Virus record (IMG/VR): IMGVR_UViG_3300028025_000089
Direction: 5' to 3' (one strand)
Origin: a virus
Taxonomy: Duplodnaviria > Caudoviricetes
Length of the DNA stretch: 64,000 nt
Shown: in pieces, positions 1 to 64,000 of the stretch
How the letters are laid out: each line of letters opens with the position of its first letter
How positions within the stretch are numbered: position 1 is the first letter of the stretch
Program-made: the position numbers and the translations under genes
The notes under the pieces: model-generated
What the model was told of the DNA's origin: nothing
The model's database searches: none
What the model saw: only the letters and a program-made list of their open reading frames with translations

Positions 1-4
1 AAAT

Positions 5-49
5 GTGATGGTGGACTCACCCCCACAACAAGAGAAAAAAGTTCTTTGA
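5..49 (+). promoter_or_regulatory. boxB-like hairpin plus boxA-like antitermination element ahead of the tRNA array
   Basis: Hairpin GGTG-gact-CACC (10-21) followed by AGTTCTTTGA (40-49). The same arrangement precedes the large ncRNA at 6748-6778. Confidence 0.45.
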
Positions 50-160
50 TTTAAGGTATTGTGATTGTAAGAAAAGGGAAACTCGTAAAGTGCATTAACC
101 TGTTGATATAAGATGGTGAAACGAGAGTGTGTATCAACTACTAATTACAAAAAAAAATAT

Positions 161-259
161 AGTCAGGTGGAATTTTGGTCCAGGTGTGGTTCGATCCCAC
201 ACTTTACTGAGAAGTAAGAGCAACTAAGGGCAACACAGGTTCGAATCCTGTCCTGACTA
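161..259 (+). ncRNA. tRNA-like RNA with two T-loop arms
   Basis: Acceptor AGTCAGG/CCTGACT (161-167/252-258); T arm ACAGG-TTCGAAT-CCTGT (235-251); D-like arm TGGA/TCCA (168-182); second arm GTGTGG-TTCGATC-CCACAC (184-202); GNRA hairpin TTACT-GAGA-AGTAA (204-217). Confidence 0.65.
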
Positions 260-263
260 CAAA

Positions 264-351
264 GTGTTGTTCCCTTGAGAAAGGAAAATAGAGTGGCTAC
301 AAGGTTGTTGCAACAACTAGTAAAGACTAACACAGAGGACTTCTCAACCTC
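264..351 (+). ncRNA. candidate kissing-loop structured RNA in the tRNA array
   Basis: P1 264-269/328-333; hairpin 270-273/283-286; hairpin 335-338/348-351; their loops are complementary over 7 nt (TTGAGAA 275-281 / TTCTCAA 341-347); perfect palindrome GTTGTTGCAACAAC at 304-317. Confidence 0.45.
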
Positions 352-357
352 ATATTT

Positions 358-432
358 GGTGTGGTAGCTCAGTAGGTAGAGCAAGGAGCCGGAAAACTCC
401 TGTGCCGATGGTTCGATTCCATTCCCATACCA
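358..432 (+). tRNA. tRNA-Phe-like gene with an 8-nt anticodon loop (CCGGAAAA)
   Basis: Acceptor GGTGTGG/CCATACC; D arm GCTC/GAGC; anticodon stem AGGAG/CTCCT around the 8-nt loop 389-396; T loop TTCGATT. Confidence 0.75.
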
Positions 433-438
433 CAAACA

Positions 439-518
439 TTGTGACGCAGGTGCAACGTCGGTCTCATGAGCCGAATTGGGTCGCCCCCCGTCGGAGGTTC
501 GAGTCCTTCAGTCACAAC
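439..518 (+). tRNA. aberrant tRNA(CAT) with truncated D arm and long variable arm
   Basis: Acceptor TTGTGAC/GTCACAA; only 12 nt precede the anticodon arm TCGGT-CTCATGA-GCCGA (458-474); 18-nt variable region containing GGG-tcgc-CCC; T arm 493-509. Confidence 0.6.
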
Positions 519-523
519 AACAT

Positions 524-596
524 CGCGGGATGTGGAAGTTGGTTATCCGCTCGGTCTCATAAGCCGAGATCGCAGGTTCGAGTCCTGCTCCCGCAA
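524..596 (+). tRNA. tRNA-fMet (CAT), initiator type
   Basis: Full cloverleaf; C1:A72 mismatch (524/595); anticodon CAT at 558-560; anticodon stem TCGGT/GCCGA. Confidence 0.9.
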
Positions 597-604
597 CTAA
601 AAAG

Positions 605-677
605 GCTGATATAGCTCAATGGTCAGAGCAGGACGCTTATATCGTCAAGGCTATGGGTTCGAGTCCCGTTATCAGCA
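605..677 (+). tRNA. tRNA-Ile (TAT)
   Basis: Acceptor GCTGATA/TATCAGC; D arm GCTC/GAGC; loop CTTATAT with anticodon TAT at 638-640; T arm ATGGG-TTCGAGT-CCCGT. Confidence 0.85.
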
Positions 678-899
678 CTGGGAGTGTTAGCAGTAGAGTT
701 CAGCTTAAGAATGGAAGTGGAGAGCACTTAAAAATGAGTCCACAAGGCATTAAGCCGTTTATTCAGTTTGAGGGCGATAAAAACTGACGTTTTTAGGAGA
801 AAATTTTACGATAATAAAATGAACCCATGGTGTTAGTAGGATTGATCCCCTCTTCCATGTAAAAAAATGTGACGGATGATCCCAAGTTCGTCACGACTT

Positions 900-972
900 G
901 CGGAAGTAGCTCAATTGGTAGAGCTCCAGCCTTCCAAGCTGGTTGTTGAGAGTTCGAGTCTCTTCTTCCGCT
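900..972 (+). tRNA. tRNA-Gly (TCC)
   Basis: Acceptor GCGGAAG/CTTCCGC; anticodon arm CCAGC-CTTCCAA-GCTGG; U73. Confidence 0.95.
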
Positions 973-979
973 CTAATTT

Positions 980-1051
980 GGTCCCATCGTCTATCGGTTA
1001 GGACGCCAGGTTTTCATCCTGGAAAGCGGGGTTCGATTCCCCGTGGGACTA
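980..1051 (+). tRNA. tRNA-Glu (TTC)
   Basis: Acceptor GGTCCCA/TGGGACT; anticodon arm CCAGG-TTTTCAT-CCTGG. Confidence 0.95.
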
Positions 1052-1066
1052 CAAAAATTGTAAGTT

Positions 1067-1336
1067 ATGAAAAAGTTTGAAGATTTAGAATTTGATAAAA
1101 TATCAGATGAACCATATATGTCAGGTGTTCGTTCTCGAATGGTCTTTGAAAATGGGTATGGTGTTAGTGTTATCTCTCATACATATTCATATGGTGGAAA
1201 AGATGGTTTGTTTGAAATTGCAGTTTTAGATAAAAAAGGTGAAATAACTTACAAGACACCTGTAACAAATGATGTGATTGGTTATTTAAATCCTGAAGAA
1301 GTTACAGAAATTATGGATCATGTGCAGAAATTGTAA
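1067..1336 (+). CDS. conserved small phage protein
   Basis: 89-aa ORF with an FENGYGVSV...SYGG..GLFE.AVL pattern that I recall from phage hypothetical proteins. Confidence 0.7.
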   Translation: MKKFEDLEFDKISDEPYMSGVRSRMVFENGYGVSVISHTYSYGGKDGLFEIAVLDKKGEITYKTPVTNDVIGYLNPEEVTEIMDHVQKL

Positions 1337-1347
1337 AAAATTATTCT

Positions 1348-1355
1348 TATATTTG
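1348..1355 (+). promoter_or_regulatory. Bacteroidota-type -7 promoter element (TAtaTTTG)
   Basis: Matches TAnnTTTG immediately upstream of the ORF at 1360. Confidence 0.55.
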
Positions 1356-1359
1356 TATT

Positions 1360-1638
1360 ATGACAGAGGAACAAAGAAAGGCGATAGATAATATAATGGA
1401 TTGGTTTGACTTTGAAAAAGTTCATAAAACCATGAAAGCTCTTCGATGGGAATGGTTAAGTGCTGAAGAAAAGATTCCTTGTCAAGGTGAAATTAGAGAA
1501 GAAGCAAGACGGTTATTAACTCAAGCAATAGAAACCGAAATGAGTATTGGATCAGGAGGACTTCAAGTTACCTACATTCCAACTGAAGGATTTTTAAAAC
1601 TTGAGTTTATAGTGTCTGAATGGGACGCTTTGATATAA
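1360..1638 (+). CDS. hypothetical protein
   Basis: 92-aa ORF, normal composition, tightly packed with neighbours. Confidence 0.7.
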   Translation: MTEEQRKAIDNIMDWFDFEKVHKTMKALRWEWLSAEEKIPCQGEIREEARRLLTQAIETEMSIGSGGLQVTYIPTEGFLKLEFIVSEWDALI

Positions 1639-1643
1639 AAATA

Positions 1644-1715
1644 GGTCCATTGGTGTAGTGGCTAACATTCATCCCTGTCACGGATGAGCCGCGAGTTCGA
1701 TTCTCGCATGGACCG
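1644..1715 (+). tRNA. tRNA-Asp (GTC)
   Basis: Acceptor GGTCCAT/ATGGACC; anticodon arm CATCC-CTGTCAC-GGATG; G73. Confidence 0.95.
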
Positions 1716-1746
1716 CTAAAATTGTTTAACTAAAAAAAAAGAAAAA

Positions 1747-1968
1747 ATGAGTAAAGGACAAACTAAGGGACGTTACATTTGTAAAGTGGGTTTTTATGAT
1801 ATCTATGCAAAAGATACAATGAGAACAAGTAAAGAACGAAATTCTAAACCACAAGTTGCAAGCACGGATTACGTTATTTATCACGCAAAAAGTCTAAAAG
1901 AAAAAGGGTTTAAAACCAAAGATCTGGCGGTTGCAAGAATCAATGAATTATTAATGTCTAAAAAGTAA
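1747..1968 (+). CDS. small basic hypothetical protein
   Basis: 73-aa ORF, coupled to the next ORF. Confidence 0.65.
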   Translation: MSKGQTKGRYICKVGFYDIYAKDTMRTSKERNSKPQVASTDYVIYHAKSLKEKGFKTKDLAVARINELLMSKK

Positions 1969-1970
1969 AT

Positions 1971-2174
1971 ATGAATAAAATATTAGGTTTATTTATCGGC
2001 ACAATTGCCACAGTTATAGTTATGTTGGGTGGTTATTTTTTAACCATGTATACACAAAAAGAGATTTCTCTTGTAACAATCGGTTTGGGTATTTTAGGGT
2101 TTTTGATTGTATATCCAGCAATTGAACGTTGGGAGATTCGAATCATGAGTTTGTTAAAAAAAGATAAGAAATAG
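1971..2174 (+). CDS. small membrane protein (2 TM)
   Basis: 67 aa with two hydrophobic segments and a basic C-terminus. Confidence 0.65.
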   Translation: MNKILGLFIGTIATVIVMLGGYFLTMYTQKEISLVTIGLGILGFLIVYPAIERWEIRIMSLLKKDKK

Positions 2175-2258
2175 TTTTTGCTCTTATTTGACCATCAAAT
2201 AATAATTTATAACATTTTTTTTAATAATATTTCGTCATATAACAAACACCAATAAATC

Positions 2259-2360
2259 ATGATCACAACCATCATAACCGGCTTTTTAATGCCAGCAGTC
2301 ATACTTTCTGTAATTATCTATTCATTCATGACCGACAAGGAGAAATCAAAGTCCCAATAG
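2259..2360 (+). CDS. 33-aa single-TM peptide (not in ORF track)
   Basis: ATG 2259 to TAG 2360: MITTIITGFLMPAVILSVIIYSFMTDKEKSKSQ. Confidence 0.45.
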   Translation: MITTIITGFLMPAVILSVIIYSFMTDKEKSKSQ

Positions 2361-2424
2361 TTTTTTTCATAAAAGTTGGTAAATCCTATTTTCAATTTTT
2401 TAACTATTTATATATTAAAACAAT

Positions 2425-3963
2425 ATGAGTTGTTGTAATAGGAAATTACTGATTACCGAAGAAGAGAAGTTAAACATAATGAAATTGTATGGTCTTCTTC
2501 TTGAAGGGGAAACCGATGGAGGTGGATACGAAATTGATTTTTCGAATACATTTAAATCTGGATACCATAGTGTTAATTATATTAACAAATCTCTTTTAGC
2601 CACTGAATTAAACAATGCAAAAACTTGGTTAACAAATAAATTAAAAGAACCTGGAAATAAAGGAAAATTGGTTTACGTTGAAATTGACGCAAGTGAATCT
2701 AAAGTGCCAAATGCCGATGCGGAAAAAGGGGGTGCTATTTTACCACCTTATCAACTGTCAAATAAAAGAGCGGTATCCATCAATAATTATTTGAGTGGAA
2801 TTTTTGATGGATGGGTTACGGCAAAATTAATTCCAGAAAAACCAATTTTTTCTTTTCCTCCTCCAAAAATTGGTGGTCCTAATTGGTGTCCTAATTATAG
2901 TAAAGATCCTGAATGTGAAGGCACACCAAAAAATGATAAAAATACAGATCAAAAATTTACAGAACACCAATATGTGAGAGTTAAATTTTTATTAGATGAT
3001 GGAACTATTTCTGCAAAATGTTTGGAGGGATTATCTATAACCGTTGCATATAATCAAACCGCATCGTCTGCTTTTCCATGTAGAGGAAATCACAGATGTG
3101 ATGAAGCAGATTTTAACGTATTATTAAACAAAGTTCCAGTTGGTTCTGTAAGTTTAAATAACGCTAATGACGGAGGTAGTAGAACAGGAACTGTAACTGT
3201 TACCCCACAACAGGCAACCTCTATTGCAAAGGCATCGAAAGATAGAAGAAAGATAGACATTTATTTACAATGTAAATTTGCCAAATGCCACTCATCAACG
3301 CCTGAAATAACAATTTCAAAAGGAGGTTTTATTTTCCCTAATTTTCCAAGATGTGTCCCATCAATTACTGATAGAGATGATTTTACATTAAAACATATTT
3401 TATCAATTGATGTTTGTGGAAATGTTACTCAAGAAAATAAAGATCAAAAAGCGGTATTACCAGATGAACAATTTATTAAAAAACCTACTGATCTTAAAGA
3501 AGGTTATTTATATTATAATGAGGACACCAAACAATTTGAATTTAGTGAAACTTCTCTTTCATCACAAGGTGATCCCGAAGATCCTAACAGCTTACACTCA
3601 TGGACTGTAAGACATCCTCTATACGGTGTTAATAATGAACAAACCACAGATGCGGGTGAACATCCTGCAAAAATTTATAAAGAAGGGTGTGTTGCGACAG
3701 ACAAAGCGAATTACGGAGGTTATTGTATTTGGTCAGGACCAAAGGTTGTTTATAAAACCGTAAATAGGACGGTCTATCCACCATATGGCGAAATTTCAAA
3801 AATTGAAAAATGGATGTTAGGTAAAAATTCTGGAATAGTTATGAATTTGAATTTTGATACCTATAGTAAATATAGATTAGGTTTTAGTGGTTTAGGAAAA
3901 TCATCTTCATGGTATAAAGAAGACGGAACAGAACTAAAACCAAGATCAACATTTGGACAATAA
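2425..3963 (+). CDS. virion-associated protein with a divergent OmpA-like (peptidoglycan-binding) domain
   Basis: F.SG...VEIDASES..PN...LSNKRAVSINNYL resembles the OmpA C-terminal pattern; TATTTATA motif at 2405-2412. Confidence 0.5.
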   Translation: MSCCNRKLLITEEEKLNIMKLYGLLLEGETDGGGYEIDFSNTFKSGYHSVNYINKSLLATELNNAKTWLTNKLKEPGNKGKLVYVEIDASESKVPNADAEKGGAILPPYQLSNKRAVSINNYLSGIFDGWVTAKLIPEKPIFSFPPPKIGGPNWCPNYSKDPECEGTPKNDKNTDQKFTEHQYVRVKFLLDDGTISAKCLEGLSITVAYNQTASSAFPCRGNHRCDEADFNVLLNKVPVGSVSLNNANDGGSRTGTVTVTPQQATSIAKASKDRRKIDIYLQCKFAKCHSSTPEITISKGGFIFPNFPRCVPSITDRDDFTLKHILSIDVCGNVTQENKDQKAVLPDEQFIKKPTDLKEGYLYYNEDTKQFEFSETSLSSQGDPEDPNSLHSWTVRHPLYGVNNEQTTDAGEHPAKIYKEGCVATDKANYGGYCIWSGPKVVYKTVNRTVYPPYGEISKIEKWMLGKNSGIVMNLNFDTYSKYRLGFSGLGKSSSWYKEDGTELKPRSTFGQ

Positions 3964-4176
3964 TTAATTACTGTTTGTTGTATCAACAACTATCATCATA
4001 ACATTTTCTTTATCGGTTTTAGATAACTTTCTAAATTCTTGTCTTATTATTCGTTTTGAAATACGATCTGCCTTTCTTTTAGTGATAAAAGTACCGTCAC
4101 TTAACTCATACATTTCTGCAGTTTTACAAGAAAATAAAATCACTGATAGAGACACTAAGAAGAATATTTTTTTCAT
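3964..4176 (-). CDS. small lipoprotein
   Basis: Signal peptide with lipobox ILFS-C; preceded by a host-type promoter (4199-4230). Confidence 0.65.
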   Translation of the reverse strand: MKKIFFLVSLSVILFSCKTAEMYELSDGTFITKRKADRISKRIIRQEFRKLSKTDKENVMMIVVDTTNSN

Positions 4177-4198
4177 TTTATTTAAAGTTTATTGACTA

Positions 4199-4230
4199 CA
4201 AATATATACAATTTTTTTAAATGAAACAAA
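4199..4230 (-). promoter_or_regulatory. Bacteroidota sigma-A type promoter (TTTG-N20-TAtaTTTG)
   Basis: CAAATATA at 4199-4206 and CAAA at 4227-4230 on the + strand; spacing 20 nt. Confidence 0.65.
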
Positions 4231-4283
4231 AATTAGATCAATTTTAAACTATTTATAGTAAAATAAACATAAAATATTTTATT

Positions 4284-4457
4284 ATGAAATTATCTAAAGA
4301 ACAATTAATGGGTATTGTTAGACATACCTTAACCTTTGTAGGTGGTATTTTAATTACAAAGGGATTAATTGACGAAACAATTCTTACCGAGATCATCGGA
4401 GGTGCTACGGCATTATCAGGGGCGATTTGGTCAATAATTGTAAAAAATAAAGCATAA
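4284..4457 (+). CDS. putative holin, Pam3-gp28-like (not in ORF track)
   Basis: 57 aa, MKLSKEQLMGIVRHTLTFVGGILITKGLIDE...GAIWSIIVKNKA; two hydrophobic helices; TATTTATA at 4250-4257. Confidence 0.7.
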   Translation: MKLSKEQLMGIVRHTLTFVGGILITKGLIDETILTEIIGGATALSGAIWSIIVKNKA

Positions 4458-4465
4458 TTTTTTTT

Positions 4466-4489
4466 AGCCCATCTTTGGTGGGCTTTTTT
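4466..4489 (+). terminator. intrinsic terminator
   Basis: AGCCCA-loop-TGGGCT followed by a T tract. Confidence 0.7.
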
Positions 4490-4511
4490 CATTTTAGAAT
4501 ATTTATTGGAT

Positions 4512-5126
4512 ATGGATAATTTCTCAACAGTTTTGGTGGCCTTTATAAGTGGTGTTTTAGGTCCCATCAGTATCATGATAATTAAATATTATTTAGATCA
4601 AAGAAAGAAAAATAAACCTGATATGGTGATGGATACATTGAGGGTTAGTGAATTGATAAATTCAAAAATCGAACACATTAAAGAAGAATTTGATGCCGAT
4701 AGAGTTTGGGTTTCTCAATTTCATAATGGAGGTAATTTCTACCCTACAGGAAAATCAATGGCAAAGTTTTCGATCATGTATGAAACCGTAGGTCAATACG
4801 GAACATCGGTCCAATCTAATTTTAAAAACATTCCTGTTAATTTATTTTCTAAATCTATTAATGAACTTTTAAATAACGAATCAATTGAAATATCGGATTT
4901 CACAGATGAAAAAATACCAACTTTTGGGTTGAAATATATTGCCGAAGAAACAGGATGTAAGTCTTCATACTTATTCGCAATTAAAACAATTGAAGAAAAA
5001 TTCATTGGTGTTTTATCTGTAGATTACGTTAAAGAACCAAGAGAGTTAGATATCGAGGAAATCACACATTTACAAGTTCATGCATCCTCTATTGGTGGTG
5101 TTTTAATGAGTTATTTGAATAAGTAA
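4512..5126 (+). CDS. N-terminal TM plus GAF-like domain protein (possible lysis regulator)
   Basis: TM helix near aa 5-27, then a DRVWV..FHNG...KS..LFAI...FIGVL.VDY GAF-like pattern. The ATG at 4512 is preferred over the TTG at 4506. Confidence 0.55.
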   Translation: MDNFSTVLVAFISGVLGPISIMIIKYYLDQRKKNKPDMVMDTLRVSELINSKIEHIKEEFDADRVWVSQFHNGGNFYPTGKSMAKFSIMYETVGQYGTSVQSNFKNIPVNLFSKSINELLNNESIEISDFTDEKIPTFGLKYIAEETGCKSSYLFAIKTIEEKFIGVLSVDYVKEPRELDIEEITHLQVHASSIGGVLMSYLNK

Positions 5127-5149
5127 ATAATATTTCATATCTTTACGGT

Positions 5150-5632
5150 ATGAATATTTTCTTTTTAGATTTTGATACGAACAAATGTGCTGAGTATCAT
5201 TGTGATAAGCACGTAGTAAAAATGATCCTTGAAACGGCACAACTTCTGTGTGGAGTTCACCATATGGCCCCCCAAGTTACCCCCCAAGTTACCCCCCAAG
5301 TTCCCTATAAGTTATCACATAAAAATCATCCTTGTGCCATATGGGTTCGTGAGTCATTATCTAATTATCTTTATTTATGTGATCTTGGTTTGGAGTTGTG
5401 TAAAGAATATACGTATCGTTATGGAAAACGTCATAAATCTCAAGATGTTATTGAGTGGTGTATCACAAATTTACCGAATATCTGTGACAAAGACTTCACC
5501 ACACCTCCTAAGGCGATGCCTGACGAATATAAAGTCAATGATGTTATAGAATCTTATAGAAATTATTATCGTGGAGCAAAGAAAGATTTTGCTAAATGGA
5601 AAAATAGAGAGATCCCCGAATGGTTTTTATAA
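5150..5632 (+). CDS. pyrimidine-dimer DNA glycosylase (DenV/endonuclease V-like family)
   Basis: MNIFFLD...CAEYHCDKHVVKMILETAQLL...HKNHPCAIWVRES...YTYRYGKRH motifs. Confidence 0.8.
   Translation: MNIFFLDFDTNKCAEYHCDKHVVKMILETAQLLCGVHHMAPQVTPQVTPQVPYKLSHKNHPCAIWVRESLSNYLYLCDLGLELCKEYTYRYGKRHKSQDVIEWCITNLPNICDKDFTTPPKAMPDEYKVNDVIESYRNYYRGAKKDFAKWKNREIPEWFL
5268..5303 (+). repeat. in-frame 12-bp tandem repeat x3 (PQVT)
   Basis: CCCCAAGTTACC unit repeated inside the glycosylase gene. Confidence 0.9.
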
Positions 5633-5651
5633 AACAGAAGTATTTATTAAT

Positions 5652-6410
5652 ATGAAAGTTTCAAAATCTGCTTGTAGTTCATCAAACCCTTGTTCTGGAT
5701 ATGGTAGTGATGTTAGTGGTTGTTTAGGTAGTTCAAATTTAAAATCAATAGGTATTGGTAATAATGTGTTGGCTAAAGAAGCTGCCGATGCATTCATTAA
5801 AATGACTGATGACATGCCAAGTAATTTAAAAAGTAAGATCTCAATGGGAGGTGCATACAGACCTCTTAATATCCAATGTAATATTTTTGATTGGGGTAAA
5901 TATGAATCAACAGGAAAAAGAGTTAAAAAAGGAACTTCATCGACACCTGCGGCATATCCAGGAACATCTAATCATGGATGGGGTAGAGCAATCGACATAT
6001 CACCGTCAGATGTTCAAAATTGGATTAGAGAAAATGGAACAAAATACGGTTGGTGTTGGGGTGAAGCAAAATCAGAACCTTGGCATTTTACATTTTGTGG
6101 ACCAGGATCAAATAGAGATAAAAATTGTGATAGTTTTTGTAAAGGAAAAATGACCGTAGATACTTCTTCCGACAAAAAAGAAACATCTACAGAGAAAGAA
6201 GAAAAATCTACAGATAAAAAAGATACGTCTACTGATGGTAAAGATAAAAAAAAGAAATTCGATCCATTTTTTTCTTCTTTGGATGCAATTGTTGCTCTTG
6301 GTAAAGGAGATGTAAAAGGGTTGGAAGATTATGTTAGTAGTAGTGCTGATATGATTGGTTTATCCGAAGACGTAGATAGAATAAAAGATATTATGAAAAA
6401 AATACTTTAA
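5652..6410 (+). CDS. M15B (VanY-like) D,D-carboxypeptidase / cell-wall peptidase
   Basis: AYR...Q, AAYPGTSNHGWGRAIDI, YGW, EPWHF motifs. The true start is probably the ATG at 5652, after TATTTATT at 5641-5648. Confidence 0.85.
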   Translation: MKVSKSACSSSNPCSGYGSDVSGCLGSSNLKSIGIGNNVLAKEAADAFIKMTDDMPSNLKSKISMGGAYRPLNIQCNIFDWGKYESTGKRVKKGTSSTPAAYPGTSNHGWGRAIDISPSDVQNWIRENGTKYGWCWGEAKSEPWHFTFCGPGSNRDKNCDSFCKGKMTVDTSSDKKETSTEKEEKSTDKKDTSTDGKDKKKKFDPFFSSLDAIVALGKGDVKGLEDYVSSSADMIGLSEDVDRIKDIMKKIL

Positions 6411-6467
6411 ATATTTGACTAATATTTATATTTAACTTATCATTTCACTTGTAATTAATTAAATAAT

Positions 6468-6644
6468 ATGAGTGAAGAATTAACCCAAGAAAATGAACCG
6501 AAAGTAATTGAGATGTATTCTTACATTGCAAACGGAAAACAACTATGGACATCTAATCTATCATTTGCACAAATCAGAGCTGATTTTTATGGAACAAATG
6601 ATGTTTATGTTGAAAAAGTTGAAGTGAAAAACTTGACAAATTAA
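6468..6644 (+). CDS. 58-aa hypothetical protein (not in ORF track)
   Basis: ATG 6468 to TAA 6644, open frame; TATTTATA at 6423-6430. Confidence 0.6.
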   Translation: MSEELTQENEPKVIEMYSYIANGKQLWTSNLSFAQIRADFYGTNDVYVEKVEVKNLTN

Positions 6645-6663
6645 AATTAAGTTTTTATATTTG
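6633..6663 (+). promoter_or_regulatory. Bacteroidota sigma-A type promoter P1 of the large ncRNA
   Basis: TTG (6633-6635), N20, TAtaTTTG (6656-6663). Confidence 0.7.
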
Positions 6664-6706
6664 TAAAACAATTGAGGGAAACCTTAAAAAAAAAGTAAAA
6701 GAAAAA

Positions 6707-6738
6707 TTTGACTAATTAAAAAATTCTTCTTAACTTTG
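6707..6738 (+). promoter_or_regulatory. Bacteroidota sigma-A type promoter P2 of the large ncRNA
   Basis: TTTG (6707-6710), N20, TAacTTTG (6731-6738). Both promoters are followed by TAAAACAA. Confidence 0.75.
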
Positions 6739-6747
6739 TAAAACAAA

Positions 6748-6778
6748 TCAGGAAACGTCCTGAATCGTTCTTTGAAAA
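6748..6778 (+). promoter_or_regulatory. boxB-like hairpin plus boxA (GTTCTTTGAAAA)
   Basis: TCAGGA-aacg-TCCTGA (6748-6763), then GTTCTTTGAAAA (6767-6778), like an rrn leader. Confidence 0.55.
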
Positions 6779-6779
6779 A

Positions 6780-7670
6780 ATAGATTATCCAATCAGGAAA
6801 AGTTTTGTCAGATTAATTGACGTGTAATTGAAACGAATGTTTCATCTTGGAATGATAAAGATATTGGGCAGTATATGGTCCATTAAAATAAACCATGAAA
6901 GTGGGATAAAGTGAATTATTTGTGTTAGATAGTTTGCGGCTTCTTCGGGAGCTCGAGTATACAAGCGGGATACCGTTTAACCTTTAGTATCGAGGGCAAC
7001 GCTGTAGAGAAAGTGGTTAGATGATTTGGCGATGTGGGTCGTCAAATTGAGGTGGGAACACCAATAGGAATAACTCGTAGGAATTTTGCAAAACAAAGTG
7101 TTCCAACACTTTCATTGCGAGTTCCAATATTAGAGGATACTTAAAACCGAAAGGTATGATAACAAACGGGTGGTGCCGACATTATCCTTGATGAACTCCT
7201 ACCAAGGGGTTAATCTCGAAGTAGTCTTAAAGTATGGAAATGGGGACATTTCAGAGAGTAGTTGAGTATTTCGTTGTTCAAAAGATAACGAAGCCCGTGA
7301 CGGACCACTACTTTCACAATCCACGACACAAAACTTATGGAAGTTGTTATTTTCCAAAAAATAATTATTACATTAAGGAAAAGTGTCCGTCAGGTTTGAA
7401 TGAAAGGTGACTACATAGTAATGAGCAGTTCATTGCACACAAAGATCCCAAGTCGATGTGTAATTTTTCGAAAAACCTTTAATCCCGCAAGGACGAACTG
7501 GGGAGGCATCCTCGGAAAGAGTTAAAGTAGAATGAGAGTAGTTCAGACCTCAAGGAGTGGTATACCTAAAAGACCGTCACTGAGAAATACTTCTCAAAAG
7601 GAAGTGGATAGGAGTAGAAACAATAATGACTCTAAAGGTTCTCACAAATAGGTGTAATCTCAACCTTTTA
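6780..7670 (+). ncRNA. giant structured ncRNA, probably GOLLD family (boundaries approximate)
   Basis: About 890 nt with no ORF in the track, GC-richer than the flanks. C(UUCG)G hairpin 6939-6952; GNRA hairpins 7147-7156 and 7237-7252; long-range helices 7219-7225/7307-7313 and TGACGGAC (~7298-7305)/GTCCGTCA (~7385-7392); terminal helix AAAGGTT (~7635)/AACCTTT (7662-7668); tandem promoters upstream and a terminator downstream. Confidence 0.7.
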
Positions 7671-7707
7671 TTTCTTTTATAGAATGGAGCTAAAACCGGT
7701 AAAAATA

Positions 7708-8268
7708 TTAGGGACGATGTGAATCGATCCCTTTTTTTGTTTTTACTGATTGGTAAATAAGATCAATAAAGTTTAACATTTCATCATGTGTCATTGAATT
7801 TTTTGCATGGTTACATGCGGTGCTTATAAATTGTATGTTTCCTTTCACATACCCTAAATTACTATTGATCCTATCTAAAGAGGCGGTATTGATGTTATTA
7901 CCATTTTCATTTGGTTGAACTAATTTAACACCACTATAAACACAAATGCCACTTTGTATTTCCCATTGATCTAAAAGATCTTGTAAATCAATGTTATACT
8001 CATGATGTCTTTTTTTTAGTCTTCTGAAATGCTCTCTAAGTCCTGTAAATTGATCTCTACGGTTGTTTCTTTGTGGTTCTAAGTATTTAATATTTTCATT
8101 AACATATTGTTTTAAGTGGTTGTGATTATCAATACCACAACATTTTCTTGAGCAATAGTTTTTTCTACCAATTTTTTCGTTTCTAACTATTTCAGACTTA
8201 TCTTTCAAAAACTCAATACCACAAGATGGGTTAGAACATATTGTTAATTCTTTTTTTCTTTGTCTCAT
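7708..8268 (-). CDS. free-standing His-Me finger (HNH / endonuclease VII-like) homing endonuclease
   Basis: N-terminal Cys motif C..PSC...YCSRKC; C-terminal C.YSG...SLDRINSNLGYVKGNIQFIS.ACN.AKN. Confidence 0.8.
   Translation of the reverse strand: MRQRKKELTICSNPSCGIEFLKDKSEIVRNEKIGRKNYCSRKCCGIDNHNHLKQYVNENIKYLEPQRNNRRDQFTGLREHFRRLKKRHHEYNIDLQDLLDQWEIQSGICVYSGVKLVQPNENGNNINTASLDRINSNLGYVKGNIQFISTACNHAKNSMTHDEMLNFIDLIYQSVKTKKGIDSHRP
7710..7738 (+). terminator. intrinsic terminator downstream of the large ncRNA
   Basis: AGGGACGAT-gtga-ATCGATCCCT followed by a T run. Confidence 0.6.
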
Positions 8269-8291
8269 ATTCTTTTATTTATAAATAGTCC

Positions 8292-8326
8292 GTATCCACA
8301 AAAAAAACCAAGTATCCACAAAAAAA
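8292..8326. repeat. 15-bp direct repeat GTATCCACAAAAAAA x2
   Basis: Copies at 8292-8306 and 8312-8326, a 20-nt period. Confidence 0.85.
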
Positions 8327-8331
8327 TAAAC

Positions 8332-8364
8332 AAAAAAAATCCCACCATAATTAAATAGTGGGAT
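8332..8364 (-). terminator. tmRNA terminator
   Basis: ATCCCAC...GTGGGAT inverted repeat (8339-8364); the A run at 8332-8339 gives a U tract on the minus strand. Confidence 0.65.
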
Positions 8365-8368
8365 CAAT

Positions 8369-8786
8369 TGGTGGACCTAGAGGGCTCCGACTCCCTCGTC
8401 CGGCTCGTCTTGTCTAAAAGACAACTACATGTTTAGATCAAGGTTTTTCATACCTTCCGAAATATTTGGTTCCTATTTTTACATTGTTACCAAAAACTGT
8501 GTCGAGTTCACTTTGTTACGGTAGCCCTCTGAACGAGACCGTTGTTTCCTTTTAGAGTGAAAACCAACTCATCTACGACTTCTGTTGCTAGGTTATCTGT
8601 CTGACCGACCCCCCGTTTCCGTATCTAATTAAGCTACAGTAACTTCAGAACCTCTTACTAATCCAAGAGTTTCCATTTTGTTTAGCACATTGCCAGTTGT
8701 GTTTTGAATCAGTTTTTAACGAGATTAATTCAGTCCCGACATGCTTCTTTTATTCAACCAACGCCCGTCAAATCCAATATAGGCCC
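8369..8786 (-). ncRNA. ssrA: tmRNA (SsrA)
   Basis: 5' GGGCCTA-TATTGGATTTGAC; 3' T arm GAGGG-AGTCGGAG-CCCTC, then TAGGTCC-A-CCA. Acceptor stem has the G3:U70 alanine determinant. Internal tag frame at 8694-8629. Confidence 0.93.
8629..8694 (-). other. tmRNA tag reading frame (A)GNVLNKMETLGLVRGSEVTVA*
   Basis: Resume codon inferred as GGC after AACT; open for 21 codons to TAA. Confidence 0.75.
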
Positions 8787-8823
8787 ATATATCTTAAATG
8801 ACTATTTTCAAAGAACTATAATA

Positions 8824-8854
8824 CAAATATAATACAAAGATTTCACTTTGACAA
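8824..8854 (-). promoter_or_regulatory. Bacteroidota sigma-A type promoter for ssrA
   Basis: On the minus strand: TTG (8854-8852), N20, TAtaTTTG (8831-8824). Confidence 0.65.
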
Positions 8855-8869
8855 TATATTTATAAATAT

Positions 8870-10006
8870 ATGAAAAAAAGACTTCTTATAGAAAATGATG
8901 TTTCAGAAATGACGGATTTTCAAAAAATCCTTCTTTTAAATAAAAGAAAGTTGTCTTCTGATGATGTTGAATTTGAAAGTGATAATTACGAAGACTTGAA
9001 ACTAAATCATGTTCAGATTAAACCTGATGGTCTATTATTTGATTTTGATGATTTAGAACAGTTTTTAAAGTTTTTTCATTATCCTACATTTGAAGAAGGA
9101 ACTGACGGTGAGTGGGATGCGACTAATTATGATCGTATGTATTATGGTCAATATGATTTTTATAGTGAGTGTCAAGATCGAGCATACGACGATTGGAGTG
9201 AAGGATATACTTTAGGATATCTTTGTAGTGAAGCAAAAATCAGATTAAGAGAATTACTTAAAATAATTGCACCTAACCTTGTTGATAATATTAAAGAAGA
9301 CGGTAGTAGAATTGATGATGAAAGTCAAATAACTTCAGTATTGGACAAATACTTTCAACATATTGGAGATGAAATGGATGATATTATATGTTCTGCTAAA
9401 TCGAATGGAACTGAAGCGGGAGTTAAAGAAGCGATTGAAAAAGAATATTGTAATACACTTAGTGAATATGGTGTTGAAAAATGGGGTAAGTGGTGTTTTG
9501 GATTATACTTTATAAGTTGGGGTAATCTGGTTCAGTTATTTGTTGAAGATGGTGAATTTGATGTAAACGCTCTTGATGTATTAATTCAAAAAATCGATAA
9601 AAAATTTAGACACGGTCTTCCTGAATATTACGAAATGGAATACTATGTTATGGACAATGAAGTATTTGAATCTGAGTCTTGTGAAAAATTGGTTAATTTA
9701 ATTGATGAGTATATAGAAAGAGCCCAAGAAGAATTTTCTTCTGAATATATTAAAATTATTAATAAACTCTCATCTTTGGATTTATTATATAGAAGAGAAA
9801 TTCCAGGTCAAAAAAATTTATTTATAAAAGTGGATTCAGTTGATCCTGAAACATTAAAGGTAAAGTATCTTATTGGGTCAGGAGGTTATTTTGGTGATCG
9901 TAAATATGGTTTGGCAACTGCTGATGAGGTAATTGCAATGGCAACTCAGCCAGGTTTATTCAACCCAACTGAGTTTAGAATCGATCCAGGTCAATTAAGA
10001 CGATAA
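8870..10006 (+). CDS. acidic hypothetical protein (late-motif gene)
   Basis: 378-aa ORF; TATTTATA at 8857-8864. Confidence 0.75.
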   Translation: MKKRLLIENDVSEMTDFQKILLLNKRKLSSDDVEFESDNYEDLKLNHVQIKPDGLLFDFDDLEQFLKFFHYPTFEEGTDGEWDATNYDRMYYGQYDFYSECQDRAYDDWSEGYTLGYLCSEAKIRLRELLKIIAPNLVDNIKEDGSRIDDESQITSVLDKYFQHIGDEMDDIICSAKSNGTEAGVKEAIEKEYCNTLSEYGVEKWGKWCFGLYFISWGNLVQLFVEDGEFDVNALDVLIQKIDKKFRHGLPEYYEMEYYVMDNEVFESESCEKLVNLIDEYIERAQEEFSSEYIKIINKLSSLDLLYRREIPGQKNLFIKVDSVDPETLKVKYLIGSGGYFGDRKYGLATADEVIAMATQPGLFNPTEFRIDPGQLRR

Positions 10007-11022
10007 CGCTCTTTTAGAATCTTGTATAATTTTAAACCATCTTCATCATCAATATAAAAGTGGTTTTCATCGTATATGTCGGCGATTATGAACCCATCTT
10101 TTTCTTCAATCACATCAATAGATGTTAGTTGGTGAACCTCATCGTAAAATGGGCTTTCATCAACATCATCAAAATTATATAAAGATTTAACAGGTTTTGG
10201 TTCATCGTATTTGAATTCGTATTTTTTCAAACCAAGATCTTTAACCATGTTTTTTCCAGCTTCGATTGCTCTTTTAACATCATCTATACATACAAATTCA
10301 TTTGCTGTGTGCATATTATAATAACCACATGACATATTGATACAAGATAGGTCAGATAGTTGTTTAATCATCATAATATCGGTATATGGGTGAGACTGAA
10401 CCAACATCTCGTTATTAAACCCTTTTGTGATTGATCGAATTGCGGTATTGAAGAACTCTCCTTCTTTATCAAATAAAGTGGTTCCCATGCAAGCCTGTGA
10501 AATTAAATGATCACCAGGTGCGTCATATTGGACGCAATAACCAACATCTTTTAAAAACTCTTTATCTACCAATTTTGATCCGTGGCAACCTGTTTCTTCT
10601 GAAACGAAAAACGCAACTTTAACTTTATCTAATTGAGAAAGAAGTTCCAAACAAATATAAATTCCACATTTGTCATCACCACCAATTCCTGTTGGGTTAT
10701 CGTCTTTATCATATGCCTTTAAACATAATACTTGATCTCTTCCAAAATCTTTTCCAAATGTAAATGGACGAATAAGATATTCTTCTTTAACAATTATTTC
10801 ATCAACCAGTTCGTGAACCGTGTCGGTGTGAGAAATAAACATTGGGTAAAATTCACCTTCATCCAACGTTCCTTTAGTTGCATATATGTTAAGGTTTCCG
10901 TCACAGATTAAAGTAACTCCTTCCATATCACCAATGGTAGAAATTAAATACTCCACCATTTTAATTTCCTCATAAGTCTTGGTTGGGACAGATAAGAGTT
11001 CTTTAAATTTATTTAGATTCAT
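9991..11022 (-). CDS. M28/M20-family zinc peptidase
   Basis: SHTDTVH, GGDDKCG, SEETG and QYD...H metal-binding motifs. Confidence 0.8.
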   Translation of the reverse strand: MNLNKFKELLSVPTKTYEEIKMVEYLISTIGDMEGVTLICDGNLNIYATKGTLDEGEFYPMFISHTDTVHELVDEIIVKEEYLIRPFTFGKDFGRDQVLCLKAYDKDDNPTGIGGDDKCGIYICLELLSQLDKVKVAFFVSEETGCHGSKLVDKEFLKDVGYCVQYDAPGDHLISQACMGTTLFDKEGEFFNTAIRSITKGFNNEMLVQSHPYTDIMMIKQLSDLSCINMSCGYYNMHTANEFVCIDDVKRAIEAGKNMVKDLGLKKYEFKYDEPKPVKSLYNFDDVDESPFYDEVHQLTSIDVIEEKDGFIIADIYDENHFYIDDEDGLKLYKILKERYRLN

Positions 11023-11037
11023 TTTGAATTGTTTTTA

Positions 11038-11068
11038 CAAATATAGATTTATTTTTTAACAATACAAA
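11038..11068 (-). promoter_or_regulatory. Bacteroidota sigma-A type promoter
   Basis: On the minus strand: TTTG (11068-11065), N19, TAtaTTTG (11045-11038). Confidence 0.65.
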
Positions 11069-11094
11069 GTATTTATTATGTAAAATATAAAGAC

Positions 11095-11622
11095 ATGAAT
11101 AGAAGTTATAGTAAAATTAGACACATCCAAGAAGCAAACTTGATGTTAGAAAGTAGAAGAATGGGAGAAAAATCAAAACATTTGTTGATGGAAGACTCTA
11201 TGAGAAACCTATTACCTTTAACAATTTATTTACCAACAAAAAAAGATCCGAAAACAGGTAAAGTTACGATGTTAAGTGTTGGAACGGCAAAATATCTTGT
11301 AACCGCCACTAAATCTCCTGACGACACCACAGGTAAAAGTTTTACAACTGATGATTATACAGGAATAAACAAAATTTTTATCAATAGTATTTCCGCAACT
11401 CAAGTTAGAAGTAAAAAAGACACATCAACAGGAAATATTTCAGGCACATTTACCGTGACCGAACCTATCTATACGTATTTAAAAGATTTTGTAGGAAAAG
11501 GAGTTCAAAATAGTCAAGACGTATATGGTAGTGTTACCTTAACTTCAGGAGGTAGTGAAGTTAAATACGCCACTTGGTCTGTTACCACATATGATGCAAC
11601 ACCAACTCAAAATCCAAAATAG
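11095..11622 (+). CDS. hypothetical virion/internal protein
   Basis: 175 aa; N-terminus MNRSYSKIRHIQEANLMLESR; TATTTATT at 11070-11077. Confidence 0.7.
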   Translation: MNRSYSKIRHIQEANLMLESRRMGEKSKHLLMEDSMRNLLPLTIYLPTKKDPKTGKVTMLSVGTAKYLVTATKSPDDTTGKSFTTDDYTGINKIFINSISATQVRSKKDTSTGNISGTFTVTEPIYTYLKDFVGKGVQNSQDVYGSVTLTSGGSEVKYATWSVTTYDATPTQNPK

Positions 11623-11630
11623 TTAAATTA

Positions 11631-11658
11631 AAAACCCCACCTGAAAAGATGGGGTTTT
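11631..11658. terminator. bidirectional intrinsic terminator
   Basis: AAAACCCCA...TGGGGTTTT between convergent genes. Confidence 0.75.
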
Positions 11659-11661
11659 GTT

Positions 11662-12084
11662 TTATAAAGATTTGAGAATATTAAACTTTGTCATTTTTTT
11701 AACGGTGGTCATTTGTTCTGTATTCCAATACCACAAAACATTATCACCATCATTTCCAATATTAACAATTAAACCGTAATCAAATCCTTCTTCTAATATT
11801 TTTACTACAAAAAGTCCATCACCAGCACGAACTACGTCAACAGGTAAAACACTTAAAAATTCTCCATCAACAAAGTAAGAAGATGTGTTTTCATTTAAAT
11901 CAATGACATATGTTGTTTTTGTGACCTCAAGATCATTAACCACATCAGGATTCATAATTACAGAATCCAAAGTTGTGTTTCTATAAGAAACAAGTTCCTG
12001 TCTTTCAAAAATTTCAATTACTATTTTTTGACTAAAACTCAAAAAACTTAAAAAAAGAACCAAAGATAAAAGAAGTGTTTTCAT
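11662..12084 (-). CDS. secreted/periplasmic hypothetical protein
   Basis: Signal peptide MKTLLLSLVLFLSFLSFSQ; TAtaTTTG on the minus strand at 12116-12109. Confidence 0.7.
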   Translation of the reverse strand: MKTLLLSLVLFLSFLSFSQKIVIEIFERQELVSYRNTTLDSVIMNPDVVNDLEVTKTTYVIDLNENTSSYFVDGEFLSVLPVDVVRAGDGLFVVKILEEGFDYGLIVNIGNDGDNVLWYWNTEQMTTVKKMTKFNILKSL

Positions 12085-12141
12085 TACTTGTATGTTTATT
12101 TATTTCTACAAATATACACGACAAAATTTAATTTATCAAAT

Positions 12142-14181
12142 TTATTCTTTCTTTTTTCTTGTTCTTTTAACTTTTTCTTCTTTATTAGAAATTATAACAT
12201 CATCATTTTCGACTTTCAAAATATATTCTTTGTTTTCTTCAATTTCCATCATTAAGATTTTTTCGGAAATTAAATCTTCAATTTTATTTTGAATTGCTCT
12301 TTTGATAGGTCTTGCACCAAAAGTTTCGTCAAAACCAACTTTAGATAGATAATCAACCAAATCTTGTTCATAAGAAAAATAGTATTTTTTCTCTGAAACT
12401 CTTTTTAATAATTTGTCAATCTCTAACTTGGTAATAACGTCAATGTGTGGTTTTTCTAAAGAGTTAAAAATTACAACATCATCAATTCTATTTAAAAACT
12501 CAGGTGAGAAAAACTTTTTCATTTCTTTCTTCAATACATCTTGTTTTTCTTCTTCTTTAACAACATCACTTTTTTGAGGTTGGAATCCCATACCAGTTCC
12601 AAAGTCTTGTAATTTTTTAACTCCAATGTTGGAAGTCATAATAATCAAACAATTTTTGAAGTTAATTTTACGACCTAATGAATCTGTAATGTGGCCATCA
12701 TCTAACAACTGAAGAAGTGTTGAGAAAATGTCTTTGTGAGCTTTCTCGATCTCATCAAACAATACAACAGAATAAGGTTTGTTTTTAACTTGTTCAGTTA
12801 ATTGACCACCTTCATCATGACCAACATATCCTGGAGGTGATCCAATCAAACGAGAAATGGTATGTTTCTCTTGATATTCACTCATATCTACACGAATCAT
12901 ATTGTCTTCACTACCAAAGATTTCTTTCGCCAATTGTTTTGCCAAATACGTTTTACCAACACCCGTAGATCCCAAGAAAATAAATGAACCGATTGGTTTA
13001 TTTGGATCTTTGATTCCAATTCTATTTCTTCTAATTGCTTTTGAAATTTTATTCACCGCTTCTTCTTGACCAATAACCTTTGAATTTAAACTTTCATTTA
13101 AATTAATTAATGAATTTCTTTCGTCCAAATTAATATTGGAAATTGGAATTTTGGTCATGTTGGAAACCACCTCATAAATTAAATCTTCAGGAATACTTCT
13201 TTTACTATTCAATAAACTTTCTTCGAATTTCTTTTTTTCTAAATCCAACTTTGATAAAACATTACGTTCTCTATCTCTTAACTCGGCAGCCAACTCATAT
13301 TTTTGTTGTTTAATAACATTCATTTTTTCTTGTTTGATGGCGTTTGCTTCGTCCTTTAATTTTTCGATTTCTTCAGGTAATTTGATGTCAATTTGCATTC
13401 TTGATCCAACCTCATCCAAAATATCAAATGCTTTATCAGGAAACTCACGATCTGTAATATATCGATCAGCCAACTCAACAAATGTCCAAAGAGTTTTATC
13501 ATCATAAGTCACTTTGTGGTGATCTTCATATTTTGATTTACTCATCTTTAAAATTTCAAATGTTTCTTCTTTTGAAGATGGATCAACAATAACCTTTTGA
13601 AATCTTCGATCTAACGCACCGTCTTTTTCAAAGTGTTTTCTATATTCATCCAAAGTTGTTGCTCCAACACATTGAATATCTCCTCTTGATAAAGCTGGTT
13701 TTAAAATGTTTGACGCATCTAAAGAACCTGAACTATTTCCTGCACCAACCATAGTGTGAATTTCATCAATAAATAAAATGATGTTTGGGGTTGCTTGTAA
13801 CTCTTCGATAATAACTTTCATTCGTTCTTCGAATTGACCTCTATATTTTGTTCCTGCGACTAATGAATTTAAATCTAAAGATACAATTCTTTTATCCATT
13901 AAATTTTTTGGACATTCACCGTTGTGAATCATCATTGCAAGACCCTCCACAATTGCTGTCTTTCCTGCACCTGGTTCACCAATAATAATTGGGTTATTTT
14001 TCTTTCTTCGAGATAAAATCTGAGCGATTCTAAAAATTTCTTTTTGTCTTCCAATTACAGGATCTAATTTCCCGTCTTGTGCTAACTTATTTAAGTCTTT
14101 ACTAAAATTATCTAATACAGGAGTCCCGCTATCAGATTTCTTTTTTGATTTGTCATTTCCTTCGTCCATAAATTCTAACAT
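12142..14181 (-). CDS. clpC: ClpC-type AAA+ unfoldase lacking the N-terminal Clp domain
   Basis: LDPVIGR; Walker A GEPGAGKT and GSTGVGKT; Walker B FIDEIH and FDEIEK; UVR-like M domain (AIKQEKM..IKQQKYELAAELRD); MGF ClpP-docking loop. Confidence 0.92.
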   Translation of the reverse strand: MLEFMDEGNDKSKKKSDSGTPVLDNFSKDLNKLAQDGKLDPVIGRQKEIFRIAQILSRRKKNNPIIIGEPGAGKTAIVEGLAMMIHNGECPKNLMDKRIVSLDLNSLVAGTKYRGQFEERMKVIIEELQATPNIILFIDEIHTMVGAGNSSGSLDASNILKPALSRGDIQCVGATTLDEYRKHFEKDGALDRRFQKVIVDPSSKEETFEILKMSKSKYEDHHKVTYDDKTLWTFVELADRYITDREFPDKAFDILDEVGSRMQIDIKLPEEIEKLKDEANAIKQEKMNVIKQQKYELAAELRDRERNVLSKLDLEKKKFEESLLNSKRSIPEDLIYEVVSNMTKIPISNINLDERNSLINLNESLNSKVIGQEEAVNKISKAIRRNRIGIKDPNKPIGSFIFLGSTGVGKTYLAKQLAKEIFGSEDNMIRVDMSEYQEKHTISRLIGSPPGYVGHDEGGQLTEQVKNKPYSVVLFDEIEKAHKDIFSTLLQLLDDGHITDSLGRKINFKNCLIIMTSNIGVKKLQDFGTGMGFQPQKSDVVKEEEKQDVLKKEMKKFFSPEFLNRIDDVVIFNSLEKPHIDVITKLEIDKLLKRVSEKKYYFSYEQDLVDYLSKVGFDETFGARPIKRAIQNKIEDLISEKILMMEIEENKEYILKVENDDVIISNKEEKVKRTRKKKE

Positions 14182-14237
14182 AACTTTTTTTGATAAATAA
14201 TAATATTAATAAAATAAAAAGTCCAATATTGTCTTTA

Positions 14238-14284
14238 TGTCAGTTTGATTTATAAAAAATTTGTGTTTTACTGACAATTTGTCA
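14238..14284. promoter_or_regulatory. inverted-repeat operator-like sites in the clpC divergent intergenic region
   Basis: TGTCAGT (14238-14244) / ACTGACA (14270-14276), plus the palindrome TGACAA-T-TTGTCA (14272-14284). Confidence 0.45.
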
Positions 14285-14350
14285 TATAATATTAATTGGT
14301 ATAATTTTTCATATAAGAAAAACCAAAATAAACCTATAAAATAATAAAAA

Positions 14351-14713
14351 ATGTTTAATTGGAACGAATTTGATAAATTATTTAATGAATTTTTTTCTTC
14401 ATCATTTGATGATAAAAACTGGACTAAAAATACTTATAGGTCACCAGATGGTTTGTATTCTATGTCTTATATGACAAGAAATTTTAATAACTCAAATCCG
14501 TCAGATGAATTATATGTATTGAAAGAAAAATTAAACTTGGCAATTAAAGAAGAAAATTTTGAGGAAGCTGTAAATTTAAGAGATGAAATTAAAAAGTTAG
14601 AAAAGAACAAAGAAGAGTTATCAAAGTTAAAAATTAAGTTGGACGAATGTATTCGAAACCAAGACTTTGAAAAGGCGATAGAATATCGAGACAAAATAAA
14701 ATCTCTTAAATAA
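14351..14713 (+). CDS. double UVR-domain protein (McsA/MecA-like adaptor candidate)
   Basis: Two UVR motifs, LKEKLNLAIKEENFEEAVNLRDEIK and LKIKLDECIRNQDFEKAIEYRDKIK; aromatic N-terminus FDKLFNEFF. Confidence 0.75.
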   Translation: MFNWNEFDKLFNEFFSSSFDDKNWTKNTYRSPDGLYSMSYMTRNFNNSNPSDELYVLKEKLNLAIKEENFEEAVNLRDEIKKLEKNKEELSKLKIKLDECIRNQDFEKAIEYRDKIKSLK

Positions 14714-14714
14714 C

Positions 14715-14744
14715 AAAATCCACCTTTATGGTGGATTTTTTTTT
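14715..14744 (+). terminator. intrinsic terminator
   Basis: AAAATCCACC-tttat-GGTGGATTTT plus a T run. Confidence 0.8.
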
Positions 14745-14774
14745 AACCATATTTATTTTTAAATAAAAAAGATT

Positions 14775-15017
14775 ATGGCAATAACAAGTGAAATAATTAG
14801 CGGAACTACAATTTTAAACGAAGTTCAATCATCAAATATTGTGAGAACACAATACGATACATTAACCAAAAAAATGATCGCAGAGTTTAAGAATGGGGTA
14901 AAATATGAATATAGTGATGTCCCACATCAAATTTACACTCAATTTAGAATGGCGGAATCACAAGGGAATTTTTTCAACAAAAACATTTCTAAAGCCCACA
15001 CATATAAGAAACTATAA
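14775..15017 (+). CDS. KTSC-domain protein
   Basis: SSNI...YD...EFKNGVKYEYSDVP..Y..F..AES.G.FFNKNI pattern. Confidence 0.85.
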   Translation: MAITSEIISGTTILNEVQSSNIVRTQYDTLTKKMIAEFKNGVKYEYSDVPHQIYTQFRMAESQGNFFNKNISKAHTYKKL

Positions 15018-15036
15018 TTAGAAAGTATTTATCTAT

Positions 15037-15801
15037 ATGGATACTTCAGATATTTTAAAAAGTTTCGAATCTCAAGATGAACTAAACCCAAAGATTTGGT
15101 ATCTACCAAATGAAAAATACATGGGTGATCCTGAAGGTCAAAAAATGAAAATGAGACCTGAAGTTAGAGAAAAACTTTTGGAAACAGCAAATATCTTCAT
15201 TGACTTTTTAGGTGTTGACGTAATAGTCACAGATATTATTATGATCGGTTCTTTAGTTAATTATAACTGGTCAAAATTTTCTGATATTGATTTACACATC
15301 GTGGTTAACTTTAATCAATTCCCTGAAAATAGTAGGGATTTATACCTTGAATTTTTTGATTTGAAAAAAGTAATCTTTAATCAAAGACACAATATTAAAA
15401 TGTTTGGGTATGATGTTGAATGTTTTGTCCAAAGAGAAGACGAGACAACTTTTAGTAGTGGTATTTATTCTATTCTTTATGATATGTGGATGAATGAACC
15501 TAAAAAAACAAGTAAAGAAACTCTTGATAAAGAACTAATAAAAGAAAGGGCTAAACAATGGATGAGAATTATTGATGGTGTTGTTGATAACATCGAAGAT
15601 GAGGATCCTGAAGAAATTAAAAGTATTGTAAAAAAATACAAAGAAAAATTAAAAAACTTCAGAAACTGTGGTTTAGAGAAAGGTGGTGAAATGTCGATAG
15701 AAAATTTGGTATTCAAATTACTAAGAAGAAACGGATATGTTGAAAAATTGTATGAATTACCGACCGAAATTATCGATAAAAAACTATCCATGAAACAATA
15801 A
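15037..15801 (+). CDS. Pol-beta-superfamily nucleotidyltransferase
   Basis: GSLVNYNWSKFSDIDLHI (GS...DxD) plus a downstream YDVE acidic residue. Confidence 0.75.
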   Translation: MDTSDILKSFESQDELNPKIWYLPNEKYMGDPEGQKMKMRPEVREKLLETANIFIDFLGVDVIVTDIIMIGSLVNYNWSKFSDIDLHIVVNFNQFPENSRDLYLEFFDLKKVIFNQRHNIKMFGYDVECFVQREDETTFSSGIYSILYDMWMNEPKKTSKETLDKELIKERAKQWMRIIDGVVDNIEDEDPEEIKSIVKKYKEKLKNFRNCGLEKGGEMSIENLVFKLLRRNGYVEKLYELPTEIIDKKLSMKQ

Positions 15802-15877
15802 AAAAACATTAATTGAAATAATTATATTTATCGGTATATTTATTAAGAAAAAATAACTCACATTAAATAAATAAAAT

Positions 15878-17326
15878 ATGGCAGGATTTAGACCTATCGG
15901 AAGTGAGAAACTTCAAGGAATGGATAAAATTAGACGAATAATGGAAATTGCTCGTTATAATGAAAATATTCCACAAAACGTTAATGAAACACAATCAAGC
16001 GAATATAAAATTGGTTTGGCCGATGGTAATACCTATGAAATCGTTAAAGAAAGACAAGGTTATATTGTTAAAAAAACACTTAACGAATCTGAAACGGAGT
16101 ATATCGAGCCGATGAAACAAAGAAAATATTATTCTTCATATTCTCAGGCATTAAAAAGATTGAATTTGATGACAAAAGAAATCAACACTCTTTTTGAAAA
16201 TGAGGAAGGAACTCCACTTTTAGGGGAGCAAAAAAAAAAGTTCATACTAAAAAGTAAGAAACCTAAAACTGAAGAACCTGCGGCGGCAACACCTGAACCG
16301 GCACCAGCACCCGCACCTGAACCAGCACCCGCACCTGAACCAGCACCCGCAGAAGCACCTATGCCTGATATGGGTGAAACACCGGCTCCTGATATGGGAG
16401 GTGCTCCTATAGAAGAACCACCAATGCCAGAAATGGGTGGTGGTGCTATGGAAGAACCACCAATGCCGGATATGGGGGGTGAAGAAGAAATGCCACCAAT
16501 GCCAGAAATGGGATCTGAAGAGGAAGAAGTTGACATTGATGTAGAAAAAAAACCAAAAGAAAAGAAAGTTTCGGATTTAAAAAGAATTCAAATTCTTACT
16601 GGAAAATTAGCTCAAAAAATTAGATCTTACGAAGAAGAAAAAGAATTAGATCCAAAAGATATTAAATACATTATTAACTCTATTTTATCGGCAATTGATG
16701 TTGATGTTTTAGATGAAGATGATATCGAACAAATTATCAATAAATTAGAAGGTGTTGAAGACGAAGAAGGTGGTAGTGAAGAAGAGGAAGTGTCTTTTGA
16801 AGAAAAATCTGACGAAGATGAAGTTGCTCCTGAACCACCACAAGAACCTGAAATGGCCGAAGGATATGATGATTTTAGCACCGCATTCAAAGACTATATG
16901 GGAGGTGCTTTGGCATCAGGTATGTCAAAAAAATTAAGACATGAAGAAGAAGATTTTGATATGGATGATGAATACCATAGAGAAAGAAGAAAAGGTAGAA
17001 AACACTATCCTAATGTTGATAGATTTGAACATGGAACTTTTAGTGAATCGGCGGTAGATAGAGTATTATCAAAATATTTTATAAACGAAGAAACTCAAAT
17101 TAACAGATACGAAGAATCTAAAACAAAAAAAACCAACTTAAATTACAATCAAAATAAACAAAATGTTATTAGATTGTCTGAATCATCAAATCAATTGGAT
17201 GTGGCTTTAGAATATATTAAAGAAAACCCAAGAACAAAATTAATGGGTTTATCAACAAGAGGAAATTTAATTTTTAAAGAAGGTATTAACGAAACTAAAA
17301 TTACTAAAAGTGGTGAGATCATATGA
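15878..17326 (+). CDS. Pro/Glu-rich low-complexity head-associated protein
   Basis: 482 aa; PEPAPA and PPMPEMG repeats; lies just upstream of the head module. Confidence 0.7.
   Translation: MAGFRPIGSEKLQGMDKIRRIMEIARYNENIPQNVNETQSSEYKIGLADGNTYEIVKERQGYIVKKTLNESETEYIEPMKQRKYYSSYSQALKRLNLMTKEINTLFENEEGTPLLGEQKKKFILKSKKPKTEEPAAATPEPAPAPAPEPAPAPEPAPAEAPMPDMGETPAPDMGGAPIEEPPMPEMGGGAMEEPPMPDMGGEEEMPPMPEMGSEEEEVDIDVEKKPKEKKVSDLKRIQILTGKLAQKIRSYEEEKELDPKDIKYIINSILSAIDVDVLDEDDIEQIINKLEGVEDEEGGSEEEEVSFEEKSDEDEVAPEPPQEPEMAEGYDDFSTAFKDYMGGALASGMSKKLRHEEEDFDMDDEYHRERRKGRKHYPNVDRFEHGTFSESAVDRVLSKYFINEETQINRYEESKTKKTNLNYNQNKQNVIRLSESSNQLDVALEYIKENPRTKLMGLSTRGNLIFKEGINETKITKSGEII
16292..16351 (+). repeat. 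in-frame 18-bp tandem repeat (PEPAPA)
   Basis: CCTGAACCAGCACCCGCA-type units, about 3 copies. Confidence 0.85.
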
Positions 17327-17730
17327 ATCGATTGATTTATATTAACGGATTGGGACCTAACTATAAAGGTGATAACATTTATGAATTTATTTTTTCAGAT
17401 ACTTTAGAAGTATTTGGTGAAAATTGGGAATCAAAACCAGCCAATGGTTATCCATCGCCACCTGATTTAGAATATATTAAAAAGGTGGGAACATTAATTA
17501 ACGAAGAGGTGAGTTTTGACTTGGTTCAAAATTCAGATGTGTTTTCTTTAATTGATTCTATGGATGGAGTTATTGCGATGGGTTGGGAGGTTGAAACCGA
17601 TAACATTGATTTCTCGTTAGTAAAACGTTTAGTTTTTCATTTTGGGGAATCTGAAGAAGAAGTAAAAAACAAACTATATGAAAGAGATATAGTATTAGAA
17701 TTTGAAAAAAAAGTAGTTTATGAAAACTAA
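17323..17730 (+). CDS. conserved hypothetical protein
   Basis: 135 aa, ATGA-coupled to the upstream gene. Confidence 0.7.
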   Translation: MNRLIYINGLGPNYKGDNIYEFIFSDTLEVFGENWESKPANGYPSPPDLEYIKKVGTLINEEVSFDLVQNSDVFSLIDSMDGVIAMGWEVETDNIDFSLVKRLVFHFGESEEEVKNKLYERDIVLEFEKKVVYEN

Positions 17731-18574
17731 AAAAAATATTTTATTTTTAATTGAGAATGGTTTGTCTTCAAATACAATTAGTTCATTGTCCAACAATCAA
17801 TTTAGACTATTAGTCGAAAAATTTAAAAAATATAAAAAAGAAGAATCAAAGGAGGAGTGGCAAAAAAATGTAAGCCAAGAAGTTACATACACCGCACCAG
17901 TTTCAGATGCTGCAAAAGGTTTGGCGGTTCCTCCCTCAACAGATCCTAAAAAAAGAACTATGGTTTCTATTGAAGGTGGTAATTTAAAAGTGACACAGGC
18001 AGAAAGTGAAATGACTGAAGATGCTGATGTTGACACTTTGTTAAACCCTGATGAATTTGGTGGTAATGAACCTGTGAATTATAAAAACCCTGAAGATTAT
18101 GGAACCGATAATAGTGTTGATCCGGATGGGTCTTTAGATGGTATGCCACAAACGGAAGGTGAAATTAAAGAAAAATTCGAATCTAAAGCACAACAAGGTT
18201 TATTTTGGGCTCGTTGTAATAAGTGTTCTTCTAAAAACTGTAAATGGTGTAAAATGGCAAAAGAGTTTTCAGACTCTACATCAGAAAAACAATACAAAAA
18301 AATGCCAGAAAAAAAACACCCCGAAAAAACTGTGAAATACAAAAAAAAGGAAACTAAAGAAAATTTACAAAAATTTTTAGAAGAAAAAATTTCCCAAATT
18401 GTAGATGAAAACATAGACGCAAAAATGTCAAAAAAAGATTTAATCGAAACATTAAAGAAAAAATCTAAGTCTATGATAATTCGTAGACCAAAAAAAATGA
18501 CTATGTTTTCAGATGAGGCTCCTATGGAATTACCAATCGGAAAATTATATTCAATAGGGAAAACATCAAAATAA
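17720..18574 (+). CDS. hypothetical head-associated protein
   Basis: 284 aa; FESKAQQGLFWA motif and a CxxC-like Cys cluster. Confidence 0.7.
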   Translation: MKTKKNILFLIENGLSSNTISSLSNNQFRLLVEKFKKYKKEESKEEWQKNVSQEVTYTAPVSDAAKGLAVPPSTDPKKRTMVSIEGGNLKVTQAESEMTEDADVDTLLNPDEFGGNEPVNYKNPEDYGTDNSVDPDGSLDGMPQTEGEIKEKFESKAQQGLFWARCNKCSSKNCKWCKMAKEFSDSTSEKQYKKMPEKKHPEKTVKYKKKETKENLQKFLEEKISQIVDENIDAKMSKKDLIETLKKKSKSMIIRRPKKMTMFSDEAPMELPIGKLYSIGKTSK

Positions 18575-18594
18575 TAATAAAAAACCCAAATTGA

Positions 18595-18602
18595 TATTTA
18601 TA
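18595..18602 (+). promoter_or_regulatory. putative late-promoter motif TATTTAT(A/T)
   Basis: The same octamer lies shortly upstream of start codons at 2405, 4250, 4500, 5641, 6423, 8857, 11070, 14750, 15837, 20784, 22624, 23082, 24556, 25625, 29408, 55529, 61739, 62029 (+ strand) and 8280, 24026, 32467, 33962, 38072, 55508 (- strand). Confidence 0.7.
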
Positions 18603-18606
18603 ATAA

Positions 18607-20385
18607 ATGGGTTTATCTAAAGAACAAGTTTTAATTGAATATGCTAAGTGTATGAGTGATACTCCATACGCACTTAGAACGTATTTACAAACATACGATA
18701 ATACGGTGTCTAAATACGTGCCGTTAGAATTGTTTCCTGATCAAATTTCTCTTTTAAAAGATTATGAAGATTACGAAGAAAATATCGCATTAAAATATAG
18801 ACAGGCTGGAGTTTCTACCGTAACAGCGGCTTGGATTTCAAAAAGATTAGTTTTTGCTAAAAAAACTCAACCTGAAAAAATTCTAATAATTGCCAACAAA
18901 CTTGATACATCAATGGAGATGGCAAATAAGATTAGAGCCTTTGTTGATCAATGGCCTGGTTGGGTTGGTGCTGGATTTGCAGCAGAAAAAAACTCACAGA
19001 GACACTACAAATTAAATAATGGATCTGAGGTTAAGGCGGTTGCAACATCAAAAGATGCACTTCGTGGATTTACCCCCACGATTCTTGTATTTGATGAGGC
19101 GGCGTTTATCGAGGCCGATAGTGATTTCTGGGCTGCTTGTATGGCGTCCTTATCCACAGGGGGTAAGGTAATTGTAGTTTCTACACCAAACGGATACGAT
19201 CCAATTTATTATGAAATATACGATCAGTCATTAAAAGGGATGAATAACTTTAAAATCTCTGAAATGTATTGGTATAGAGATCCAAGATACGCAAAAGATC
19301 TTTATTTAGTCCCAACTGACGATTTAATTCATTATTTACTTAATATTGATGATTTTGACACTTCAAAAAATATATCTTTCGCACATGTAGATCCATATAG
19401 TAGAGATTATCAAGAGTTACAACATTTCTTTAATCAGGGATACAAACCATGCTCATCTTGGTATGAAAAAATGGTTAAAAAACTTAAATATGATAAAAGA
19501 AAAATTAACCAAGAGTTAAATTGTGAATTTTTAGGTTCAGGTGACAACGTATTTGATAATAAACAATTAGAAGATATTAAAAATAATTCATTACAAGATC
19601 CTCCATCTAAATTAATGGGTAACTCTCTTTGGATATGGAAAGAACCTATTGAGGGTCATAAATACATTATGGGTGTCGATGTATCAAGAGGAGATAGTGA
19701 AGACTTTTCATCGATTCAGATTATCGATTTTGATGAAAGAGAACAAGTGTTAGAATATGTTGGAAAAATACCACCCGATACTTTGGCGGAAGTTGCTTAT
19801 AAGTGGGGAATGATGTATAATGCATTTGTTGTTGTCGATATCACCGGTGGTATGGGAATTACTACGGTTAGAAAAATGCAAGAACTTGGTTATAAAAGTT
19901 TATATGTTGATGGTGTTGACGCATTTAATCCGTGGTCAACAAACAAAGGATCGGTTGAAAAAATACCAGGATTAAACTTTAATAATAAAAGAGTTCAAAT
20001 TATTGCGGCATTTGAGGAGGCCGTTAGACATAAATTTAAATTAAAAAGTGTTCGTTTATATAACGAAATGAATACTTTTGTATATATTAATGGAAGACCT
20101 GATCATCAAAAAGGACAACATGACGATTTGATTATGGGAATTTCTATGGCAATCTATATTGCCGAAGCATCTTTTTCAAAGTTGGAAAAAGCAACCGAAC
20201 AAGCGAAATCTATGATTGACTCTTGGGCTGTAGTTAATAACGAATCTGTGGGAAAAGAAGCACACTTTAATCCTACAATCCCTAATGATAATATGTTAAG
20301 GGAAAGGGCAGGATTACAAAATAACGGTCCAACCAGAAATGATTATCAAACATATGGTTGGTTATTTGGAGGATTAATCAAATAA
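18607..20385 (+). CDS. terminase large subunit (T4 gp17-like)
   Basis: KYRQAGVST Walker A; ILVFDEAAF Walker B; STPNG; nuclease motifs MGVDVSRG and HDDL. Confidence 0.95.
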   Translation: MGLSKEQVLIEYAKCMSDTPYALRTYLQTYDNTVSKYVPLELFPDQISLLKDYEDYEENIALKYRQAGVSTVTAAWISKRLVFAKKTQPEKILIIANKLDTSMEMANKIRAFVDQWPGWVGAGFAAEKNSQRHYKLNNGSEVKAVATSKDALRGFTPTILVFDEAAFIEADSDFWAACMASLSTGGKVIVVSTPNGYDPIYYEIYDQSLKGMNNFKISEMYWYRDPRYAKDLYLVPTDDLIHYLLNIDDFDTSKNISFAHVDPYSRDYQELQHFFNQGYKPCSSWYEKMVKKLKYDKRKINQELNCEFLGSGDNVFDNKQLEDIKNNSLQDPPSKLMGNSLWIWKEPIEGHKYIMGVDVSRGDSEDFSSIQIIDFDEREQVLEYVGKIPPDTLAEVAYKWGMMYNAFVVVDITGGMGITTVRKMQELGYKSLYVDGVDAFNPWSTNKGSVEKIPGLNFNNKRVQIIAAFEEAVRHKFKLKSVRLYNEMNTFVYINGRPDHQKGQHDDLIMGISMAIYIAEASFSKLEKATEQAKSMIDSWAVVNNESVGKEAHFNPTIPNDNMLRERAGLQNNGPTRNDYQTYGWLFGGLIK

Positions 20386-20387
20386 CG

Positions 20388-20759
20388 ATGGGTTTAGATT
20401 TTAGAAAAAGGTCAGGAAGAATTGCAAATGGTTCGAGATTAATTGTCGAAGGTCAACAAACTATTGGTCAAAAAGTTTTTCCAAATACCTTTTCTATGAA
20501 AAGTAGACCTGCAGAGCCTACTATTGATTCAATTCCCGCATCACCAACCCCAACTCCAAGTGTAACCCCAACAATAACACCATCAGTAACACCAACAGTA
20601 ACACCAACAATAACACCAACAATAACACCAACCAATACTGGAACCCCAACTCCTACACCTACACCAAGTTCTACATCTACACCGGAGTTATTAGATGCAA
20701 TTATTGTAGGTGTCAATACCTACATATCTGTTAATACAAATGAATACTTAATGTATTAG
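20388..20759 (+). CDS. small protein with a Pro/Thr-rich (TP)n tract
   Basis: Likely start is the ATG at 20388; TPTPSVTPTITP repeats. Confidence 0.7.
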   Translation: MGLDFRKRSGRIANGSRLIVEGQQTIGQKVFPNTFSMKSRPAEPTIDSIPASPTPTPSVTPTITPSVTPTVTPTITPTITPTNTGTPTPTPTPSSTSTPELLDAIIVGVNTYISVNTNEYLMY

Positions 20760-20811
20760 TTGTGCCATAATTAACTATTGAAATATTTATTTCTATAGTT
20801 AAATTATTAAT

Positions 20812-22623
20812 ATGGAAAATAATAATCAAAATCTGACGGTTTGGCAAAGGTTATCCAAGACATTTGGGCCCGATTCAACATTAGGTCAAGGACAACCAGA
20901 TTACAAGTTAGATAAAAAAGAACTTTTAAAAACTCAAGACAAGGCCGAATACGAAAGAGCCAAGTTACAAAATCAACAATCGTTATATCTTAGCACCAAT
21001 TGGGCTAAAGTTGAGAATAATCTATATACACAGGCGGTTTATTATGAACCAACAAGATTGGCCGCGTTTTATGATTATGAATCTATGGAATATACTCCTG
21101 AGATCTCAACGGCTTTGGACATCTACGCTGAGGAATCAACAACTCCTGATGCCAATGGTTATATATTACAGGTTTATTCAGAGTCAAAAAGAATTAAAAG
21201 TATATTAGTTGATTTATTTGTTAATGTATTAGATATTAATACCAACTTACCAATGTGGATTAGAAACATGTGTAAGTATGGTGATAATTTTGTTTATTTA
21301 AAATTAGACCACGAAAAAGGAGTTACTGGTTGTTTACAACTACCAAATATTGAAATTGAAAGACTTGAAAGGGGTGTTGATTCTAAAACTTATAGTGCGA
21401 CTATCAACATCAATAGAAAAGCTTTAAAGTTTGCATGGAAAGCAAGAGATGCAGAATTCAACACTTGGGAGGTTGCACACTTTAGATTATTGGGTGATGA
21501 TAGAAAACTTCCTTATGGAACCTCAATGTTAGAAAAAGCTCGTCGTATTTGGAAACAATTAGTTTTGGCTGAAGATGCGATGTTAATCTATAGAACATCA
21601 AGAGCCCCTGAAAGAAGGGTATTTAAAGTATTTGTTGGAAACATGGATGACAAAGATGTTGAAGCTTACGTTCAAAGGGTTGCCAACAAATTCAAAAGAG
21701 ATCAAGTTGTTGATAGAAAAACAGGAAATGTTGATTTAAGATTTAATCAAATGGCCGTGGATCAAGATTACTTTATTCCTGTTCGTGATGCCACACAGGG
21801 TAGTCCTATTGATACTTTACCTGGTGGAACAAATTTATCTGAAATTGCGGATATTGAATATATCCAAAAGAAACTTGTTACAGCACTTCGTATTCCTAAA
21901 GCATATTTAGGATTTGAAGAACCTGTAGGTGATGGTAAAAACTTGTCATTATTAGATATTCGTTTTGCAAGAACAATCAATAGAATTCAAAAATCAGCAT
22001 TGGCTGAGTTAAATAAAATTGCAATTATTCACTTATTTTTGATGGGGTTTGAAGACGAGTTGTCAAACTTTACTTTACAACTTACAAATCCTTCTAAACA
22101 AGCAGATCTTTTAATGATTGATGTTTGGAAAGAAAAAGTTACTCTGTATAAAGATATGGTTGGTGAAATTGCCAAATCAATTCAACCAACATCTGCAACA
22201 TGGGCTAAAAAACATATCTTTGGGTTCTCTGATGATGAAATCAAATTGGAACTTCAACAAATTAGAATGGAAAGAGCGGTTTCTGCTGAGTTAGATAATA
22301 CTGCAACAATCATTACAAGCACAGGAATATTTAACACCGTAGATAAGTTATATAAACCTGTTACAGGATCTACCGCAGGTGCAGGGGCACCTCCAGCAGA
22401 AGGAGGATCACCGGCAGAAGGAGGAGCACCACCTCCACCTCCAGGACCTGAAGCGGGTGGAGCACCACCAATTCCTGAATCTTCAGATAGAAAAGAAAAA
22501 AATAAATTAATATTAGAATCATTAAATGATGATTTTGACGAAGATGAATTTTTGGACTTTCAAAAAGTTAATGGATCTTTAGGGTTAATGGAAGATGAGT
22601 TAAATAAACTTCTTGGTGACTAA
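20812..22623 (+). CDS. portal protein (T4 gp20-like)
   Basis: YGTSMLEKARRIWKQL.L.EDAM.IYR..RAPERRVFKV.VGN and EDYF-like DQDYFIP motifs. Confidence 0.95.
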   Translation: MENNNQNLTVWQRLSKTFGPDSTLGQGQPDYKLDKKELLKTQDKAEYERAKLQNQQSLYLSTNWAKVENNLYTQAVYYEPTRLAAFYDYESMEYTPEISTALDIYAEESTTPDANGYILQVYSESKRIKSILVDLFVNVLDINTNLPMWIRNMCKYGDNFVYLKLDHEKGVTGCLQLPNIEIERLERGVDSKTYSATININRKALKFAWKARDAEFNTWEVAHFRLLGDDRKLPYGTSMLEKARRIWKQLVLAEDAMLIYRTSRAPERRVFKVFVGNMDDKDVEAYVQRVANKFKRDQVVDRKTGNVDLRFNQMAVDQDYFIPVRDATQGSPIDTLPGGTNLSEIADIEYIQKKLVTALRIPKAYLGFEEPVGDGKNLSLLDIRFARTINRIQKSALAELNKIAIIHLFLMGFEDELSNFTLQLTNPSKQADLLMIDVWKEKVTLYKDMVGEIAKSIQPTSATWAKKHIFGFSDDEIKLELQQIRMERAVSAELDNTATIITSTGIFNTVDKLYKPVTGSTAGAGAPPAEGGSPAEGGAPPPPPGPEAGGAPPIPESSDRKEKNKLILESLNDDFDEDEFLDFQKVNGSLGLMEDELNKLLGD

Positions 22624-22634
22624 TATTTATTAAC

Positions 22635-23081
22635 ATGAGTAAATTAGAAAAACTACCACAAAAAAATTTAAAGTTTATTCTAAAAAGAATGAATGAAAGT
22701 CTCGATAAGACAAGTTTGATTTCACATCATAACCAAAAAGTTATAAAAGAAATTTTTGATGATATTGGAATGGTGGTTAGAGGTCAAGATATTGATTTTA
22801 TTTTCGCTCTTTATAGAGAAAATCCAAATTTTTTAATAGAAGAACTTAAATTACCAACATTACACGAATACGAAATTATCACAAAAAGATATGCTACTAT
22901 TAGTATTAGAGAATATTGGAAAAATACTCATGAAACTTATTTAGATGACGAGGATGATGTTGATGATTTTATCTCTTGGTTTGGTGGTGGCGATTGGTGG
23001 GATGGTGAAATGATTGACCGAGAAGAATTTGATGAAGAAACTGCTGAAACGGAAATAGATGAAATAAACAAACTTAGTTGA
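22635..23081 (+). CDS. acidic hypothetical protein
   Basis: 148 aa; late motif at 22624. Confidence 0.7.
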   Translation: MSKLEKLPQKNLKFILKRMNESLDKTSLISHHNQKVIKEIFDDIGMVVRGQDIDFIFALYRENPNFLIEELKLPTLHEYEIITKRYATISIREYWKNTHETYLDDEDDVDDFISWFGGGDWWDGEMIDREEFDEETAETEIDEINKLS

Positions 23082-23103
23082 TATTTATTATAAAACAAAA
23101 AAA

Positions 23104-23820
23104 ATGAAAGTCGGAGAATTAAAATCAAAAATAGAAAATCAACTAGTTGAGTCATACAAAAAAAATTCATTTAAAGAAAATATTTTTATTTTTGAAGAAT
23201 TGGTTTTGAAAAATAAAAACATTGCAAAACTTTTTTTCTTATATGATGAGTTGTCAAATAAAAAAGGACTTTCAGAAAATGTTGCAAACGAATTCATAAA
23301 TGAGTCAATCGTGGCTTATGAAAATTTGATCAACAAAGTTAACCCACTACACTTAAGAGAATTAAATGCTTGGGCTGGTCATCAGAAATGTGAAAATAAT
23401 TATGAAAAAATTGATAATTTATTTTCCACAAGTGTTTTGACTCTTGAAAATAAAATTAAAAGTAAAAAAATGATTTTAGAGGAATTAACTCAAAAAGAAA
23501 ATAAAACTAATGAGGTAATAAAAGTTCCATTAAAATCTATGGTTTCTGTGGCAAACAAAACCATATCTAAATTTATTTCTTCTCTAACAGAATCTGAAAG
23601 AAAAGAATTAAAAGTAATTTTAAATACCCCAAAAGAAACTTTGGTTGAAAACTATAACTCTCAAAAAGAAAACGTTATTTCAAAATTGGAAGATCAAAAA
23701 AATAACGAAACCGATTCTGAAACAATTTCAACTATAAATCAAGTGTTAACAAGATTGCAAACAGAATCATTTTCAGAACTGAATTACTATAAGTTAAAAC
23801 AACTTAACGAAGGACTTTAA
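23104..23820 (+). CDS. conserved head-module hypothetical protein
   Basis: 238-aa helical protein between portal and protease; late motif at 23082. Confidence 0.7.
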   Translation: MKVGELKSKIENQLVESYKKNSFKENIFIFEELVLKNKNIAKLFFLYDELSNKKGLSENVANEFINESIVAYENLINKVNPLHLRELNAWAGHQKCENNYEKIDNLFSTSVLTLENKIKSKKMILEELTQKENKTNEVIKVPLKSMVSVANKTISKFISSLTESERKELKVILNTPKETLVENYNSQKENVISKLEDQKNNETDSETISTINQVLTRLQTESFSELNYYKLKQLNEGL

Positions 23821-24005
23821 TTCTTTTTGGATTTTACTTTTTGAATATAGGCGGCCTTTTTGTTTTCCTCCCTTTTTATTACTGAAGGTTTAACAAATTC
23901 TTTTCTCTGAAACAAAACACTATTTTGCTTTGTTTTAATAACTTTTCCTTTAAGGTCTTTTAAAGCCTTTTCAATATTACCTTTTTTTACTTCTACAATT
24001 AACAT
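23817..24005 (-). CDS. rpsU: ribosomal protein bS21
   Basis: MLIVEVKKGNIEKALK.LK.K...RKEFVKPSVIKREE.KKAAYIQK matches the Bacteroidota bS21 pattern. Confidence 0.85.
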   Translation of the reverse strand: MLIVEVKKGNIEKALKDLKGKVIKTKQNSVLFQRKEFVKPSVIKREENKKAAYIQKVKSKKN

Positions 24006-24087
24006 AAGTTTTTTTAGTTTGTTGATATAAATATAATAATTTATTACAATTGTTTAAAAATAAACATTTCGAGTATGAAAAAAATCT

Positions 24088-24555
24088 ATGAAAAAAGGAA
24101 AAACTATCAAATTAAGTGGTTACAGAACGTTCAAATCACACTATGGAACAATTGATTCCACTAATCTAAAATCAATTTTTATAAACATCCAAAGTTGGGT
24201 TGAGCCAAAAGAAGAAGTTGAAAATTGGAATCGAGTTGTTTTAAATATGACAAGATCAATAAAACACACAATTTTAGAAAACATAAACAAAGAAGTTTTT
24301 GACACAAAATTTATCGTAGATTTAGACTTAAGAACAAGTGGAATACAACTTCAAAAAAAATCTTTCATGAATTTAGAAATAAATTTATTTGTTTTAGAAC
24401 CGATGGATTTTAAATCACCAAAATTAAAAAAATACGTCAAGTCCCTAATTAAAGAAGTATATGGTGACGTAATGAATAAAAACAAATACTTCAAATTCTA
24501 CCTTACAAAAAAAGGAAATATCAAACCCATCAAAAAAGAAATCGAAACTAATTAG
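24088..24555 (+). CDS. conserved hypothetical protein
   Basis: 155 aa, divergent from rpsU. Confidence 0.7.
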   Translation: MKKGKTIKLSGYRTFKSHYGTIDSTNLKSIFINIQSWVEPKEEVENWNRVVLNMTRSIKHTILENINKEVFDTKFIVDLDLRTSGIQLQKKSFMNLEINLFVLEPMDFKSPKLKKYVKSLIKEVYGDVMNKNKYFKFYLTKKGNIKPIKKEIETN

Positions 24556-24576
24556 TATTTATAAAGAAAATATTAA

Positions 24577-25305
24577 ATGGACAATTTAAAAATATTAGGA
24601 CCAAGAGATTCAGGTCGTGGAATTCTTGTTGAGTATGATGCGGGTTATATCGATCCGAATGAAAGAAGAAACTTATCTATGATAAGGGAGAATCGTGATA
24701 TGTTAGATCACTCAAAACCTTTTGAGTTTTATGCCGTATTACAAAAATATAACACCCCAAATAGAAACGGAAGAATCTACCCTGAAAAGATTTTAAAAAG
24801 AGAAGCCGAGAATTATAAAAAGATGATTCAAAAAGGAACTGCTCTTTCAGAACTAAACCACCCTGAGTCTTCTCTAATAGACTTAGATCGAGTTTCCCAT
24901 ATGATTACTGATATATGGTGGGAAGGTCCTGTATTGTTAGGTAAATTGAAATTACTAACAAGTCCTGGGTTTCATGAAAGGGGTGTTGTTTCTACTAAAG
25001 GTGATTTAGCTGCAAACTATCTTCGTCAGGGAGTTACTTTAGGTATTTCTTCTCGTGGTGTAGGATCTCTTAAAAAAGTTGGTGAGCAAAACGAAGTTCA
25101 AGATGATTTTGAATTAATTTGTTTTGACCTTGTATCTTCACCATCTACACCAGGAGCATATCTTTTTAAAGAACCAAATGAAAGATTAAACTTTGAAGAA
25201 AATCTTGATGAGGAGAAAAAAATGAATGCTGAACGACATGTTGGTGAATCTGGTTCTAAATCACTTGACTTAATGAAAAGATTATCCGATTATTTGGATA
25301 AATAA
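24577..25305 (+). CDS. prohead core protein protease (T4 gp21-like)
   Basis: NRNGRIYP, SELNHP, VSH, GISSRGVGSL and FDLVSSPSTPGAY motifs. Confidence 0.93.
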   Translation: MDNLKILGPRDSGRGILVEYDAGYIDPNERRNLSMIRENRDMLDHSKPFEFYAVLQKYNTPNRNGRIYPEKILKREAENYKKMIQKGTALSELNHPESSLIDLDRVSHMITDIWWEGPVLLGKLKLLTSPGFHERGVVSTKGDLAANYLRQGVTLGISSRGVGSLKKVGEQNEVQDDFELICFDLVSSPSTPGAYLFKEPNERLNFEENLDEEKKMNAERHVGESGSKSLDLMKRLSDYLDK

Positions 25306-25312
25306 CAAAATT

Positions 25313-25525
25313 ATGGATGAGAAGTATTTTATAGCAAGAATCACAACTGATATGGTTGATGAGAACACAGGAAAAGTGAAAAAAATGAAAGAAGAGAAAT
25401 TGGTTAAAGGTTATTCACCTACCGATGTTGAGGCGAAAGTAACAAAAGTTTACGAAAATTATTCTATGGATTGGAGAATTACAGCAATCGTTGAATCTAA
25501 AATCGATGAAGTAATCGAAGGATAA
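25313..25525 (+). CDS. small conserved hypothetical protein
   Basis: 70 aa, between protease and scaffold genes. Confidence 0.7.
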   Translation: MDEKYFIARITTDMVDENTGKVKKMKEEKLVKGYSPTDVEAKVTKVYENYSMDWRITAIVESKIDEVIEG

Positions 25526-25546
25526 AACTTCTAAGAATAAAATTTT

Positions 25547-25580
25547 AAAAGGGGAAAGACAATAGTTTTTCCCTTTTTTT
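25547..25580 (+). terminator. intrinsic terminator
   Basis: AAAAGGGGAAA...TTTTCCCTTTT plus a T run. Confidence 0.65.
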
Positions 25581-25654
25581 TGTGCCATAATATCTAAAAA
25601 ATGAATTTTTTTGATTTGTTGTGATATTTATTAGAAAAATATTTTATAAAAAGT

Positions 25655-27202
25655 ATGGCAAATAACAAAAATGTAGTAGAAGATGCTCTTTTTCAAATTA
25701 GAAATTTGGAAGAAACTCTACAAGAAAATGCAAAAGGAATACTTCAGTCTACAATGACAGAAGAAATCAGACAATTAGTAAAAGAATCTCTGAAAGAACA
25801 AGAAGATGAGGTTGAGAATGATGAAGTCGATGTTGACGATCAAGACATGATGGATGATGATGAAGTGGCTATGGATGATGATGAAATGGCTATGGATGAT
25901 GATGAAATGATGGACGATGATGAAGTGGCTATGGATGATGACGAAATGGCTATGGATGATGACGAAACAATCGACATGACTGGTGCTTCAGATGAAGAAG
26001 TTTTAAAAGTATTTAAAGCGATGGGTGATGAAGATGGAATTATCGTTAAAAAAGAGGGAGGAAATATCCACCTTCAAGACGGTGATAATGACTACATGAT
26101 CCAATTAGGTGAATCTGAAGAACAATACGAAAATATGTATGAAGTCGAAATGGACGAAGAAGAAGATGAATTCGTTGGTTTAGAAGATGAAATTTCTGAA
26201 TTCAATTGGGGTGGTGCCGCAATGGGTGCTATCAAAGGTGGTTTTGGTCTTGACGAAGAAGAAACTGTCTACGAAATTGAATTAGATGACATGGGTGACA
26301 TGATGGGAATGGAATCTAAAAAAGGTGATTTTTATGAAGAATTTGATTCTATGGAAGAAGGTATGGACATGTATACTGATTCTATGGAAGAAGGTATGGA
26401 CATGTATACTGATTCTATGGAAGAAGGTATGGACATGTATACTGATTCTTTAGAAGAAGACCTTTATGAATCAATTAAAAAATCAAAGAAAGCAAAAGGT
26501 GTTGGAATGGGTAAAGGTCCTAAATTTAGTTACGATAAAAAACCTAACATGAGTGGAGGATTCAATGAAAAAAGAAAAGAAGCTTTTGGAAAAGGAACTA
26601 AAGCAATGGGAACAGGTAAAGCTAAATTCGAATACAAAGAAGGTGAAAACATGAAAGGAGATATGACTAAAGTTAAGAAAGCTGAAACAAAAGAAGCTTC
26701 AAGAACTTTAGGTAATGGATCTAAAGATGGAAGTAGAGGTCTAAGAAAGGCGAGAACAAACAATAGAAATATGAGTTTTAACCCTTTCAAACTTCACGAA
26801 ACTGAATCTAATGGAGAAATAAACTTATTAAGAGAAAAAAATGAAGAATACAGAAAGGCTCTTGATGTGTTTAGAACAAAATTAAATGAAGTAGCAGTTT
26901 TTAATTCCAATTTAGCATACGCAACTCGTTTATTCACTGAACATTCGACAACAAAACAAGAAAAAATAAATATTCTTAAAAGATTTGATAATGTTGAGTC
27001 TTTAAAAGAATCAAAAAATCTATACAGAACAATTAAAAGTGAATTGAATTCAGGTTCTGCATCAGAAACTAAACTTAATGAGTCAATTGAAAGAACTGTA
27101 AATAGAACTGTTGAAACAGGTTCATCAGTTAATTTGATTGAATCAAAAACTTATGAAAATCCTCAATTCTTAAGAATGAAGGATTTGATGAGTAAAATAT
27201 AA
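25655..27202 (+). CDS. prohead scaffold/core protein (T4 gp22-like)
   Basis: Highly acidic coiled-coil protein directly upstream of the major capsid gene; C-terminus ENPQFLRMKDLMSKI. Confidence 0.8.
   Translation: MANNKNVVEDALFQIRNLEETLQENAKGILQSTMTEEIRQLVKESLKEQEDEVENDEVDVDDQDMMDDDEVAMDDDEMAMDDDEMMDDDEVAMDDDEMAMDDDETIDMTGASDEEVLKVFKAMGDEDGIIVKKEGGNIHLQDGDNDYMIQLGESEEQYENMYEVEMDEEEDEFVGLEDEISEFNWGGAAMGAIKGGFGLDEEETVYEIELDDMGDMMGMESKKGDFYEEFDSMEEGMDMYTDSMEEGMDMYTDSMEEGMDMYTDSLEEDLYESIKKSKKAKGVGMGKGPKFSYDKKPNMSGGFNEKRKEAFGKGTKAMGTGKAKFEYKEGENMKGDMTKVKKAETKEASRTLGNGSKDGSRGLRKARTNNRNMSFNPFKLHETESNGEINLLREKNEEYRKALDVFRTKLNEVAVFNSNLAYATRLFTEHSTTKQEKINILKRFDNVESLKESKNLYRTIKSELNSGSASETKLNESIERTVNRTVETGSSVNLIESKTYENPQFLRMKDLMSKI
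25850..25966 (+). repeat. in-frame ~21-bp repeats (MDDDEVA/MDDDEMA)
   Basis: About six degenerate units in the scaffold gene. Confidence 0.85.
26345..26458 (+). repeat. perfect 33-bp tandem repeat x3 (DSMEEGMDMYT) plus a partial copy
   Basis: GATTCTATGGAAGAAGGTATGGACATGTATACT at 26345, 26378 and 26411. Confidence 0.95.
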
Positions 27203-27238
27203 ATAAACAATAAACATAAATAATAAAAACCAAAAAAA

Positions 27239-29140
27239 ATGGGAGCATTATTAGAATCAGGTCTTGTTGGTAACATCGGGTTAAAACACCTTAAAGTTAT
27301 TAAAGAAGACACAATTAACAAATGGGACAAATTAGGCTTTTTGGATGGTCTAAAAGGTCACTTAAAAGAAAACGTAGCACAGTTATATGAAAACCAAGCT
27401 TCTTTCTTGATCAACGAAGCAACTGCTGATGGAAGTTCTAACGGAGCATTCGAAACAGTTGTTTTTCCAATCGTAAGAAGAGTTTTCTCTAAATTGTTGG
27501 CTAACGACATCGTATCAGTACAAGCTATGAACTTACCAATCGGTAAATTGTTCTACTTTGTACCAAGAATCCAAGGTTATTCAAACGCAGGATCAATTGC
27601 GGATTTCCCGAATAACCCAACAGGTGGTGATCATTACGCACCTATCGGTTCTCCTGAAGCTGTTAATTCAGGAAATGATAATCCTAACCAAGGTTATCCA
27701 GGTGGACCAGGTTATCCTTACAGAAAAGATCTTTACGATTTATTCTATGAAGGAAATGAGGCAAGTTTAGATCCTCCAGGATTATTTGACTACTCTAAAG
27801 GTAGATGGACTGCAGTTACTGCAACTGCCGCAACACAATTATGGTCTGCAGGAACTTTAGTTGACGCTCAAATTCCAGCTGGTAACACAAGAAAAGTTAT
27901 TATCAAACTTTGTGGTTTTGCTAACGCAGGTAGTGGTAAACTTATTGGTCCTGATGGTAATGAAATGGATACTGAATCTTTCCTTTCAGATCTTAAAATC
28001 TACGGTGGAGCTGGATTATCGGCATCTACAACACCATGTGACGTTATTAAAAACGGAAATAATCAATACTTACCATTGTTATTTAGAGTTGTGACTCAAA
28101 TCTACGGTAAAGGTATCGTTCAACCTACAAGTTCAAACGCACAAACACAATTTACTAATAACGGAAACAACTATAACAGCCCTTCAAATCCTCCAACAGG
28201 AAATGGTGGTAGTTACAATGATATCTGTGATAATAATGGTTGTATCTATTTAGAAGTTGATTTATCTTGTCCTGTATGTGCTGATTGTGACTCAACATCA
28301 TTAGATGGTTACACAGGAACAACTATTTTCTCTGCATCTACAGGTGGTTCATTCACAGCATGGTATAGAAGATATGCTAACCTTGAGTTTGAAGATCAAA
28401 TTGGTGAGGTTTCTTTCGACTTAGAATCTGTAACAGTTTCTGTAACTGAAAGAAAACTAAGAGCACAATGGTCTCCTGAATTAGCTCAAGACGTTGCTGC
28501 ATTCCACAACATCGACGCTGAAGCTGAATTGACAGCATTGTTGTCAGAGCAAGTAGCGGCTGAGATCGACCGTGAAATTTTACGTGACTTACGTAAAGGT
28601 GCGGCTTGGAACTTACGTTGGGACTACAACGGATGGAGAAGAATTAACGCTACTACATCTTACACTCAAAAAGACTGGAACCAAACTTTGATTACAGCAA
28701 TCAACCAATTGTCAGCACAAATCCACAAATCTACATTGAGAGGTGGTGCTAACTGGATCGTTGTATCTTCTGAGGTTTCTGCAATCTTTGATGACTTAGA
28801 ATACTTCCACGTATCTAACGCGGCTCCTGAGCAAGATCAATACAACATGGGTATTGAAAGAGTTGGAACATTATCAGGTCGTTACCAAGTTTACCGTGAT
28901 CCTTACTTCCCACCAAACCAAGTTTTGATCGGACACAAAGGAACTTCATTGTTAGACACAGGTTACATTTACGCACCGTATGTTCCTCTACAATTAACAC
29001 CTACAATGTATAACCCATTCAACTTCACACCTATCAAAGGTATTATGACAAGATACGCTAAGAAAATGGTTAACAACCGTTTCTACGGACGTATCACAGT
29101 TGATGGAGTTAGAACATTCGACTTAAGAGAATTGAGATAA
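27239..29140 (+). CDS. major capsid protein (T4 gp23-like)
   Basis: PIVRRV, VQAM..P.GKLFY, RKLRAQWSPELAQD, AEAELTALLSEQVAAEIDREI, YAPYVPL, GIMTRYA; C-ending codon bias. Confidence 0.96.
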   Translation: MGALLESGLVGNIGLKHLKVIKEDTINKWDKLGFLDGLKGHLKENVAQLYENQASFLINEATADGSSNGAFETVVFPIVRRVFSKLLANDIVSVQAMNLPIGKLFYFVPRIQGYSNAGSIADFPNNPTGGDHYAPIGSPEAVNSGNDNPNQGYPGGPGYPYRKDLYDLFYEGNEASLDPPGLFDYSKGRWTAVTATAATQLWSAGTLVDAQIPAGNTRKVIIKLCGFANAGSGKLIGPDGNEMDTESFLSDLKIYGGAGLSASTTPCDVIKNGNNQYLPLLFRVVTQIYGKGIVQPTSSNAQTQFTNNGNNYNSPSNPPTGNGGSYNDICDNNGCIYLEVDLSCPVCADCDSTSLDGYTGTTIFSASTGGSFTAWYRRYANLEFEDQIGEVSFDLESVTVSVTERKLRAQWSPELAQDVAAFHNIDAEAELTALLSEQVAAEIDREILRDLRKGAAWNLRWDYNGWRRINATTSYTQKDWNQTLITAINQLSAQIHKSTLRGGANWIVVSSEVSAIFDDLEYFHVSNAAPEQDQYNMGIERVGTLSGRYQVYRDPYFPPNQVLIGHKGTSLLDTGYIYAPYVPLQLTPTMYNPFNFTPIKGIMTRYAKKMVNNRFYGRITVDGVRTFDLRELR

Positions 29141-29162
29141 TCAATATCTTAAAAATAACATT

Positions 29163-29190
29163 AAAGGGACAAGAAATTGTCCCTTTTTTT
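29163..29190 (+). terminator. major capsid gene terminator
   Basis: AAAGGGACAA-gaaa-TTGTCCCTTT plus a T run. Confidence 0.85.
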
Positions 29191-29392
29191 ATTTTAATAA
29201 AGTTCTAATTGCTTTTGAGATAACTTCTGATTCACCGATTGTAAAAGATCCTTTTCTATGGGCAGACTTCACAGATTCAACTAAATAATAGAGTGCGTGT
29301 TCATTATCCATAGTGGATAATATAAGTTCTAAATGTTCTTCAGATAATAAATCTATCGTCCCAAAAAGATTTCCGTATTTTTCTTGTTCCAT
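29189..29392 (-). CDS. small hypothetical protein
   Basis: 67-aa ORF, convergent on the capsid terminator. Confidence 0.6.
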   Translation of the reverse strand: MEQEKYGNLFGTIDLLSEEHLELILSTMDNEHALYYLVESVKSAHRKGSFTIGESEVISKAIRTLLK

Positions 29393-29426
29393 AACTCAAA
29401 TATAAGATATTTATAATTATAATCAA

Positions 29427-30371
29427 ATGAATAAGTTAGATCAAATAATTAAAAAGGTCATTAAAGAGGCTACTGGTGATAGTAGTGGTAGTAGAGGAAG
29501 TTACGCACCACCGATGCAACCTGGTCTTAGATATTGGGAAGATTCATCTTTAGGTCCTTTTACTGATGCGGTGTCAGACTTTAAAAGTCCTTTAGTTCAG
29601 TATGATAGTTATGATGAAAAATTCGATCTTAGAAGAAACCAAATTATTAAATTAGAAAAAAAAGCGGCCAAAATACAAGATTTTATCAAACATCACCCAT
29701 ATTCAACATTTTCAGATGATGATGGTAATCCTGTAAATCCATACATGCAAGACGGGTTTAATCCAAATGTAAAAGAAAAATTGTCACCATTTACGGAAAA
29801 AGTTCCTTTTAATGAATGGATAGAGTTGTCCGATGATAATTTATTAAATGAGACTAGCACTACAGTTACCGCAGGTCCATACAATGCACCTTTAGAAATT
29901 GGTATTTATAAATGGAAAAATGAGTTAGACCCTTTTACCGATTCTGTCGATTCATTTTATAATAGAACAATTAAAAAAAACACTCTTAAAAATAATATAA
30001 AAAGAACGGTTGGTGTTTGGGAAAAAGATAATAATGGATCATATAAAAGAGATATAGATTATCCTGACACAATTAATGAAGATTTAGCCGTGTGGTTTGG
30101 GACAAAGAAGAAACCTAAAGGATCTTCTCAACCAAAAGGACCGTGGGTAAACATTTGTCGTAAAGTCGACGGAAAACACCCCCCTTGTGGTAGAACGGAT
30201 ACAAGTAAAGGGGCTTACCCAAAATGTCGAGCGGCTGGTGTGGCATCTAAAATGAGTGATTCTCAAAAAAGATCTGCTTGTCAACAAAAAAGAAGAGCTG
30301 AAAAGAGAGATACTCAAACAGGTAAAGGTCAAAAACCTGTCATGACAAGTTATAAACCAAGAAAAAAATAA
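29427..30371 (+). CDS. hypothetical head-associated protein with a C-terminal Cys/basic domain
   Basis: 314 aa; GPWVNIC...PCGR...YPKCR...C.QKRR. Confidence 0.7.
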   Translation: MNKLDQIIKKVIKEATGDSSGSRGSYAPPMQPGLRYWEDSSLGPFTDAVSDFKSPLVQYDSYDEKFDLRRNQIIKLEKKAAKIQDFIKHHPYSTFSDDDGNPVNPYMQDGFNPNVKEKLSPFTEKVPFNEWIELSDDNLLNETSTTVTAGPYNAPLEIGIYKWKNELDPFTDSVDSFYNRTIKKNTLKNNIKRTVGVWEKDNNGSYKRDIDYPDTINEDLAVWFGTKKKPKGSSQPKGPWVNICRKVDGKHPPCGRTDTSKGAYPKCRAAGVASKMSDSQKRSACQQKRRAEKRDTQTGKGQKPVMTSYKPRKK

Positions 30372-30376
30372 TTATT

Positions 30377-30841
30377 ATGAATATAAATAGATTTAAACAA
30401 CTTTTAGAATCAAATATGGGTAGTGTAAAACCACTATTAGTTGAACAAGTAAAAACAGGTAGTGCTTTAGGACCTATTAATTGCTATAAATTAGTTGACA
30501 TTAGAAAAATGAGTGAAGGAACTCCATCAATTGAAATAGGGTCCTCAGTTGTGAATAACATTACACAAGAAGAACCTGGACTTTGGAGTGTTGTGGTTGA
30601 AGTTCAAAATCCATCTATGATTCCTGACAGTCCTGTAGGTGAAGTTCAAACAGAATATGAATTAGATATTGTTCCTTTATCAAGATTTTTTAAAAGTCAA
30701 TTAAACGCTGAAAATCCTGTAGATTCTAAACAAATGATTGTGTTAACTTATGATTCTACAGGACAAAAACATTTTTGTAAGGCTAAAGACCCAAACGATC
30801 AAGCAAATATAGTTGCCGTAAATCCTGCTAGTGGAGGATAG
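30377..30841 (+). CDS. hypothetical protein
   Basis: 154 aa; N-terminus MNINRFKQLLES...PLLVEQ. Confidence 0.65.
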   Translation: MNINRFKQLLESNMGSVKPLLVEQVKTGSALGPINCYKLVDIRKMSEGTPSIEIGSSVVNNITQEEPGLWSVVVEVQNPSMIPDSPVGEVQTEYELDIVPLSRFFKSQLNAENPVDSKQMIVLTYDSTGQKHFCKAKDPNDQANIVAVNPASGG

Positions 30842-31105
30842 TTATTTTAATTTTAGACCTATTTTTTGATCTAATTCTTCATAAGAAAAAACAAAATTTT
30901 GGTAAAAATAATTTCTTTCTTCTTGAGTCCAAGTTGAGATTATCAATGCATCTTCATCCAAACTTTTTTGTATTTTTTGAAGTTTAGTTAGAGTATCTGA
31001 ATTAGTAATTGAATTTACAGAATAAGCGTCACAACCTGCGTTTTTAGAAGTTTTACAACTAAGTAATGTTAATGATAAAATAGTTACAAATAATAGACTT
31101 TTCAT
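30842..31105 (-). CDS. small lipoprotein
   Basis: Signal peptide with lipobox TLLS-C. Confidence 0.65.
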   Translation of the reverse strand: MKSLLFVTILSLTLLSCKTSKNAGCDAYSVNSITNSDTLTKLQKIQKSLDEDALIISTWTQEERNYFYQNFVFSYEELDQKIGLKLK

Positions 31106-31107
31106 TT

Positions 31108-31539
31108 TTATTGATCTTTTTCGGTTTCTTTAATTATTGCTTCATATACTTTATCTAACGTATTTTTTACATTAGACTTAATTGTTAATTCAGTGTTTGA
31201 TCTTCTTTTTTCAGTTTCTGTATCATATAAATATGTAACCCTTTCAAAATCTCTATTCGAAAGTCTAACATCATAATGAAAAACGTGATTTGTTATTTCG
31301 ACTCTTCCATAGTCAATTATAATAAAAAGATTTAACTTTTCATTAATTATAAATCTTTTTTGAGACATGGGTGCGATCATAAAATCTGAATCTTTATCAG
31401 AAATTAATTTTACACAAATTTTAAATGCAGTTTTTTCATGTAACTCGACTTCTTCATAAGTCCTCATTGACGAAGTTCTGCCAATTTTACTTAATCTTAC
31501 TTTAAATCGTTTGTAGAACCTGTTGAATAATTTTTTCAT
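31108..31539 (-). CDS. hypothetical protein
   Basis: 143 aa; TAtaTTTG on the minus strand at 31567-31560. Confidence 0.7.
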   Translation of the reverse strand: MKKLFNRFYKRFKVRLSKIGRTSSMRTYEEVELHEKTAFKICVKLISDKDSDFMIAPMSQKRFIINEKLNLFIIIDYGRVEITNHVFHYDVRLSNRDFERVTYLYDTETEKRRSNTELTIKSNVKNTLDKVYEAIIKETEKDQ

Positions 31540-31632
31540 ACGTTTGTTTTATTGTTCTACAAATATATGAATTAATTAGATTAAAAAAAAATTTTTAGAA
31601 AAAAATTTCTCAAAAAAGTGGTTTTAATTTTT

Positions 31633-32076
31633 TTAACAATAAGGGGGGGAACATTTTTTCTTTCCGTCTAATCCTTTGATTTTACCTTTACATACTTGAA
31701 TGGCGTGGCCATTAGCGTAAGCTGAGGGATATACGTCATATTTTGACTTAGCAGATGCCTTACCTCTAGCACAAAGTTTTGTTCCTGTTTTTTTTCGACC
31801 TTCCATCATCATGTCATCAGAATGATCTTCACCCTCCACTTCATTCATTATAAAATCAAAAACTTGATCCATATTGTTTTTTGCTTCAGCGATATGATCT
31901 TGAGCCCAATCATGTCCATGTTCTAATATTTCTTCAATCATTGATTGATCCATATCTAACAATAAATCACATTGTCTTCTCATTTGTTCTAAATTTGAAA
32001 AGAACATATATCTTGAAGATTTTTCTTCGTGAGTTTCTCTAATAACTTTTCTAATGATTGAGTTTAAATTTTTCAT
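31633..32076 (-). CDS. hypothetical protein with a C-terminal YPSAYA motif (DUF5872-like)
   Basis: LCARGKASAKSKYDVYPSAYANG. Confidence 0.6.
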   Translation of the reverse strand: MKNLNSIIRKVIRETHEEKSSRYMFFSNLEQMRRQCDLLLDMDQSMIEEILEHGHDWAQDHIAEAKNNMDQVFDFIMNEVEGEDHSDDMMMEGRKKTGTKLCARGKASAKSKYDVYPSAYANGHAIQVCKGKIKGLDGKKKCSPPYC

Positions 32077-32079
32077 ATA

Positions 32080-32454
32080 TTAGTTGTTTAAACCATTTGG
32101 TCCTCCTAACTGAACCGCATTTAATTGTGTAACGGCATTTCCATTATTGTTTGTCCAAACAGGGTGTGGAAATTCTAAAGTGACCGTATTACCACTACAA
32201 TCTAATGTGCAAAGAGTGTATGCGGTATTTGCAGACAACGGAATAAACTCATTACAGTCATAACAAGAATCAAATAAAGATCCAATATTATATACGGGAC
32301 CAGGACCTGTTGATCCACTAACAAATGTTGCACATAGTGTAGTTCCTGTTAAACTTACAGAATAAGTTTCACCTGTCGTTGGTGTTAACCCTGCAGTATC
32401 CACCTTAATGTAAACTCCAGGTTGAAAACACACTTCAAATCTTTCTATTGCCAT
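32080..32454 (-). CDS. putative virion structural protein
   Basis: 124 aa, Thr/Gly/Cys-rich; late motif at 32467. Confidence 0.6.
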   Translation of the reverse strand: MAIERFEVCFQPGVYIKVDTAGLTPTTGETYSVSLTGTTLCATFVSGSTGPGPVYNIGSLFDSCYDCNEFIPLSANTAYTLCTLDCSGNTVTLEFPHPVWTNNNGNAVTQLNAVQLGGPNGLNN

Positions 32455-32479
32455 AATATTTTATTTAATAAATATCTCT

Positions 32480-33949
32480 TTATTCTGATTTAACATTTAC
32501 AATAAAGAAATTAATTTGTTGTTTGTAAACATTAATCTGACCTGAAGTGGTCACTTTAATATCCACAAAGTATTCATTTGGTATTTTGTCTCTTGTGTCA
32601 AACATGAAATAATACTCATTTGGAGTTCTATTCAAAGTTGTCCAATCTTGAACGACAACCTCAGTTGTTCCCTCTTTTACATACACTCTATACTGACCAT
32701 CCACATTCGGAAGTTGTTTATTAGTGGTATATGCTTGTTTAATAATAACCCCAACTTTTCTAATGTCTGTATTTAATATTCTCTCATCTTGTTTTAACCC
32801 ATAATAAGAAAATCCGTATTGTGATGGATCGTTTGTGTTTGTTCCAATTTGAATTGATTTTTTAAATGGATATAATACAAATTCATTAACTTGGTTAGGT
32901 AAATTGAATCCATTTAATTCAATGTTGGACCAAGTATCTGTAAATGTGCAAGGTGTTTGATAACCAATTAATGGGGGTAATGTAACCTCATAAACCCCTC
33001 TTGTTCTTAAACATGTTGGAAGATTTTGAAGTCCTTGAATTGGGTTTCCTTGTGAGTCAGAAATTGAAACTAAAGGATTTTGATCCAAATTAATAAAATT
33101 ACCATCTTCATAAATGTATAGATATAATTTATTTGATTTTCCCATAGAAAAATTATTTCTATCATCTTCGATCAAATCATTGTATGTTGTTAGAAGGTAT
33201 GGTTCATAGAATGTTTGAGTATGTCTAGTGAAAAACCCAACTGAATATGTTCCTGTGGTCCCTGATAAATTTTCAACTTGAGGTAAATAAGCAATACCCC
33301 AACCTCTTGGGTTTTGAATAGCTCCACTTAAAACATTATTTATTTCTGAAGTCATATCAAACTCAATATCTTCATTACCAAATTCAAAGTGTTGTATATC
33401 AACAATTGTAATAGATGAAAATGGAACTAAACCTTGATTTCTATTATCATATATTCCTGCTTGCTGCCAATCATTAATAGTTGTTCTTTCAAACCAATTT
33501 GATGGTCTAACAGAATATGATCTATTTGGACCTAATGGTTCAGGTATATCATAAAAATCATACCCAACACCTTCGTCCCAAGTTTGAGGAAGTGCTGGAT
33601 CAAAATTAACAGGAGGTATTCTAAAAAGTATTAAATCAAATGAAGTTGCTCTCATACTACCATCAGGCATTGAGGTATTTAATAGTTCATTATTAAATGA
33701 TGAGGTATTTGTCATCTTTAATGTATGAGTCATTTCACTATTTAAACAATTTGTGGAAATTATACCTTGAGCGATTTTTTCTCTTAATGAAGTTAAATCT
33801 ATATCAAAGATAAAACGTGAATAACCAACAGGGTTTGCTAAACCACCGTCCCCATAGTAAAGTTGCATAACAGGATTTCTTCCTGTGTTAACATAACTAT
33901 TATATACTATCGTGTTGTTTCTACTAAAGTAGGAGTTATGAATTGACAT
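32480..33949 (-). CDS. putative tail/baseplate structural protein
   Basis: 489 aa, beta-rich composition; late motif at 33962. Confidence 0.6.
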   Translation of the reverse strand: MSIHNSYFSRNNTIVYNSYVNTGRNPVMQLYYGDGGLANPVGYSRFIFDIDLTSLREKIAQGIISTNCLNSEMTHTLKMTNTSSFNNELLNTSMPDGSMRATSFDLILFRIPPVNFDPALPQTWDEGVGYDFYDIPEPLGPNRSYSVRPSNWFERTTINDWQQAGIYDNRNQGLVPFSSITIVDIQHFEFGNEDIEFDMTSEINNVLSGAIQNPRGWGIAYLPQVENLSGTTGTYSVGFFTRHTQTFYEPYLLTTYNDLIEDDRNNFSMGKSNKLYLYIYEDGNFINLDQNPLVSISDSQGNPIQGLQNLPTCLRTRGVYEVTLPPLIGYQTPCTFTDTWSNIELNGFNLPNQVNEFVLYPFKKSIQIGTNTNDPSQYGFSYYGLKQDERILNTDIRKVGVIIKQAYTTNKQLPNVDGQYRVYVKEGTTEVVVQDWTTLNRTPNEYYFMFDTRDKIPNEYFVDIKVTTSGQINVYKQQINFFIVNVKSE

Positions 33950-33969
33950 TTAGTTTTTCTTTATAAATA

Positions 33970-35547
33970 TCAATTAATTCGAATATTTTGATTTAATATT
34001 GAATTATCTGCGTCTTGTAAAATTTTGTTAATTTCATCTAACTTGGTTCCATCAGTTCCTATTGGAATTGGGGCTTCGTTTATATTGTGAACATGTGATC
34101 CTAAAAATTTAACAATTAACGTAAGAAGTTTCATTAATTCATTTCCTCTTACCATTGGATCTGTATTTGGTAAAATTTGTTCTGTAAAATATTCTTGTGG
34201 AATACCGTATAGAGTTTCTTTTGGTTGTAGGTTGATTTTACTTTTGGATGGTATATCTGTTTTATGAGATAAAAAATAAATAAAATCTGACGCCAATGTT
34301 CCGTAAGAAACAGGATTTGGTGTGTAAACGTTTTGTCTTAAAGTTTCGGTTTGTAATGTTAATTGTGGACCAACAACGTTTTTTGACCAAACTAATGCAC
34401 TACCAAATTCTCTATCTGATGGTAATAGTTTTATTTTTCTAAAAAAATTATTAATCATATTAAAATCTGTAGTTCCCGTCGACGATAATCTATCAACACT
34501 ATCTTTTGATGGTCTAAAATAAAAAGGAAATTGTTTTTCTAATCTTGTATTGTTTTCTAATGGAAATTGTGTATACCCATCAACATTAATTTTCCCTTGA
34601 TTAACACCATTTATAAATTGATTAATAATCTTAACCCCTTCATCCAAAGTTTTTCCTGTAAATTCCAAAGTATATTCAGGACCACTTTTATATTGATCTA
34701 ATGGTGTTGTCATATCAATTTCGGTAGTTTTGGTTTGGTCTTTTGGAAGTAACGAATATAATTTAATATTACCATTATATGTCGTTGTCCCTGTAACTCC
34801 ACCACCGCTGGTAAAACCCGTCAACGTAAATTCATCCGTAATGTCCCACTCAATTAATTTTTTAACTAACTGAGGAAGGTTAGAAAAAAATCTTTTTTTA
34901 ATTGGGTCTGTTTCTTTTTTTTCTTGATCGTAAATTGATATTTGTAAAAAACTTCTATTTTGTCTTGGTGTTGGTAAATTAAATTCTGCGGTTTGTGTTG
35001 TGATGTTTTTTCCTGCTCTAATTAAAACTTCATTTTGTTTAACAATAACATCAGAAGTCCCTCGACCTAAAATTGCATTATCACCTGGCTCAGGATATAT
35101 ACCTTTTGAGTTTCCTTTATTTTCAAAAGTTAAAGGATCTTTTATATTGTTGGCTTGTTTTAAAAACTCACCACTTGCCAACATTGATTCTGAGTTATGC
35201 CAATTTTCAAAAAAGTTGTTTTGAGGTCTTGTAATTGGCCCTTGAATATAAAATTTTGAGTTGTCAATTGTTTGATTTGTGTTATAGAAAAATATATGAA
35301 TATATTCATCAACTTTTGGAACTTGACTTATATAGTAAGGTAATAGTGGTAAATAAATTAATGGGTCTCTTAAAGTCCATATATCTTTTTCAGGGTCCCA
35401 ATCTTCAGGTAAAACGTCTGATTCAACCTCATCAACAGGAAGTGCACGAATTCTACCAAGCATCAAAGGATCTTGATTGTTAATTACAAAACCTTGAAAA
35501 ATTATTTTGTCGTGTAATGCTTCAGTTATTTTACCTTTTAAACTCAT
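33970..35547 (-). CDS. baseplate hub/spike protein (gp5/gpV OB-fold-like)
   Basis: V.NNQDP.MLGRIRA N-terminus, PK.DE.V, H.HN near the C-terminus. Confidence 0.65.
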   Translation of the reverse strand: MSLKGKITEALHDKIIFQGFVINNQDPLMLGRIRALPVDEVESDVLPEDWDPEKDIWTLRDPLIYLPLLPYYISQVPKVDEYIHIFFYNTNQTIDNSKFYIQGPITRPQNNFFENWHNSESMLASGEFLKQANNIKDPLTFENKGNSKGIYPEPGDNAILGRGTSDVIVKQNEVLIRAGKNITTQTAEFNLPTPRQNRSFLQISIYDQEKKETDPIKKRFFSNLPQLVKKLIEWDITDEFTLTGFTSGGGVTGTTTYNGNIKLYSLLPKDQTKTTEIDMTTPLDQYKSGPEYTLEFTGKTLDEGVKIINQFINGVNQGKINVDGYTQFPLENNTRLEKQFPFYFRPSKDSVDRLSSTGTTDFNMINNFFRKIKLLPSDREFGSALVWSKNVVGPQLTLQTETLRQNVYTPNPVSYGTLASDFIYFLSHKTDIPSKSKINLQPKETLYGIPQEYFTEQILPNTDPMVRGNELMKLLTLIVKFLGSHVHNINEAPIPIGTDGTKLDEINKILQDADNSILNQNIRIN

Positions 35548-35786
35548 TTTGATTTTGTTCGTTCAGAATATTCTTTATATAACAAATTATAAGTGTTTTC
35601 TAATTTATCTAAATGGTGTGTTAATTTAACTAAAGATTCTTTTGTTAAATTAAAATCTTCTTGGATAAAATCCATTGCTAGTTGTAAATCTTTGTTAGAT
35701 CTATCTTTATGTTCTCTAATTATGTCAAGAATTTCTTGAGACTTAATTTTTTTTTCGTTGATATTAAATGAATTTTCCATATGCAT
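35544..35786 (-). CDS. small coiled-coil protein
   Basis: ORF overlaps both neighbours in the operon. Confidence 0.6.
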   Translation of the reverse strand: MHMENSFNINEKKIKSQEILDIIREHKDRSNKDLQLAMDFIQEDFNLTKESLVKLTHHLDKLENTYNLLYKEYSERTKSK

Positions 35787-37689
35787 CTGTTGGTATTGTT
35801 ATTCCTGCTGGAGTTATGGTTATTGGACCAATTCCAATCGCAACTTTTCCATTTTCATCCATTTCTTTGGCGTTACCATCAATCATCGCTTTTATTGATG
35901 CCAAAAATTTATTTGGACTACCGTCTGGCATTGGTCCTGTTGGGATACCTAATTCTTCTAAATTTTGAATTGTGTTTAAAAAAGATCTGGTTGGTGAATA
36001 TCCATCTAAAAGTCTTGCGGATAATAAAAGTGGAAGTGGTAATTCACCGCCCGCCGCTGATAATGCATCCAATCGTTTTCTAACGCCAATATTTAATAGT
36101 TGTAATAATTCATCCAACACACTTTTACATTCTCTAAAATCTTTAACAATTTGTGTCAAAGCCGGAATTATAGCAACTATCGATAAAATTATTCTGTATT
36201 TCTTTTTTGTTTTTTCATCTGCAATATCCTTTAGAAGTAATGCGACTAAAACTTTAATTTCTTTTTTTAATTCATTAAATACTGCTTTAGTGAACATCGC
36301 CGCAATTTTAGTTAAAAGTTCGTTGAAAAAGTTTTTAAATCTTTTTAAAAAATCTTCTAAATTAGATATTTGATCAAATATTGGTTGATTTACCATACCA
36401 GCAACAATCATTATAGGTAATACTGTTTTAGGTGATAAAACCGTATTTATAATTGCCTTAATAAATTGTTGGAAAAACCCTGCATCAACAGATAACTTAA
36501 AAGTTGGGTCTTCATCAATGACAGGATATATAATACCTAAAGCGTCATTTATTTCATTAACATCAGAAGTATCTTCATTAAATTGTAAATTGTCTAAAGC
36601 GGTTAAAACAGCATCTAAATTCATTGGGACTTTTACATTATCACAATCTTCAAATTCTAAAACACCTAATTTTATGTCTGAAGTAATTTGATCAATTATT
36701 CTTAAATCAACATCGTTAAATTCATAAAACGATTCATCAACATTATCAACTTCAGAAACTTTTGATGTCCCTCCGACATTTATTTCTTTATTAGAATCCG
36801 AACATAGACCTAATATTCTTTGCATTATTATTAAAGATTTTTGAATTGATGATAATTTTAATTTACCATCTCCTCTACCAAATGAAATTGATCCGGTGAC
36901 ATAATCAACCAAGTTGGTAAAAAATGTCTTATAATTTAATATATCAATAGTTCCATAATAATCATTTAAAAATTCATCAACTAATGCAATATTTTGTCTT
37001 GGTTTTAAATCTACTTTAAAAAAATTACCCTGTATTGTTTGAGCATTTTGGTCAACATAACTTTCAACATAAGTTATATCAAAAAGATTTTGTTGGGACA
37101 CCCCAATATAATCGTTCCCCGCCACCGACAAATAACTTTGATTTAAATTTTGTGTTCGATCATAAAGTTCTCTATTCATTGAGAAAGGAAAGGTTCCGTA
37201 TAATACGGGTTCTTGTTCAAAAAATAACTTCCCAATTTTATCTGTAGGTGACGATTCAAAAATCCCAAAAAGATCCACAGATTTTACAGGAATATAATAA
37301 GTTGTATTAAATTGATAATCTTGTAAATTACTACACGCAAGAGATTTTTGAACCTCTTCTATTATAAGATTTTTTATTTCAGGTTTAGTTTTTTTTAAAG
37401 AATTAACAAAAATTCTTTTTATTAACGTATCAGTTTCTAAACCAGAACCCTTCAATTCTTTGAGTTGTGTAATTAACTCATCTAAAAAAGTTTTAGGATT
37501 TGTGGTGTGTTTTTTTCTGTATTTAACAAAATCACTTAATTGATTTGATAAAAATTTGTTTGCAGTTTCTTGCGAATCACCGGCCTTTTTCTTAAGTTCA
37601 TCATAGTCCTGCTTATATTGTTTATATTTTTTATAAACATTTGTTTTATTAGCCGCTTTTTTTAAATCTTCATTAATATCAACTGCCAT
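35764..37689 (-). CDS. large hypothetical structural protein
   Basis: 641-aa ORF in the baseplate operon. Confidence 0.65.
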   Translation of the reverse strand: MAVDINEDLKKAANKTNVYKKYKQYKQDYDELKKKAGDSQETANKFLSNQLSDFVKYRKKHTTNPKTFLDELITQLKELKGSGLETDTLIKRIFVNSLKKTKPEIKNLIIEEVQKSLACSNLQDYQFNTTYYIPVKSVDLFGIFESSPTDKIGKLFFEQEPVLYGTFPFSMNRELYDRTQNLNQSYLSVAGNDYIGVSQQNLFDITYVESYVDQNAQTIQGNFFKVDLKPRQNIALVDEFLNDYYGTIDILNYKTFFTNLVDYVTGSISFGRGDGKLKLSSIQKSLIIMQRILGLCSDSNKEINVGGTSKVSEVDNVDESFYEFNDVDLRIIDQITSDIKLGVLEFEDCDNVKVPMNLDAVLTALDNLQFNEDTSDVNEINDALGIIYPVIDEDPTFKLSVDAGFFQQFIKAIINTVLSPKTVLPIMIVAGMVNQPIFDQISNLEDFLKRFKNFFNELLTKIAAMFTKAVFNELKKEIKVLVALLLKDIADEKTKKKYRIILSIVAIIPALTQIVKDFRECKSVLDELLQLLNIGVRKRLDALSAAGGELPLPLLLSARLLDGYSPTRSFLNTIQNLEELGIPTGPMPDGSPNKFLASIKAMIDGNAKEMDENGKVAIGIGPITITPAGITIPTDAYGKFI

Positions 37690-37695
37690 AATAAA

Positions 37696-38067
37696 TTATT
37701 TTTTCATTTTATATGAACCATCACTACTAATGTCTTTTTTTAATAAATTTTGAAATGTTTCGTCATCTAAATCTAAGTCTGAAAGAGTGAAATCTTCTTC
37801 TTTTTCTGTATTTTTTTGCCACATAGTAGATTGTAGTTTAGATAATGTTAATTTTTTCTCAACACAATCGTTAATAATTTTTTGTTGTTTTTCAATAACA
37901 GGACCAATAAGAGTCATATCTTCAGGTTCTTTCATCATTGTCAACATTTTATTTTGGATTCTAATTGCTGTATTTCTTTGTTCAACAAGTTCGTTATAGA
38001 TTTCTTGCATCAAAGACAACATGGATTCTTTGGATAAGTTAATTTCTTTTTTTGGTGGTCTTGGCAT
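37696..38067 (-). CDS. conserved hypothetical protein
   Basis: 123 aa, coiled coil; late motif at 38072. Confidence 0.65.
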   Translation of the reverse strand: MPRPPKKEINLSKESMLSLMQEIYNELVEQRNTAIRIQNKMLTMMKEPEDMTLIGPVIEKQQKIINDCVEKKLTLSKLQSTMWQKNTEKEEDFTLSDLDLDDETFQNLLKKDISSDGSYKMKK

Positions 38068-38079
38068 AATATATAAATA

Positions 38080-38823
38080 TTAGTTTTTAAGTAATTCTTG
38101 AACTAACTCAAAATACAACTTTTTATATTTTTTAATTGAATTTCTAATTTCTTTAGTGGATAGATTAGTCATCTCCCTAAGTTCAAATAAAATAATATTT
38201 TTGTTAAATTTGTTATTATTTGTGTCAGGAAATATAGTTCCATAATTCTCAAACAAATCACAAATTGCAGATCCTAATTTATGTTCTTGTTCATTACATT
38301 CACTATCATCAAGATCTTGTTTTAGTTTTTCTAAAAACTTTTTGATTACATATTCAGAACTCAAATCGTCATTATCAATTACGTATGACATTTCAGTTCT
38401 ATTAGTAAGATCTGAAGAAATATCTTCATAAGAAATCTTTCGGTTCATTTCCTTTTGGTCTTTCATAATCTGACCCATAAGGTAATTTTTACAAATAGTC
38501 CCTAAGTATGAATACGCTTTCTTTTCTTTTGAAGGTTTAAATTTTTCAATCTTCGTCATCAAAAACGAATGAGTGTCGATATGTATTTCTTCATAATCCA
38601 TATCTTTTCTATATAATTTATATCTTCTAATGATAGAAGATATCATCTTATCTAAAGGATCTTTTAAAAACTCATTATATATTTTGTTACGTTCTTCAAA
38701 AGTTTCGGCCGTAAGAAAGTTTCTCACGGCCTCTTCTTCTCTTACATCAAAATAATTGTTAGTTGTTGGTTTACGTCCTTTCTTTTTCTTTTCTACCGAT
38801 ATTTCTTCACCACTCCCTAACAT
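38080..38823 (-). CDS. phage RNA polymerase sigma-like factor (candidate late sigma)
   Basis: Region-2-like segment ..FLMTKIEKFKPSKEKKAYSYLGTICKNYL and a C-terminal HTH-like segment LREMTNLSTKEIR. Confidence 0.65.
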   Translation of the reverse strand: MLGSGEEISVEKKKKGRKPTTNNYFDVREEEAVRNFLTAETFEERNKIYNEFLKDPLDKMISSIIRRYKLYRKDMDYEEIHIDTHSFLMTKIEKFKPSKEKKAYSYLGTICKNYLMGQIMKDQKEMNRKISYEDISSDLTNRTEMSYVIDNDDLSSEYVIKKFLEKLKQDLDDSECNEQEHKLGSAICDLFENYGTIFPDTNNNKFNKNIILFELREMTNLSTKEIRNSIKKYKKLYFELVQELLKN

Positions 38824-39629
38824 TAAATTTCTTGGGGTTCGTAATTTATATCCCTCTCATTTGTGAAGAAATATTCTTTTTTTGCAGTGTCGATCCAAAA
38901 TTTTGCTTCATCTTGCGTGATTCTATTGTCACCATTTTTGTAATTCCAAAAAATAGATCCTTCTCTTAAATTCATATGTTTGTATCCAATTCTTGGAATT
39001 GTCATAATTTTTGCTGAATTATGGGTCAAACGTAAGAATAATTCATAACCAAAAGTAAGTCTCAAATTAGATTTAAATCCACCCACTTCTAAAAATTTTT
39101 CTTTTCTGAAAACCATACCTGATGTTTGGAAATTTTGGAAGGTTTGTAAAGTTTCATTTGTTAGAATACCCATTTCAGTTGAAATGTTTTGTGCAAATGT
39201 TGCTTCATTTGTAAATCCTGCAAATACCATTTTACTATCAATGTCAACAACAATCGGAAGGAATGCGTCAACATTTTTGTAAATATCCATATAGTTAATG
39301 GCATTTTTAAACCAAATATTTGAATATTCATCGTCAAATTCTAAAATTGAACACCAATTAGAATTTGCAATTGACACTCCGTGATTAACTTGTTTTCCAA
39401 AATTTGGTTCTTCAGACCAACTTTCTAAAACTACATTTAAATCACCAAAATCGTATGAAGTTAAATGTGATGTTAAATAATCTTCTGAACCATGAACAAT
39501 GATTAATTCATTAACATAGTCTTTTTGATTTTTAACTGATTGAATAGCCTTGTCAAAAAAATCAACAAAACTGATCGCTTTTCCTGATTTGATTGGTAAT
39601 ATAACCGATACTTTATTTTCTGTGTTCAT
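38823..39629 (-). CDS. GT2-like glycosyltransferase
   Basis: VSVILP N-terminus; ILEFDDEY acidic motif. Confidence 0.75.
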   Translation of the reverse strand: MNTENKVSVILPIKSGKAISFVDFFDKAIQSVKNQKDYVNELIIVHGSEDYLTSHLTSYDFGDLNVVLESWSEEPNFGKQVNHGVSIANSNWCSILEFDDEYSNIWFKNAINYMDIYKNVDAFLPIVVDIDSKMVFAGFTNEATFAQNISTEMGILTNETLQTFQNFQTSGMVFRKEKFLEVGGFKSNLRLTFGYELFLRLTHNSAKIMTIPRIGYKHMNLREGSIFWNYKNGDNRITQDEAKFWIDTAKKEYFFTNERDINYEPQEI

Positions 39630-39631
39630 AA

Positions 39632-40690
39632 TTAAATAGTTTCAAATTTTGATAGTTGATCTTCAAATGAAGTGATTCTTTTTTCAAAAATGTCACCAAA
39701 TAAACTTAAAGTTTCATTTTCAAATTTTTCTTTATTACTAATTGTTTCGAGTGTTAGATTCATTCTATCAAACAATTCAGGATTTAAATTGTCTTCTAAC
39801 CAATTTTGAATGAAATCAGATAAAACATCTACAATAATTGTTTTGTTGTTCACCCAAAGTCCATTATCTTCATTCATCCAAGAAGGAACAACATCAGGAA
39901 CTAAACCTAATACAGGGATTCCCATTTTCATTGATTCTAATGGGAAAGTCCCAAATGAACTTGTTTGGTCAATCCAAATTGAAATAAAACTATCTTTCAT
40001 TGCTTCGGCAAACTCGTTTTCACTTAAACCTCTAAGGTCTCTAAACGTAATCCATCTATATTGTGGAAACTTTACGTAAAAACTTTTGATAAGATTTGAG
40101 GTGTCTCTTTGATCTCTTGTATGGATATTAATAATTGTTTTTGGTGGGTATTCATTCTTTTGAAAAACATCAGAAATATAAGGAGCCACAACATCTACTG
40201 TAACATTTCTCATTACAGATTGGATTAGTTCTTTTTGTTTTTCTGAAGTTGTAATACATTTGTAAAACCCTAATTGTGTCCAAGATTGGCCAGGTTGTAA
40301 AGTTTCAAATATATGATCAAAGGCTTGACTTAAAACAATTTTACCACATGGTAATTTAGTGATTTGATCCATAACAAATCCGTAAATTTCAGGGATAATA
40401 ATTAAATCATCAGGTGAAATTTCTAAACTTGTTCCTTCGATTGCGCGATGTTCTAACTCAGTCATATATTCTTCACTCAACCATGACGATACTCCAAAGT
40501 ATTCAGGTTTTTCATGTAAAATAATTGCGTTATATCCATTTCTTTTTAATGTTAATGCCATTTGGTAAATGTATCTAACAGATGCCTTGGCGTTTCCTTT
40601 TGTGTCTTGAACCATAAAATAAATTCTTGAAAGTTTTTCTTTCATTCTATTTATGGACAGTTCTAATTTTTCGTGATTGTCGTTGTTCAT
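39632..40690 (-). CDS. GT-B (GT4-like) glycosyltransferase
   Basis: SFGTFPLESMKMGIPV matches the E-x7 GT4 signature. Confidence 0.7.
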   Translation of the reverse strand: MNNDNHEKLELSINRMKEKLSRIYFMVQDTKGNAKASVRYIYQMALTLKRNGYNAIILHEKPEYFGVSSWLSEEYMTELEHRAIEGTSLEISPDDLIIIPEIYGFVMDQITKLPCGKIVLSQAFDHIFETLQPGQSWTQLGFYKCITTSEKQKELIQSVMRNVTVDVVAPYISDVFQKNEYPPKTIINIHTRDQRDTSNLIKSFYVKFPQYRWITFRDLRGLSENEFAEAMKDSFISIWIDQTSSFGTFPLESMKMGIPVLGLVPDVVPSWMNEDNGLWVNNKTIIVDVLSDFIQNWLEDNLNPELFDRMNLTLETISNKEKFENETLSLFGDIFEKRITSFEDQLSKFETI

Positions 40691-40696
40691 ATCCTA

Positions 40697-40954
40697 TTAT
40701 ATTTTGTTTATTATGTTTTTTACTCTTAAACTATTAAAAGAAATTTTAAATGGTATTGTTAGTTCACTATTATTAGGACCTAACTTTTCATCAACAGGTT
40801 CAATTTCCGTTAAAATGGTGTCAACCATCATTTTAACCATTTCATACTTAACTAAATGGATTTGAGACTCTCCCGAAGAACTTGTCATTTCCACTTCTTT
40901 TTCAACTTTATCCAAATCGATGTAGTAGTTTTCACCAAAAAGACTAAACAGCAT
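40697..40954 (-). CDS. small hypothetical protein
   Basis: 85 aa, in operon. Confidence 0.6.
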   Translation of the reverse strand: MLFSLFGENYYIDLDKVEKEVEMTSSSGESQIHLVKYEMVKMMVDTILTEIEPVDEKLGPNNSELTIPFKISFNSLRVKNIINKI

Positions 40955-41606
40955 TATGTTTTAAATTTTTAATTATTTCTTGAAACTCAGAAAGTGAAGA
41001 TATTTCGAGTTCTGAAGAAATGTGTTTATTGTATGTGGTATTATATTTTACAACAATTTTATCCACAGGTTTATTTAATAATAAGTCAGGGTTCGCTGTA
41101 AGTAAAATGTCTATTTGATCCCACATGTTATTTTTGGTAATTTCACTAAAAAAAACAACCTTTTCTAAAAGACAACCAAATTTTGATAAAAAGAAAAGTG
41201 ATGAAGGCTTGGATTTCCCAATTTCATTGGAAACAATGATAAGTTCGTTTTTTTCTCTTAATTCAAAATATAGATCGTTTAAAATGTTAAAAGTTGTCAT
41301 TTCTGTTGATGGTGCATGACCAAATAATTCCATGGCATATTCTTCATACATAAAACTAAAAAGTTCTTCATTAGTTTTAAATGAAAAATGTTTTATTAGA
41401 TCAAGACTGGATACATCAGATATTTTTTTATATTCAAACGTTTCTTCAATAGATTCTATCATTTCGGTATTTCCTGACATATCAAGTTCATATGTCTGAC
41501 CTAAAAAATCGTCTTCACTTTTTTCAATTAAATGTTTTTCATAAAGTTGTTCAAATTTTCCAATAGTGTCTCTTAACACACCATTAATATCAAGCCCTAT
41601 TCTCAT
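40944..41606 (-). CDS. HAD-like 5'(3')-nucleotidase family protein
   Basis: MRIGLDINGVLRD, a variant of HAD motif I. The start is probably the ATG at 41609 or 41606 rather than 41669. Confidence 0.6.
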   Translation of the reverse strand: MRIGLDINGVLRDTIGKFEQLYEKHLIEKSEDDFLGQTYELDMSGNTEMIESIEETFEYKKISDVSSLDLIKHFSFKTNEELFSFMYEEYAMELFGHAPSTEMTTFNILNDLYFELREKNELIIVSNEIGKSKPSSLFFLSKFGCLLEKVVFFSEITKNNMWDQIDILLTANPDLLLNKPVDKIVVKYNTTYNKHISSELEISSLSEFQEIIKNLKHNAV

Positions 41607-42324
41607 CATATTTTTGTAAAATTTTAGAAATAAGTGGATTTCTAACCACGTCTTTATCATTGAACTCAAAAGTCCCTATGTCATTTATAAAGTTAAACCT
41701 TGTTATTGCATCGTAAAGACCTGATTGTTTTTTATCCTTATACCTATCGGTTTGTTCTAAATCTCCTGATATGAAAAATTTTGAGTTAGATCCGATTCTT
41801 GTTAAAAGAAGTTTCATTTGATTTGGAGTGGAATTCTGAGCTTCCTCAAAAATTAATATCGAATTGTCGATGTTCATTCCTCTCATATAAGCCAAAGCAA
41901 AAACTTCAATAATTTCGGCGTCTTTTAATTTTTCTTTTGCGTCTTTACCAATCAATTTGTTCAGTAAGTAATAAGATGGGAAAATATACGGATCTAATTT
42001 TTCTTCTAAATTTCCTGGTAATGATCCTAATTTTTCTTCTGCCTCAACTGCCGGTCTAACAATGATAATTTTTTCATAACCATTTCCAGGTTCCATTAAA
42101 AGATCTACAGCCGCTTTCATTGCTATATAACTTTTACCAACACCAGCGGGTCCTGAACATATTGTAATTTGGTTTGATACTAAAATGTTGTAATATTCTT
42201 TTTGATTTTCGGTTAAAAACTTACTTCTTTGTTTTTTCTTTATTACTGTGTTTATGAAATCTTTTTTTGATTGTGGGTTGTTGAAGGATTCTTCGTTTTG
42301 GATTGGTGTTTTTTTTCTTACCAT
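41590..42324 (-). CDS. phoH: PhoH-family ATPase
   Basis: GPAGVGKS, RPAVEA.EKLG.LPG, RG.NI, EAQN, SGD motifs. Confidence 0.93.
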   Translation of the reverse strand: MVRKKTPIQNEESFNNPQSKKDFINTVIKKKQRSKFLTENQKEYYNILVSNQITICSGPAGVGKSYIAMKAAVDLLMEPGNGYEKIIIVRPAVEAEEKLGSLPGNLEEKLDPYIFPSYYLLNKLIGKDAKEKLKDAEIIEVFALAYMRGMNIDNSILIFEEAQNSTPNQMKLLLTRIGSNSKFFISGDLEQTDRYKDKKQSGLYDAITRFNFINDIGTFEFNDKDVVRNPLISKILQKYDENRA

Positions 42325-42325
42325 T

Positions 42326-42769
42326 TTAGTTTTTTAAAAATCTTTTATTTGATTCTTGAGTATAAATTTTTTCTCTCAAGTTTGTTGTTGAAAAATCATG
42401 ATCCCGTTTATTATAAACAAGTTTGATTCCTCTTTTAAGACATAAATCTTTTGCCGTAAAATTTTTGTCTTTATATTCTTCACCTAAAATTCGCACATTT
42501 AAGTCCAATGAAGAAAATATCATTAGTAATTCATCTTCGGTTGTGTAAGGTATTATTTTATCAACGTATTGGACTGCATCTAATTGGATATACCTTTCAA
42601 CTAAAGATTGAATTGGTTTGTTTTTTTCAGTTCTATCTATCGATGGGTCGACTTGAAGTGCACAAATTAAATAATCACAATATTTTTTACATTCCTCCAA
42701 CATTAGAATGTGGCCCGCATGTAGTAGATCAAATGTTGAGCAAGTAATTCCTATAGTTTTTTTATCCAT
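42326..42769 (-). CDS. cytidylyltransferase (TagD/RfaE-like, HIGH family)
   Basis: FDLLHAGH, ER..QL.AV.YVD, STT motifs. Confidence 0.88.
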   Translation of the reverse strand: MDKKTIGITCSTFDLLHAGHILMLEECKKYCDYLICALQVDPSIDRTEKNKPIQSLVERYIQLDAVQYVDKIIPYTTEDELLMIFSSLDLNVRILGEEYKDKNFTAKDLCLKRGIKLVYNKRDHDFSTTNLREKIYTQESNKRFLKN

Positions 42770-42772
42770 AAT

Positions 42773-43747
42773 TTATTTTTTAAAGTGATTAATCCAAAAT
42801 TCAATCATTTCATCTAACATCATTTCAAAAGTATATTCAGGTTCCCAACCTAATTGAGTTCTTATTTTTGTTGAGTCACCTTTTAAATAATCAAGTTCTT
42901 CCGGTCTTGTAAATTTGTGGTGTTGAGTCACATATTTTGTATAATCTAAATCTAATTTTTTAAAAACATACTCAACCATATCTCTAACTGAATGAGTAAC
43001 CATTGTGGACACAACAAAATCATCAGGGGCATCATTGTTAATGATTAAGTGCATTGCTTTTATATAATCTTTTGAATGACCCCAATCTCGATAAGAATCC
43101 AAATTACCTAATACTAATTCATTCTTTAGACCTAATTTAATTTCAACTGCGGTTTTTACCACTTTATTTGTAACAAAATTAGATCCTCTTCTTGGTGATT
43201 CGTGATTAAATAAAATACCATTAGATGCGTGTAATTTATATGCATTTCTGTAATTTCTTACAATGTTATATCCAAACACTTTTGAACACCCATAAGGTGA
43301 CACTGGATTCATTATGGTAGTTTCTCTTTGAAATCCGTCCTCATCTACCGAACTACCAAACATTTCGGAAGAGCTTGCTTGATAAAATCTTGCCTTTGGA
43401 CAACATCTTCGATATGCCTCTAAAATATTAATAACACCAATTGCGTTAGTCTGAACTGTAAATTGAGGAATGTCGTAACTTATTCTAACATGACTTTGAG
43501 CCGCTAAATTGTATATTTCGTCTGGTTGAATGTCGTTTAATAATCTTTCCAAACTACCTTGATCTAAAAGATCTCCATAATAAATGTTTAAATTATTTCT
43601 AATTTCGTCAGTTATTCTACTTTGTTGATTTTCAGGAACTGAATTTCTACGGATAATACCATGCACTTCATAACCCAATTCTAACAGGTATTCTGCCAAA
43701 TAAGATCCGTCCTGTCCGTTTATACCTGTAATAAATGCTTTTTTCAT
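42773..43747 (-). CDS. gmd: GDP-mannose 4,6-dehydratase
   Basis: ITGINGQDGSYLAE, YNLAAQSHV, YQASSSEMFG, SPYGCSK, FNHESPRRG, RDWGH. Confidence 0.97.
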   Translation of the reverse strand: MKKAFITGINGQDGSYLAEYLLELGYEVHGIIRRNSVPENQQSRITDEIRNNLNIYYGDLLDQGSLERLLNDIQPDEIYNLAAQSHVRISYDIPQFTVQTNAIGVINILEAYRRCCPKARFYQASSSEMFGSSVDEDGFQRETTIMNPVSPYGCSKVFGYNIVRNYRNAYKLHASNGILFNHESPRRGSNFVTNKVVKTAVEIKLGLKNELVLGNLDSYRDWGHSKDYIKAMHLIINNDAPDDFVVSTMVTHSVRDMVEYVFKKLDLDYTKYVTQHHKFTRPEELDYLKGDSTKIRTQLGWEPEYTFEMMLDEMIEFWINHFKK

Positions 43748-43760
43748 TGTTTTTTATTTG

Positions 43761-44360
43761 TTATTTATTAAAAATTTTCATTTCTGTTAAGTCTGGCCAA
43801 TCTGTTACGGACCATTTTTTTGGTGGTGTATTGATAGCGTTTTCTAATTTATCTAACCCTAATTGTGCAGTTTCAGGAGTCATATAATAATGAAAACCAA
43901 TCGTATCAATATTTTGGTCTCTCCATGGCACATTAGGTAGTCTACCATCATAAGACATTTTTTTTAAGTTTAAATAATCTTCTTCATTATCAAGTAAAAT
44001 TACACCCCCTCTACCTAAAGATAGGTGTTTTTGATACTGAAAACTGATACACATGAATGTATTGGGAATGTAACTATCTTTTCTCCATAAAACAGCGGCG
44101 TCAATAATTCTTCTTTCACCATAATTTAATGTATAATAGTCTTCCCAATTCTCATCTCTCCACTCTCGTTCTAAACCCATTTTTTCGGCTAAAAAAGGAA
44201 CGGATAAATAAGTCCTTTTTGGGACGTTTATTTTTGTTTCTTTGGTGTATCTTAAACACAACTCAATTCCGTGAGTGCAACTATCTACCGCAATTGCATA
44301 TTTAGATCCAAAAAATTTAGAAATTTGATCTTCAAAGTCAGATATTATTTCGAATGACAT
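43761..44360 (-). CDS. short DegT/DnrJ/EryC1/StrS-family PLP enzyme
   Basis: AVDSCTHG, IDAA, SFQYQKHL..GRGG; only 199 aa. Confidence 0.8.
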   Translation of the reverse strand: MSFEIISDFEDQISKFFGSKYAIAVDSCTHGIELCLRYTKETKINVPKRTYLSVPFLAEKMGLEREWRDENWEDYYTLNYGERRIIDAAVLWRKDSYIPNTFMCISFQYQKHLSLGRGGVILLDNEEDYLNLKKMSYDGRLPNVPWRDQNIDTIGFHYYMTPETAQLGLDKLENAINTPPKKWSVTDWPDLTEMKIFNK

Positions 44361-44435
44361 AATAAACTATTTTAATTTTTATTTACTATCAGTAGATGTT
44401 TTAAAAAATGTAACCCACCACAAACGGAAAGTCAA

Positions 44436-44969
44436 TTATTCATTATCGCGCTTCAATAGAAGCTCGTAATTTTCTAATATTTTTTTAGGATTAATTTTTT
44501 TTACAAGTTTTGCAGGATTCCCTTTGTAGACACCCCATTCTTCCGTGTCTCCCATTAATAAACTACCTGCGGTTAATAAAACACCTTTTCTTAAAATAGA
44601 ACCTGGTAATACAATCGCATTAGTCCCTATATTAGAAAACTCTTCCATAATAACGGGCTCAATTATTTGTTTACCTTTAAATTTTTTTGGGATCATTGCC
44701 CCAAATAAACCACTATCATCAAATCTATCACTACCACATATTATTCGTGATCCTGACATTATATTATTAAACCCTTTTGCTTCGAAATAAGCGGTATTAC
44801 CTCCTATTATAGTGACATAAGGGCTTATATGAACATAGTCCCCAATACTTATTTCAGTGGTGCAATACACTCCTTTATCTATTGACACATGATTACCAAT
44901 ATGTTTTGGTTTGTTTTTAAAAAAAACATCTTGATTGACAACCAAGTCTTTTTTCTTGTTAGATTTCAT
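44436..44969 (-). CDS. hexapeptide-repeat (LbH) acyltransferase
   Basis: IGNHVSI, IGDYVHI, IGTNAIVLPG, GNPAK. Confidence 0.85.
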   Translation of the reverse strand: MKSNKKKDLVVNQDVFFKNKPKHIGNHVSIDKGVYCTTEISIGDYVHISPYVTIIGGNTAYFEAKGFNNIMSGSRIICGSDRFDDSGLFGAMIPKKFKGKQIIEPVIMEEFSNIGTNAIVLPGSILRKGVLLTAGSLLMGDTEEWGVYKGNPAKLVKKINPKKILENYELLLKRDNE

Positions 44970-44978
44970 AAAATTTAA

Positions 44979-45659
44979 TTATGATTTAATTAGAATTCCT
45001 TGTCCTGTTGGGGAAGTGTATATTAAACAATTTTTTTCTTTGGCAAACTTGTCATGAGATTCTTTTTGATTTTGATGTCCAGGAAACCCATAATCATCAA
45101 ATATAATTATCCCGCCATTGACAACTTTGTCCCATATAAATTCTAAAGCTTCTTTTTCAGGTTTAACACAATTAAAATCAATAGACACAAAGGAAACTTT
45201 GTCTGTTTTAATTTCTTCTAATGTATCGGGAATATAACCTGGTATTATTACCATATTTTCAAACTTTTGGAATTTTTCTTTTACTTCTTCATACCAATTT
45301 CCATATTGTTGGTAGTTTCTTAATGCCGATAACTCTACGTCCAATAAATTTTCATTTTTTAAACCTTCAAAACTATCCAATAAGTAATATTTTTTATTTA
45401 TTTTTTCAAACTCCAAATATTCGTATATGGCGGATGAAAACAATCCAAAACCACCCCCAAATTCAACAAAGTCACCTTCTAATTTTGACGCATATTTTGC
45501 CGCCCAAATTAAAGTATGTATTCTCCATCTAATTGTGTATGCGTCTGAAATTAACCTATTATTTGCCGCCATAACACATTTTTGATATGCATTTATGAAT
45601 TTTGGATCATTCATAAATTCGGTACTTGCTAGAGTTGAAATTATATCTTCTTTATACAT
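44979..45659 (-). CDS. TylF/MycF-family O-methyltransferase
   Basis: GDFVEFG, DSFEGL, G...DTL, SID, GGIIIFDDY. Confidence 0.85.
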   Translation of the reverse strand: MYKEDIISTLASTEFMNDPKFINAYQKCVMAANNRLISDAYTIRWRIHTLIWAAKYASKLEGDFVEFGGGFGLFSSAIYEYLEFEKINKKYYLLDSFEGLKNENLLDVELSALRNYQQYGNWYEEVKEKFQKFENMVIIPGYIPDTLEEIKTDKVSFVSIDFNCVKPEKEALEFIWDKVVNGGIIIFDDYGFPGHQNQKESHDKFAKEKNCLIYTSPTGQGILIKS

Positions 45660-45662
45660 TTT

Positions 45663-46289
45663 TTATATTTTTTTTGTTTCGCAAATTATGAAATGTTTGA
45701 CATTTCCTTCTTGATTTAAATCGTGAGTTTGATAATCCTGATACCAAATGTTTTCAATATCAAAATATTTGTTAATTAAATTTTTTATTTTATCTTCTGT
45801 TATGTAAAAAGTCTTATGCCATTTCATTGATGCTCGACTTTTTTCTTGATCGTATGGTGTTGAAAATAACAACTTACCCCCATCTTTAAGAGATTTATGA
45901 AAGTTATACATTAATTTATCAATATCGGATTCCTCAAAATGCTCCACAGTTTCAAACGAAACTATCATGTCAAATTTATTTTCAAAATCTATATCCAATA
46001 AATTTTTATTATAAAAAAACACTTTATTTTCATTACCATATCTTTCTTTAATCTCATTAATTGTAATTTCATCAATATCGACACCGTGAACTTCTCTACA
46101 ATTTTCAGACAACATCATACTACCATATCCCGATCCACAAGCCATATCGGCAACAATATAATCTTCTTTAATTAATTTTTTTGCCATTTCATACCTTTTA
46201 AAATGTGATTTTTGATACATATTGAAATTATTATAATTCATATCATAATAATTAATATCCATTCTTTCTCCATTATTTTCTAAATTCAT
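45663..46289 (-). CDS. class I SAM-dependent methyltransferase
   Basis: DMACGSGYG, GVDID, FDMIVSFETVEH, GGKLLFSTP. Confidence 0.88.
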   Translation of the reverse strand: MNLENNGERMDINYYDMNYNNFNMYQKSHFKRYEMAKKLIKEDYIVADMACGSGYGSMMLSENCREVHGVDIDEITINEIKERYGNENKVFFYNKNLLDIDFENKFDMIVSFETVEHFEESDIDKLMYNFHKSLKDGGKLLFSTPYDQEKSRASMKWHKTFYITEDKIKNLINKYFDIENIWYQDYQTHDLNQEGNVKHFIICETKKI

Positions 46290-46965
46290 AATTTTTATTT
46301 TTAGTTATGTTTATTTCGTCTTGTAAATTTTTAGTATATGTTTTACTTATTTGATTTGAGTGAGAGGTATTTGCAATTAAACAATCTTGTAAAACACAAG
46401 GAGGACCATATTTTTTATATAATAAAAAATAATAATCACAATCCATTAACATCGTTAAATTTTCGTCAAAAAAATCAATATCATTATTTAACATTGATAA
46501 TACTGATGGAGACCCTATGGTATTTCTACCTTCTATTATATTATCACTCCAAACAGGGGTAATAAAATTGTAAAAATTAACAGAATCGGTAGTATCACAA
46601 GAACCATTTACCAACCATTTTGTTGTTTCACTTGAAAATTGTTCGTCAATTAACTTCAATGAATTATTTTTAACAAAGAAATCATCTTGAAACATAATTT
46701 TTATTATCTCACCTTTGGCATGTTTTAAAGCAAAATTCAAATTAGCCGGACTATTTCCTCTGTTATTTTTATTTTTTAAATAATTTATATTTAAATCTTT
46801 GTGAGAGGATACGAGATCTTTTATAATGTCGTCGACACTATGGTCAGAAATAATAATTTCTAAATCTTTATAATCTTGATCTTTGATTGATAAAAGTAAT
46901 TGATTTAAAAAATAAGAACCTTGACCGTTAATTTCCCATGTGGGAATCACTATTGAAAATCTCAT
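46273..46965 (-). CDS. GT2 glycosyltransferase
   Basis: FSIVIPT, IIISDHS, IMFQDD. Confidence 0.85.
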   Translation of the reverse strand: MRFSIVIPTWEINGQGSYFLNQLLLSIKDQDYKDLEIIISDHSVDDIIKDLVSSHKDLNINYLKNKNNRGNSPANLNFALKHAKGEIIKIMFQDDFFVKNNSLKLIDEQFSSETTKWLVNGSCDTTDSVNFYNFITPVWSDNIIEGRNTIGSPSVLSMLNNDIDFFDENLTMLMDCDYYFLLYKKYGPPCVLQDCLIANTSHSNQISKTYTKNLQDEINITKNKNYEFRK

Positions 46966-47384
46966 GGGTTATTTTTTATAAAAACTTTATCTAATGACTG
47001 ACCCTCATATGGACCCGTTTTATATTCATAAACGATAGTATCATCCTCAAGTATTTCATATGTATGTCCACCATATAAAGTAAAACTTGCATCTCCTGAG
47101 TAAAGTATTGGGGTTGCTATAATTTGATCGTCAATGTCATAAAATATACATCTAACACTACCTTTAATAACAATCCAAGATTCTTGAGCTATTTGTTCAG
47201 TATAATGTCTATCTTTAGTTATGTGTTTGTGTGGATTAAAGGTTTTACCATTTGGCATCTTTAAAGTTGCACATTGTATAAAATTATCTTCGGGAACTAC
47301 CTCAGTTCTACCTTCAATTTCATCTAAACGATTGATTATATGTAGTAATTTACTTGGATCGACCTTTGAGTATATTTTTTCCAT
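46962..47384 (-). CDS. cupin-fold sugar isomerase-like protein (WbuC-like)
   Basis: PHKH...QESWIVIKG...GGH.YE..E..GPY. Confidence 0.7.
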   Translation of the reverse strand: MEKIYSKVDPSKLLHIINRLDEIEGRTEVVPEDNFIQCATLKMPNGKTFNPHKHITKDRHYTEQIAQESWIVIKGSVRCIFYDIDDQIIATPILYSGDASFTLYGGHTYEILEDDTIVYEYKTGPYEGQSLDKVFIKNNP

Positions 47385-47387
47385 TTT

Positions 47388-48191
47388 TTATTTATTTAAG
47401 ATTATCCATTCTGACGGACATAAAGTTGATGTGTTTAAGTGTGCGTTACCAGGACCAAACCACCTATTTGTTGTGATTATTTTCTTTTCAATATTTTGGT
47501 TTAAATACGCTCCCCACCAACTAAATGTGCTATTACAAATTATATTATTTTTACATAAACTCATTGTATATAAATCTAACCAATCTTTACCTGAAGTGTA
47601 GAAAATTTTATTAGGTAAATAATCAAACATATTTTTAACCCCATCTAAATCATCACTAAAGATTAAAAAAGTATTATCTCTACCGATAATTTCTGTCGCT
47701 TCTTTATAATATTCTTCGGTTTGTTGAGGATGTTTATTTGGATATTTAAGATAATCCCCCCTTCTTATATGAATAGAAGTGTAATTTCTAATTTCGGGTA
47801 AATTTTTTAATATTTCATTTTTAATTTCATCAGTTGGTTTAAAAATATCTAAGATAGTTTGTTTATTATTGATAAAATATTTTTCGCTTTGGAAGTATCC
47901 GTCTAACAATAAATTAGTTCCTTTGATATAATTGATATTTTGATGATTAAATTGTCTTTCAGTGTAAACTGAAAAACTTTCAGGTAATTTATCAATAAAA
48001 TTAATATTTCTTAAAATATTGTTGGCATAATTTTCATAATTTGGATCTATTGGTCTTATGAATTCTTTTGAAAAAATATAATCTACATTATTATCAATTG
48101 CCATACTAATTGACGCTGCAAGTTTAAATATTACATTTCCTAACCCTCCTCTGTGGTTAGTTGTGATAAAATTTTTCATTTTATTAACCAT
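47388..48191 (-). CDS. alpha-1,2-fucosyltransferase-like protein (GT11)
   Basis: GGLGN.IF, GYFQSEKYF, SIHIRRGDY, IFSDD, NSTFSWWGAYL. Confidence 0.9.
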   Translation of the reverse strand: MVNKMKNFITTNHRGGLGNVIFKLAASISMAIDNNVDYIFSKEFIRPIDPNYENYANNILRNINFIDKLPESFSVYTERQFNHQNINYIKGTNLLLDGYFQSEKYFINNKQTILDIFKPTDEIKNEILKNLPEIRNYTSIHIRRGDYLKYPNKHPQQTEEYYKEATEIIGRDNTFLIFSDDLDGVKNMFDYLPNKIFYTSGKDWLDLYTMSLCKNNIICNSTFSWWGAYLNQNIEKKIITTNRWFGPGNAHLNTSTLCPSEWIILNK

Positions 48192-48805
48192 TTATAATCA
48201 GTTATTTTATTTTCTATATCACTATAACTAACTCGTTGAGTTGCGATCATGGGATAGAACGAATAAACATTTAATTTTTTCTGTAGTTCGGAATAAATTA
48301 CATCAAGAGCGTTATCACACTTTTTTAACCTCTCTAATATTTGTTTAAATGTTTTTTTATTTATTGCAACACAATGAGTGCTGAAAGTGCTATGTAATTT
48401 ACAAACTTTATCATTGATAATGTTTGGTGGTTTTACTCCCATATGAGTATTATGATTTCCACCAAAATATAACATATCCCAATCTTCAGGTAGTAAGTCA
48501 AAGAATGTGTCCATATTTTTAACTTGATCTGTAAATTCAACATCATCTTCTAAGATTAATATTGAATTATAGTTATTTTTAATTGATTCTTCTAGTATTT
48601 TTATATTGGTTAATACTAATGCCAATCTTGATGGTGTAACAAATCCATTTGAGTTTTGCGGTAATTCTTTACCATCAACCGCTTTAAACCTTTCAATTCC
48701 AGTAAGATCGTTTTTATTGAATTCGATAAGACATTCTTCCCATCTATCAAATCTTCTGTCGAGGTTAATGCAAAATGTTTTGTCAAAAAAATCAGTTATC
48801 TTCAT
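48176..48805 (-). CDS. GT25 glycosyltransferase
   Basis: CINLDRR.DR, A.DG, LILEDD, WDMLYFG. Confidence 0.85.
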   Translation of the reverse strand: MKITDFFDKTFCINLDRRFDRWEECLIEFNKNDLTGIERFKAVDGKELPQNSNGFVTPSRLALVLTNIKILEESIKNNYNSILILEDDVEFTDQVKNMDTFFDLLPEDWDMLYFGGNHNTHMGVKPPNIINDKVCKLHSTFSTHCVAINKKTFKQILERLKKCDNALDVIYSELQKKLNVYSFYPMIATQRVSYSDIENKITDYKWLIK

Positions 48806-50183
48806 TTTTAAATATATTATTTTTAGACATTATATAATCATATAATTCTTTTGTATTTTTATTTGCCTCAGTTGATACAGTCCCATCTTTTTCGTGGTGA
48901 AAATATGTAAATAGAGGTTTTGGTATTCTTTTACCAATATATCCTTTATTCATCATTTTAATCCATAGATCATAATCTTCCCATCCTTTCATTTCTTCAT
49001 CATATCCTCCACACATATCAAAAGCTTCCCTACTGAACATAGAGCAATTAACAATAAACGGTCCTTGTATTAACCTATCTTTAGACCATTCAGGTCTTTT
49101 TTCAATTCCGGTCATTTGACCGACATGGTTTGTATCACAATATATTGGACTTAAATTTTTATTCTTTTTGATTAAATTTATACAGGTCTGTATATAATCA
49201 GGTGAAATCATATCGTCCGAATCTAAAGGTAATATATATTCACCTGAAGAATGTTTAATTCCATTGTTTCTTGCTGATGACGGACCAGCATTTTTTTGAT
49301 GTATGATTTTAATATTTGGGTGATTAGATAAACTATTAAGTTTATTAATTACGTATTGATTTTGTGAACCATCATTTACAATTACTAACTCAATATTTTT
49401 ATATGTTGAATTGAATACCGACTCCAATGATTTTTGAAACATATTCCCATAATTGTGGATTGGCATAATTATAGAAACTATTGGTTGTTTTTTGTTGTAA
49501 TCAAAAATAGGTAAATCATTTTCAACTATTTGTGGTAAATTATCTTTAAAAGATTCAACAAATTTAATTCTATTTTGTTCCCATTGTTGGTTGGTTTGAC
49601 CAATTGATAAATGAGTAATAGGAATGTTTGATACAACACCAATCTTAACTCCATCTAAATAATTTTCGAATGTAAAAGTAGTGTCGTAAAAGTGAAACCC
49701 ATTGACAATTTCATTAAAGTTTTTTGATATTTTATTTTTTTGTATCATCATAAAAACACCATCAACAATTATAGATTGTAAAACTTTATTTCCAAAAGGT
49801 TCGTTATATTTTGATAACCATTTTTTACCGTTATGTTGATGGTATACTTGACCAATCATTTCGGATGAAATTTCCCACCACATACCTGATTCAGGATAAT
49901 ATCTTGTACCAGCAACCCCCAAAATACCGTATTCAGGTCTTTTTTGGAAATGTTCCATAACTCTTTTTCCCCAATATTTTTTCTCAAAAAGAATATCATC
50001 ATGACATAAAACAACGATGTTATTACTACTTTCATTTAATATTTCATTATAAACAACTGATAATGATTTTTCTCCATTATTAATTTTTTGAATGATCTCA
50101 ACATCATCAATACCACAAGTATCTTTAACCTGTTTTATAAAATTAGGTTTTGGAGTTTTTGTGCTAAACCCTACTGTAATCAT
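48792..50183 (-). CDS. two-domain GT2 glycosyltransferase
   Basis: N-terminal HDDI...FHFYD domain; C-terminal VSIIMP..N, VNDGS, LDSDD, EDYDLW domain. Confidence 0.88.
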   Translation of the reverse strand: MITVGFSTKTPKPNFIKQVKDTCGIDDVEIIQKINNGEKSLSVVYNEILNESSNNIVVLCHDDILFEKKYWGKRVMEHFQKRPEYGILGVAGTRYYPESGMWWEISSEMIGQVYHQHNGKKWLSKYNEPFGNKVLQSIIVDGVFMMIQKNKISKNFNEIVNGFHFYDTTFTFENYLDGVKIGVVSNIPITHLSIGQTNQQWEQNRIKFVESFKDNLPQIVENDLPIFDYNKKQPIVSIIMPIHNYGNMFQKSLESVFNSTYKNIELVIVNDGSQNQYVINKLNSLSNHPNIKIIHQKNAGPSSARNNGIKHSSGEYILPLDSDDMISPDYIQTCINLIKKNKNLSPIYCDTNHVGQMTGIEKRPEWSKDRLIQGPFIVNCSMFSREAFDMCGGYDEEMKGWEDYDLWIKMMNKGYIGKRIPKPLFTYFHHEKDGTVSTEANKNTKELYDYIMSKNNIFKNEDN

Positions 50184-50206
50184 ACTTTTTTATTTAATTT
50201 TGTTAT

Positions 50207-50809
50207 TTATATCCCTGTCGACCCAAACCCGTTATCGTTTCTATCTTTATTTCCCAAATCATTTTTTTCTATTAATTTGACCCACTTTCCTGAAACTACA
50301 GGACAAAGAACTGCTTGTGCGATTTTTTGACCTTTTTCTATTTTTACTTTTTCTCTTGTGGTGTTAAATAAAATGATTTGTATTTCACCTAAATAACCTT
50401 GATCTACAGTGCCAGGTGAGTTTAATACCATAAGACCTTGTTTTAAGGCCAAACCACTTTTTGATCTTACTTGAATTTCATAACCTTCTGGTATATCAAA
50501 ATGTAATCCTGTTGATACTAATTGTCTATCAAGGGAATGTATCCATACGTCTTCGGTTGAATATAGATCAAACCCTGAATCACTAATATATGCGTATTTT
50601 GGATCTACTGCGTTTTCTTTTGTTTTCTTATATGAAAGATCAATAGTTGGTATATATTCTTGAATCTCTTTTTCTAATTCAGGTATATCTAACCCTAATG
50701 TTTCCATAATGGCATTATAATCAACATCATTATTTTCATCATCTAATGAATCCAAAAATTTTAACATGTCTTGTATTTCTTCTTCAGAAACATTATTAAA
50801 ATTACTCAT
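50207..50809 (-). CDS. dut: trimeric dUTPase with an acidic N-terminal extension
   Basis: DSGFDL, RSKSGLA, GTVDQGYLGEI, AQAV, R..NGFGSTG. Confidence 0.95.
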   Translation of the reverse strand: MSNFNNVSEEEIQDMLKFLDSLDDENNDVDYNAIMETLGLDIPELEKEIQEYIPTIDLSYKKTKENAVDPKYAYISDSGFDLYSTEDVWIHSLDRQLVSTGLHFDIPEGYEIQVRSKSGLALKQGLMVLNSPGTVDQGYLGEIQIILFNTTREKVKIEKGQKIAQAVLCPVVSGKWVKLIEKNDLGNKDRNDNGFGSTGI

Positions 50810-51534
50810 TATTTTAAACTTTTTAATTTCATTATTGCGTCAATCAAAACCTCAACATCTCTTTCACAATAGTCAGATATTTCTTTTAATCTGTTGTGAC
50901 TCCAATACGCTTCGTGAACCATTCCACCATTTACTTCACCATCTTTTGGTGTTGGAATATCCAAACATGCACACATCAAATCTAAAGAACCAATTGCAGT
51001 ATATGCACCGTATTGCCAAATTTCTTTTGTGTCAATTGCTTTAACTTCCCAAGGTTTTGTATCGTATGACGGTAAAAGTTTAGATGGCATAATACCATTA
51101 ATAATCATTCTTTTTGCCAACATCGGAATGTCAAAGTTTTTTAGATTATGACCACACAGATAAAAATCTAATTTGTGACATCTGTTTAAAAGATCTCTAA
51201 CCTCTGTTAGTAATTTGGTTTCATCATCACCCGAGAATGTTTGCATTTTTGTTTGTCCGTTGTCTAAAACAAATGCCATGGATACACAAACAATCTTGGC
51301 AAACTCAGGAACAAGTGCCGCTCTTTTTCTAAACACTATGTCCATATGTTCTTCAGTTGTTCTATCTTCACCAAATTCTTTATCTTCGGGGAATCTTTTT
51401 AAAAACCAATCAAAATATTTGTCAAATTGTTCGGCAACTCTTGGGTTAGTTTTAATACATGATTGATAGTCAGCACACCCCCCAACGGTCTCAATATCTA
51501 AAAATAAAATTTTTGTAAGTGGTATATTAATCAT
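50809..51534 (-). CDS. DEDDy 3'-5' exonuclease (PolB-exo-like)
   Basis: FLDIET, HN.KNFDIP, YCERDV. Confidence 0.85.
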   Translation of the reverse strand: MINIPLTKILFLDIETVGGCADYQSCIKTNPRVAEQFDKYFDWFLKRFPEDKEFGEDRTTEEHMDIVFRKRAALVPEFAKIVCVSMAFVLDNGQTKMQTFSGDDETKLLTEVRDLLNRCHKLDFYLCGHNLKNFDIPMLAKRMIINGIMPSKLLPSYDTKPWEVKAIDTKEIWQYGAYTAIGSLDLMCACLDIPTPKDGEVNGGMVHEAYWSHNRLKEISDYCERDVEVLIDAIMKLKSLK

Positions 51535-51537
51535 TTT

Positions 51538-52749
51538 TTATTTAATTAAAGATTTGTAAAATTCTGCTCTTGTTTTTGTCACGACATTAAGATCATATCT
51601 GTCTTTTACCGTTTCATAAAGTCTTTCACCAAGATCGGTAATCATATTTGGATTGTCAACTAACTTTTTAACGTGTTTTGCCCAATCACTATGATTTTTA
51701 ACCTCATCAACAAGAAGAGCGTTTCCATCTGTAAATTGACCATTTTTAACAGCACTTTTCAAATCTATGGTGTAAGGACCTACGTTTGATGCAATAAGTG
51801 CCTTCTTATAAAATCCTGCCTCAATTACTTTTAATTGAGATTTCATTCTATTAAAAATGTGGTTTTTAATTGGTGCTAATGAAATGTCAAATTTAGAATA
51901 ATTTCTTGCGTAACTATCGACAGGTCTTGTCCATACACGAACATAATTTTCATTTTCAATTGCGGGGTATTCACCTTCCTCAAATTTGTCTAAAAACAAC
52001 TTATATTCAGGTGTGATAATTTTATAATTGTTTGTAAAAATTTCCTCATATCTAACCCAAACCGTTTCTTGTGGTTTAATTGGTCTTTGTGTTTGTTGTC
52101 CTGTTTCTTTATTAATTTCAGTAACAGTTCCACGAGTATCAAACCCACAAACATAGTATTGTAATTTATCTTGAATTGGTGATAATTTAGAAACCATGCC
52201 ATCTAACAATTTCAAATCATATAAATGTGATGATCCTCCTAACCACCCAACTCTAATTTTATCAGAAGGTAATGTTGGTTCATTGAACTGTGGTTCATTA
52301 GGGTCAATTGCGTTTGGTAATACCAAAACATTTTTATTGAACTTTCTAATCTCGTTGGCGAACAATTCGGTTGTTGTTGTTACATAATCCGCAGCCTTAA
52401 GGTTCTCAACAATTTTTGTGTGAATTTTATTTTCAATAATCAACTGATGAATAGGGTGTTCTTTTGTTGGTAACCAATAATCATCAATATCGGCAATTAC
52501 AATAATACCCAAACTTTGAAGACTTTTGATTAACATTGGGCAATTTTCGATTGGTCCTACACTTCTATGAAAATGAACAATTTGATATTTTTTCCAAAAG
52601 TTTAAATCATTAATTCTTGGTTGATATTCAATATCAACATGAAAATCATTTGGATATAGATTTTGGAGTTTGATGTGTGGATCCACACTTCTGAATCTAC
52701 CTACGCCTGACGTATCGCTAGGTAAAACTAAAACATTAATTTTTGACAT
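51538..52749 (-). CDS. GT-B (GT4-like) glycosyltransferase
   Basis: DIDDYW, GW.GGSSH, DISLAP, KSQLKVIEAG..KKALIAS. Confidence 0.8.
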   Translation of the reverse strand: MSKINVLVLPSDTSGVGRFRSVDPHIKLQNLYPNDFHVDIEYQPRINDLNFWKKYQIVHFHRSVGPIENCPMLIKSLQSLGIIVIADIDDYWLPTKEHPIHQLIIENKIHTKIVENLKAADYVTTTTELFANEIRKFNKNVLVLPNAIDPNEPQFNEPTLPSDKIRVGWLGGSSHLYDLKLLDGMVSKLSPIQDKLQYYVCGFDTRGTVTEINKETGQQTQRPIKPQETVWVRYEEIFTNNYKIITPEYKLFLDKFEEGEYPAIENENYVRVWTRPVDSYARNYSKFDISLAPIKNHIFNRMKSQLKVIEAGFYKKALIASNVGPYTIDLKSAVKNGQFTDGNALLVDEVKNHSDWAKHVKKLVDNPNMITDLGERLYETVKDRYDLNVVTKTRAEFYKSLIK

Positions 52750-52800
52750 GTATTTTTATTTTAGATAAAATATAATCAAAAATATAACTATAATCAATAA

Positions 52801-52827
52801 AAAAACCCACCTTAATAGATGGGTTTT
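52801..52827 (-). terminator. intrinsic terminator
   Basis: AAAACCCA...TGGGTTTT inverted repeat after the ORF ending at 52848. Confidence 0.7.
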
Positions 52828-52847
52828 AAAAATTCATAAGCTAAAAA

Positions 52848-53462
52848 TTATTTGGCGATTTTTTTAATCTTAACAACTTTACCCTCAAATAAATGTTGTC
52901 CTACTCTAAATTTGAACATTTCGTTACTTTTTGATTCTGACTCAACTAACAATCCATTTTCGTGTAAAACTTCTTCCATAGTTTCTCTAACTATACTTCT
53001 TATATCATCAGCACTTAAAGAACTTTGTGTTTGTTGTGTTGGTATTTGTTGTCTTTTATTTTCACTAATTGGTTGTTGATTAGATTTTTTGTTCATCAAT
53101 CTTGACGCCTTCTCAACTAATTCATCACTTAATACCGCTCCTGAAGCCATACCCATAGTTGGTTGTTGAATTGGGTGCTCCATCATTAATCTTTTAATTT
53201 CATCAGGAAGTTTTGAATTAGCAATTCTATCTCCAATTGGTGCGTTTGAGTTAGATTGAGTAACAGGTCTTTGGGTTTCTTGCAAAAATTCTTGTGGAAT
53301 ATTATATTGTGCCGGAATTGCTTCGTAATTTTCCACCATAGGTGAAGAATAACCATCGTTAGATGATACGTTTCTTGCGTTACCTCGACCAATGTCGTTA
53401 TGTTTATCCATGATCTTTTTTGAGACCATCAACTTTTGCATTAAATCTTGTTCTGAATTCAT
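52848..53462 (-). CDS. conserved hypothetical protein
   Basis: 204 aa, Gln/Pro-rich linker. Confidence 0.7.
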   Translation of the reverse strand: MNSEQDLMQKLMVSKKIMDKHNDIGRGNARNVSSNDGYSSPMVENYEAIPAQYNIPQEFLQETQRPVTQSNSNAPIGDRIANSKLPDEIKRLMMEHPIQQPTMGMASGAVLSDELVEKASRLMNKKSNQQPISENKRQQIPTQQTQSSLSADDIRSIVRETMEEVLHENGLLVESESKSNEMFKFRVGQHLFEGKVVKIKKIAK

Positions 53463-53475
53463 ATATGTTTAATAT

Positions 53476-53856
53476 TTAAAAAACTGCATTTATAAACATC
53501 CTTTCCATACTTCTATCACCATTAGGGTTATAGTTAGGTCTTGGTGTGTCAAACGTTTCTTGAGTTGGTCTTATAAAGTTAATTTTATCAACTCTAAAAA
53601 ATCTCCAACTTGGCAATGGTTTTTTTCCTAAATAAGCCCTGTGTGAAGCTCCTTCTCTATCCCATGCCCTTAAAACAGCATTACCCTTTTTACTTAAACC
53701 AAAGGCTACGGGTTCAATAACTCTTAATCCTTTACCACCTGGTTCATCACCCTCATAATAGATAACACAAACCCTTCTATCTCTAATAGCATTATAAATT
53801 TGGTCTCTAGATGCTACTTCCAATATAAGTTGATTAAATGTGTTGTAAAGTTTCAT
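53476..53856 (-). CDS. stand-alone WYL-like domain protein
   Basis: I.Y......R.IEP.A.G.....LRAW.........WRFFRVDKI. Confidence 0.7.
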   Translation of the reverse strand: MKLYNTFNQLILEVASRDQIYNAIRDRRVCVIYYEGDEPGGKGLRVIEPVAFGLSKKGNAVLRAWDREGASHRAYLGKKPLPSWRFFRVDKINFIRPTQETFDTPRPNYNPNGDRSMERMFINAVF

Positions 53857-54140
53857 TATGCTGAAGGTGTTGTATAAGGTTTGTCAGGTTGATATTCGTT
53901 AATTTTAATTTCATTTTTTCTTTCAATAATGTCAATTGAAGATCCTCCGTTTACCGTATCTAAAAATACACCAGTCCCTTTACCAAATTCATCACCATCG
54001 GCAATCGCATCAGGATTTGTTGCTGAATACGGATTTACAGTTTTATAGTCATTTTTAACTATCAAACTTTTTCTTTGTAAGTCTGCAATTGCTGTCAACT
54101 CATTATTTGGTTGACTAAAATCTAATCTTTCTGTTTGCAT
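53856..54140 (-). CDS. small hypothetical protein
   Basis: 94 aa, coupled to neighbours. Confidence 0.65.
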   Translation of the reverse strand: MQTERLDFSQPNNELTAIADLQRKSLIVKNDYKTVNPYSATNPDAIADGDEFGKGTGVFLDTVNGGSSIDIIERKNEIKINEYQPDKPYTTPSA

Positions 54141-54142
54141 GA

Positions 54143-54613
54143 TTAAATTATTTTTTTAATTAAATCGTTTATTCTGTTTAGATCTTCTTTGATTCTAACA
54201 TCTTGTGTAAAGGTGCTATGATCCTCTGAAGGTCTAACCATATCTGCGTATGGACCTAAATCATTAACCAATTTAGAATCAATTGGGTCCGGCATATATT
54301 CATATTCCATCTCTTTAGAGAATGAATCGTTATTTCTTAATTGTTGGATTGTAGTTTCAGCCCAATTTTTCATATAGTCAGCACCATTTAAAATAAAAGG
54401 GGCGTCCGTTCCATCACCTTCATAATTATCAAACCAATTTTTTATTCTACCTAATTGTTGGTATGTAACATATCCACTATTTCTTAACTCCTCATTTCGT
54501 TTGTGACCTTCAATCGAAGAATCTGAATTGGGAATCTCGTCAAAACAAGTTTGAAGATATTCAACCATTTCTTTTGGTAATGGAATTGTTTTATTATATA
54601 AATTACTATTCAC
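54143..54613 (-). CDS. hypothetical protein
   Basis: 156 aa; C-terminus IKEDLNRINDLIKKII. Confidence 0.65.
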   Translation of the reverse strand: MNSNLYNKTIPLPKEMVEYLQTCFDEIPNSDSSIEGHKRNEELRNSGYVTYQQLGRIKNWFDNYEGDGTDAPFILNGADYMKNWAETTIQQLRNNDSFSKEMEYEYMPDPIDSKLVNDLGPYADMVRPSEDHSTFTQDVRIKEDLNRINDLIKKII

Positions 54614-55493
54614 CTTGTTTTAAATGTTTTACTAACTTATCAACGCTTATATTTTCTTTATCTGCCAATCTTTTAATTGCTTCAATATTTCTCATCAATA
54701 TTTTTGACATAACATCATTATCATCTTTTTCTTCTTTTCTTTTTTTAACAACTTCTTTGTCTTTTGATTTTTTTGATAACAATATTTCATCAATCATGTT
54801 TTCCATTTTTTCTTTTTCCAATTCAGAAAGTCTTCTTTTTGTGAAACATTTTTTACATCTACCTCGTTTTTTTTGATTTTTTAAATCTTTATCTAACTTT
54901 CTATCAAAACCAAATCTTTTAAGTCTTTCATTCCTTTCAAATGGATCTTTAACGTCTAACTTATTTTTCAATATTTTATTTGCAACATTATAAGTTGGTG
55001 CAAATTCAATTTCTTCCCAACCAAATGATTCAGATTGATCAACTTCAGATATTGTTTTTTCACTTTCTTCACTTTCACCGTAATAAATACGAATAAATGG
55101 CCATTGTTGTGCTCTACTCATACGAACCGTTTGGTCCATCGTTTTCTTTGCCAAATTCCTTTGGTTCAAAATTGGAATGCTAGATCCCATTAAAGATCCG
55201 TCAGGATTAACCAATTCGCCAATCTCACCATCAGGTTTTTGTTTTGATTTAGATTTTTTATCTAAAAGTTTATGAACATATTCTTTTGATAATTTTTTTC
55301 CAGATTTAATTATGTTTGAAATTATTTTTTGAATATCCTCAAAAACCTCTTTGTCAACAACAATCACCTCGTCATTTTCTCTTGATTCGGTTATTGTGTT
55401 TGATACTGAATAATATATTGCAATTTTATCGCCCTTATCTTTTAAATAAAAATAATAAGGAGAGTTAAAATATTCTGTGTTAAGTTTAATCAT
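54606..55493 (-). CDS. hypothetical protein
   Basis: 295 aa; late motif at 55508 on the minus strand. Confidence 0.7.
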   Translation of the reverse strand: MIKLNTEYFNSPYYFYLKDKGDKIAIYYSVSNTITESRENDEVIVVDKEVFEDIQKIISNIIKSGKKLSKEYVHKLLDKKSKSKQKPDGEIGELVNPDGSLMGSSIPILNQRNLAKKTMDQTVRMSRAQQWPFIRIYYGESEESEKTISEVDQSESFGWEEIEFAPTYNVANKILKNKLDVKDPFERNERLKRFGFDRKLDKDLKNQKKRGRCKKCFTKRRLSELEKEKMENMIDEILLSKKSKDKEVVKKRKEEKDDNDVMSKILMRNIEAIKRLADKENISVDKLVKHLKQGE

Positions 55494-55546
55494 GATTTAA
55501 CTTTCTTAATAAATACTTTGATCTGTGGTATTTATTATAAAAACAA

Positions 55547-57916
55547 ATGGCTTACCAAAATATAAATCAATATAATTATCAAAAGTTAAAAATGCAAGTC
55601 ATTTATGACGGGCAAGATATGTCATTGGCTTCTGATGAGGTTGATTTTAACCAAGAAGTTGTGTTCTCACCCTTTTTAATTGCAATTGATAATGGAAAAA
55701 AACTTCCAATCTCGTTGAATCTTAATAGTCCATTAACAACACAAAACTTGAATTTAACGTATGGAGTTTATAATCCAAACAACGTTATTGTTTCTGAAAA
55801 TTTTTATCAACCCGACGATTTAAACTTAAATTGTTTTAGTGCAAATTCAACATGTGATATTGGATTAACAGGTATTGATAATGGATTGGTCACAAAAATA
55901 AAGGGTGATGACTTGTATTATACCAATGGTTTATTTAACGACATAGAAAAATTTGATAGATTATATTATGACAGACGTATGAAGTTTATTCAAACAACGA
56001 CAAACGTTCCTGATAATAATAAATTTTCGGGCATAACTGATTACACATATTATCAAATGGTTTCAAAAACAAGTCCAATATTTGGTAGATACGTTGAGTT
56101 ATATGGTGGATTTTATCAGGGGTTTTATAAGTTGTTTGGTTATGACTATGATATATTACCCGAAAGAATGAATAAAGGTTGGTCGGTTGAAATGTTGTTA
56201 AAACCTAGATTCATCGACGAATTTGCACCTCCATCGGGTTATACAACTTTAAATCAAATTTACCCTAATAATAAGAATACATTTTTTTATATGGGGGCAA
56301 GAGCCGAAAACAAATTTTATCATTATGCCGATGGTTCCCCAAAATGTGAACCAAGTTATGTTAGAATTACTTCGGGTTTAACAAAAGAAGAAACTTGTGC
56401 TTGTTGTAATTATGAAATTAAAAATAGTAGATGTATATACGTTTATCCACCAAGACCAAAAGGTGGTGTTTATGATCCACATGTAAATTATGGTTGTAAT
56501 TTATGTAAAGGTGATGATAATCAAAAAATTACTTGCGGATGTAAATGTTATGAATCTCCGTGTGAGACTTGTGGTTGGATGTGTTTTGATCATAAATGTA
56601 ATTCCATAATCGTTCCAACACCAACACCCACACCAACCCCATCACCAACGGTTCCTTGTGATACTTATCCTCAAATAATTCAATGCACCGTAACTCCTTC
56701 ATGTTGCACATCTTGTCAATCTTGTGGTTGTGATGTTTGTGGATGTCCTCCGAAATCGGCATCAACAACTTTTTCATCTGTGGAAGATACTTGTGAAAAA
56801 GATCCCAAGTTTGATGCGTTGTCTAATAACATATCTTTTAGATTGTGTGGTGATCCACAAAATCCTGGTATTGGTGTTCGAGCAATTAAAATCACGGGTG
56901 ATTGTATTACAACAGGAGAATGTATTACAGGTCAAACTTATGTGACAGGATACACCATAGTTGATATTTGCACCCCACCAATATATCCATATTGTTTAGA
57001 AGTTAATCCTGATTGGTTAGACGTAGAACATTGGTTTTTACTAAATGTGGTTTGGGAAAGATATACTTATTGGGATTATTGTGATTTAAGATGGTTCGGA
57101 GGTTTAGATGATATTACAAGAGTCGAATACCTTCAAAGTTTAGCAAACAATGCGGTGTCTTTAATTGGTCCACCATATACAAATGGTTATGAAGTTCCAG
57201 GTCAAATAGAAATTGTCCAGTTAAATCAAAGATGGTTAGACGACACCAAGTTTAGAATGGGTCGATTGAAGATTTATATAAATGGTCGAATATTCTATAC
57301 AATAGAAGACTTTGAAGAAGTTATACCTCGAGCGTTAGATACTGACAAAGAAAAACAAGTTGGAGTTCCTTTCAACATGTCATGGGGAGGTGGAACTCAA
57401 GGTCTTCACGAAAATCTAACATTAAACTTTTGTAATATATGGAATTACTCTGCTGGTAGTGTGACCACAAATATTTTATATGTCGATTGTAATGGAAATC
57501 CTGCAAGTTTAACCGGTTTAACAAATACGACTGGAAGTATAATAGTTGATAAAAATAACACACCAACAATAACAGTTCCTGATACTAATAATGCAGTTAG
57601 TTTTAGTGGCAATTACCATTTAAAAAGTGATGACTATAATCAAGATCCTGAATGTTTTCCTGAAAATATTTTAAGTGCGACTACCTTAAACAAACTTAAA
57701 ACACATATACTATTAGAAGAAAACTTTGCAGGAACTTTCGATGGGGCAATTTCACAGTTTAGATTTTATACAGAACCATTATCATCACCTGAAGTAAAAC
57801 ATAATTTCAAATTACTAAGAGACACATTTTATATGTTTGATCCTGATTGTCCAAATTGTGACTTGGCATCTTGTCTTCCAAATGATTTTACATACACTAT
57901 AATTAATAACGAATAA
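55547..57916 (+). CDS. virion structural protein with a LamG/concanavalin-like fold and a Cys-rich insert
   Basis: 789 aa; Cys-rich segment with a short PTPTP tract; C-terminal F.GAISQFRFY. Confidence 0.6.
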   Translation: MAYQNINQYNYQKLKMQVIYDGQDMSLASDEVDFNQEVVFSPFLIAIDNGKKLPISLNLNSPLTTQNLNLTYGVYNPNNVIVSENFYQPDDLNLNCFSANSTCDIGLTGIDNGLVTKIKGDDLYYTNGLFNDIEKFDRLYYDRRMKFIQTTTNVPDNNKFSGITDYTYYQMVSKTSPIFGRYVELYGGFYQGFYKLFGYDYDILPERMNKGWSVEMLLKPRFIDEFAPPSGYTTLNQIYPNNKNTFFYMGARAENKFYHYADGSPKCEPSYVRITSGLTKEETCACCNYEIKNSRCIYVYPPRPKGGVYDPHVNYGCNLCKGDDNQKITCGCKCYESPCETCGWMCFDHKCNSIIVPTPTPTPTPSPTVPCDTYPQIIQCTVTPSCCTSCQSCGCDVCGCPPKSASTTFSSVEDTCEKDPKFDALSNNISFRLCGDPQNPGIGVRAIKITGDCITTGECITGQTYVTGYTIVDICTPPIYPYCLEVNPDWLDVEHWFLLNVVWERYTYWDYCDLRWFGGLDDITRVEYLQSLANNAVSLIGPPYTNGYEVPGQIEIVQLNQRWLDDTKFRMGRLKIYINGRIFYTIEDFEEVIPRALDTDKEKQVGVPFNMSWGGGTQGLHENLTLNFCNIWNYSAGSVTTNILYVDCNGNPASLTGLTNTTGSIIVDKNNTPTITVPDTNNAVSFSGNYHLKSDDYNQDPECFPENILSATTLNKLKTHILLEENFAGTFDGAISQFRFYTEPLSSPEVKHNFKLLRDTFYMFDPDCPNCDLASCLPNDFTYTIINNE

Positions 57917-59446
57917 ATGAGTCAGAGTATTGTAATCCAAAGTGTTTTTTATGATGGTGAATTGGCGGAAGTCTTATTCAAACCGGATAATGATGATGTT
58001 GTATTAAATTTTGGTCAAATAACTTTACCATTTTTATTTGAGCCATATTTACTAATCCCTGTAAGAGAAATTTATGGAACGTATACCATAAAACCAATTG
58101 ATTCATCTTGTCCTTATTTTTTAAATGTTCCTCGACCAACACCAACACCGACACCAACTATAACCCCAACAAAAACACCTACATCGACTCCGACACCTAC
58201 GCCAACACCTACACCAACATTTAACCCATGCTTATCGTCAACACCTTTACCAACACCTACTAAAACACCAACACCTACTATAACTCCGACCAGAACAAAC
58301 ACACCAACACCTACTTTAACACCAACATATACACCAACAACTACTTTAACACCAACAACCACGCCAACTATAACTCCAAGTCCTTCACCATCCGATTTAA
58401 TTGTTACAATTCATGTTAATGTAGTTCCTGGATCAATAGTAATTCAATCATTAGTCAACTATAACATTACTTTAGATTGTGATAGTTGTGTGGAATACAA
58501 TTGTGTTTTAGGAATGAATAATGGAACTAGAATGGTAATACCAAAATCAACTGATGTCTCATCAGGATCAACAACGGGATATAGTGAAACACATATTAGT
58601 GAAGATTATAGTATGTTGGATGGAAATGTATGGATAACTTCAGCTGAAGTTTCGGGTTATACAGGAAGTGTAAGCTATGATGTTGTTATTATAACAGATG
58701 TTACACCTACACCAACACCTACACCAACTCAAACACCTACACCAACGGCAAGTGTGGGTCTCACACCAACTATAACTCCTACATATACGTCTACGCCAAC
58801 TGTAACCCCAACTTATACAATTACACCAACTCAAACGCTAACAAATACTTCTATACCAACGCAAACACCGACAAATACTACTACTCAAACTCCAACGTAT
58901 ACACCAACGCCAACTCAAACTAATACGCCTACAGAAACTAACACACCAACACCGACACCTACAGAAACTAATACTCCAACGCCAACACAAACTAATACAC
59001 CGACACCGACACAAACAGAAACACCTACCAATACACCAACACCTACTAATACACCGACATATACACCAACACCAACTCAAACTAACACACCTACACCTAC
59101 GTCATCAGCATCTAACGCACCTACGTTATACTTTGGTAAATTACAAACACCTGACTTTACCGCAGGTCAAGAAACACAATTAAATAACATTCAGTCATTT
59201 AATTCAACAGATATTCATATTCCAATAGTCACTGGTAGTGGTTATGGATACTTGTTAATTCCATCATATATGAACCAACCATCACTTATGAGAAATAGTT
59301 CTGAAGGATGTGCTGGATTTGTTGTTCCAATTATTTCAAAACCTGACGTAACTATCCCTGACATTTTTGGCAACTCCACTATTTATAAAGTATATAGAAC
59401 CTATGTCTCTACTCACGCTGAGGTTGACTTGTGGTTATGTGTATAA
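57917..59446 (+). CDS. virion protein with two long Pro/Thr (mucin-like) tracts
   Basis: 509 aa; (TP)n tracts at about 58135-58390 and 58702-59100. Confidence 0.75.
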
Positions 59447-59472
59447 TATTTTATGAATTAAAACTAAATTAA

Positions 59473-60969
59473 ATGGCCGATTTTAGTAGTGTCGGTGGGG
59501 TTGGAATCATGGGTTTCATCTCCCCGATGGATACAAGAGATACGTATGCAGTTATTGATCCTTTATACGGGATTGATGGTATTAGAAACGTTGGGAGTGT
59601 AGAAGATCTTAGTGGGATTTCTTACGATCGTAGAAGATCGGGAATGATCGTAGGTATAGAAGGGGGAACACGGTATTTTAAACTAAAAGATGTTATTTGG
59701 TCTTTTGATATTAGTGATTGGGAAGAAATTTTCTTATACACAATTCCTCAATCGGCAATCACAACAAACAATATTACAGGAGGAACTGTAGATTACTCAA
59801 CTCAAACTTTAACTCTTACAACAAGTTCGGGTGATACAATTACGATTACAGGTATCACTGACACCTACATTACAGGAGGAACATATAACCAAGAAGATTC
59901 GACTTTAGAATTAATAAGTAATTACGGAACAAGTGTTGAAATTACTGGATTTTCGCAGTCAGTTAGTGTTTCGGCAAATACAGGGTTAGGTGTTGATTCA
60001 GGTTTTTTATATACAACATATAATACCCTTTTAGACCCTTCATTAGAAATGGCATCCACAATCGGAGGTCTTACGGCAGGAACATCAGTTTCAAATTTAT
60101 CAGGAAAAACAATTGTGTCAATTTTTGACGACATGCTTTTTCCAACTCAACAACCAACATATACAATACCAACAATTTCTATAAGTAATAATAACGCAAC
60201 AATAGAAGTTGGTTCAACATATAATAATACTTTAACGGCAACCGCAACTAAAAATACCGCAGGAAATTTCACATATTTAGAAATAATAAGAAACGGATCA
60301 ACGTCACTAACTTCAACCACTTCACCATTATCGGCAGTAACCACAAGTTTACCAAGTCAATATGGATATAGTGATCCAAATAATCCGAATTATAATTTTA
60401 CATTAACTTATAATGAAAGTTATGTGATACCAACAGGAGTAACAAGTTCATCAACAACATATAAAGCAAGAGGTAACTACAATAGTGGTTTACCAAAAAA
60501 TACAAACAAGGGGGTTAGTGATACAAGACCCGCACAAATTAGATCAACCAACGCACCTCAAGCAAGTTCAACATCTTTTGATTCATCATTAAAAACTATA
60601 ACGGGAATATTTCCTTATTATTATGGTAAAATGAATGTTGAACCAACAATCGAATCAGTTAGAGAATCAATTTTAAATGGAACTGCAAGTAAAGTTTTAT
60701 CAAGTGCTTCAGGAAATCTTCAAATAACTTTTAACGCATCAACCGAATTTTTATGGTTTGCACATTTGGCATCTTATGGGTTAAAAACTCAATGGTATGT
60801 GGCGGCGGATAATAAAGGTCTAATGTCTAATTCAAGTTTGTTTGATACAGGTGCAAATGGTCTTGTTAGTAGTGAATTAGGTTTTTGGTCAAACGCAAAT
60901 TTTTATATTTATTTAGGAAATTACAAAACGACACTAAACACAATAACTTTGGGTAACGGATTATTTTAA
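59473..60969 (+). CDS. putative tail/fibre structural protein
   Basis: 498 aa, Thr/Ser/Gly-rich with ITGGT repeats. Confidence 0.65.
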   Translation: MADFSSVGGVGIMGFISPMDTRDTYAVIDPLYGIDGIRNVGSVEDLSGISYDRRRSGMIVGIEGGTRYFKLKDVIWSFDISDWEEIFLYTIPQSAITTNNITGGTVDYSTQTLTLTTSSGDTITITGITDTYITGGTYNQEDSTLELISNYGTSVEITGFSQSVSVSANTGLGVDSGFLYTTYNTLLDPSLEMASTIGGLTAGTSVSNLSGKTIVSIFDDMLFPTQQPTYTIPTISISNNNATIEVGSTYNNTLTATATKNTAGNFTYLEIIRNGSTSLTSTTSPLSAVTTSLPSQYGYSDPNNPNYNFTLTYNESYVIPTGVTSSSTTYKARGNYNSGLPKNTNKGVSDTRPAQIRSTNAPQASSTSFDSSLKTITGIFPYYYGKMNVEPTIESVRESILNGTASKVLSSASGNLQITFNASTEFLWFAHLASYGLKTQWYVAADNKGLMSNSSLFDTGANGLVSSELGFWSNANFYIYLGNYKTTLNTITLGNGLF

Positions 60970-60972
60970 GAC

Positions 60973-61698
60973 ATGGCAATATTAATTAATGATAATTTAA
61001 ATCCACTAGCACCCAAGATCTTAGATAACAGGTTTGGACCTTATACCTCGACCACTGAGGCGAACCTTTCGATTGATTTAGCGTTTAGAGTAGTTGGTTT
61101 AACTGTCGGTGTATTGTCTGGTAACACAACCTATTCAGGTGGTCGTTATGTTTCAGCATCTGAAGGTATTGTTGAATATTGGTATTACACAGGAATTACC
61201 GATTCTGATTTAGTTTTAAAATCCGATTGCACCGCTCAGTGTGGAGATCCAAATTTCGTTGATAAAGAAGTTTTATATCCTGTTGATGGTGTAAATAAAA
61301 TATTCACATTACGATATACGCCTGAATATAATTCTCAAGACATATATTATAATGGACTTTTACAAAAAGAAGGTCTTGATGCCGATTACACAATTGTTGG
61401 AAGAACAATAGAGTTTAATGTTGCACCATTTGCAAATAGTAGATTATTAGCGTCATATAGAACATACTCTGAAATTAACTTTGTTGATAATGAAACACCT
61501 ATGGGTGTAGTTGATGGAGTGAATACCATATTTGAATTGTCTATTACACCAATTGAGGGTAGTGACCACCTGTATTTAAATGGTTTATTACAAGACGAAG
61601 GTCTTATGTTTGACTACGATCTTACGGGTAGAATAATAACATTTAATATTGCACCACCAATCGGTAGTATAATATTATGTTCATACAGATTTAATTAA
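60973..61698 (+). CDS. fibre-associated protein with two tandem ~70-aa repeats
   Basis: FVD.E....VDGVN.IF.L..TP......Y.NGLLQ.EG...DY...GR.I.FN.AP occurs twice. Confidence 0.7.
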   Translation: MAILINDNLNPLAPKILDNRFGPYTSTTEANLSIDLAFRVVGLTVGVLSGNTTYSGGRYVSASEGIVEYWYYTGITDSDLVLKSDCTAQCGDPNFVDKEVLYPVDGVNKIFTLRYTPEYNSQDIYYNGLLQKEGLDADYTIVGRTIEFNVAPFANSRLLASYRTYSEINFVDNETPMGVVDGVNTIFELSITPIEGSDHLYLNGLLQDEGLMFDYDLTGRIITFNIAPPIGSIILCSYRFN

Positions 61699-61766
61699 AA
61701 AAAAGTAAAGATTACTTAAATAAAGGAAAAAAATAACATATTTATAAAAAGAACAAAAAATTAAAA

Positions 61767-62000
61767 ATGGAACAAGAAGAAAAATATACAACAAGTGACC
61801 TATATTTGGGAGCTTATTTGAAATTGAAGGGGTTTAAAATGATTGTTGAAAAACAAAGAAATAAGGCAATTTTTGTGTTTGAAAAAACAGAAGAATTACA
61901 AAAAGAAGTTAATAACTATTTGAATGAAAGTGGTTCTTGTGAACCTCTTTTATATACAAATTCAATTAAGAATTTAAAAAATTTATTATATAATTTGTAA
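61767..62000 (+). CDS. small putative DNA-binding protein (DUF5659-like)
   Basis: YTTSDLYLGAYLKLKGF pattern. Confidence 0.55.
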   Translation: MEQEEKYTTSDLYLGAYLKLKGFKMIVEKQRNKAIFVFEKTEELQKEVNNYLNESGSCEPLLYTNSIKNLKNLLYNL

Positions 62001-62230
62001 AATTTTTGAATTTTTCAAATTTATGAAATATTTATATGTAGATCAAAGTCTTATCTAGACGATTATTAATATTCTTATTTATCCTTTTATTTAAATTTAT
62101 AAACGTATTAAGTGAACAATCCACTCGAGGTTGTTCAGGTCTAAATTTGTATGCGTCATCAAAACATAAAATTTGAGTTGAATTTTATGGTGTGAAAGAA
62201 CATTTAAAGTATAAAAAATAATTTTTTTTT

Positions 62231-64000
62231 ATGGCTACTACTAAAATAGTTTTAGACTTACAATCGGATTTGTTGTTAACTAATGCACAAATCTATAACC
62301 CAACAGGTATTGAAGCCGCTAACATCGAGTATGGTGTAGGTAACGTTGCCGATGAGTTAATCAATTTATCAACCGCAGACTCAGTTGAAGAGGCTGCAAG
62401 AATCTCTGGTGATAATTCAGTTGCCGCTAACTTATCAACTGAAGTTGTTAACAGATCAACTGCTGTATCTACTGAAGCATCTTTAAGAGTTTCTGGTGAT
62501 TTATCATTGGATAATGCGTTAGATGCTGAAGAATCTGCAAGAATCTCAGGTGACTTATCTTTAACAACAAGAGTATCTAATGAAGAAGTTGTAAGAGCAT
62601 CTGCCGATACATCTATCGTTAATTATGTTGACGCTGAAGTAACTACATTAGAAAATGCTGACGCATCTTTAACAACAAGAGTATCTAATGAAGAAGTTGT
62701 AAGAGCATCTGCTGACGCATCTATCGTTGCGACTATCTCAGCTAACAATTCTGCAGATCAATCATTAGCAACTAGATTATCTCAAGAAGAATCTAACAGA
62801 GCATCTGCCGATACATCTATCGTTAATTATGTTGACGCTGAAGTAACTACATTAGAAAATGCTGACGCATCTTTAACAACAAGAGTATCTAATGAAGAAG
62901 TTGTAAGAGCATCTGCCGATACATCTATCGTTAATTATTTAGATGCTGAAGTTTCTGCTGAAGAGTCTGCAAGAATCGCTGGTGACGCATCTTTAACAAC
63001 AAGAGTATCTACTGAAGAGGCTAACAGAGCATCTGCTGATACATCTATTGTTAACTACGTTGATGGTGAAGTATTATCTATTGATTCTGCTTTATCTTCT
63101 GAAACTTCATCAAGAGTATCAGGTGACGCATCTTTAACAACAAGAGTATCGACTGAAGAATCTACAAGAACTTCTGCTGACACATCTATCGTTACTTATT
63201 TAGACGCTGAAATCGCTGATGAGGCATCTGTAAGAGCATCTGCTGACGCATCTATCGTTGCGACTATCTCAGCTAACAATTCTGCAGATCAATCATTAGC
63301 AACTAGATTATCTCAAGAAGAATCTAACAGAGCATCTGCAGACGCATCTATCGTTACTTACTTAGACGCTGAAGTTTCTGCTGAAGAATCTGCAAGAATC
63401 TCAGGTGATGCATCTTTAACAACAAGAGTATCTACTGAAGAATCTGCAAGAACTTCTGCTGACGCATCTATCGTTACAAGTTTAGATTCTGAAATCACCG
63501 CAAGACAATCTGAGGATTTAGTATTATACAACACTTTTAGTTCAGAAGATTCTATCGAAAAAGCGGCTAGAGAATCTGCAGACGCTTCTATCGTGACTTA
63601 TGTTGACGCTGCTGATGCTAGTCTACAAGACGCGATCAATGCTGAAGCAACTGCGAGATCAAATGCTGACGCCTCTATCAACACAAGAGTATCTACTGAA
63701 GAATCTGCAAGAGCGGCTGCTGACGCATCTATCGTTACTTATTTAGATGCTGAAGTTTCTACTGAAGAATCTGCAAGAATCGCAGGTGATGCATCATTGA
63801 CTACAAGAGTATCAACTGAAGAATCTGTAAGAGCTTCTGCTGACGCATCTATCGTTGCGACTATCTCAGCTAACAATTCTGCAGATCAATCATTGGCAAC
63901 TAGATTATCTCAAGAAGAATCTAATAGAGCATCTGCCGATACATCTATCGTTACTTACTTAGACGCTGAAATCGCTGATGAAGCATCTGTAAGAGCATCT
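62231..64000 (+). CDS. long coiled-coil repeat fibre protein, truncated at the window end (not in ORF track)
   Basis: ATG at 62231, open to 64000 (590 codons): MATTKIVLDLQSDLLL... followed by shuffled SLTTRVSTEESARxxxD repeats; capsid-like C-ending codon bias. Confidence 0.9.
   Translation, partial: MATTKIVLDLQSDLLLTNAQIYNPTGIEAANIEYGVGNVADELINLSTADSVEEAARISGDNSVAANLSTEVVNRSTAVSTEASLRVSGDLSLDNALDAEESARISGDLSLTTRVSNEEVVRASADTSIVNYVDAEVTTLENADASLTTRVSNEEVVRASADASIVATISANNSADQSLATRLSQEESNRASADTSIVNYVDAEVTTLENADASLTTRVSNEEVVRASADTSIVNYLDAEVSAEESARIAGDASLTTRVSTEEANRASADTSIVNYVDGEVLSIDSALSSETSSRVSGDASLTTRVSTEESTRTSADTSIVTYLDAEIADEASVRASADASIVATISANNSADQSLATRLSQEESNRASADASIVTYLDAEVSAEESARISGDASLTTRVSTEESARTSADASIVTSLDSEITARQSEDLVLYNTFSSEDSIEKAARESADASIVTYVDAADASLQDAINAEATARSNADASINTRVSTEESARAAADASIVTYLDAEVSTEESARIAGDASLTTRVSTEESVRASADASIVATISANNSADQSLATRLSQEESNRASADTSIVTYLDAEIADEASVRAS
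62560..64000 (+). repeat. modular in-frame direct repeats within the fibre gene
   Basis: A ~90-bp block GCATCTATCGTTGCGACTATCTCAGCTAACAATTCTGCAGATCAATCATT... at about 62717, 63248 and 63845; many TCTTTAACAACAAGAGTATC units. Confidence 0.9.

Follow-up and report, generated by a model that had tools for sequence, protein, structure and literature searches.

The 24 kb considered here (positions 161 to 24005) of a phage genome hold, with a probability of about 0.7, at least four separately regulated modules: a tRNA array, a tmRNA with a proteostasis locus, a nucleotidyltransferase (NTase), and the ribosomal protein bS21. These modules likely share the general purpose of sustaining phage protein output and yet are not one defense-countering pathway. 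They are best read as separate aids to translation and proteostasis, of a kind familiar from huge phages. The window, i.e., the whole 64,000-nt stretch of DNA that was analyzed, belongs to a large T4-like Bacteroidota phage of lakes. It fits the Bacteroidota lake myophages with bS21 that Chen et al. described (2022; PMC9723584), an assignment based on bS21 layout, a Tyr residue, and the Bacteroidota affiliation of its genes. The best bacterial matches of ClpC are almost all Bacteroidota, and TAnnTTTG motifs are present. Related records measure 304-321 kb; for clades a-e, Chen et al. give TerL similarity above ~70% and genomes of 293-331 kb.

The analysis confirmed the parts that a sequence-only reading had located, namely tRNAs, three tRNA-like elements, GOLLD RNA, tmRNA, ClpC, KTSC, NTase, and bS21. 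Together with relevant neighbors, they are as follows.

161..259, + strand: tRNA "shell" with constant, intact acceptor stem and T arm and a variable interior
264..351, + strand: second RNA element with conserved ends and a variable core
358..433, + strand: tRNA-Phe-derived gene, 8-nt anticodon loop without U33, 36 bits
440..517, + strand: degenerate fMet-like tRNA with CAU arm, shrunken D arm, and long variable arm
524..596, + strand: initiator tRNA-fMet(CAU), C1:A72, U31.G39
605..678, + strand: tRNA-Ile(UAU)
900..973, + strand: tRNA-Gly(UCC)
980..1052, + strand: tRNA-Glu(UUC)
1644..1716, + strand: tRNA-Asp(GUC)
6790..7666 (5' end approximate), + strand: GOLLD RNA, Rfam match at 7254-7666
7708..8268, - strand: HNH/endonuclease VII-type gene (PHROG 3322, E 4e-21)
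8369..8786, - strand: one-piece tmRNA with G3.U70, encoded CCA, and 8-nt T loop
8694-8629, - strand: tmRNA tag, 21 codons, ending VTVA
9991..11022, - strand: M20/M42-type metallopeptidase
12142..14181, - strand: ClpC-type AAA+ unfoldase of Bacteroidota origin, with MGF loop
14351..14713, + strand: double-UVR protein
14775..15017, + strand: stand-alone KTSC-domain protein (PF13619, E 9e-16)
15037..15801, + strand: Pol-beta-superfamily NTase of an uncharacterized phage family, minimal core plus three-helix bundle, own TATTTAT motif
18607..20385, + strand: terminase large subunit, core block
20812..22623, + strand: T4-type portal protein, core block
23817..24005, - strand: ribosomal protein bS21, inside the head-assembly block

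The same span carries ~20 protein genes left uncounted in that reading, including terminase, portal, DenV, VanY, the HNH nuclease, and the peptidase. Most likely, two ordinary regions meet in the 24 kb: a stable-RNA array that changes fast, here reaching its end, and the conserved core block of the clade, which runs tmRNA, peptidase, ClpC, KTSC, NTase, terminase, portal, bS21, protease, and capsid. Core synteny with head genes was found in all TerL- and ClpC-anchored loci. Since tmRNA, ClpC, KTSC, NTase, and bS21 share this block with terminase and portal, their co-location mostly reflects inheritance. Between GOLLD and tmRNA sits an insertion, the HNH/endonuclease VII-type gene, whose presence among relatives is patchy.

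The sequence-only reading had joined all parts into one integrated kit against tRNA-cleaving or translation-arrest defenses, acting through decoys, replacement tRNAs, 3'-end repair, ribosome rescue, and tag disposal. All parts do fall within 24 kb, and the protein parts and the tmRNA are syntenic across the clade. However, profiling of the components across relatives, set as a test beforehand, did not show them to be joined in presence, position, and regulation. Instead, independent variation was seen for bS21, the location of GOLLD, the mimics, the UVR adaptor, SmpB, ClpP, and an enzyme of the class II CCA/poly(A) family. In the complete genome G040, a 133-nt gap stands where bS21 would be, but tmRNA, ClpC, KTSC, NTase, and GOLLD are all retained; bS21 had no match in 4 of 82 loci, three of which have only 82-85 nt at the site. 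Among the complete relatives, just three in this comparison, smpB occurs in one and ClpP in two, the closest relative lacking the latter. GOLLD adjoins tmRNA in 26 of 50 loci and lies 127 kb or 194 kb from it in G039 and G040, i.e., more than 100 kb away in two of the three complete relatives. The upstream motifs also fall into two classes. TATTTAT, considered a late motif from the gene set that it precedes rather than from mapped starts, lies upstream of the NTase in 98% of 131 loci and of the protease in 100% (background, 1.5%), and in the window also precedes ClpC, KTSC, and bS21. The host-type Bacteroidota promoter motif TAnnTTTG precedes tmRNA in 88% and the peptidase in 86% (background, 12%). 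Parts gained, lost, moved, and regulated separately among relatives therefore do not make one coordinated anti-defense kit, and we regard this reading as very unlikely. What survives is the plausibility of single roles, for which there is published precedent on replacement tRNAs against tRNA-cleaving defenses (PMC10264068, PMC11464382, PMC11555353) and on tmRNA rescue and bS21 substitution (PMC7162821, PMC9723584); joint action of the parts does not. In particular, bS21 may serve as a late ribosome-subunit substitution, as proposed by Chen et al. (2022). Profiling inside the clade is nonetheless weak because the tmRNA-peptidase-ClpC-KTSC-NTase series is near-perfectly conserved, and these invariant parts of the core could still cooperate.

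The tRNA array, cut by the window edge, would make up for a host tRNA pool that has been depleted or cleaved, a role extrapolated from other phages. Complete relatives carry ~24-28 tRNA matches, i.e., near-complete sets, and array content turns over among relatives; G001, for instance, has tRNA-Thr(UGU) at the site of the window's tRNA-Ile(UAU). Such sets, the reading by tRNA-Ile(UAU) of AUA (27% of Ile codons in the window), and the patchiness of the mimics speak for plain supply and codon matching for a large burst, with the tRNA-like elements as decaying or selfish by-products devoid of any anti-defense role. The 161-259 shell is one member of a family that is multi-copy in the clade; apart from the window, G010 and G022 alone have this version. 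The 264-351 element, with no Rfam match, has eight distinct versions in the window and relatives, whereas the fMet-like element at 440-517 scores 25 bits, under the 29-bit cut-off, and an exact-motif search of IMG/VR returned a single match, an identical copy in L424. In G001, 96% identical to the window, the elements at 161, 264, and 440 are missing and the Phe loop is canonical; G031 and L424 share this 7-nt GAA loop, and the 8-nt version is found in the window, G010, G002, G027, and G061. Against mere by-products, the acceptor and T arms of the shells are fixed across 29 distinct versions, the 8-nt-loop Phe gene keeps its paired stem via compensating changes, and the fMet change at 31-39 recurs. 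We hold this reading, plain supply with by-product elements, to be possible but far from favored. As they retain acceptor and T arms, the tRNA-like elements probably undergo the processing that tRNAs do; they may be decoys, cargo carriers, or debris. Shell variation is greatest where anticodon nucleases would read, which counts against the integrated kit. Conversely, the U31.G39 pair of the window fMet, as opposed to G31-C39 in 18 of 19 host fMets sampled, fits nuclease evasion and, along with the published phage tRNAs cited above that neutralize such defenses, speaks for the kit.

The tmRNA (RF00023) scores 78.5 bits against a 47-bit cut-off, and its tag ORF follows a resume motif. Phage tags have 21-22 aa versus 9-10 aa in hosts; all 25 host tags called end in LAA/MAA, and the phage tag resembles none of them. 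It is conserved as a peptide, with G1, G11, and L12 invariant in 40 distinct DNAs and a dN/dS of 0.36, whereas the tag of Lak-A2, which falls outside the clade, is host-like and ends in MAA. The phage tmRNA would rescue stalled ribosomes, usually with host SmpB, and write a phage-specific 21-residue tag. It adjoins ClpC in 73 of 74 loci and lies on the same strand in all 114 loci where both were seen. The window ClpC (679 aa versus 837-850 aa in 12 hosts) has two AAA+ modules, the middle domain, and a ClpP-docking-type loop, and the N-terminal Clp repeat domain is absent from every phage copy examined. A metallopeptidase homolog adjoins ClpC, in either orientation, in 74/74 loci with context. 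These features would suit a private quality-control route in which rescued proteins go to the phage unfoldase, with the peptidase and a swappable adaptor, and not to host tag-reading proteases. However, the synteny extends to unrelated head genes, the 3' part of the tag overlaps a tmRNA helix that further constrains it, and the closest complete relative has no ClpP. C-terminal-degron proteases of hosts could also read VA ends. Furthermore, the ClpC "adaptor" previously proposed exists as a double-UVR protein, but its function is an interpretation; across 76 loci the slot holds UVR (31), the general chaperones Hsp20 (16-17) or DnaK (5), or nothing (~21). Such a private route is rather unlikely. 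Within the modular reading, the truncated ClpC, presumably a general unfoldase/disaggregase that may dock on ClpP, would form with the peptidase and the swappable slot a proteostasis locus beside tmRNA.

Assignment of KTSC and NTase to 3'-end repair is not supported. KTSC lies upstream of the NTase in 126/126 clade loci, and the pair is never separated inside the clade, but five phages outside it have the NTase without KTSC, four of them also without tmRNA, and the upstream motif is that of structural genes. The GS motif (G71 S72), DxD (D83 D85), and third acidic residue (E128) are invariant in 139 sequences; the predicted model (pLDDT 91) has the beta-sheet core, and 130 of the 139 members match PF01909. 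The class II CCA-enzyme/poly(A) polymerase head domain PF01743 was found neither in the window NTase nor among families matched by at least two of the 139 members, and RlaP, the RNA-ligase-associated Pol-beta NTase, is likewise missing from the latter. A PF01743 gene of its own, of the class II CCA/poly(A) family, is present in G040, alone of the complete relatives, and has no profile similarity to the NTase (probability 0.2%). When compared with class I (archaeal-type) CCA enzymes, the 254-aa NTase has only a three-helix bundle after its core; Foldseek matched it weakly to 4x4u (E 0.046, TM 0.21) among many equal NTase matches, all fold matches being weak (TM-score <0.3). Hosts already add CCA, as deduced from a rough count of 21 of 22 sampled host tRNAs without encoded CCA. 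RNA ligase PF09414 appears in one of the three complete relatives, far from the NTase, and RtcB in none. Weak matches to protein and small-molecule NMP transferases (SidM_N in 29/139 members; DrrA, E 0.013) make NMP transfer to a small molecule or protein the most likely reaction of the NTase, ahead of CCA addition. Its homologs are often fused, the identified partners being M23, VanY, amidase, or peptidoglycan-binding domains, and it may be a late-class, possibly virion-borne enzyme.

GOLLD (RF02032) matches the full covariance model with 313 bits against a 150-bit cut-off, is preceded by host-type promoter motifs at 6656 and 6731, and has its 5' part covered by RNA-run contigs (contigs, not raw reads). 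In the window's subclade it lies tail-to-tail with tmRNA, and in G040 smpB follows it directly, which hints that GOLLD has to do with trans-translation. In the modular reading, GOLLD is a mobile, tRNA-array-associated RNA. We consider unlikely the broader combination of a private trans-translation and disposal channel, with a 21-residue tag poorly read by host proteases and specifically by phage ClpC, shells soaking up acceptor-end toxins, and GOLLD linked to trans-translation.

That huge phages carry translation-rescue genes has been published before, and the clade to which this phage fits has been described. The integrated claim, contradicted by independent variation, therefore adds little. 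The value lies in the tmRNA tag, the NTase family, and the GOLLD neighborhoods. The unusual tag is the part most worth testing; under purifying selection, twice the host length, and beside a truncated ClpC, it offers a way to learn if the products of ribosome rescue can be rerouted by a phage. The uncharacterized NTase family is large (3,814 clusters at 50% identity) and accessible in culture via Maribacter and Synechococcus phages, and GOLLD beside tmRNA or smpB provides a concrete lead on this RNA.

As described by Chen et al. (2022; PMC9723584), their phages have a reverse-strand bS21 between two hypothetical genes in the TerL-portal-protease-MCP block, a layout found here, and an aromatic residue at the bS21 Tyr54 position, present as Tyr53 in the window's translation. 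They also share ~31% GC, tRNAs, chaperones, and Clp genes; the passages of that paper on these phages do not mention tmRNA, tag, GOLLD, KTSC, NTase, or tRNA shells. In contrast to the translation-interception sets reported from huge phages (Al-Shayeb et al. 2020, PMC7162821; Iyer et al. 2021, PMC7824862), no synthetase, initiation factor, or RNA ligase was recognized among genes within 1-29 kb, and the CCA and RlaP families that those papers name are not consistently matched by the NTase. Among the same genes, no end-healing enzyme with RNA ligase for tRNA repair (T4-type Pnk plus Rnl1, or RtcB) was recognized either. GOLLD resembles the RNA of the nanocage structure (bioRxiv 10.1101/2024.12.08.627333) in its full-length model match, long 5' extension, and nearby tRNA islands; that paper mentions neither tmRNA nor SmpB, which both adjoin GOLLD among these phages. 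The window fMet has a changed anticodon arm relative to hosts, as in the accounts of tRNase-evading phage tRNAs (van den Berg 2023, PMC10264068; T5 tRNA-Lys against PARIS, PMC11464382; PMC11555353), but the cases described there are single functional tRNAs, not a multi-part kit, and the likeness is one of fMet sequence.

The phage tmRNA shares Ala identity (G3.U70), CCA end, and a similar resume-codon position with the Bacteroidota one-piece type and departs from it in its tag (21 residues with a VxVA end, against 9-10 with LAA/MAA), in the 8-nt T loop of this branch, and in usually coming without a phage smpB. Similarly, phage ClpC is 55-58% identical to Bacteroidota ClpC (Hsp100), with the two AAA+ modules, middle coiled coil, and ClpP-docking-type loop in common; it differs by the missing ~170-aa N-domain and by a divergent partner slot that swaps the double-UVR protein, Hsp20, and DnaK. 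Finally, the shells recall the T4 species 1 and species 2 stable RNAs, which have tRNA-like ends around a non-tRNA core inside the phage tRNA cluster and, like the shells, no known function. The likeness is one of architecture, and the shells differ in that they form a multi-copy family in which a single fixed acceptor/T-arm sequence encloses many different cores.

The window comes from a large T4-like phage (GC, ~31%) that carries bS21 on the reverse strand of its head block, with one hypothetical gene on each side. The same layout defines a group of Bacteroidota lake phages in Chen et al. 2022 (PMC9723584), and the window's bS21 keeps an aromatic residue (Tyr53) like that of the phages described there. 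The best bacterial matches of ClpC are nearly all from Bacteroidota (53-58%), and a search of GenBank phages with TerL returned no close relative (best, 27.5%). The features discussed here are the following:

161-259, tRNA-like shell (element 161)
264-351, element 264 of the tRNA array
358-433, element 358
440-517, element 440
~6790-7666, GOLLD RNA
8369-8786 (-), tmRNA
9991-11022 (-), M20/M42-type peptidase
12142-14181 (-), ClpC
14351-14713, double-UVR protein
14775-15017, KTSC protein
15037-15801, Pol-beta-superfamily nucleotidyltransferase (NTase)
starts 18607, terminase
starts 20812, portal
23817-24005 (-), bS21
starts 24577, prohead protease
starts 27239, capsid

The sequence-only reading had combined tRNAs, three tRNA mimics, tmRNA, the giant RNA, ClpC with its neighbor, KTSC, NTase and bS21 into a hypothetical kit that may jointly counter host defenses. 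The inventory stands, i.e., five tRNAs, three tRNA-like elements, GOLLD (313 bits), tmRNA (78.5 bits), ClpC, the double-UVR protein, KTSC, the nucleotidyltransferase and bS21 are all real. The interpretation is supported only in part, and joint action of the parts is not supported, given their independent variation across relatives. The integrated kit is a thematic grouping rather than a demonstrated unit. The same 24 kb also encodes ~20 further proteins, some of them for head assembly, DNA repair and the cell wall, along with homing-type nucleases. Upstream of GOLLD, 4284-6410 specifies a small membrane protein, a 204-residue membrane-anchored protein, a DenV glycosylase and a VanY peptidase, a possible lysis/cell-wall cluster in which Pfam backs only DenV and VanY. 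A row of apparent sugar-nucleotide and glycosyltransferase-like genes, called from N termini only, occupies 39632-52749 (-); clusters of this type have been described in the clade (PMC9723584).

Profiling relied on the records behind ~240 related loci gathered with TerL, ClpC and NTase as anchors. The order tmRNA-peptidase-ClpC-KTSC-NTase-TerL-portal is nearly fixed, with tmRNA in 73/74 clade loci, the peptidase in 74/74 and KTSC preceding NTase in 126/126. Because this core block also includes packaging genes, closeness of the parts alone points to common inheritance. A complete 309-kb relative, G040, lacks bS21, with 133 nt at the site, and retains tmRNA, ClpC, KTSC, NTase and GOLLD; in addition, its genome encodes SmpB, ClpP and an enzyme of the class II CCA/poly(A) family. 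A bS21 search gave no match in 4 of 82 loci, 3 of which have just 82-85 nt at the site. Among the three complete relatives, SmpB occurs in one, ClpP in two, an RNA ligase (PF09414) in one and RtcB in none. Outside the clade, NTase is found in phages of Maribacter and Synechococcus, in Lak phages and in others; whole-genome searches of five of these found KTSC in none and tmRNA and bS21 in one each. On the half of its own refuting condition that sequence comparison can address, the joint-kit reading fails: bS21, GOLLD position, SmpB, ClpP and the class II CCA/poly(A)-family enzyme vary independently, and NTase stands without KTSC in these outside phages.

GOLLD illustrates this looseness. Its full-model match lies close to the tRNA array, a known context (bioRxiv 10.1101/2024.12.08.627333), and it is present in all three complete relatives; it adjoins tmRNA in only 26/50 loci, and the two lie 127 kb apart in the relative G039 and 194 kb apart in G040. 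In the window's subclade, GOLLD and tmRNA stand tail to tail. At L304 18550-19472, a relative's locus (G040 23555-24471), GOLLD immediately precedes smpB and shares its strand, and one phage contig (G058) carries two copies (19736-20149 and 36280-36673). We treat the tmRNA and smpB neighborhoods of GOLLD as a lead only. Contigs from four lake RNA runs cover GOLLD, including its 5' part, and RNA-run contigs also cover tmRNA; these runs exist as contigs with 5-9% of words present. Their depth neither ranks genes nor gives an expression level or proof of transcription, and they show no RNA ends.

Upstream motifs likewise divide the parts. Of 131 loci in relatives, 98% have TATTTAT no more than 35 nt from the start of NTase; the figures are similar for the protease (100%) and for the gene at 23104 (99%), with a background of 1.5%, whereas KTSC has it in 21% and ClpC in 6%. 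The Bacteroidota promoter motif TAnnTTTG marks tmRNA (88%) and the peptidase (86%; background, 12%). This comparison places the kit parts in at least two classes, with a separate signal between KTSC and NTase. Judged from the genes that it marks, TATTTAT would be a late signal. In the window, TATTTAT stands before ClpC, KTSC and bS21 too, and 26 of its 61 sites lie 4-34 nt ahead of start codons, frequently at 4-6 nt, a spacing that would mean very short leaders if TATTTAT is a promoter element. Within the window by itself, a sigma-70 promoter scan and TAnnTTTG counts did not rise above chance; only the comparison over relatives is informative.

The long conserved tmRNA tag is the strongest positive result. 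Almost every one of the ~60 relatives read, from close to distant, has a tag of 21-22 residues, which nearly always ends in VA, whereas all 25 Bacteroidota host tags called have 9-10 residues and end in LAA or MAA; unlike those of the clade phages, the Lak-A2 tag has a host-like end. Among 40 distinct 21-codon versions, G1, G11 and L12 are invariant, dN/dS is 0.36 and the other reading frames are nearly always closed. Part of this conservation may stem from RNA structure. Tags were read by script, since ARAGORN overlooked the tmRNA of the window and called some tags wrongly; several wrong-frame or truncated calls were left out. A literature search for the TATTTATA motif yielded nothing usable. 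Tag conservation, the contrast with host tags and the shared strand of tmRNA and ClpC (114/114 loci) make possible a private route in which phage ClpC would read the phage tag. One locus (L270) has a tag variant with an extra residue and a Tyr end, and the T loop in this branch (8369-8401, -) has 8 nt without the usual UUCRA motif. A group I intron in tmRNA was ruled out, as the HNH gene sits outside it; this HNH/endo VII-type gene (7708-8268, -), inserted between GOLLD and tmRNA, looks like a mobile homing nuclease and occurs in few relatives.

ClpC and its neighbor had been read as an unfoldase with an adaptor for tag disposal. In 76 loci, the divergent position beside ClpC holds a double-UVR protein (31), Hsp20 (16-17), DnaK (5) or nothing (~21). 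Such variety suits a general proteostasis locus better than a fixed tag-disposal pair. The ClpC N-domain (~170 residues in host ClpC) is missing from every phage copy examined. Full-length DnaK (PF00012) is divergent from clpC in loci L130, L132, L133, L139 and L156.

Repair of tRNA 3' ends by KTSC and NTase fares no better. The Pol-beta catalytic set (G71 S72, D83, D85, E128) is invariant in 139 NTase sequences, on a predicted minimal core with a three-helix bundle. NTase gives no match to the head domain of class II CCA/poly(A) enzymes, a family of which G040 has a genuine representative encoded separately. Encoded CCA is absent from 21 of 22 host tRNAs sampled (a rough count), so hosts add CCA themselves. 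Fold matches are weak and scattered (CD-NTases, aminoglycoside adenylyltransferases, MNT antitoxins); VIA-align ranks generic helical bundles on top (best Z, 8.1), with minimal NTases at 6.5-6.6, and a PDB sequence search with NTase as lone query returned nothing. At the sequence level, the strongest hint points to the AMPylase DrrA (E, 0.013), with SidM_N in 29/139. Of 150 distant homologs, 107 exceed 330 residues, and 3 of 10 long ones scanned bear M23, VanY, amidase or peptidoglycan-binding domains. NTase is more probably a late, perhaps virion-borne NMP transferase than an enzyme that repairs tRNA ends. Within the clade, the ORF is lengthened to 430-880 residues in 22/188 loci (L162, L164, L246, L260 and 18 more). 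The 270 NTase homologs retrieved by phmmer include no KTSC fusion, and KTSC-NTase co-folding scored 0.00, which counts neither for nor against.

The tRNA array is fluid, with 24-28 matches in complete relatives and shuffled order and content. A 96% identical genome (G001) lacks elements 161, 264 and 440; its Phe loop is canonical, and a Thr gene occupies the Ile(UAU) site. A one-base Ile(UAU)/Thr(UGU) anticodon switch was ruled out, since the entire gene differs. This tRNA-Ile (605-678), with U at position 38, recurs in several relatives. Such tRNAs are rare in bacteria, and lysidine modification would be unnecessary. Element 358 is Phe-derived, which rules out a purpose-built mimic unrelated to tRNA-Phe; in five genomes its loop has 8 nt on a compensated stem, and in three close ones the loop has 7 nt. 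The fMet tRNA has U31.G39, a change that recurs in several phages, whereas 18/19 host fMets have G31-C39; this would fit the nuclease-evasion model of PMC10264068. Element 161 represents a family of 29 versions, up to four per locus, in which the acceptor stem and T arm are fixed and the cores that they enclose differ greatly in length. Such shells vary most where anticodon nucleases read, so that any decoy role would more likely be directed at acceptor-end toxins; alternatively, the ends may be processing signals. A literature search on T4 species 1/2 RNAs gave nothing usable. Element 264 belongs to a second family with conserved ends and variable cores (eight versions), and element 440 has one further copy, identical. 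Between tRNA-Ile and tRNA-Gly, an ORF-free 220-nt element (679-899), found in at least eight relatives (60-185 bits) and without an Rfam match, is a candidate uncatalogued structured RNA. We consider it unlikely, at about one chance in five, that the private tag-ClpC channel operates together with acceptor-end decoys.

In huge phages, tRNAs, tmRNA, SmpB, CCA enzymes and S21 have already been described as redirecting and rescuing translation (PMC7162821), and KTSC and Clp proteins have been named in the same translation context (PMC7824862). The window belongs to this already described type, i.e., huge phages with translation genes.

Follow-up and report, generated by a model that had tools for sequence, protein, structure and literature searches.

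A conserved tRNA-shaped phage RNA with a putative second T-arm in the anticodon position

The gene at positions 161-259 of the window (the whole stretch of 64,000 nucleotides of phage DNA analysed here) is conserved and tRNA-shaped, and the comparison with its homologues indicates that it is very unlikely to read codons. The same comparison, made on 34 distinct homologues, supports the view that the arm in the anticodon position behaves as a second T-arm. The favoured reading, to which we give a probability of about 0.6, is that the element produces a processed, non-decoding RNA that is built on a tRNA chassis and acts via its fold. Stable tRNA-like RNAs were already known in phages T4 and T5; what is added here is a further variant, which has two T-arms within the frame of the acceptor stem AGUCAGG and an architecture that we call the B type.

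The element and its setting in the phage

The initial annotation had described perfect acceptor and T arms, a D-like arm with GG and, in the anticodon position, a 6-bp stem with the loop TTCGATC. All of these can be read in the 99-base gene exactly where they had been placed (Table 1), and the MFE fold reproduces the same layout (-31.9 kcal/mol, z = -2.07). The hairpin with the GAGA loop is also as described, but the unpaired tail that follows it has 16 nucleotides and not 17. The variable region of the element spans 32 nt. The reverse complement of the unpaired strand has no other site in the window when up to three mismatches are allowed, and an antisense target for 219-234 within it was rejected.

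Table 1. Parts of the 161-259 element and other RNA features of the window.
Feature	Position	Strand	Details
Acceptor stem, 5' strand	161-167	+	AGUCAGG; perfect pairing with 252-258
D-like arm	169-181	+	3-bp stem GGA/UCC, loop AUUUUGG with GG; seen in sequence and fold
Putative internal T-arm (T'), anticodon-arm position	184-202	+	6-bp stem GUGUGG/CCACAC; loop UUCGAUC (190-196)
Extra hairpin, variable-arm position	203-218	+	UUUACU-GAGA-AGUAAG
Unpaired 16-nt strand	219-234	+	AGCAACUAAGGGCAAC; conserved GG (G228/G229)
Canonical T arm	235-251	+	ACAGG-UUCGAAU-CCUGU
Acceptor stem, 3' strand, and discriminator	252-259	+	CCUGACU, then A259; CCA not encoded
GOLLD RNA	7254-7666
tmRNA	8369-8786	minus

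We searched the window for T-arm-type hairpins, defined by a 4-bp stem, a closing G-C pair and the loop TTCRANN. There are nine of them, all on the plus strand and between positions 186 and about 1706, against the ~0.9 per 64 kb (both strands) found in Markov-resampled sequence. Of these, eight belong to tRNA or tRNA-like genes as their T arms; the remaining one is the internal arm of the element.

The window is part of the genome of a T4-like jumbo myovirus. It has genes for a gp20-type portal, a gp23-type capsid, a prohead protease and a T4-type terminase, and freshwater metagenomes commonly contain DNA of this phage. The element heads a block of tRNAs that lie on the same strand (358-1716). 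Two neighbours in this block are odd: a tRNA with an 8-nt anticodon loop (358-433) and a CAU tRNA-like gene with a score of 25 bits (440-517). The arrays of relatives have promoters of the type TTTG...TAnnTTTG. Metatranscriptome contigs from two studies cover the element, a weak hint of expression, as these contigs run past both of its ends and could derive from DNA.

The element is accessory. In the nearest relative (G001) the shared upstream leader directly joins tRNA-Phe, and positions 155-351 of the window are lacking. This 197-bp indel comprises the element and a 92-nt spacer, and there is no target-site duplication. One relative that is 93% complete has no element of the larger group described below. 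Hence, the element is dispensable and its distribution turns over fast.

Homologues keep the fold

Exact matches to the element are few: its central 21- and 26-mers match only three other IMG/VR contigs. These and the window share an identical 57-nt core, the flanks being unrelated in two of the three, and the D loop differs among contigs with this core. One contig (L053) has a compensatory change in the T stem, to GGGG/CCCC. The five closest copies show the D-loop variants AATTTT, AACTTT and AGCTTT. A further close copy (L081), with the loop TTCGAAC, came from a search whose patterns specified the D arm but placed no constraint on the loop. More distant members have a 4-bp GUGU/ACAC D arm instead, with a loop that also contains GG.

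We built a covariance model from six copies and used it to gather 34 distinct sequences of one architecture, the B type. They come from uncultured freshwater phages represented in IMG/VR, in one MAG and in lake metagenomes, and the architecture occurs across many lakes and samples. Its parts follow a constant order: acceptor, UG, D arm, a 4- or 6-bp stem with a 7-nt loop, zero or one spacer base, a hairpin, an unpaired strand with GG, T arm and acceptor. The alignment (35 distinct rows) has 97% of its cells paired, and 12 pairs are changed on both sides. None of 500 shuffles matched either the observed covariation score or the percentage of cells paired, and slid controls had only 36-49% of cells paired.

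The signal is distributed across the arms. The inner four pairs of the internal stem are paired in 100% of cases and three of the four covary, while the closing G-C is invariant (35 of 35 rows). The initial annotation had named a variable or degenerate arm in homologues as the sign of a pseudogene, and this test failed to refute its reading. The T stem is likewise 100% paired, with covariation at four of five pairs and an invariant closing G-C. Five of the six pairs of the variable-arm hairpin show compensatory changes, and its loop sequence is not kept (GAGA, UGCG, CAAA and 7-nt loops are all found). The acceptor differs from the T stem in this respect: AGUCAGG is invariant in 33 of the 34 homologues and no pair covaries. 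In the unpaired strand, GG is kept 4-7 nt before the T stem in all members. The base after the discriminator is usually C.

The arm in the anticodon position has the letters of a T-arm

T-loops have a clear signature, which consists of the closing pair G53-C61 and the loop U54 U55 C56 R57 A58 N N. Their three-dimensional hallmark is a reverse-Hoogsteen pair between U54 and A58, with a purine intercalated between positions 57 and 58. The anticodon arm of a decoding tRNA has a 5-bp stem and a 7-nt loop with U33 and a purine at position 37, and stands at a fixed distance from the elbow. We compared the internal arm with both.

The element has GUGG-UUCGAUC-CCAC, as expected of a T-arm. Across the 34 sequences the loop starts with T, T, C, followed by G (33 of 34; one has T) and A, and then by two free positions (G 20, T 12, A 1 and C 1 at position 6; T 28 and C 6 at position 7); part of this sample was gathered by patterns fixing some of these letters, and the loop-unbiased subset is smaller. 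The metagenome scan left loop positions 3-7 unconstrained and the D-arm scans the entire loop, and the T-loop signature was the same in both. The initial annotation had asked whether homologues conserve TTCRA in the loop; positions 1-3 and 5 are invariant.

The features of an anticodon arm are missing. The internal stem has 6 bp in the element and 4 bp in most homologues, and never 5. Position 37 is U in the element and is G, U, A or C across the 34 homologues. Most of these lack nucleotide 26, and the D stem and the internal stem together make up about 8 to 10 layers, such that the distance from elbow to loop differs among them. The invariant G-C closing pair, the UUCGANN loop, the free position 37 and the stem of 4 or 6 bp together point to a T-arm rather than an anticodon arm.

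The rest of the element is closer to a tRNA, as it has an acceptor stem, a T arm and a D loop with GG. However, the Rfam tRNA model (RF00005) gives only a partial match (181-255) of 16.7 bits, and its gathering score is 29. ARAGORN, which had been suggested as a check, calls six tRNAs in the window and none at 161-259. The discriminator of the 34 members is A (27), G (5) or U (2), which argues against a single synthetase identity. Taken together, the free position 37, the stem of 4 or 6 bp, the variable stack between elbow and loop and the variable discriminator make decoding very unlikely, in agreement with the first description of the RNA as non-decoding.

A phage group framed by one acceptor stem

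The element belongs to a group of phage RNAs that are framed by AGUCAGG/CCUGACU. They share this acceptor closing a T arm, the lack of an encoded CCA and the same genomic setting. We counted 329 distinct elements, which form about 212 core clusters, in 1.8 Mb of loci; an earlier count gave 410 occurrences in 165 of 201 loci. The framed elements are 67 to 181 nt long and have hypervariable cores of 30 to 135 nt, and U is common at position -1. ARAGORN overlooks some of them and gives others a variety of unrelated anticodons, and part of the group reaches the Rfam tRNA threshold. Conversely, AGUCAGG closes 109 of the 225 distinct cloverleaf-like frames that ARAGORN leaves uncalled. This number rises to 127 when one-letter variants of AGTCAGG are included, and the remainder are mostly singletons.

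The frame is evidently derived from tRNA-Leu, to judge from the tRNA-Leu-type D arm (UGGCGGAAUGGUAGACGC) present in ~45% of the core clusters. Most members of this family of Leu look-alikes combine the Leu D arm with other cores, whereas the D arm of the 161-259 element is reduced (GGA-AUUUUGG-UCC). In the canonical tRNA-Leu genes of these phages the acceptor stems are diverse and covary. An invariant acceptor next to a variable discriminator argues against selection by a synthetase, and no known tRNA-binding protein accounts for it. A dedicated binding factor, avoidance of host synthetases or a process at the DNA level would each be compatible with it.

Near-complete relatives of the window phage carry 0 to 5 framed copies. 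In one locus there are 12 tandem copies, which share the strand of the tRNAs and are interleaved with small orphan ORFs. Paralogous elements of the same genome have unrelated cores.

The group is phage-specific. The double-T pattern with the AGUCAGG acceptor was found in 88 viral contigs, against two MAG contigs in a set of 185,579 prokaryote species. These non-viral matches are all in contigs binned with Bacteroidetes and Saprospirales MAGs, and a host in the Bacteroidota is therefore likely. A T arm followed by CCTGACTA is absent from 300 sampled genomes of the phylum of the copy-carrying MAG, and we rejected mimicry of a host tRNA via the acceptor on this basis. BLAST matches of the element to GenBank phages are T-arm-sized at most, and none of these phages match the Leu-type framed element.

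The internal T-arm, as recognised from its sequence, is the one core motif that recurs across the group. The word GGTTCGA occurs in 18 of the 212 core clusters where ~1 is expected, and it is the sole strongly enriched core word outside the D arm. About a tenth of the core clusters have an internal T-arm, in several unrelated architectures. For example, the abundant subfamily A (92-93 nt) has GTCGG-TTCGAGT-CCGAT and a covarying variant, GTTGG-TTCAAGT-CCAAT. In short forms the extra T-arm comes almost directly after the acceptor; in long forms it takes the position of the variable arm.

Comparison with known RNAs

We scanned 15 element-rich loci with Rfam and retrieved only tRNAs, GOLLD and one freshwater-1 RNA. 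Rfam 15 has no family for the element or its group, and the full-text literature that we searched describes neither the AGUCAGG family nor a phage RNA with two T-arms. The suggestion that this might be an undescribed class stands to this extent, but RNA1 and RNA2 of phage T5 and rnaC of phage T4 were already annotated.

The closest known analogue is T5 RNA2, along with T4 rnaC. The record of T5 (AY543070, 32959-33083) labels RNA2 as a 'tRNA-like stable RNA with unknown functions', a label shared by RNA1, whose D arm is of the Leu type. Conserved copies of RNA2 occur in 436 phage records, where they are mostly unannotated. RNA2 lies, like the element, in a tRNA cluster, in its case that of a virulent phage, and has an acceptor-like closing helix, a D-like arm with a G-rich loop, a canonical T arm and no anticodon. 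Besides the T arm it has an internal hairpin, CTCG-TTCGATT-CGAG, which resembles the T' arm in its T-loop-type UUCRAUU, closing G-C, covarying stem and downstream GG strand. In five diverged homologues, which include the T4-like Acinetobacter phage Acj9, this stem reads TCG/CGA, TTG/CAA, ACGG/CCGT and TGG/CCA, the loop is kept as TTCRATT and the downstream AAUGG is invariant. The design with two T-arms was thus already present in a model phage. There are also differences. The T-like hairpin of RNA2 caps a long interrupted arm, whereas that of the element adjoins the D stem; the acceptor sequences differ, and the hosts of RNA2 phages are enterobacterial.

T4 rnaC (species 1 RNA, NC_000866 70908-71046) and rnaD are, like the element, encoded in a tRNA cluster; both are stable small RNAs, and the literature assigns them no role (PMC3014915; PMC9697503). 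The end of rnaC is formed by a canonical T arm and a partial acceptor, and the hairpins in between are large and unlike those of tRNAs, but it lacks a second T-arm and its acceptor is weak. With the B-type model, T5 RNA2 scores 17.1 bits and T4 rnaC 21.4 bits, no better than ordinary tRNAs. By this measure both are analogues and not B-type members.

Type II tRNAs (tRNA-Leu and tRNA-Ser; RF00005) share with the element the 7-bp acceptor, the 5-bp T stem with its UUCGAAU loop, the D loop with GG and a hairpin in the position of the variable arm. The element departs from them by its lack of an anticodon arm, its extra 16-nt strand, its acceptor without covariation and its sub-threshold score.

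Two further comparisons drawn by the initial annotation fared less well. One was with the paired T-loops of other RNAs. In the RNase P S-domain, T-box stem I and the L1 stalk, two T-loops interlock into one compact module that offers a flat surface for stacking and docks on the tRNA elbow. The element also has two T-loop motifs in one RNA, but in its secondary structure the two 7-nt loops cap separate hairpins that are 40 nt apart, and not one interdigitated module, and its canonical T arm is expected to bind its own D loop. The analogy is therefore weak, and no result of the analysis speaks for elbow docking. The other comparison, with bacterial Y RNAs, found no support. YrlA (RF02553) has no match at 161-259 and a weak one at 570-629 (18.5 bits against 69), and five relatives of 93-100% completeness lack TROVE/Ro60 (PF05731). 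As a control, PF05731 matched 2 of 14 named genomes (Deinococcus radiodurans and Bacteroides thetaiotaomicron). A Ro60/Y-RNA partnership was rejected on these grounds.

A non-decoding RNA that may act via its fold

The favoured reading can be set out as follows. The 161-259 RNA would be tRNA-derived, about 99 nt long before CCA addition and co-transcribed with the tRNAs next to it. Its excision would fall to RNase P and RNase Z, because the chassis of acceptor, T arm and elbow is intact. The framed RNAs share the acceptor and the T arm, usually with a tRNA-Leu D arm, and very different structured cores replace the anticodon and variable arms. The core of the B type consists of the second T-arm, stacked at the site of the anticodon arm, the variable-arm hairpin and the unpaired GG strand. 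Each T-loop may pair with one GG, that of the D loop or that of the unpaired strand, to give two elbow-like modules. We infer the second elbow from the presence of two T-loops and two conserved GGs, and from T5 RNA2, which likewise combines an internal T-loop with a downstream GG. The unpaired GG is thus a candidate partner that would dock on the T' loop. Both the loop and the GG are invariant, so there is no covariation between them. Our best guess is that the RNA would serve as a decoy, a scaffold or a mimic directed at some factor that recognises the upper tRNA half.

It could instead be that the chassis is a cutting mark for RNase P and RNase Z and that the excised RNA has no function, as in mitochondrial tRNA punctuation, plant t-elements and mascRNA. 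The framed elements sit among tRNAs and small ORFs of the same strand. An ORF start lies at most 60 nt downstream of about a third of them and an ORF stop at most 60 nt upstream of ~38%, and hypervariable cores are what the two enzymes would tolerate. However, ordinary tRNAs in the same arrays adjoin ORFs about as often, and already supply cutting marks at the same density. This also led us to reject a special link between framed elements and ORF starts. The B-type core is under purifying selection for its fold and for its loop letters, and a cutting mark alone would not need such a core. A mark of this kind also leaves unexplained why the acceptor does not covary beside a T stem that does. 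We regard this alternative as unlikely.

The constant halves of the elements might also be repeated homology or recognition sites that act as DNA, the RNA fold being a legacy of tRNA-Leu. They might then serve recombination, homing or cassette shuffling in the hyperplastic tRNA region. All seven acceptor pairs are invariant while the discriminator varies, copy number ranges from 0 to 12 per genome, and repeated framed elements flank small orphan ORFs. Elements are present or absent among close relatives, with mosaic flanks (the window compared with G001, L054, L053 and L055). Yet the T, T' and variable-arm stems covary in ways that keep the pairing, which reveals selection at the RNA level. 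The indel of G001, with no target-site duplication, includes the spacer module, and the unrelated cores of paralogues in one genome show that these are not recent transposition copies. We recognised no endonuclease or recombinase in nine small ORFs nearby. An explanation at the DNA level therefore seems improbable.

The element could be suspected of being a tRNA pseudogene in decay or the scar of a recombination event, such as a crossover adding a foreign T arm to a type II tRNA, given the odd tRNAs of the array, its absence from the nearest relative and the microhomology that T loops offer to illegitimate recombination. This is largely refuted by the compensatory changes, spread over four helices, and the 97% pairing in 34 distinct sequences, and the recurrence of the architecture in many lakes and samples also stands against it. 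So does the 57-nt core, which is identical in four contigs with different flanks and with differences in the D loop and T stem. We consider such an origin highly improbable.

Bacterial tRNA-Ser has the discriminator G73, according to established identity rules. It is hardly conceivable that the element is a working tRNA with the anticodon CGA (Ser, codon UCG; CUA in one homologue), since the 7-nt loop with U at positions 32 and 33, the long extra arm resembling type II tRNAs and one homologue with A at position 37 and 31.8 bits with the Rfam tRNA model (L081) are set against the discriminators A, G and U, the 32-nt variable region, the lack of an ARAGORN call and the departures in stem, nucleotide 26, position 37 and elbow-to-loop length described above.

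A broader and more speculative possibility, in our view a doubtful one, is that tRNA mimics with two elbows form a functional class of small RNAs in unrelated phage lineages (T5-like phages, the T4-like Acj9 and freshwater T4-like jumbo phages), with an orthogonal acceptor absent from host tRNAs. Via the second T-loop/GG module, one RNA would then engage two elbow-reading sites at once. It might jam or tether host machinery that handles tRNAs or defence machinery that targets them. Alternatively, its docking site could be a different RNA of the phage, for example the GOLLD cage, whose gene lies at a distance of 7 kb. On this view the AGUCAGG family as a whole would amount to a library of RNA effectors displayed on one chassis.

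The tRNA-like stable RNAs of T4 and T5 have been known for about fifty years with no assigned function. Our analysis places them beside a very large and actively evolving group in environmental phages. The second T-arm with its conserved GG strand is a design under selection, and it recurs in T5 RNA2. This turns a vague category into a concrete structural hypothesis, which can be examined in a tractable system, T5 on E. coli. The invariant acceptor, absent from the sampled genomes of the host phylum, hints at a dedicated recognition system. Alternatively, it may be a naturally orthogonal tRNA chassis, which would be relevant to RNA engineers. There is also a consequence for annotation: at present such genes go unnoticed, are given arbitrary tRNA isotypes or lie under spurious 'hypothetical protein' ORFs.

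Finally, we searched for a protein partner. TruB and TrmA are known to accept T-arm hairpins in isolation and are candidate binders. Searches of 40 window ORFs with Pfam, and of nine small ORFs located between framed elements with PHROGs, returned nothing clearly related to tRNAs. A sub-threshold match to a nucleotidyltransferase at 15037-15798 was the sole hint.

Genes and spacer adjoining the tRNA-shaped element

The 197-bp indel that holds the element with a second T arm (161-259) also includes a spacer RNA module. This spacer has a GTGTTG...CAACAC-like closing helix. It holds a 14-nt palindrome and two hairpins, one of the sequence TTCCCTT-GAGA-AAGGAA and the other, GAGG-ACTTCTCAA-CCTC, directly 5' of the next tRNA. 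An RNA-library contig covers 264-352. Both end motifs of the module are found again ahead of other tRNAs in L053, the related uncultured phage locus that carries a copy of the element.

The two genes that follow are unusual tRNA-like genes. The first resembles tRNA-Phe but has 8 nt in its anticodon loop; the nearest relative (G001) encodes an ordinary tRNA-Phe(GAA) at this position. The 8-nt-loop form occurs also in another related locus, L054 (11474-11549). ARAGORN made no tRNA call for the second gene (440-517), whose CAU loop is nearly identical to that of the neighbouring tRNA-Met; its D arm is reduced and its extra arm is long.

Structured RNAs elsewhere in the window and in other phages

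A distance of 7-8 kb separates the GOLLD RNA and the tmRNA of the window from its tRNA genes, and GOLLD is also present in L054. In L053, the freshwater-1 RNA shares a tRNA array with the window-type copy (269-367) and is located about 1 kb upstream of it. The same locus has a tRNA-like frame interrupted by an additional stretch of about 90 nt; this could be an insertion-bearing tRNA or a further chassis RNA with a different acceptor.

In L063, also from an uncultured phage, small orphan ORFs lie between the tandem AGUCAGG-framed elements, together with a promoter-like motif (TTTG-N19-TAtcTTTG) that occurs repeatedly, and two of the 12 have identical cores. Homologues of T5 RNA2, the tRNA-like stable RNA of phage T5 with an internal T-arm, lack any annotation in most T5-like genomes; those in the records of Acinetobacter phage Acj9 and Yersinia phage phiR2-01 are annotated as coding sequences.

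Structured RNAs and tRNA-like genes in the window and in related or comparable loci
Feature	Locus	Position	Strand	Remarks
Spacer RNA module	Window	260-357		Part of the same 197-bp indel as the element
tRNA-Phe-like gene	Window	358-433		8-nt anticodon loop CCGGAAAA; ARAGORN anticodon 'ggaa'
tRNA-like gene, CAU anticodon loop	Window	440-517		Rfam tRNA 25 bits, under threshold
GOLLD RNA	Window	7254-7666	+	313 bits
Phage tmRNA	Window	8369-8786	-	78.5 bits
Freshwater-1 RNA (Rfam RF02979)	L053	1382-1443	-	86 bits
tRNA-like frame GGTTCTA...TAGAACC with T arm	L053	~490-650 of reverse complement	-	
AGUCAGG-framed elements, tandem	L063	7183-12207		n=12
T5 RNA2 homologue	L245, Acinetobacter phage Acj9, NC_014663	81349-81612		Annotated 'hypothetical protein' CDS
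T5 RNA2 homologue	L243, Yersinia phage phiR2-01			Annotated 'hypothetical protein' CDS

Follow-up and report, generated by a model that had tools for sequence, protein, structure and literature searches.

The tRNA arrays of phages harbour several abundant RNAs of unsettled role, among them GOLLD, ROOL and the RNAC and RNAD of T4, the latter two being tRNA-like and encoded within the T4 tRNA cluster. RNAC and RNAD are small late phage RNAs (PMC9697503), and GOLLD (RF02032) and ROOL, from phage tRNA islands, are ornate cages of 400-800 nt with kissing loops between chains and variable linkers in a conserved frame (PMC12286853). Theta ribozymes, of the HDV-like kind, sit behind phage tRNAs; in HDV-like ribozymes the catalytic C starts the J4/2 junction, and the tRNA-associated theta form has its 5' G within 5 nt of the tRNA 3' end (PMC10879173). 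The stem-loop arrays of TIGR-Tas, also phage-borne and made of repeated units with two variable segments, have as their hallmark box C/D motifs flanking 8-12-nt spacers (PMC12045711). The window analysed here, a whole stretch of 64,000 nt from a tailed phage (IMG/VR record IMGVR_UViG_3300028025_000089), carries at 264-351 (+ strand) an element that falls within the broad class of non-coding, structured RNAs on the tRNA strand inside phage tRNA arrays. The wider result of its analysis is a widespread family of RNAs in which a constant knotted scaffold surrounds a variable insert. By analogy, this scaffold would be most like a miniature GOLLD or ROOL, with a kissing-loop frame and a variable part, but it measures 70-150 nt, has no sequence match to either and, unlike theirs, its variable part adopts a fold, stays conserved within families and is subject to exchange. 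In contrast to T4 RNAC and RNAD, it is closed by a pseudoknot, has neither T-arm nor acceptor stem and finds no match in cultured phages. It shares with theta ribozymes the nested pseudoknot strand order and the position beside phage tRNAs, but not the catalytic C junction, the conserved P3 loop or, mostly, the place at the tRNA 3' end, and it has a large variable insert. Compared with TIGR-Tas, it lacks box C/D motifs, a long array and a Nop-domain gene, and its inserts are folded and 25-108 nt long. Freshwater-1 RNA (RF02979), a small motif of the same arrays, is a separate element with no overlap with the scaffold; one copy (86 bits) was seen at 1382-1443 (-) of locus L241, in the same kind of phage tRNA array.

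The window copy is an 88-nt RNA gene (264..351, +) whose constant scaffold, 264-286 plus 329-351, encloses an insert at 287..328. The 5' strand of the closing helix P1 (264..269) pairs with 328-333, that is, with the constant 3' strand (329..333) and, through its sixth base, with the final base of the insert, this sixth pair being G-U. Hairpin P2 (270..286), also constant, has 4 bp and a 9-nt loop L2 (274-282); hairpin P5 (335..351) has 4 bp and a 9-nt loop L5 (339-347), and 275-281 of the former loop form 7 Watson-Crick pairs with 341-347 of the latter. The insert, of the family that we call F0, comprises a short single strand, an irregular stem and an apical hairpin (303-318) in which a perfect 14-nt palindrome (304-317) is contained; it is an irregular member, with its short single strand and a U instead of the last C. 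The two 4-bp hairpins with 9-nt loops complementary over 7 nt, the 6-bp closing helix and the palindrome had all been described in an earlier, sequence-only reading of this DNA, and all are present. Such a kissing pair appeared in 4 of 20,000 shuffled 88-mers and in 6 of the 1,453 tiles of the window; the palindrome is commoner by chance (104 of 20,000 shuffles). The nested fold alone shows no extra stability over shuffles (z = +0.59), so the case for structure rests on conservation. For L2 the folding program proposed a GNRA fold instead, which was discarded because loop variants do not preserve it. Against a family model trained on 46 members, itself included, the element scores 61.5 bits (E 1.5e-12), and the model search returned no second significant copy in the window.

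Scans for the constant ends only returned at least 120 stretches in one case and 86 in the other, and the family now holds at least 186 distinct elements in 165 loci, in large phages, mostly within tRNA arrays and with 1-4 elements per contig. Five near-complete genomes (282-362 kb) have 1-3 clear copies each; four copies lie on one contig, and locus L025 has three in tandem with the same ends and unrelated middles. Eight matches in cell genome bins of mixed phyla are read as binned phage contigs. Across members the scaffold sequence is nearly invariant, with P1 (6 bp) continuing without a gap into P2 (4-5 bp) and its loop L2. Inserts span 25-108 nt (median 41 among the 186 elements), and the 144 distinct ones fall into 103 unrelated families. 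They nonetheless follow a common plan: after P2 comes a purine-rich, C-poor single strand, mostly of 8-15 nt, and then a stem P3 of 4-7 bp and free sequence that encloses a loop, itself not conserved among inserts, or further hairpins, several inserts being multi-branched folds rather than simple single strands. P3 is separated from P1 by a bulged base, an A in 82 of the 103 families, and then the C that supplies the sixth P1 pair, and it ends 2 nt ahead of P1 in 84% of families versus 46% of shuffles. Two tail forms were distinguished. In type A (128 elements, the window copy included) the tail folds into a hairpin and pairs with L2 through its loop; in type B (58) it is single-stranded, with a 7-nt single-stranded linker. 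Type A elements adjoin a tRNA, a tRNA-like gene or another copy in 80 of 128 cases; a GNRA-loop hairpin lies just upstream of 55 of the 58 type B elements versus 20 of the 128 of type A, and a motif resembling the T4 late promoter accompanies 33 of 58 versus 4 of 128, respectively. Neighbouring tRNAs are on the same strand in 1058 cases and on the opposite one in 17; the location of the RNA among tRNA genes, reported earlier for the window, extends to the family, whose members mostly lie on the tRNA strand inside tRNA arrays. In two type B elements (L206 1435-1561 and L260 6047-6173, both -) a pair of extra hairpins separates the tail linker from the pseudoknot strand, which marks a second position tolerating insertions.

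Conservation was assessed at two depths. Exact-pattern scans found about 30 close copies with the same middle part, at various positions in various arrays, and over 20 distinct ones 95.9% of the cells of the full structure are paired, versus 34-46% for slid controls. Two-sided changes were seen in P1 (U-A to C-G in 2 close copies) and in P2 (C-G to A-U in 3, U-A to C-G in 1 and C-G to U-A in 1); as P1 and most P2 pairs are paired by construction, it is the kinds of change and not the counts that are informative. The sixth P1 pair, not required by the search, is G-C or G-U in 184 of the 186 elements, and variants of the P5 stem retain pairing. Pairing of L2 with the tail over at least 5 bp holds in 98.9% of the 186 elements as opposed to 32.5% with shuffled tails, so the homologues that the sequence-only reading had proposed to look for exist and retain the loop complementarity. 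The initial scans required the usual L2 loop, and a later one sought scaffolds with a changed loop base. It returned 16 loci, of which 13 were chance matches without a tail, and in all three true members (L415, L425 and L426) the altered loop is matched by a change in the 3' partner, which is the compensatory change in the loop-loop helix that had been named as a check; L415 carries two compensating changes in the partner strand. The inserts of L425 and L426 are also found in members with the usual loop pair, which indicates that their compensatory changes arose separately. L288 is an exception, with a changed tail, an unchanged loop and only 4 consecutive bp. The loop-to-tail pairing is thus real. 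The previous description as a structured RNA with kissing hairpins holds as regards the conserved structure, but the second hairpin is confined to about 70% of members, and in the others the loop pairs with a single-stranded tail; what that description missed were the constant ends and the exchangeable middle.

Related phages exchange inserts at the same site. Among pairs of loci with both flanks at least 80% alike, which are not all independent, 11 have unrelated inserts versus 2 with related ones; L106, for instance, carries the insert family of the window, and L325, with identical flanks, a different one. Four insert types occur with both tail forms. The simplest cause of this exchange would be recombination through the constant ends. 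The F0 insert is itself conserved, with 21 distinct copies at differing array positions and with both tail types, and the window element is 88.5% identical to its copy in the related genome G003, for which aligned DNA averages 70% and the single displayed tRNA match 81%; conservation above that of the aligned DNA argues that the insert is conserved cargo and not filler. Over 3.2 Mb of loci, insert sequences outside scaffolds were found only as isolated 15-16-mers. The palindrome, which in close copies varies as a hairpin does, is present in 16 of the 21 F0 copies and in none of the other 165 elements, and such confinement to one insert family makes it weak ground for the dimerisation element previously suggested, at least as a family-wide signal.

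The virus of the window is a large, T4-like freshwater phage, its terminase, portal and major head genes matching PHROG families. A ribosomal protein S21 gene (23817-24005, -) lies between its portal and capsid genes; S21 among head genes is an arrangement of freshwater phages predicted to infect Bacteroidetes (PMC9723584), and S21 is also present in 3 of the 5 near-complete relatives that carry the element. The host is thus probably a member of the Bacteroidetes. The major capsid protein (27239-29140, +; 633 aa) is 41-43% identical to its nearest cultured relatives over about half of its length. The element lies in a tRNA array, which locus L360 continues 4.4 kb upstream, and GOLLD (7254-7666, +) and tmRNA (8369-8786, -) genes are nearby. 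Upstream of it, 161..259 (+) encodes a tRNA-shaped RNA with a weak tRNA match, in which a second T-loop arm replaces the anticodon arm; in other loci, type A elements often have as neighbours relatives of this RNA that share its ends. The downstream tRNA (358..433, +) has an acceptor-stem bulge and an 8-nt anticodon loop, which ARAGORN reads as a four-base anticodon; at the matching place in L031, a gene that starts alike has an apparently Phe-type arm.

The scaffold is an apparently new RNA family that belongs to no tested family. The element, which the sequence-only reading could not assign either, matches none of the Rfam 15 covariance models at gathering score, nor even at E 10, and 17 other copies gave no match at E 2. 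In blastn searches against cultured phages only the tRNAs were matched, and neither Flavobacterium phage immuto nor the nearest record (G001) gave a match to the family model. Half of the element is unalignable, and profile searches would therefore miss the family. No description was found in the literature searched, where two surveys (PMC5737381, PMC10690425) are the likeliest places for it; the family is apparently uncatalogued, although the 10,006 candidates of the latter survey may include it without a name. A dedicated partner gene travelling with the element was found neither near the loci nor among four gene families tested. The commonest neighbour is an HNH endonuclease (19 of 152 loci), and integrases and transposases are absent from the common neighbours. 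Several known systems were considered and rejected. A Y RNA bound by Ro60/Rsr is not favoured by TROVE (PF05731), absent from the 5 phage genomes with a positive Bacteroides control, nor by the T-loop motif of the Y RNA tRNA-like domain, present in just 1 of 186 inserts. The recombinase of IS110 bridge RNAs (PF01548) and the TnpB of omega RNAs (PF07282) have no gene in the 5 near-complete genomes. Regarding TIGR-Tas, Nop (PF01798) was found in none of these 5 genomes with controls matching in 4 archaea, a search that a divergent Tas could escape; a box D-like 4-mer occurs in 19 and a box C-like 6-mer in 3 of the 186 inserts, and contigs hold 1-4 copies. A CRISPR array or a solitary repeat mimic is not supported either: the 5' part of the scaffold, with up to 3 mismatches, occurs in 2 of 401 Bacteroidota genomes as single copies, these genomes contain no array of it, and a suspected resemblance to the ends of Bacteroidetes CRISPR repeats was not borne out in them. 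Within the inserts, start codons of small ORFs are not enriched and no motif indicates a binding partner.

We tentatively favour, at somewhat short of an even chance, the idea that the scaffold is a stable phage-encoded frame displaying exchangeable decoy or aptamer cargo that acts in trans. Judging from their spacing, type A copies would be released from the tRNA polycistron as the tRNAs on either side are processed; in the window, the tRNA-shaped RNA at 161-259 is the likely source of the 5' processing site of the element, and 5' processing of the tRNA at 358-433 would free its 3' end. Type B copies would be transcribed from a late-type promoter of their own. The knot may clamp both RNA ends against exonucleases and hold the insert in a fixed orientation, leaving the insert as the putative working part in trans, which most likely would engage RNA-binding or anti-phage proteins of the host as their decoy or aptamer, a role to which only the diversity and exchange of inserts point. 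The constant ends may serve also as homology arms, through which recombination would swap cargo in an arms race with Bacteroidetes hosts. Constant ends, 103 unrelated insert families and a P3 held at a fixed register support the display frame, but a fixed-length single strand beside a fixed stem would fit a pairing guide equally. In such a guide or antisense RNA, the scaffold would bind a protein, either one of the host or an unrecognised one of the phage, and the strand after P2, alone or together with the apical loop, would pair with host mRNAs or other targets; this reading seems unlikely to us. It would account for two variable single-stranded segments in fixed places, for a nearly invariant scaffold, as expected of a protein-binding handle, and for the family F1, in which the first 10 nt are kept while the distal hairpin varies freely. 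The variable strands, however, showed no pairing excess to Chitinophagales-order 16S and 23S rRNA, phage tRNAs, GOLLD, tmRNA or, for G003, its own genome, and a 14-mer of the window insert was found in 1 of 151 Bacteroidota genomes versus 8 control hits. Phage start-codon regions did show slightly more pairing than expected (z about 1.7-2.4), which is unconvincing because the effect is small, comes from one among many tests and is equalled or exceeded by the opposite strand; nor do the 5 near-complete genomes hold a Nop, IS110 or TnpB-type gene.

The loop pairing might instead take place between molecules, chaining the RNAs into dimers or rings, as miniature GOLLD or ROOL cages, with assemblies of mixed inserts as the function. 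This reading, which could coexist with that of a display frame, we judge quite unlikely. In the two-hairpin form rough helix geometry sets the ends to be joined 28-39 Å apart and P1 plus one base reaches about 23 Å, so that a type A kiss within one molecule looks strained; the loops are identical in all copies and would permit mixing, the window insert is able to self-pair, and GOLLD and ROOL combine between-chain kissing loops with variable linkers (PMC12286853), GOLLD being encoded 7 kb away. The geometry, however, is a back-of-envelope figure, the 7-nt single-stranded linker of type B suits an ordinary intramolecular pseudoknot, and the palindrome is missing from every other insert family. 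Also unlikely on the whole is a programmable RNA platform, whose knotted frame, protein-binding or self-assembling, would carry more than 100 guides or aptamers swapped by recombination; it would arm large Bacteroidetes phages against host defences or transcripts with exchangeable weapons made of RNA alone, and the RNAs could possibly form mixed rings joined by kissing loops. We give little credence to the idea that the RNA cleaves itself or serves to process the tRNA array and tolerates the insert as a peripheral domain, even though its strands come in an order (P1, pseudoknot strand, P3, P1', pseudoknot partner) like that of HDV-like ribozymes, theta ribozymes sit behind phage tRNAs (PMC10879173) and the window copy begins with a G a few bases past the tRNA-like gene 161-259. 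The linker before the pseudoknot strand has no C, the catalytic base, in 154 of 186 elements, the P3 loop is not conserved, no Rfam ribozyme matches, and only 9 of 171 elements, all among the 120 of type A and none among the 51 of type B, start within 15 nt behind an ARAGORN-called tRNA, tRNA-like genes being uncounted. The theta placement is mostly lacking in the family and in the window involves solely the tRNA-like gene, and the ribozyme once proposed, if of the HDV or theta kind, is unsupported; such a reading also leaves the conservation and exchange of inserts unexplained. A selfish or neutral repeat with little RNA function, spreading in tRNA arrays via recombination or homing-nuclease traffic, would be in keeping with the variable position and copy number, the tandem copies and the HNH endonucleases as commonest neighbours. 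We consider it improbable, given that P1, P2 and the loop pairing all show compensatory changes, that adjacent tRNAs share the strand of the element, that type B has a promoter-like motif of its own and that integrases and transposases are absent from the common neighbours.

This family is small, easily made and separates a fixed frame from an exchangeable cargo, which makes its role testable through insert swaps and partner pull-down. If the inserts were decoys or guides, they would amount to an inventory of the RNA-based counter-defence that abundant freshwater phages carry, and the frame would offer a compact scaffold of natural origin on which RNA can be displayed in bacteria.

The surrounding array has further unusual members. 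At 440-517 (+) a CAU tRNA is odd in combining a reduced D arm with a long variable arm; its neighbour (524-597) is a normal initiator-like tRNA, and 605-678 (+) encodes a tRNA-Ile with a UAU anticodon, uncommon in bacteria. Between this gene and a tRNA-Gly, some 200 non-coding nt without an Rfam match (about 690-890, +) may be another structured RNA. An ORF of 186 aa (7708-8268, -) between GOLLD and tmRNA matches nothing in Pfam, but on visual inspection it resembles a homing endonuclease. An RNase H-like gene (PF04308) lies within the tRNA array of L360 (3702-4157, +) and occurs near the element in 8 loci.

Follow-up and report, generated by a model that had tools for sequence, protein, structure and literature searches.

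The window analysed here, 64,000 nt of DNA from a tailed phage of lake origin, carries terminase, portal and major head protein genes together with a discrete unit on the + strand that is composed of two promoters (P1 and P2), a hairpin, the 9-mer GTTCTTTGA, a spacer, a gene for an 803-nt GOLLD RNA (6864-7666) and a terminator. The same 9-mer occurs in the window in three exact copies only, which head the GOLLD gene, the phage tmRNA gene and a tRNA array. The features are:

6633..6663, + strand: promoter P1, TTGACA-17-TATATTTG (TATATT(TG)), 11 of 12 hexamer matches
6672..6687, + strand: small hairpin after P1, UUGAGG-GAAA-CCUUAA, -5.8 kcal/mol, z = -2.65
6708..6738, + strand: promoter P2, TTGACT-17-TAACTTTG, conserved in homologues
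6748..6763, + strand: boxB-like hairpin UCAGGA-AACG-UCCUGA, past the P2 start site and before boxA
6766..6778, + strand: boxA-like element CGUUCUUUGAAAA (CGTTCTTTGAAAAA), with the core GTTCTTTGA at 6767-6775
6779..6863, + strand: poorly conserved spacer (~90 nt) from boxA to the first GOLLD nucleotide, identity 0.2-0.3 over 6787-6846
6864..7253, + strand: GOLLD 5' domain, by covariation and env-38 homology
7254..7666, + strand: GOLLD 3' domain, RF02032, 313.1 bits
7483..7493, + strand: candidate L21a symmetric kissing loop (bridge B8), hairpin UCC-CGCAA-GGA, position inferred
7667..7709, + strand: poorly conserved 3' trailer, identity 0.3-0.4
7710..7738, + strand: intrinsic terminator, a 9-bp stem (7710-7732) with one bulge and a GUGA loop, then U7
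8369..8854, - strand: phage tmRNA gene (8369-8786) with its promoter region, Rfam match
41..49, + strand: GTTCTTTGA, third exact copy, before the tRNA array at 358-1716

GOLLD RNA (Rfam RF02032) reportedly goes back to Weinberg et al. in 2009. The family model matched 7254-7666 of the + strand with 313.1 bits (gathering threshold 150, E = 1e-89), and the cmscan alignment was full-length, covering model positions 1-416 of 416 without truncation. Nearly all stems of the Rfam consensus are formed, with few non-canonical pairs, and so is its 10-bp long-range helix, which encloses the multi-stem core. The same match was obtained in one relative of 99% identity and in relatives at 75-90%. The first-pass annotation had proposed a GOLLD-type RNA, to be checked with the Rfam model, or else a new giant RNA class; the full-length match means that the stretch is GOLLD RNA and that the new-class fallback does not apply. 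GOLLD is thus a known family and the present RNA a new member of it, with a length inside the range of its homologues (793-832 nt), and the identification by itself is routine annotation. An A-rich variable linker lies at about 7327-7375 inside the 3' domain, where conservation dips over 7327-7366.

The first-pass description of a GC-richer stretch without an open reading frame and dense in UUCG and GNRA tetraloop hairpins was borne out. The GC content is 0.37-0.41 over 6850-7750, compared with 0.24-0.33 in the flanks, and the longest table-11 ORF within 6645-7707 has 58 amino acids. There is a C(UUCG)G hairpin at about 6939-6950, in addition to several GNRA/GAAA loops. The minimum free energy of the + strand, -216.7 kcal/mol, was better than that of 20 out of 20 shuffled sequences (z = -3.4), whereas the - strand did not fold better than its shuffles (z = -0.2), so that folding is strand-specific. 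Covariation among homologues, to which the first reading had looked for confirmation, is strong in the 5' half that Rfam does not model: in the 5' domain (6864-7253), 75 of 100 consensus pairs present double-sided compensatory changes among 60 homologues, and 96% of the cells are paired, a share that falls to 35-43% once the 3' partners are displaced by 1-3 columns. We conclude that 6864-7666 is a structured non-coding RNA on the + strand.

Two other readings of this stretch were weighed. It could code for a protein in a non-standard genetic code, or for several small proteins, and small ORFs of 31-58 amino acids are indeed present on both strands. However, the longest open run under table 11 is 59 of 332 codons, and whichever one or two stops are reassigned, no frame stays open across the region; a conserved coding frame under another code was among the outcomes that the first-pass annotation had named as fatal to its proposal. 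Furthermore, substitutions in helices are compensatory, indels are not multiples of three and the covariance-model match is full-length. On the stop-reassignment scan, the compensatory changes and the RF02032 match, we discard alternative genetic codes and give the coding reading a negligible chance. The other reading is that of a different large RNA (ROOL, a group I/II intron or a new class) merely resembling GOLLD, in favor of which it can be said that the Rfam model leaves the 5' half uncovered. Against it, a permissive scan with all 4227 Rfam families returned GOLLD alone for the stretch, and env-38, a GOLLD RNA, has a 5' domain homologous to the 5' half; this reading is likewise extremely improbable. 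The 5' domain is present too in the huge phages LR745206 and LR756502.

The solved structure of env-38 is a nanocage, a homo-14-mer with D7 symmetry (Kretsch et al. 2025, PMC12286853), whose cap is made by the 5' domain (PMC12286853). Comparison by eye of the printed env-38 construct (Supplementary Table 4, PMC12286853) with the window revealed shared blocks from 6864 on, and by this comparison the GOLLD RNA described here is homologous to env-38 along its length. In the hairpin at 7483-7493, the loop dinucleotide is GC (7487-7488), and it is GC, CG or AU, all self-complementary, in 60 of 60 homologues. A GC/CG switch is the published signature of the symmetric intermolecular kissing loop of bridge B8 (PMC12286853), which makes this hairpin a candidate L21a kissing loop. 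By analogy with env-38, the RNA may assemble into a cage.

Upstream of the gene, the two tandem host-type promoters that had been proposed were found at 6633-6663 (P1) and 6708-6738 (P2), and they are of the Bacteroidota type TTG-N17-TAnnTTTG. P1 can be read in two ways, as sigma-70-like -35/-10 hexamers or as a Bacteroidota -33 TTG/-7 TAnnTTTG pair. Of the 60 related loci, 16 have a second promoter upstream. The hairpin at 6672-6687 is a copy of the P2-proximal one, with no boxA behind it. The best conserved upstream part is the TAACTTTGTAAAAC block (identity 0.79 over 6727-6746 in 63 sequences), and TTG-N17-21-TAnnTTTG ending at most 75 nt before boxA was observed in 45 of 60 loci. At the other end of the unit, the proposed terminator is also there: the stem at 7710-7732 is followed by U7, and homology to a 99%-identical relative (G001) ends directly after it, at 7738.

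The boxB/boxA leader of the first-pass annotation corresponds to the hairpin at 6748-6763 and the boxA-like element at 6766-6778, whose core (6767-6775) lies on the sense strand, 28 nt past the P2 -7 element. The classical boxA core is GCUCUUUAACAA in E. coli and GUUCUUUGAAAA in Firmicutes, and GTTCTTTGA resembles both. Homologues mostly keep a hairpin at this place with its sequence changed (e.g. UCGGAAACGUCCGA, UCGGAAAUGACCGA, GGGUGAAUAACCC), and a few have none. The boxA-like motif GTTCTT[TA][GA]A precedes GOLLD in 59 of 60 loci, 50 of them with the exact 9-mer, counts that overstate the number of independent events because the homologues are mutually related. Pattern scans of IMG/VR yielded far more than a blastn phage search, which gave just three records. 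The boxA-like motif was present in 91 of 100 upstream intervals and in 0 of 88 downstream control intervals. In 330 kb around GOLLD loci there are 73 copies of GTTCTTTGA, compared with about 4 expected, 50 of them preceding GOLLD and 12 preceding tRNAs, and the orientation is sense in all cases. The leader is conserved across the present GOLLD clade. The terminal closing helix of the first-pass annotation did not hold up: the duplex between leader and trailer averaged -15.9 kcal/mol in 34 loci, compared with -19.2 for shuffled sequences, and a leader-trailer processing helix was rejected; neither this helix nor a boxC was found.

The rRNA-like character that had been ascribed to this transcription unit has comparative support. 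Of 35 Bacteroidota rRNA leaders sampled, 32 contain GTTCTTTGA with at most one mismatch, 18 of them exactly, at a distance of 70-250 nt before 16S, the chance expectation in 16S upstream regions being about 0.04 per 400 nt. A strict TAnnTTTG lies at most 90 nt upstream of boxA in just 10 of the 32 boxA-bearing leaders among the 35, and 8 of those 10 also fold a hairpin between TAnnTTTG and boxA. The GOLLD leader matches what is found around boxA in the rRNA operon leaders of Bacteroidota. A scan of a genome collection for host rRNA leaders with the pattern TTTGTAAAA-N12-40-GTTCTTTGAAA was rejected, as nearly all of its 120 matches were chance matches inside genes and one preceded 16S (in the Chitinophagaceae contig L232); the 16S upstream regions were inspected directly in its place.

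It is also relevant to consider the other two copies of the 9-mer. The tmRNA promoter, TTGTCA-17-TATATTTG, lies at 8854-8826 of the - strand; GTTCTTTGA comes next at 8816-8808, some 20 nt ahead of the 5' end of the tmRNA and with no hairpin in front. The tmRNA gene follows the same regulatory scheme as the GOLLD unit. Among the 60 related GOLLD loci, 22 have same-strand tRNAs within 3 kb, and at least 5 have a tmRNA nearby, a count that is an underestimate because ARAGORN misses the tmRNA of the window, which Rfam calls, and that was left out of the argument. Firmicutes rRNA has GTTCTTTGA as its boxA too, so that the motif by itself cannot fix the host. The TAnnTTTG promoters and the lack of a Shine-Dalgarno motif in all of the 52 ORFs (0/52), whose leaders are A-rich, point to a Bacteroidota bacterium, and the host of the phage is probably a freshwater member of this group.

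Contigs from four freshwater metatranscriptome libraries, belonging to four studies, align to 6812-7717, some of them with 0 mismatches, and may include DNA and relatives. The high-level transcription by host polymerase that the first-pass annotation envisaged is putative, and its support consists of these contigs. In the four runs (4/4) there are contigs that start at 6885-6887, where the most conserved block begins, and we attribute this common start to a break in the assembly rather than to a 5' end. Assembled contigs are absent from the flanks 5000-6660, 7718-8321 and 8775-9500, an absence that carries no evidential weight.

In the rrn operons, the leader presents P1/P2 and boxB-boxA-boxC, and the antitermination complex includes NusA/B/E/G, SuhB and S4 (PMC10250234); boxA, directly behind P2, is both required for this complex and enough for it (PMC10250234). 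By analogy, host RNA polymerase would initiate at P1/P2 of the phage unit, and the nascent GUUCUUUGA would be bound by host NusB-S10, so that the leader would recruit Nus factors into an rrn-type antitermination complex. Such a complex could shield the long untranslated transcript from Rho, allow faster elongation and perhaps aid co-transcriptional folding, and an antitermination leader would serve the phage tmRNA and tRNA array alike. The RNA copies might then assemble by themselves into a closed homo-oligomer, a cage resembling the env-38 14-mer with its D7 symmetry. Because GOLLD is co-regulated and linked with tRNAs and tmRNA, one may guess that the cage takes part in the phage take-over of translation.

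A different explanation accepts the GOLLD RNA and takes GTTCTTTGA as a promoter-proximal or processing signal, such as a site for an RNase or for a phage or host regulator, which recruits no Nus factors; the likeness to rRNA leaders would then stem from a processing step that both have in common, antitermination playing no part. The missing boxC and leader-trailer helix speak for it, as do the bare copy before the tmRNA and four homologues in which boxA lies 16-19 nt after the -7 element and the hairpin is absent. In addition, a demonstration of boxA function in Bacteroidota was not found in the literature searched. On the other side, the 9-mer resembles the classical boxA cores and keeps the sense orientation throughout. 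Its position just past the last promoter is moreover that of the rrn boxA (PMC10250234). Taking both sides together, we consider a signal of this kind unlikely, and we prefer the reading of the locus as a GOLLD gene behind an rrn-type leader unit, with putative antitermination and a putative cage, to which as a whole we assign a probability of about 0.85.

A broader and decidedly tentative proposal, against which we would still lean, is that GOLLD, tmRNA and tRNA arrays of Bacteroidota phages belong to a single "stable-RNA regulon", which the rRNA antitermination machinery of the host transcribes by way of a copy of the rrn leader. Besides blocking Rho, the complex tethered to boxA would chaperone the co-transcriptional folding of GOLLD and the assembly of its cage, and cage, tRNAs and tmRNA would together reprogram host translation. 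To our knowledge, GOLLD is among the largest bacterial and phage RNAs without known function, its cage structure having been solved in 2025. The whole freshwater clade of the env-38 subtype appears to carry an rRNA-type leader, with promoter, hairpin and boxA. This leader is common to the tmRNA and tRNA genes of the same phages, which would place GOLLD in the expression class of the translation RNAs. An rRNA-type leader would also explain how an untranslated transcript of 800 nt could escape Rho. In the literature searched, we found no account of phage stable RNAs with a leader of the rRNA style.

The GOLLD unit shares with the rrn leader its tandem promoters, its hairpin and a boxA-type sequence just past the last promoter, all of them ahead of a long untranslated structured RNA, as well as a 9-mer that is common to Bacteroidota 16S leaders. 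It differs from it in that the product is not an rRNA, the unit is phage-borne, and boxC and the processing helix were not detected at GOLLD. With respect to the nut sites of lambda, a phage that makes use of host Nus factors, a host boxA with a neighbouring hairpin on a phage transcript is the common element, whereas lambda requires its own N protein on boxB and serves mRNA operons, the cargo here being a stable RNA. Compared with env-38, the present RNA comes from a freshwater instead of a marine sample and is about 30 nt shorter, because one hairpin of the 5' domain is short here. It has no directly adjacent tRNA, the nearest one lying 5 kb upstream, and it is the tmRNA gene that adjoins it. 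GOLLD 3' domains of another species form 8-, 10- and 12-mers (PMC12990946), so that a 14-mer stoichiometry is only presumed for this RNA. Both RNAs have a similar length (803 nt here and 833 nt in env-38), a 3' domain matched in full, a 5' domain of the same subtype, an A-rich variable linker, a self-complementary dinucleotide in the candidate L21a loop and a phage setting with tRNA genes nearby.

The single strong Rfam 15 match on 6633-7738 is GOLLD (RF02032). When the whole window was compared with Rfam 15, the match at 7254-7666 (+) scored 313.1 bits (gathering score, 150; E = 1e-89), it spans model positions 1-416 of 416 without truncation, and almost every stem is formed in the alignment, the 10-bp long-range helix included. 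A permissive Rfam scan of 6300-9000 gave nothing further credible on the GOLLD stretch. The first-pass annotation had proposed a GOLLD-type RNA; its observation is confirmed and its interpretation is supported, and the locus is a new member of a known family. GOLLD, first described in 2009 and with its structure solved in 2025, is phage-borne, frequently located close to tRNAs, and induced during lysis (PMC12286853; PMC12990946). The window encodes terminase, portal and major head protein, and is a tailed phage.

The Rfam model represents the conserved 3' half only. With a pair of motifs, one 5' and one 3', more than 200 IMG/VR loci were collected; 112 full-length extracts gave 63 non-redundant sequences at 95% identity, and 60 after three chance matches were dropped. 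The homologues are conserved from ~6860 as far as 7666, less so in the A-rich linker (7327-7366), and conservation falls sharply beyond 7666. Covariation among homologues, which the first-pass annotation had suggested checking, was found in the 5' domain (6850-7262): RNAalifold predicted 100 pairs, 75 of them with double-sided changes, and standard pairs occupy 96% of the cells versus 35-43% when the 3' partners were slid by 1-3 columns.

The stretch had also been described as GC-richer and lacking an ORF, and both features hold: G+C of 6633-7738 is 0.37-0.41 versus 0.24-0.33 in the surroundings, and in the interval that separates a small upstream ORF (ending at 6644) from the opposite-strand HNH gene (7708), the longest table-11 ORF has 58 aa. 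Coding under another genetic code, named beforehand as one of the cases against an RNA, was examined, and no frame is open across the GOLLD region with table 11 or with any one- or two-stop-codon reassignment. The 803-nt RNA of the + strand folds better than 20 of 20 dinucleotide shuffles (z = -3.4), whereas the - strand does not fold better than its shuffles (z = -0.2).

The tandem promoters, the boxB/boxA leader (as a layout) and the terminator anticipated in the first-pass annotation were all located, as follows.

Elements of the GOLLD transcription unit
6633-6663 (+): promoter P1, TTGACA-17-TATATTTG
6672-6687 (+): small hairpin after P1, preceded by UAAAACAA
6708-6738 (+): promoter P2, TTGACT-17-TAACTTTG
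6748-6763 (+): small hairpin after P2, preceded by UAAAACAA
6766-6778 (+): boxA-like element behind the second hairpin, CGTTCTTTGAAAAA
~85 nt (+): unconserved spacer from boxA to GOLLD
43 nt (+): trailer from GOLLD to the terminator
7710-7738 (+): terminator, 9-bp hairpin with GUGA loop and U7

Bacteroidota promoters, the type seen at P1 and P2, are characterized by a -7 TAnnTTTG with a TTG ~19 nt upstream. Shine-Dalgarno motifs were found in none of the 52 large ORFs of the window, whose leaders are A-rich, and both features are in line with a Bacteroidota host. The 16S 5' ends and flanks were taken from a sample of Bacteroidota genomes, and among the 35 upstream regions the core of the boxA-like element, GTTCTTTGA, is present exactly in 18 and with at most one mismatch in 32, situated 70-250 nt ahead of the 16S start; per 400 nt, chance would give ~0.0015 exact copies and ~0.04 with one mismatch. 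Ten of the 32 boxA-bearing leaders have a TAnnTTTG promoter no more than 90 nt upstream of the 9-mer, and in eight of these a hairpin lies in between, which is the arrangement ahead of GOLLD.

In E. coli rrn operons, boxB-boxA-boxC lies just past P2, boxA is necessary and sufficient for assembly of the antitermination complex, and this complex is Rho-resistant, elongates faster and has been proposed as a chaperone of nascent RNA folding (PMC10250234). By analogy, the phage would borrow the rrn antitermination system of its host for long untranslated RNAs. The GOLLD unit differs from rrn leaders in that neither a boxC in the leader nor a leader-trailer helix around GOLLD was found.

The leader is itself conserved. 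Block 6707-6786 shows an identity of 0.56-0.79, though the flanking sequence is unconserved on both sides. Upstream of GOLLD, GTTCTT[TA][GA]A occurs in 59 of the 60 non-redundant loci (the exact 9-mer in 50), and in 45 a strict TTG-N17-21-TAnnTTTG ends at most 75 nt, typically 26-28 nt, before it; 16 of the 60 have at least two promoters within 200 nt of boxA. The intervening hairpin is kept in most of them, with varying sequence. With loci found by the 3' motif alone, the boxA-like motif is present in the 590-nt upstream interval of 91 out of 100, versus 0 of 88 equal-sized downstream control intervals.

Around GOLLD loci, 73 exact 9-mers were observed in 330 kb versus ~4 expected, 50 of them ahead of GOLLD and 12 ahead of a same-strand tRNA. 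The window has three exact copies, both strands counted together, before GOLLD, the tmRNA gene and the tRNA array. At the tmRNA gene (8369-8854, -, promoter included) the exact copy lies ~20 nt ahead of the 5' end, behind the gene's own Bacteroidota-type promoter TTGTCA-17-TATATTTG. An rRNA-style leader common to GOLLD, tmRNA and tRNAs is an added point of moderate interest; full-text literature searches turned up no paper in which GOLLD is connected to boxA, to antitermination or to a defined promoter.

RNA libraries contain near-identical sequence: in four freshwater metatranscriptomes, each from a different study, assembled contigs fall on 6812-7717, some without mismatch (e.g. 6885-7038, 7149-7245), and they speak of presence only, not of strand, ends or level.

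In G001, a 99%-identical relative, all similarity is lost directly past the terminator U-run, which fits a unit boundary there. A different tmRNA allele (108 bits) directly adjoins the GOLLD terminator of G001. The tmRNA gene of the window scores 78.5 bits in Rfam, is missed by ARAGORN, and has a terminator at 8365-8338. The GOLLD and tmRNA genes converge, and the interval separating them is occupied by an HNH/endonuclease VII-like ORF (7708-8268, -; 186 aa; PHROG endonuclease, E = 4e-21), which is absent from G001. Because the G001 similarity breaks exactly at the GOLLD terminator, it appears to be the insertion of a homing endonuclease or else a mosaic junction. A few kb away from the tmRNA gene, a ClpC-like ATP-dependent protease is encoded (12142-14181, -; 679 aa; PHROG 4871, E = 3e-239), which suggests that the phage has its own ribosome rescue and proteolysis parts. 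The tRNA that ARAGORN calls at 358-433 (+) has an 8-nt loop whose anticodon is of four bases (ggaa); it scores only 36 bits with Rfam tRNA and may be a frameshift-suppressor tRNA or a decayed copy. T-arm-like sequences (GGTTCGATCC, GGTTCGAATCC, GGTTCGAGTCC) at 150-350 and 436-520 (+), between called tRNAs and uncalled by ARAGORN or Rfam, could represent atypical or degenerate tRNA-like elements.

Among related loci, two 'uncultured phage' genomes of 634-642 kb, unannotated in the collection (L002, LR745206; L003, LR756502), carry tRNA-flanked GOLLDs of the same 5'-domain subtype as that of the window. In L003 the 3' end of GOLLD is followed after 10 nt by a tRNA; upstream of this GOLLD no boxA-like motif was found. 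For Acinetobacter phage Ab15 (PP763259.1: 26332-26697), the record shows small 'hypothetical protein' ORFs where a 219-bit GOLLD match lies within a dense tRNA array. In the related loci, tRNA-Met is the most frequent direct neighbour of GOLLD by a wide margin, always on the same strand (e.g. L007, L014, L024, L029, L052, L054, L080, L120, L124); GOLLD env-38 is likewise described as downstream of a Met-tRNA.

Supplementary Table 4 of Kretsch et al. 2025 (PMC12286853) gives the env-38 construct, which starts AUGGCCGCUAUGGUCGUCAAAUAAAUACGAAAGUAGGAUAAAGUGG. Because successive blocks of it recur in the window from 6864, UUGGGCAGUAUAUGGUCCAUUAAAAUAAACCAUGAAAGUGGGAUAAAGUGA and onward, in an unscored comparison by eye, the RNA of the window is, as judged from these blocks, of the same 5'-domain subtype. 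In the solved D7 homo-14-mer cage of env-38, the 5' domain forms the cap and the 3' domain the ring, with the linker disordered inside (PMC12286853). The loop CGCAA at 7486-7490 falls about at env-38 nucleotides 656-657, and in 60 of 60 homologues the dinucleotide inside it is self-complementary (GC, CG or AU). In env-38, L21a is a symmetric kissing loop (bridge B8) with GC/CG switching (PMC12286853), and the pattern at 7486-7490, a candidate counterpart of L21a, matches this published signature of an intermolecular contact.
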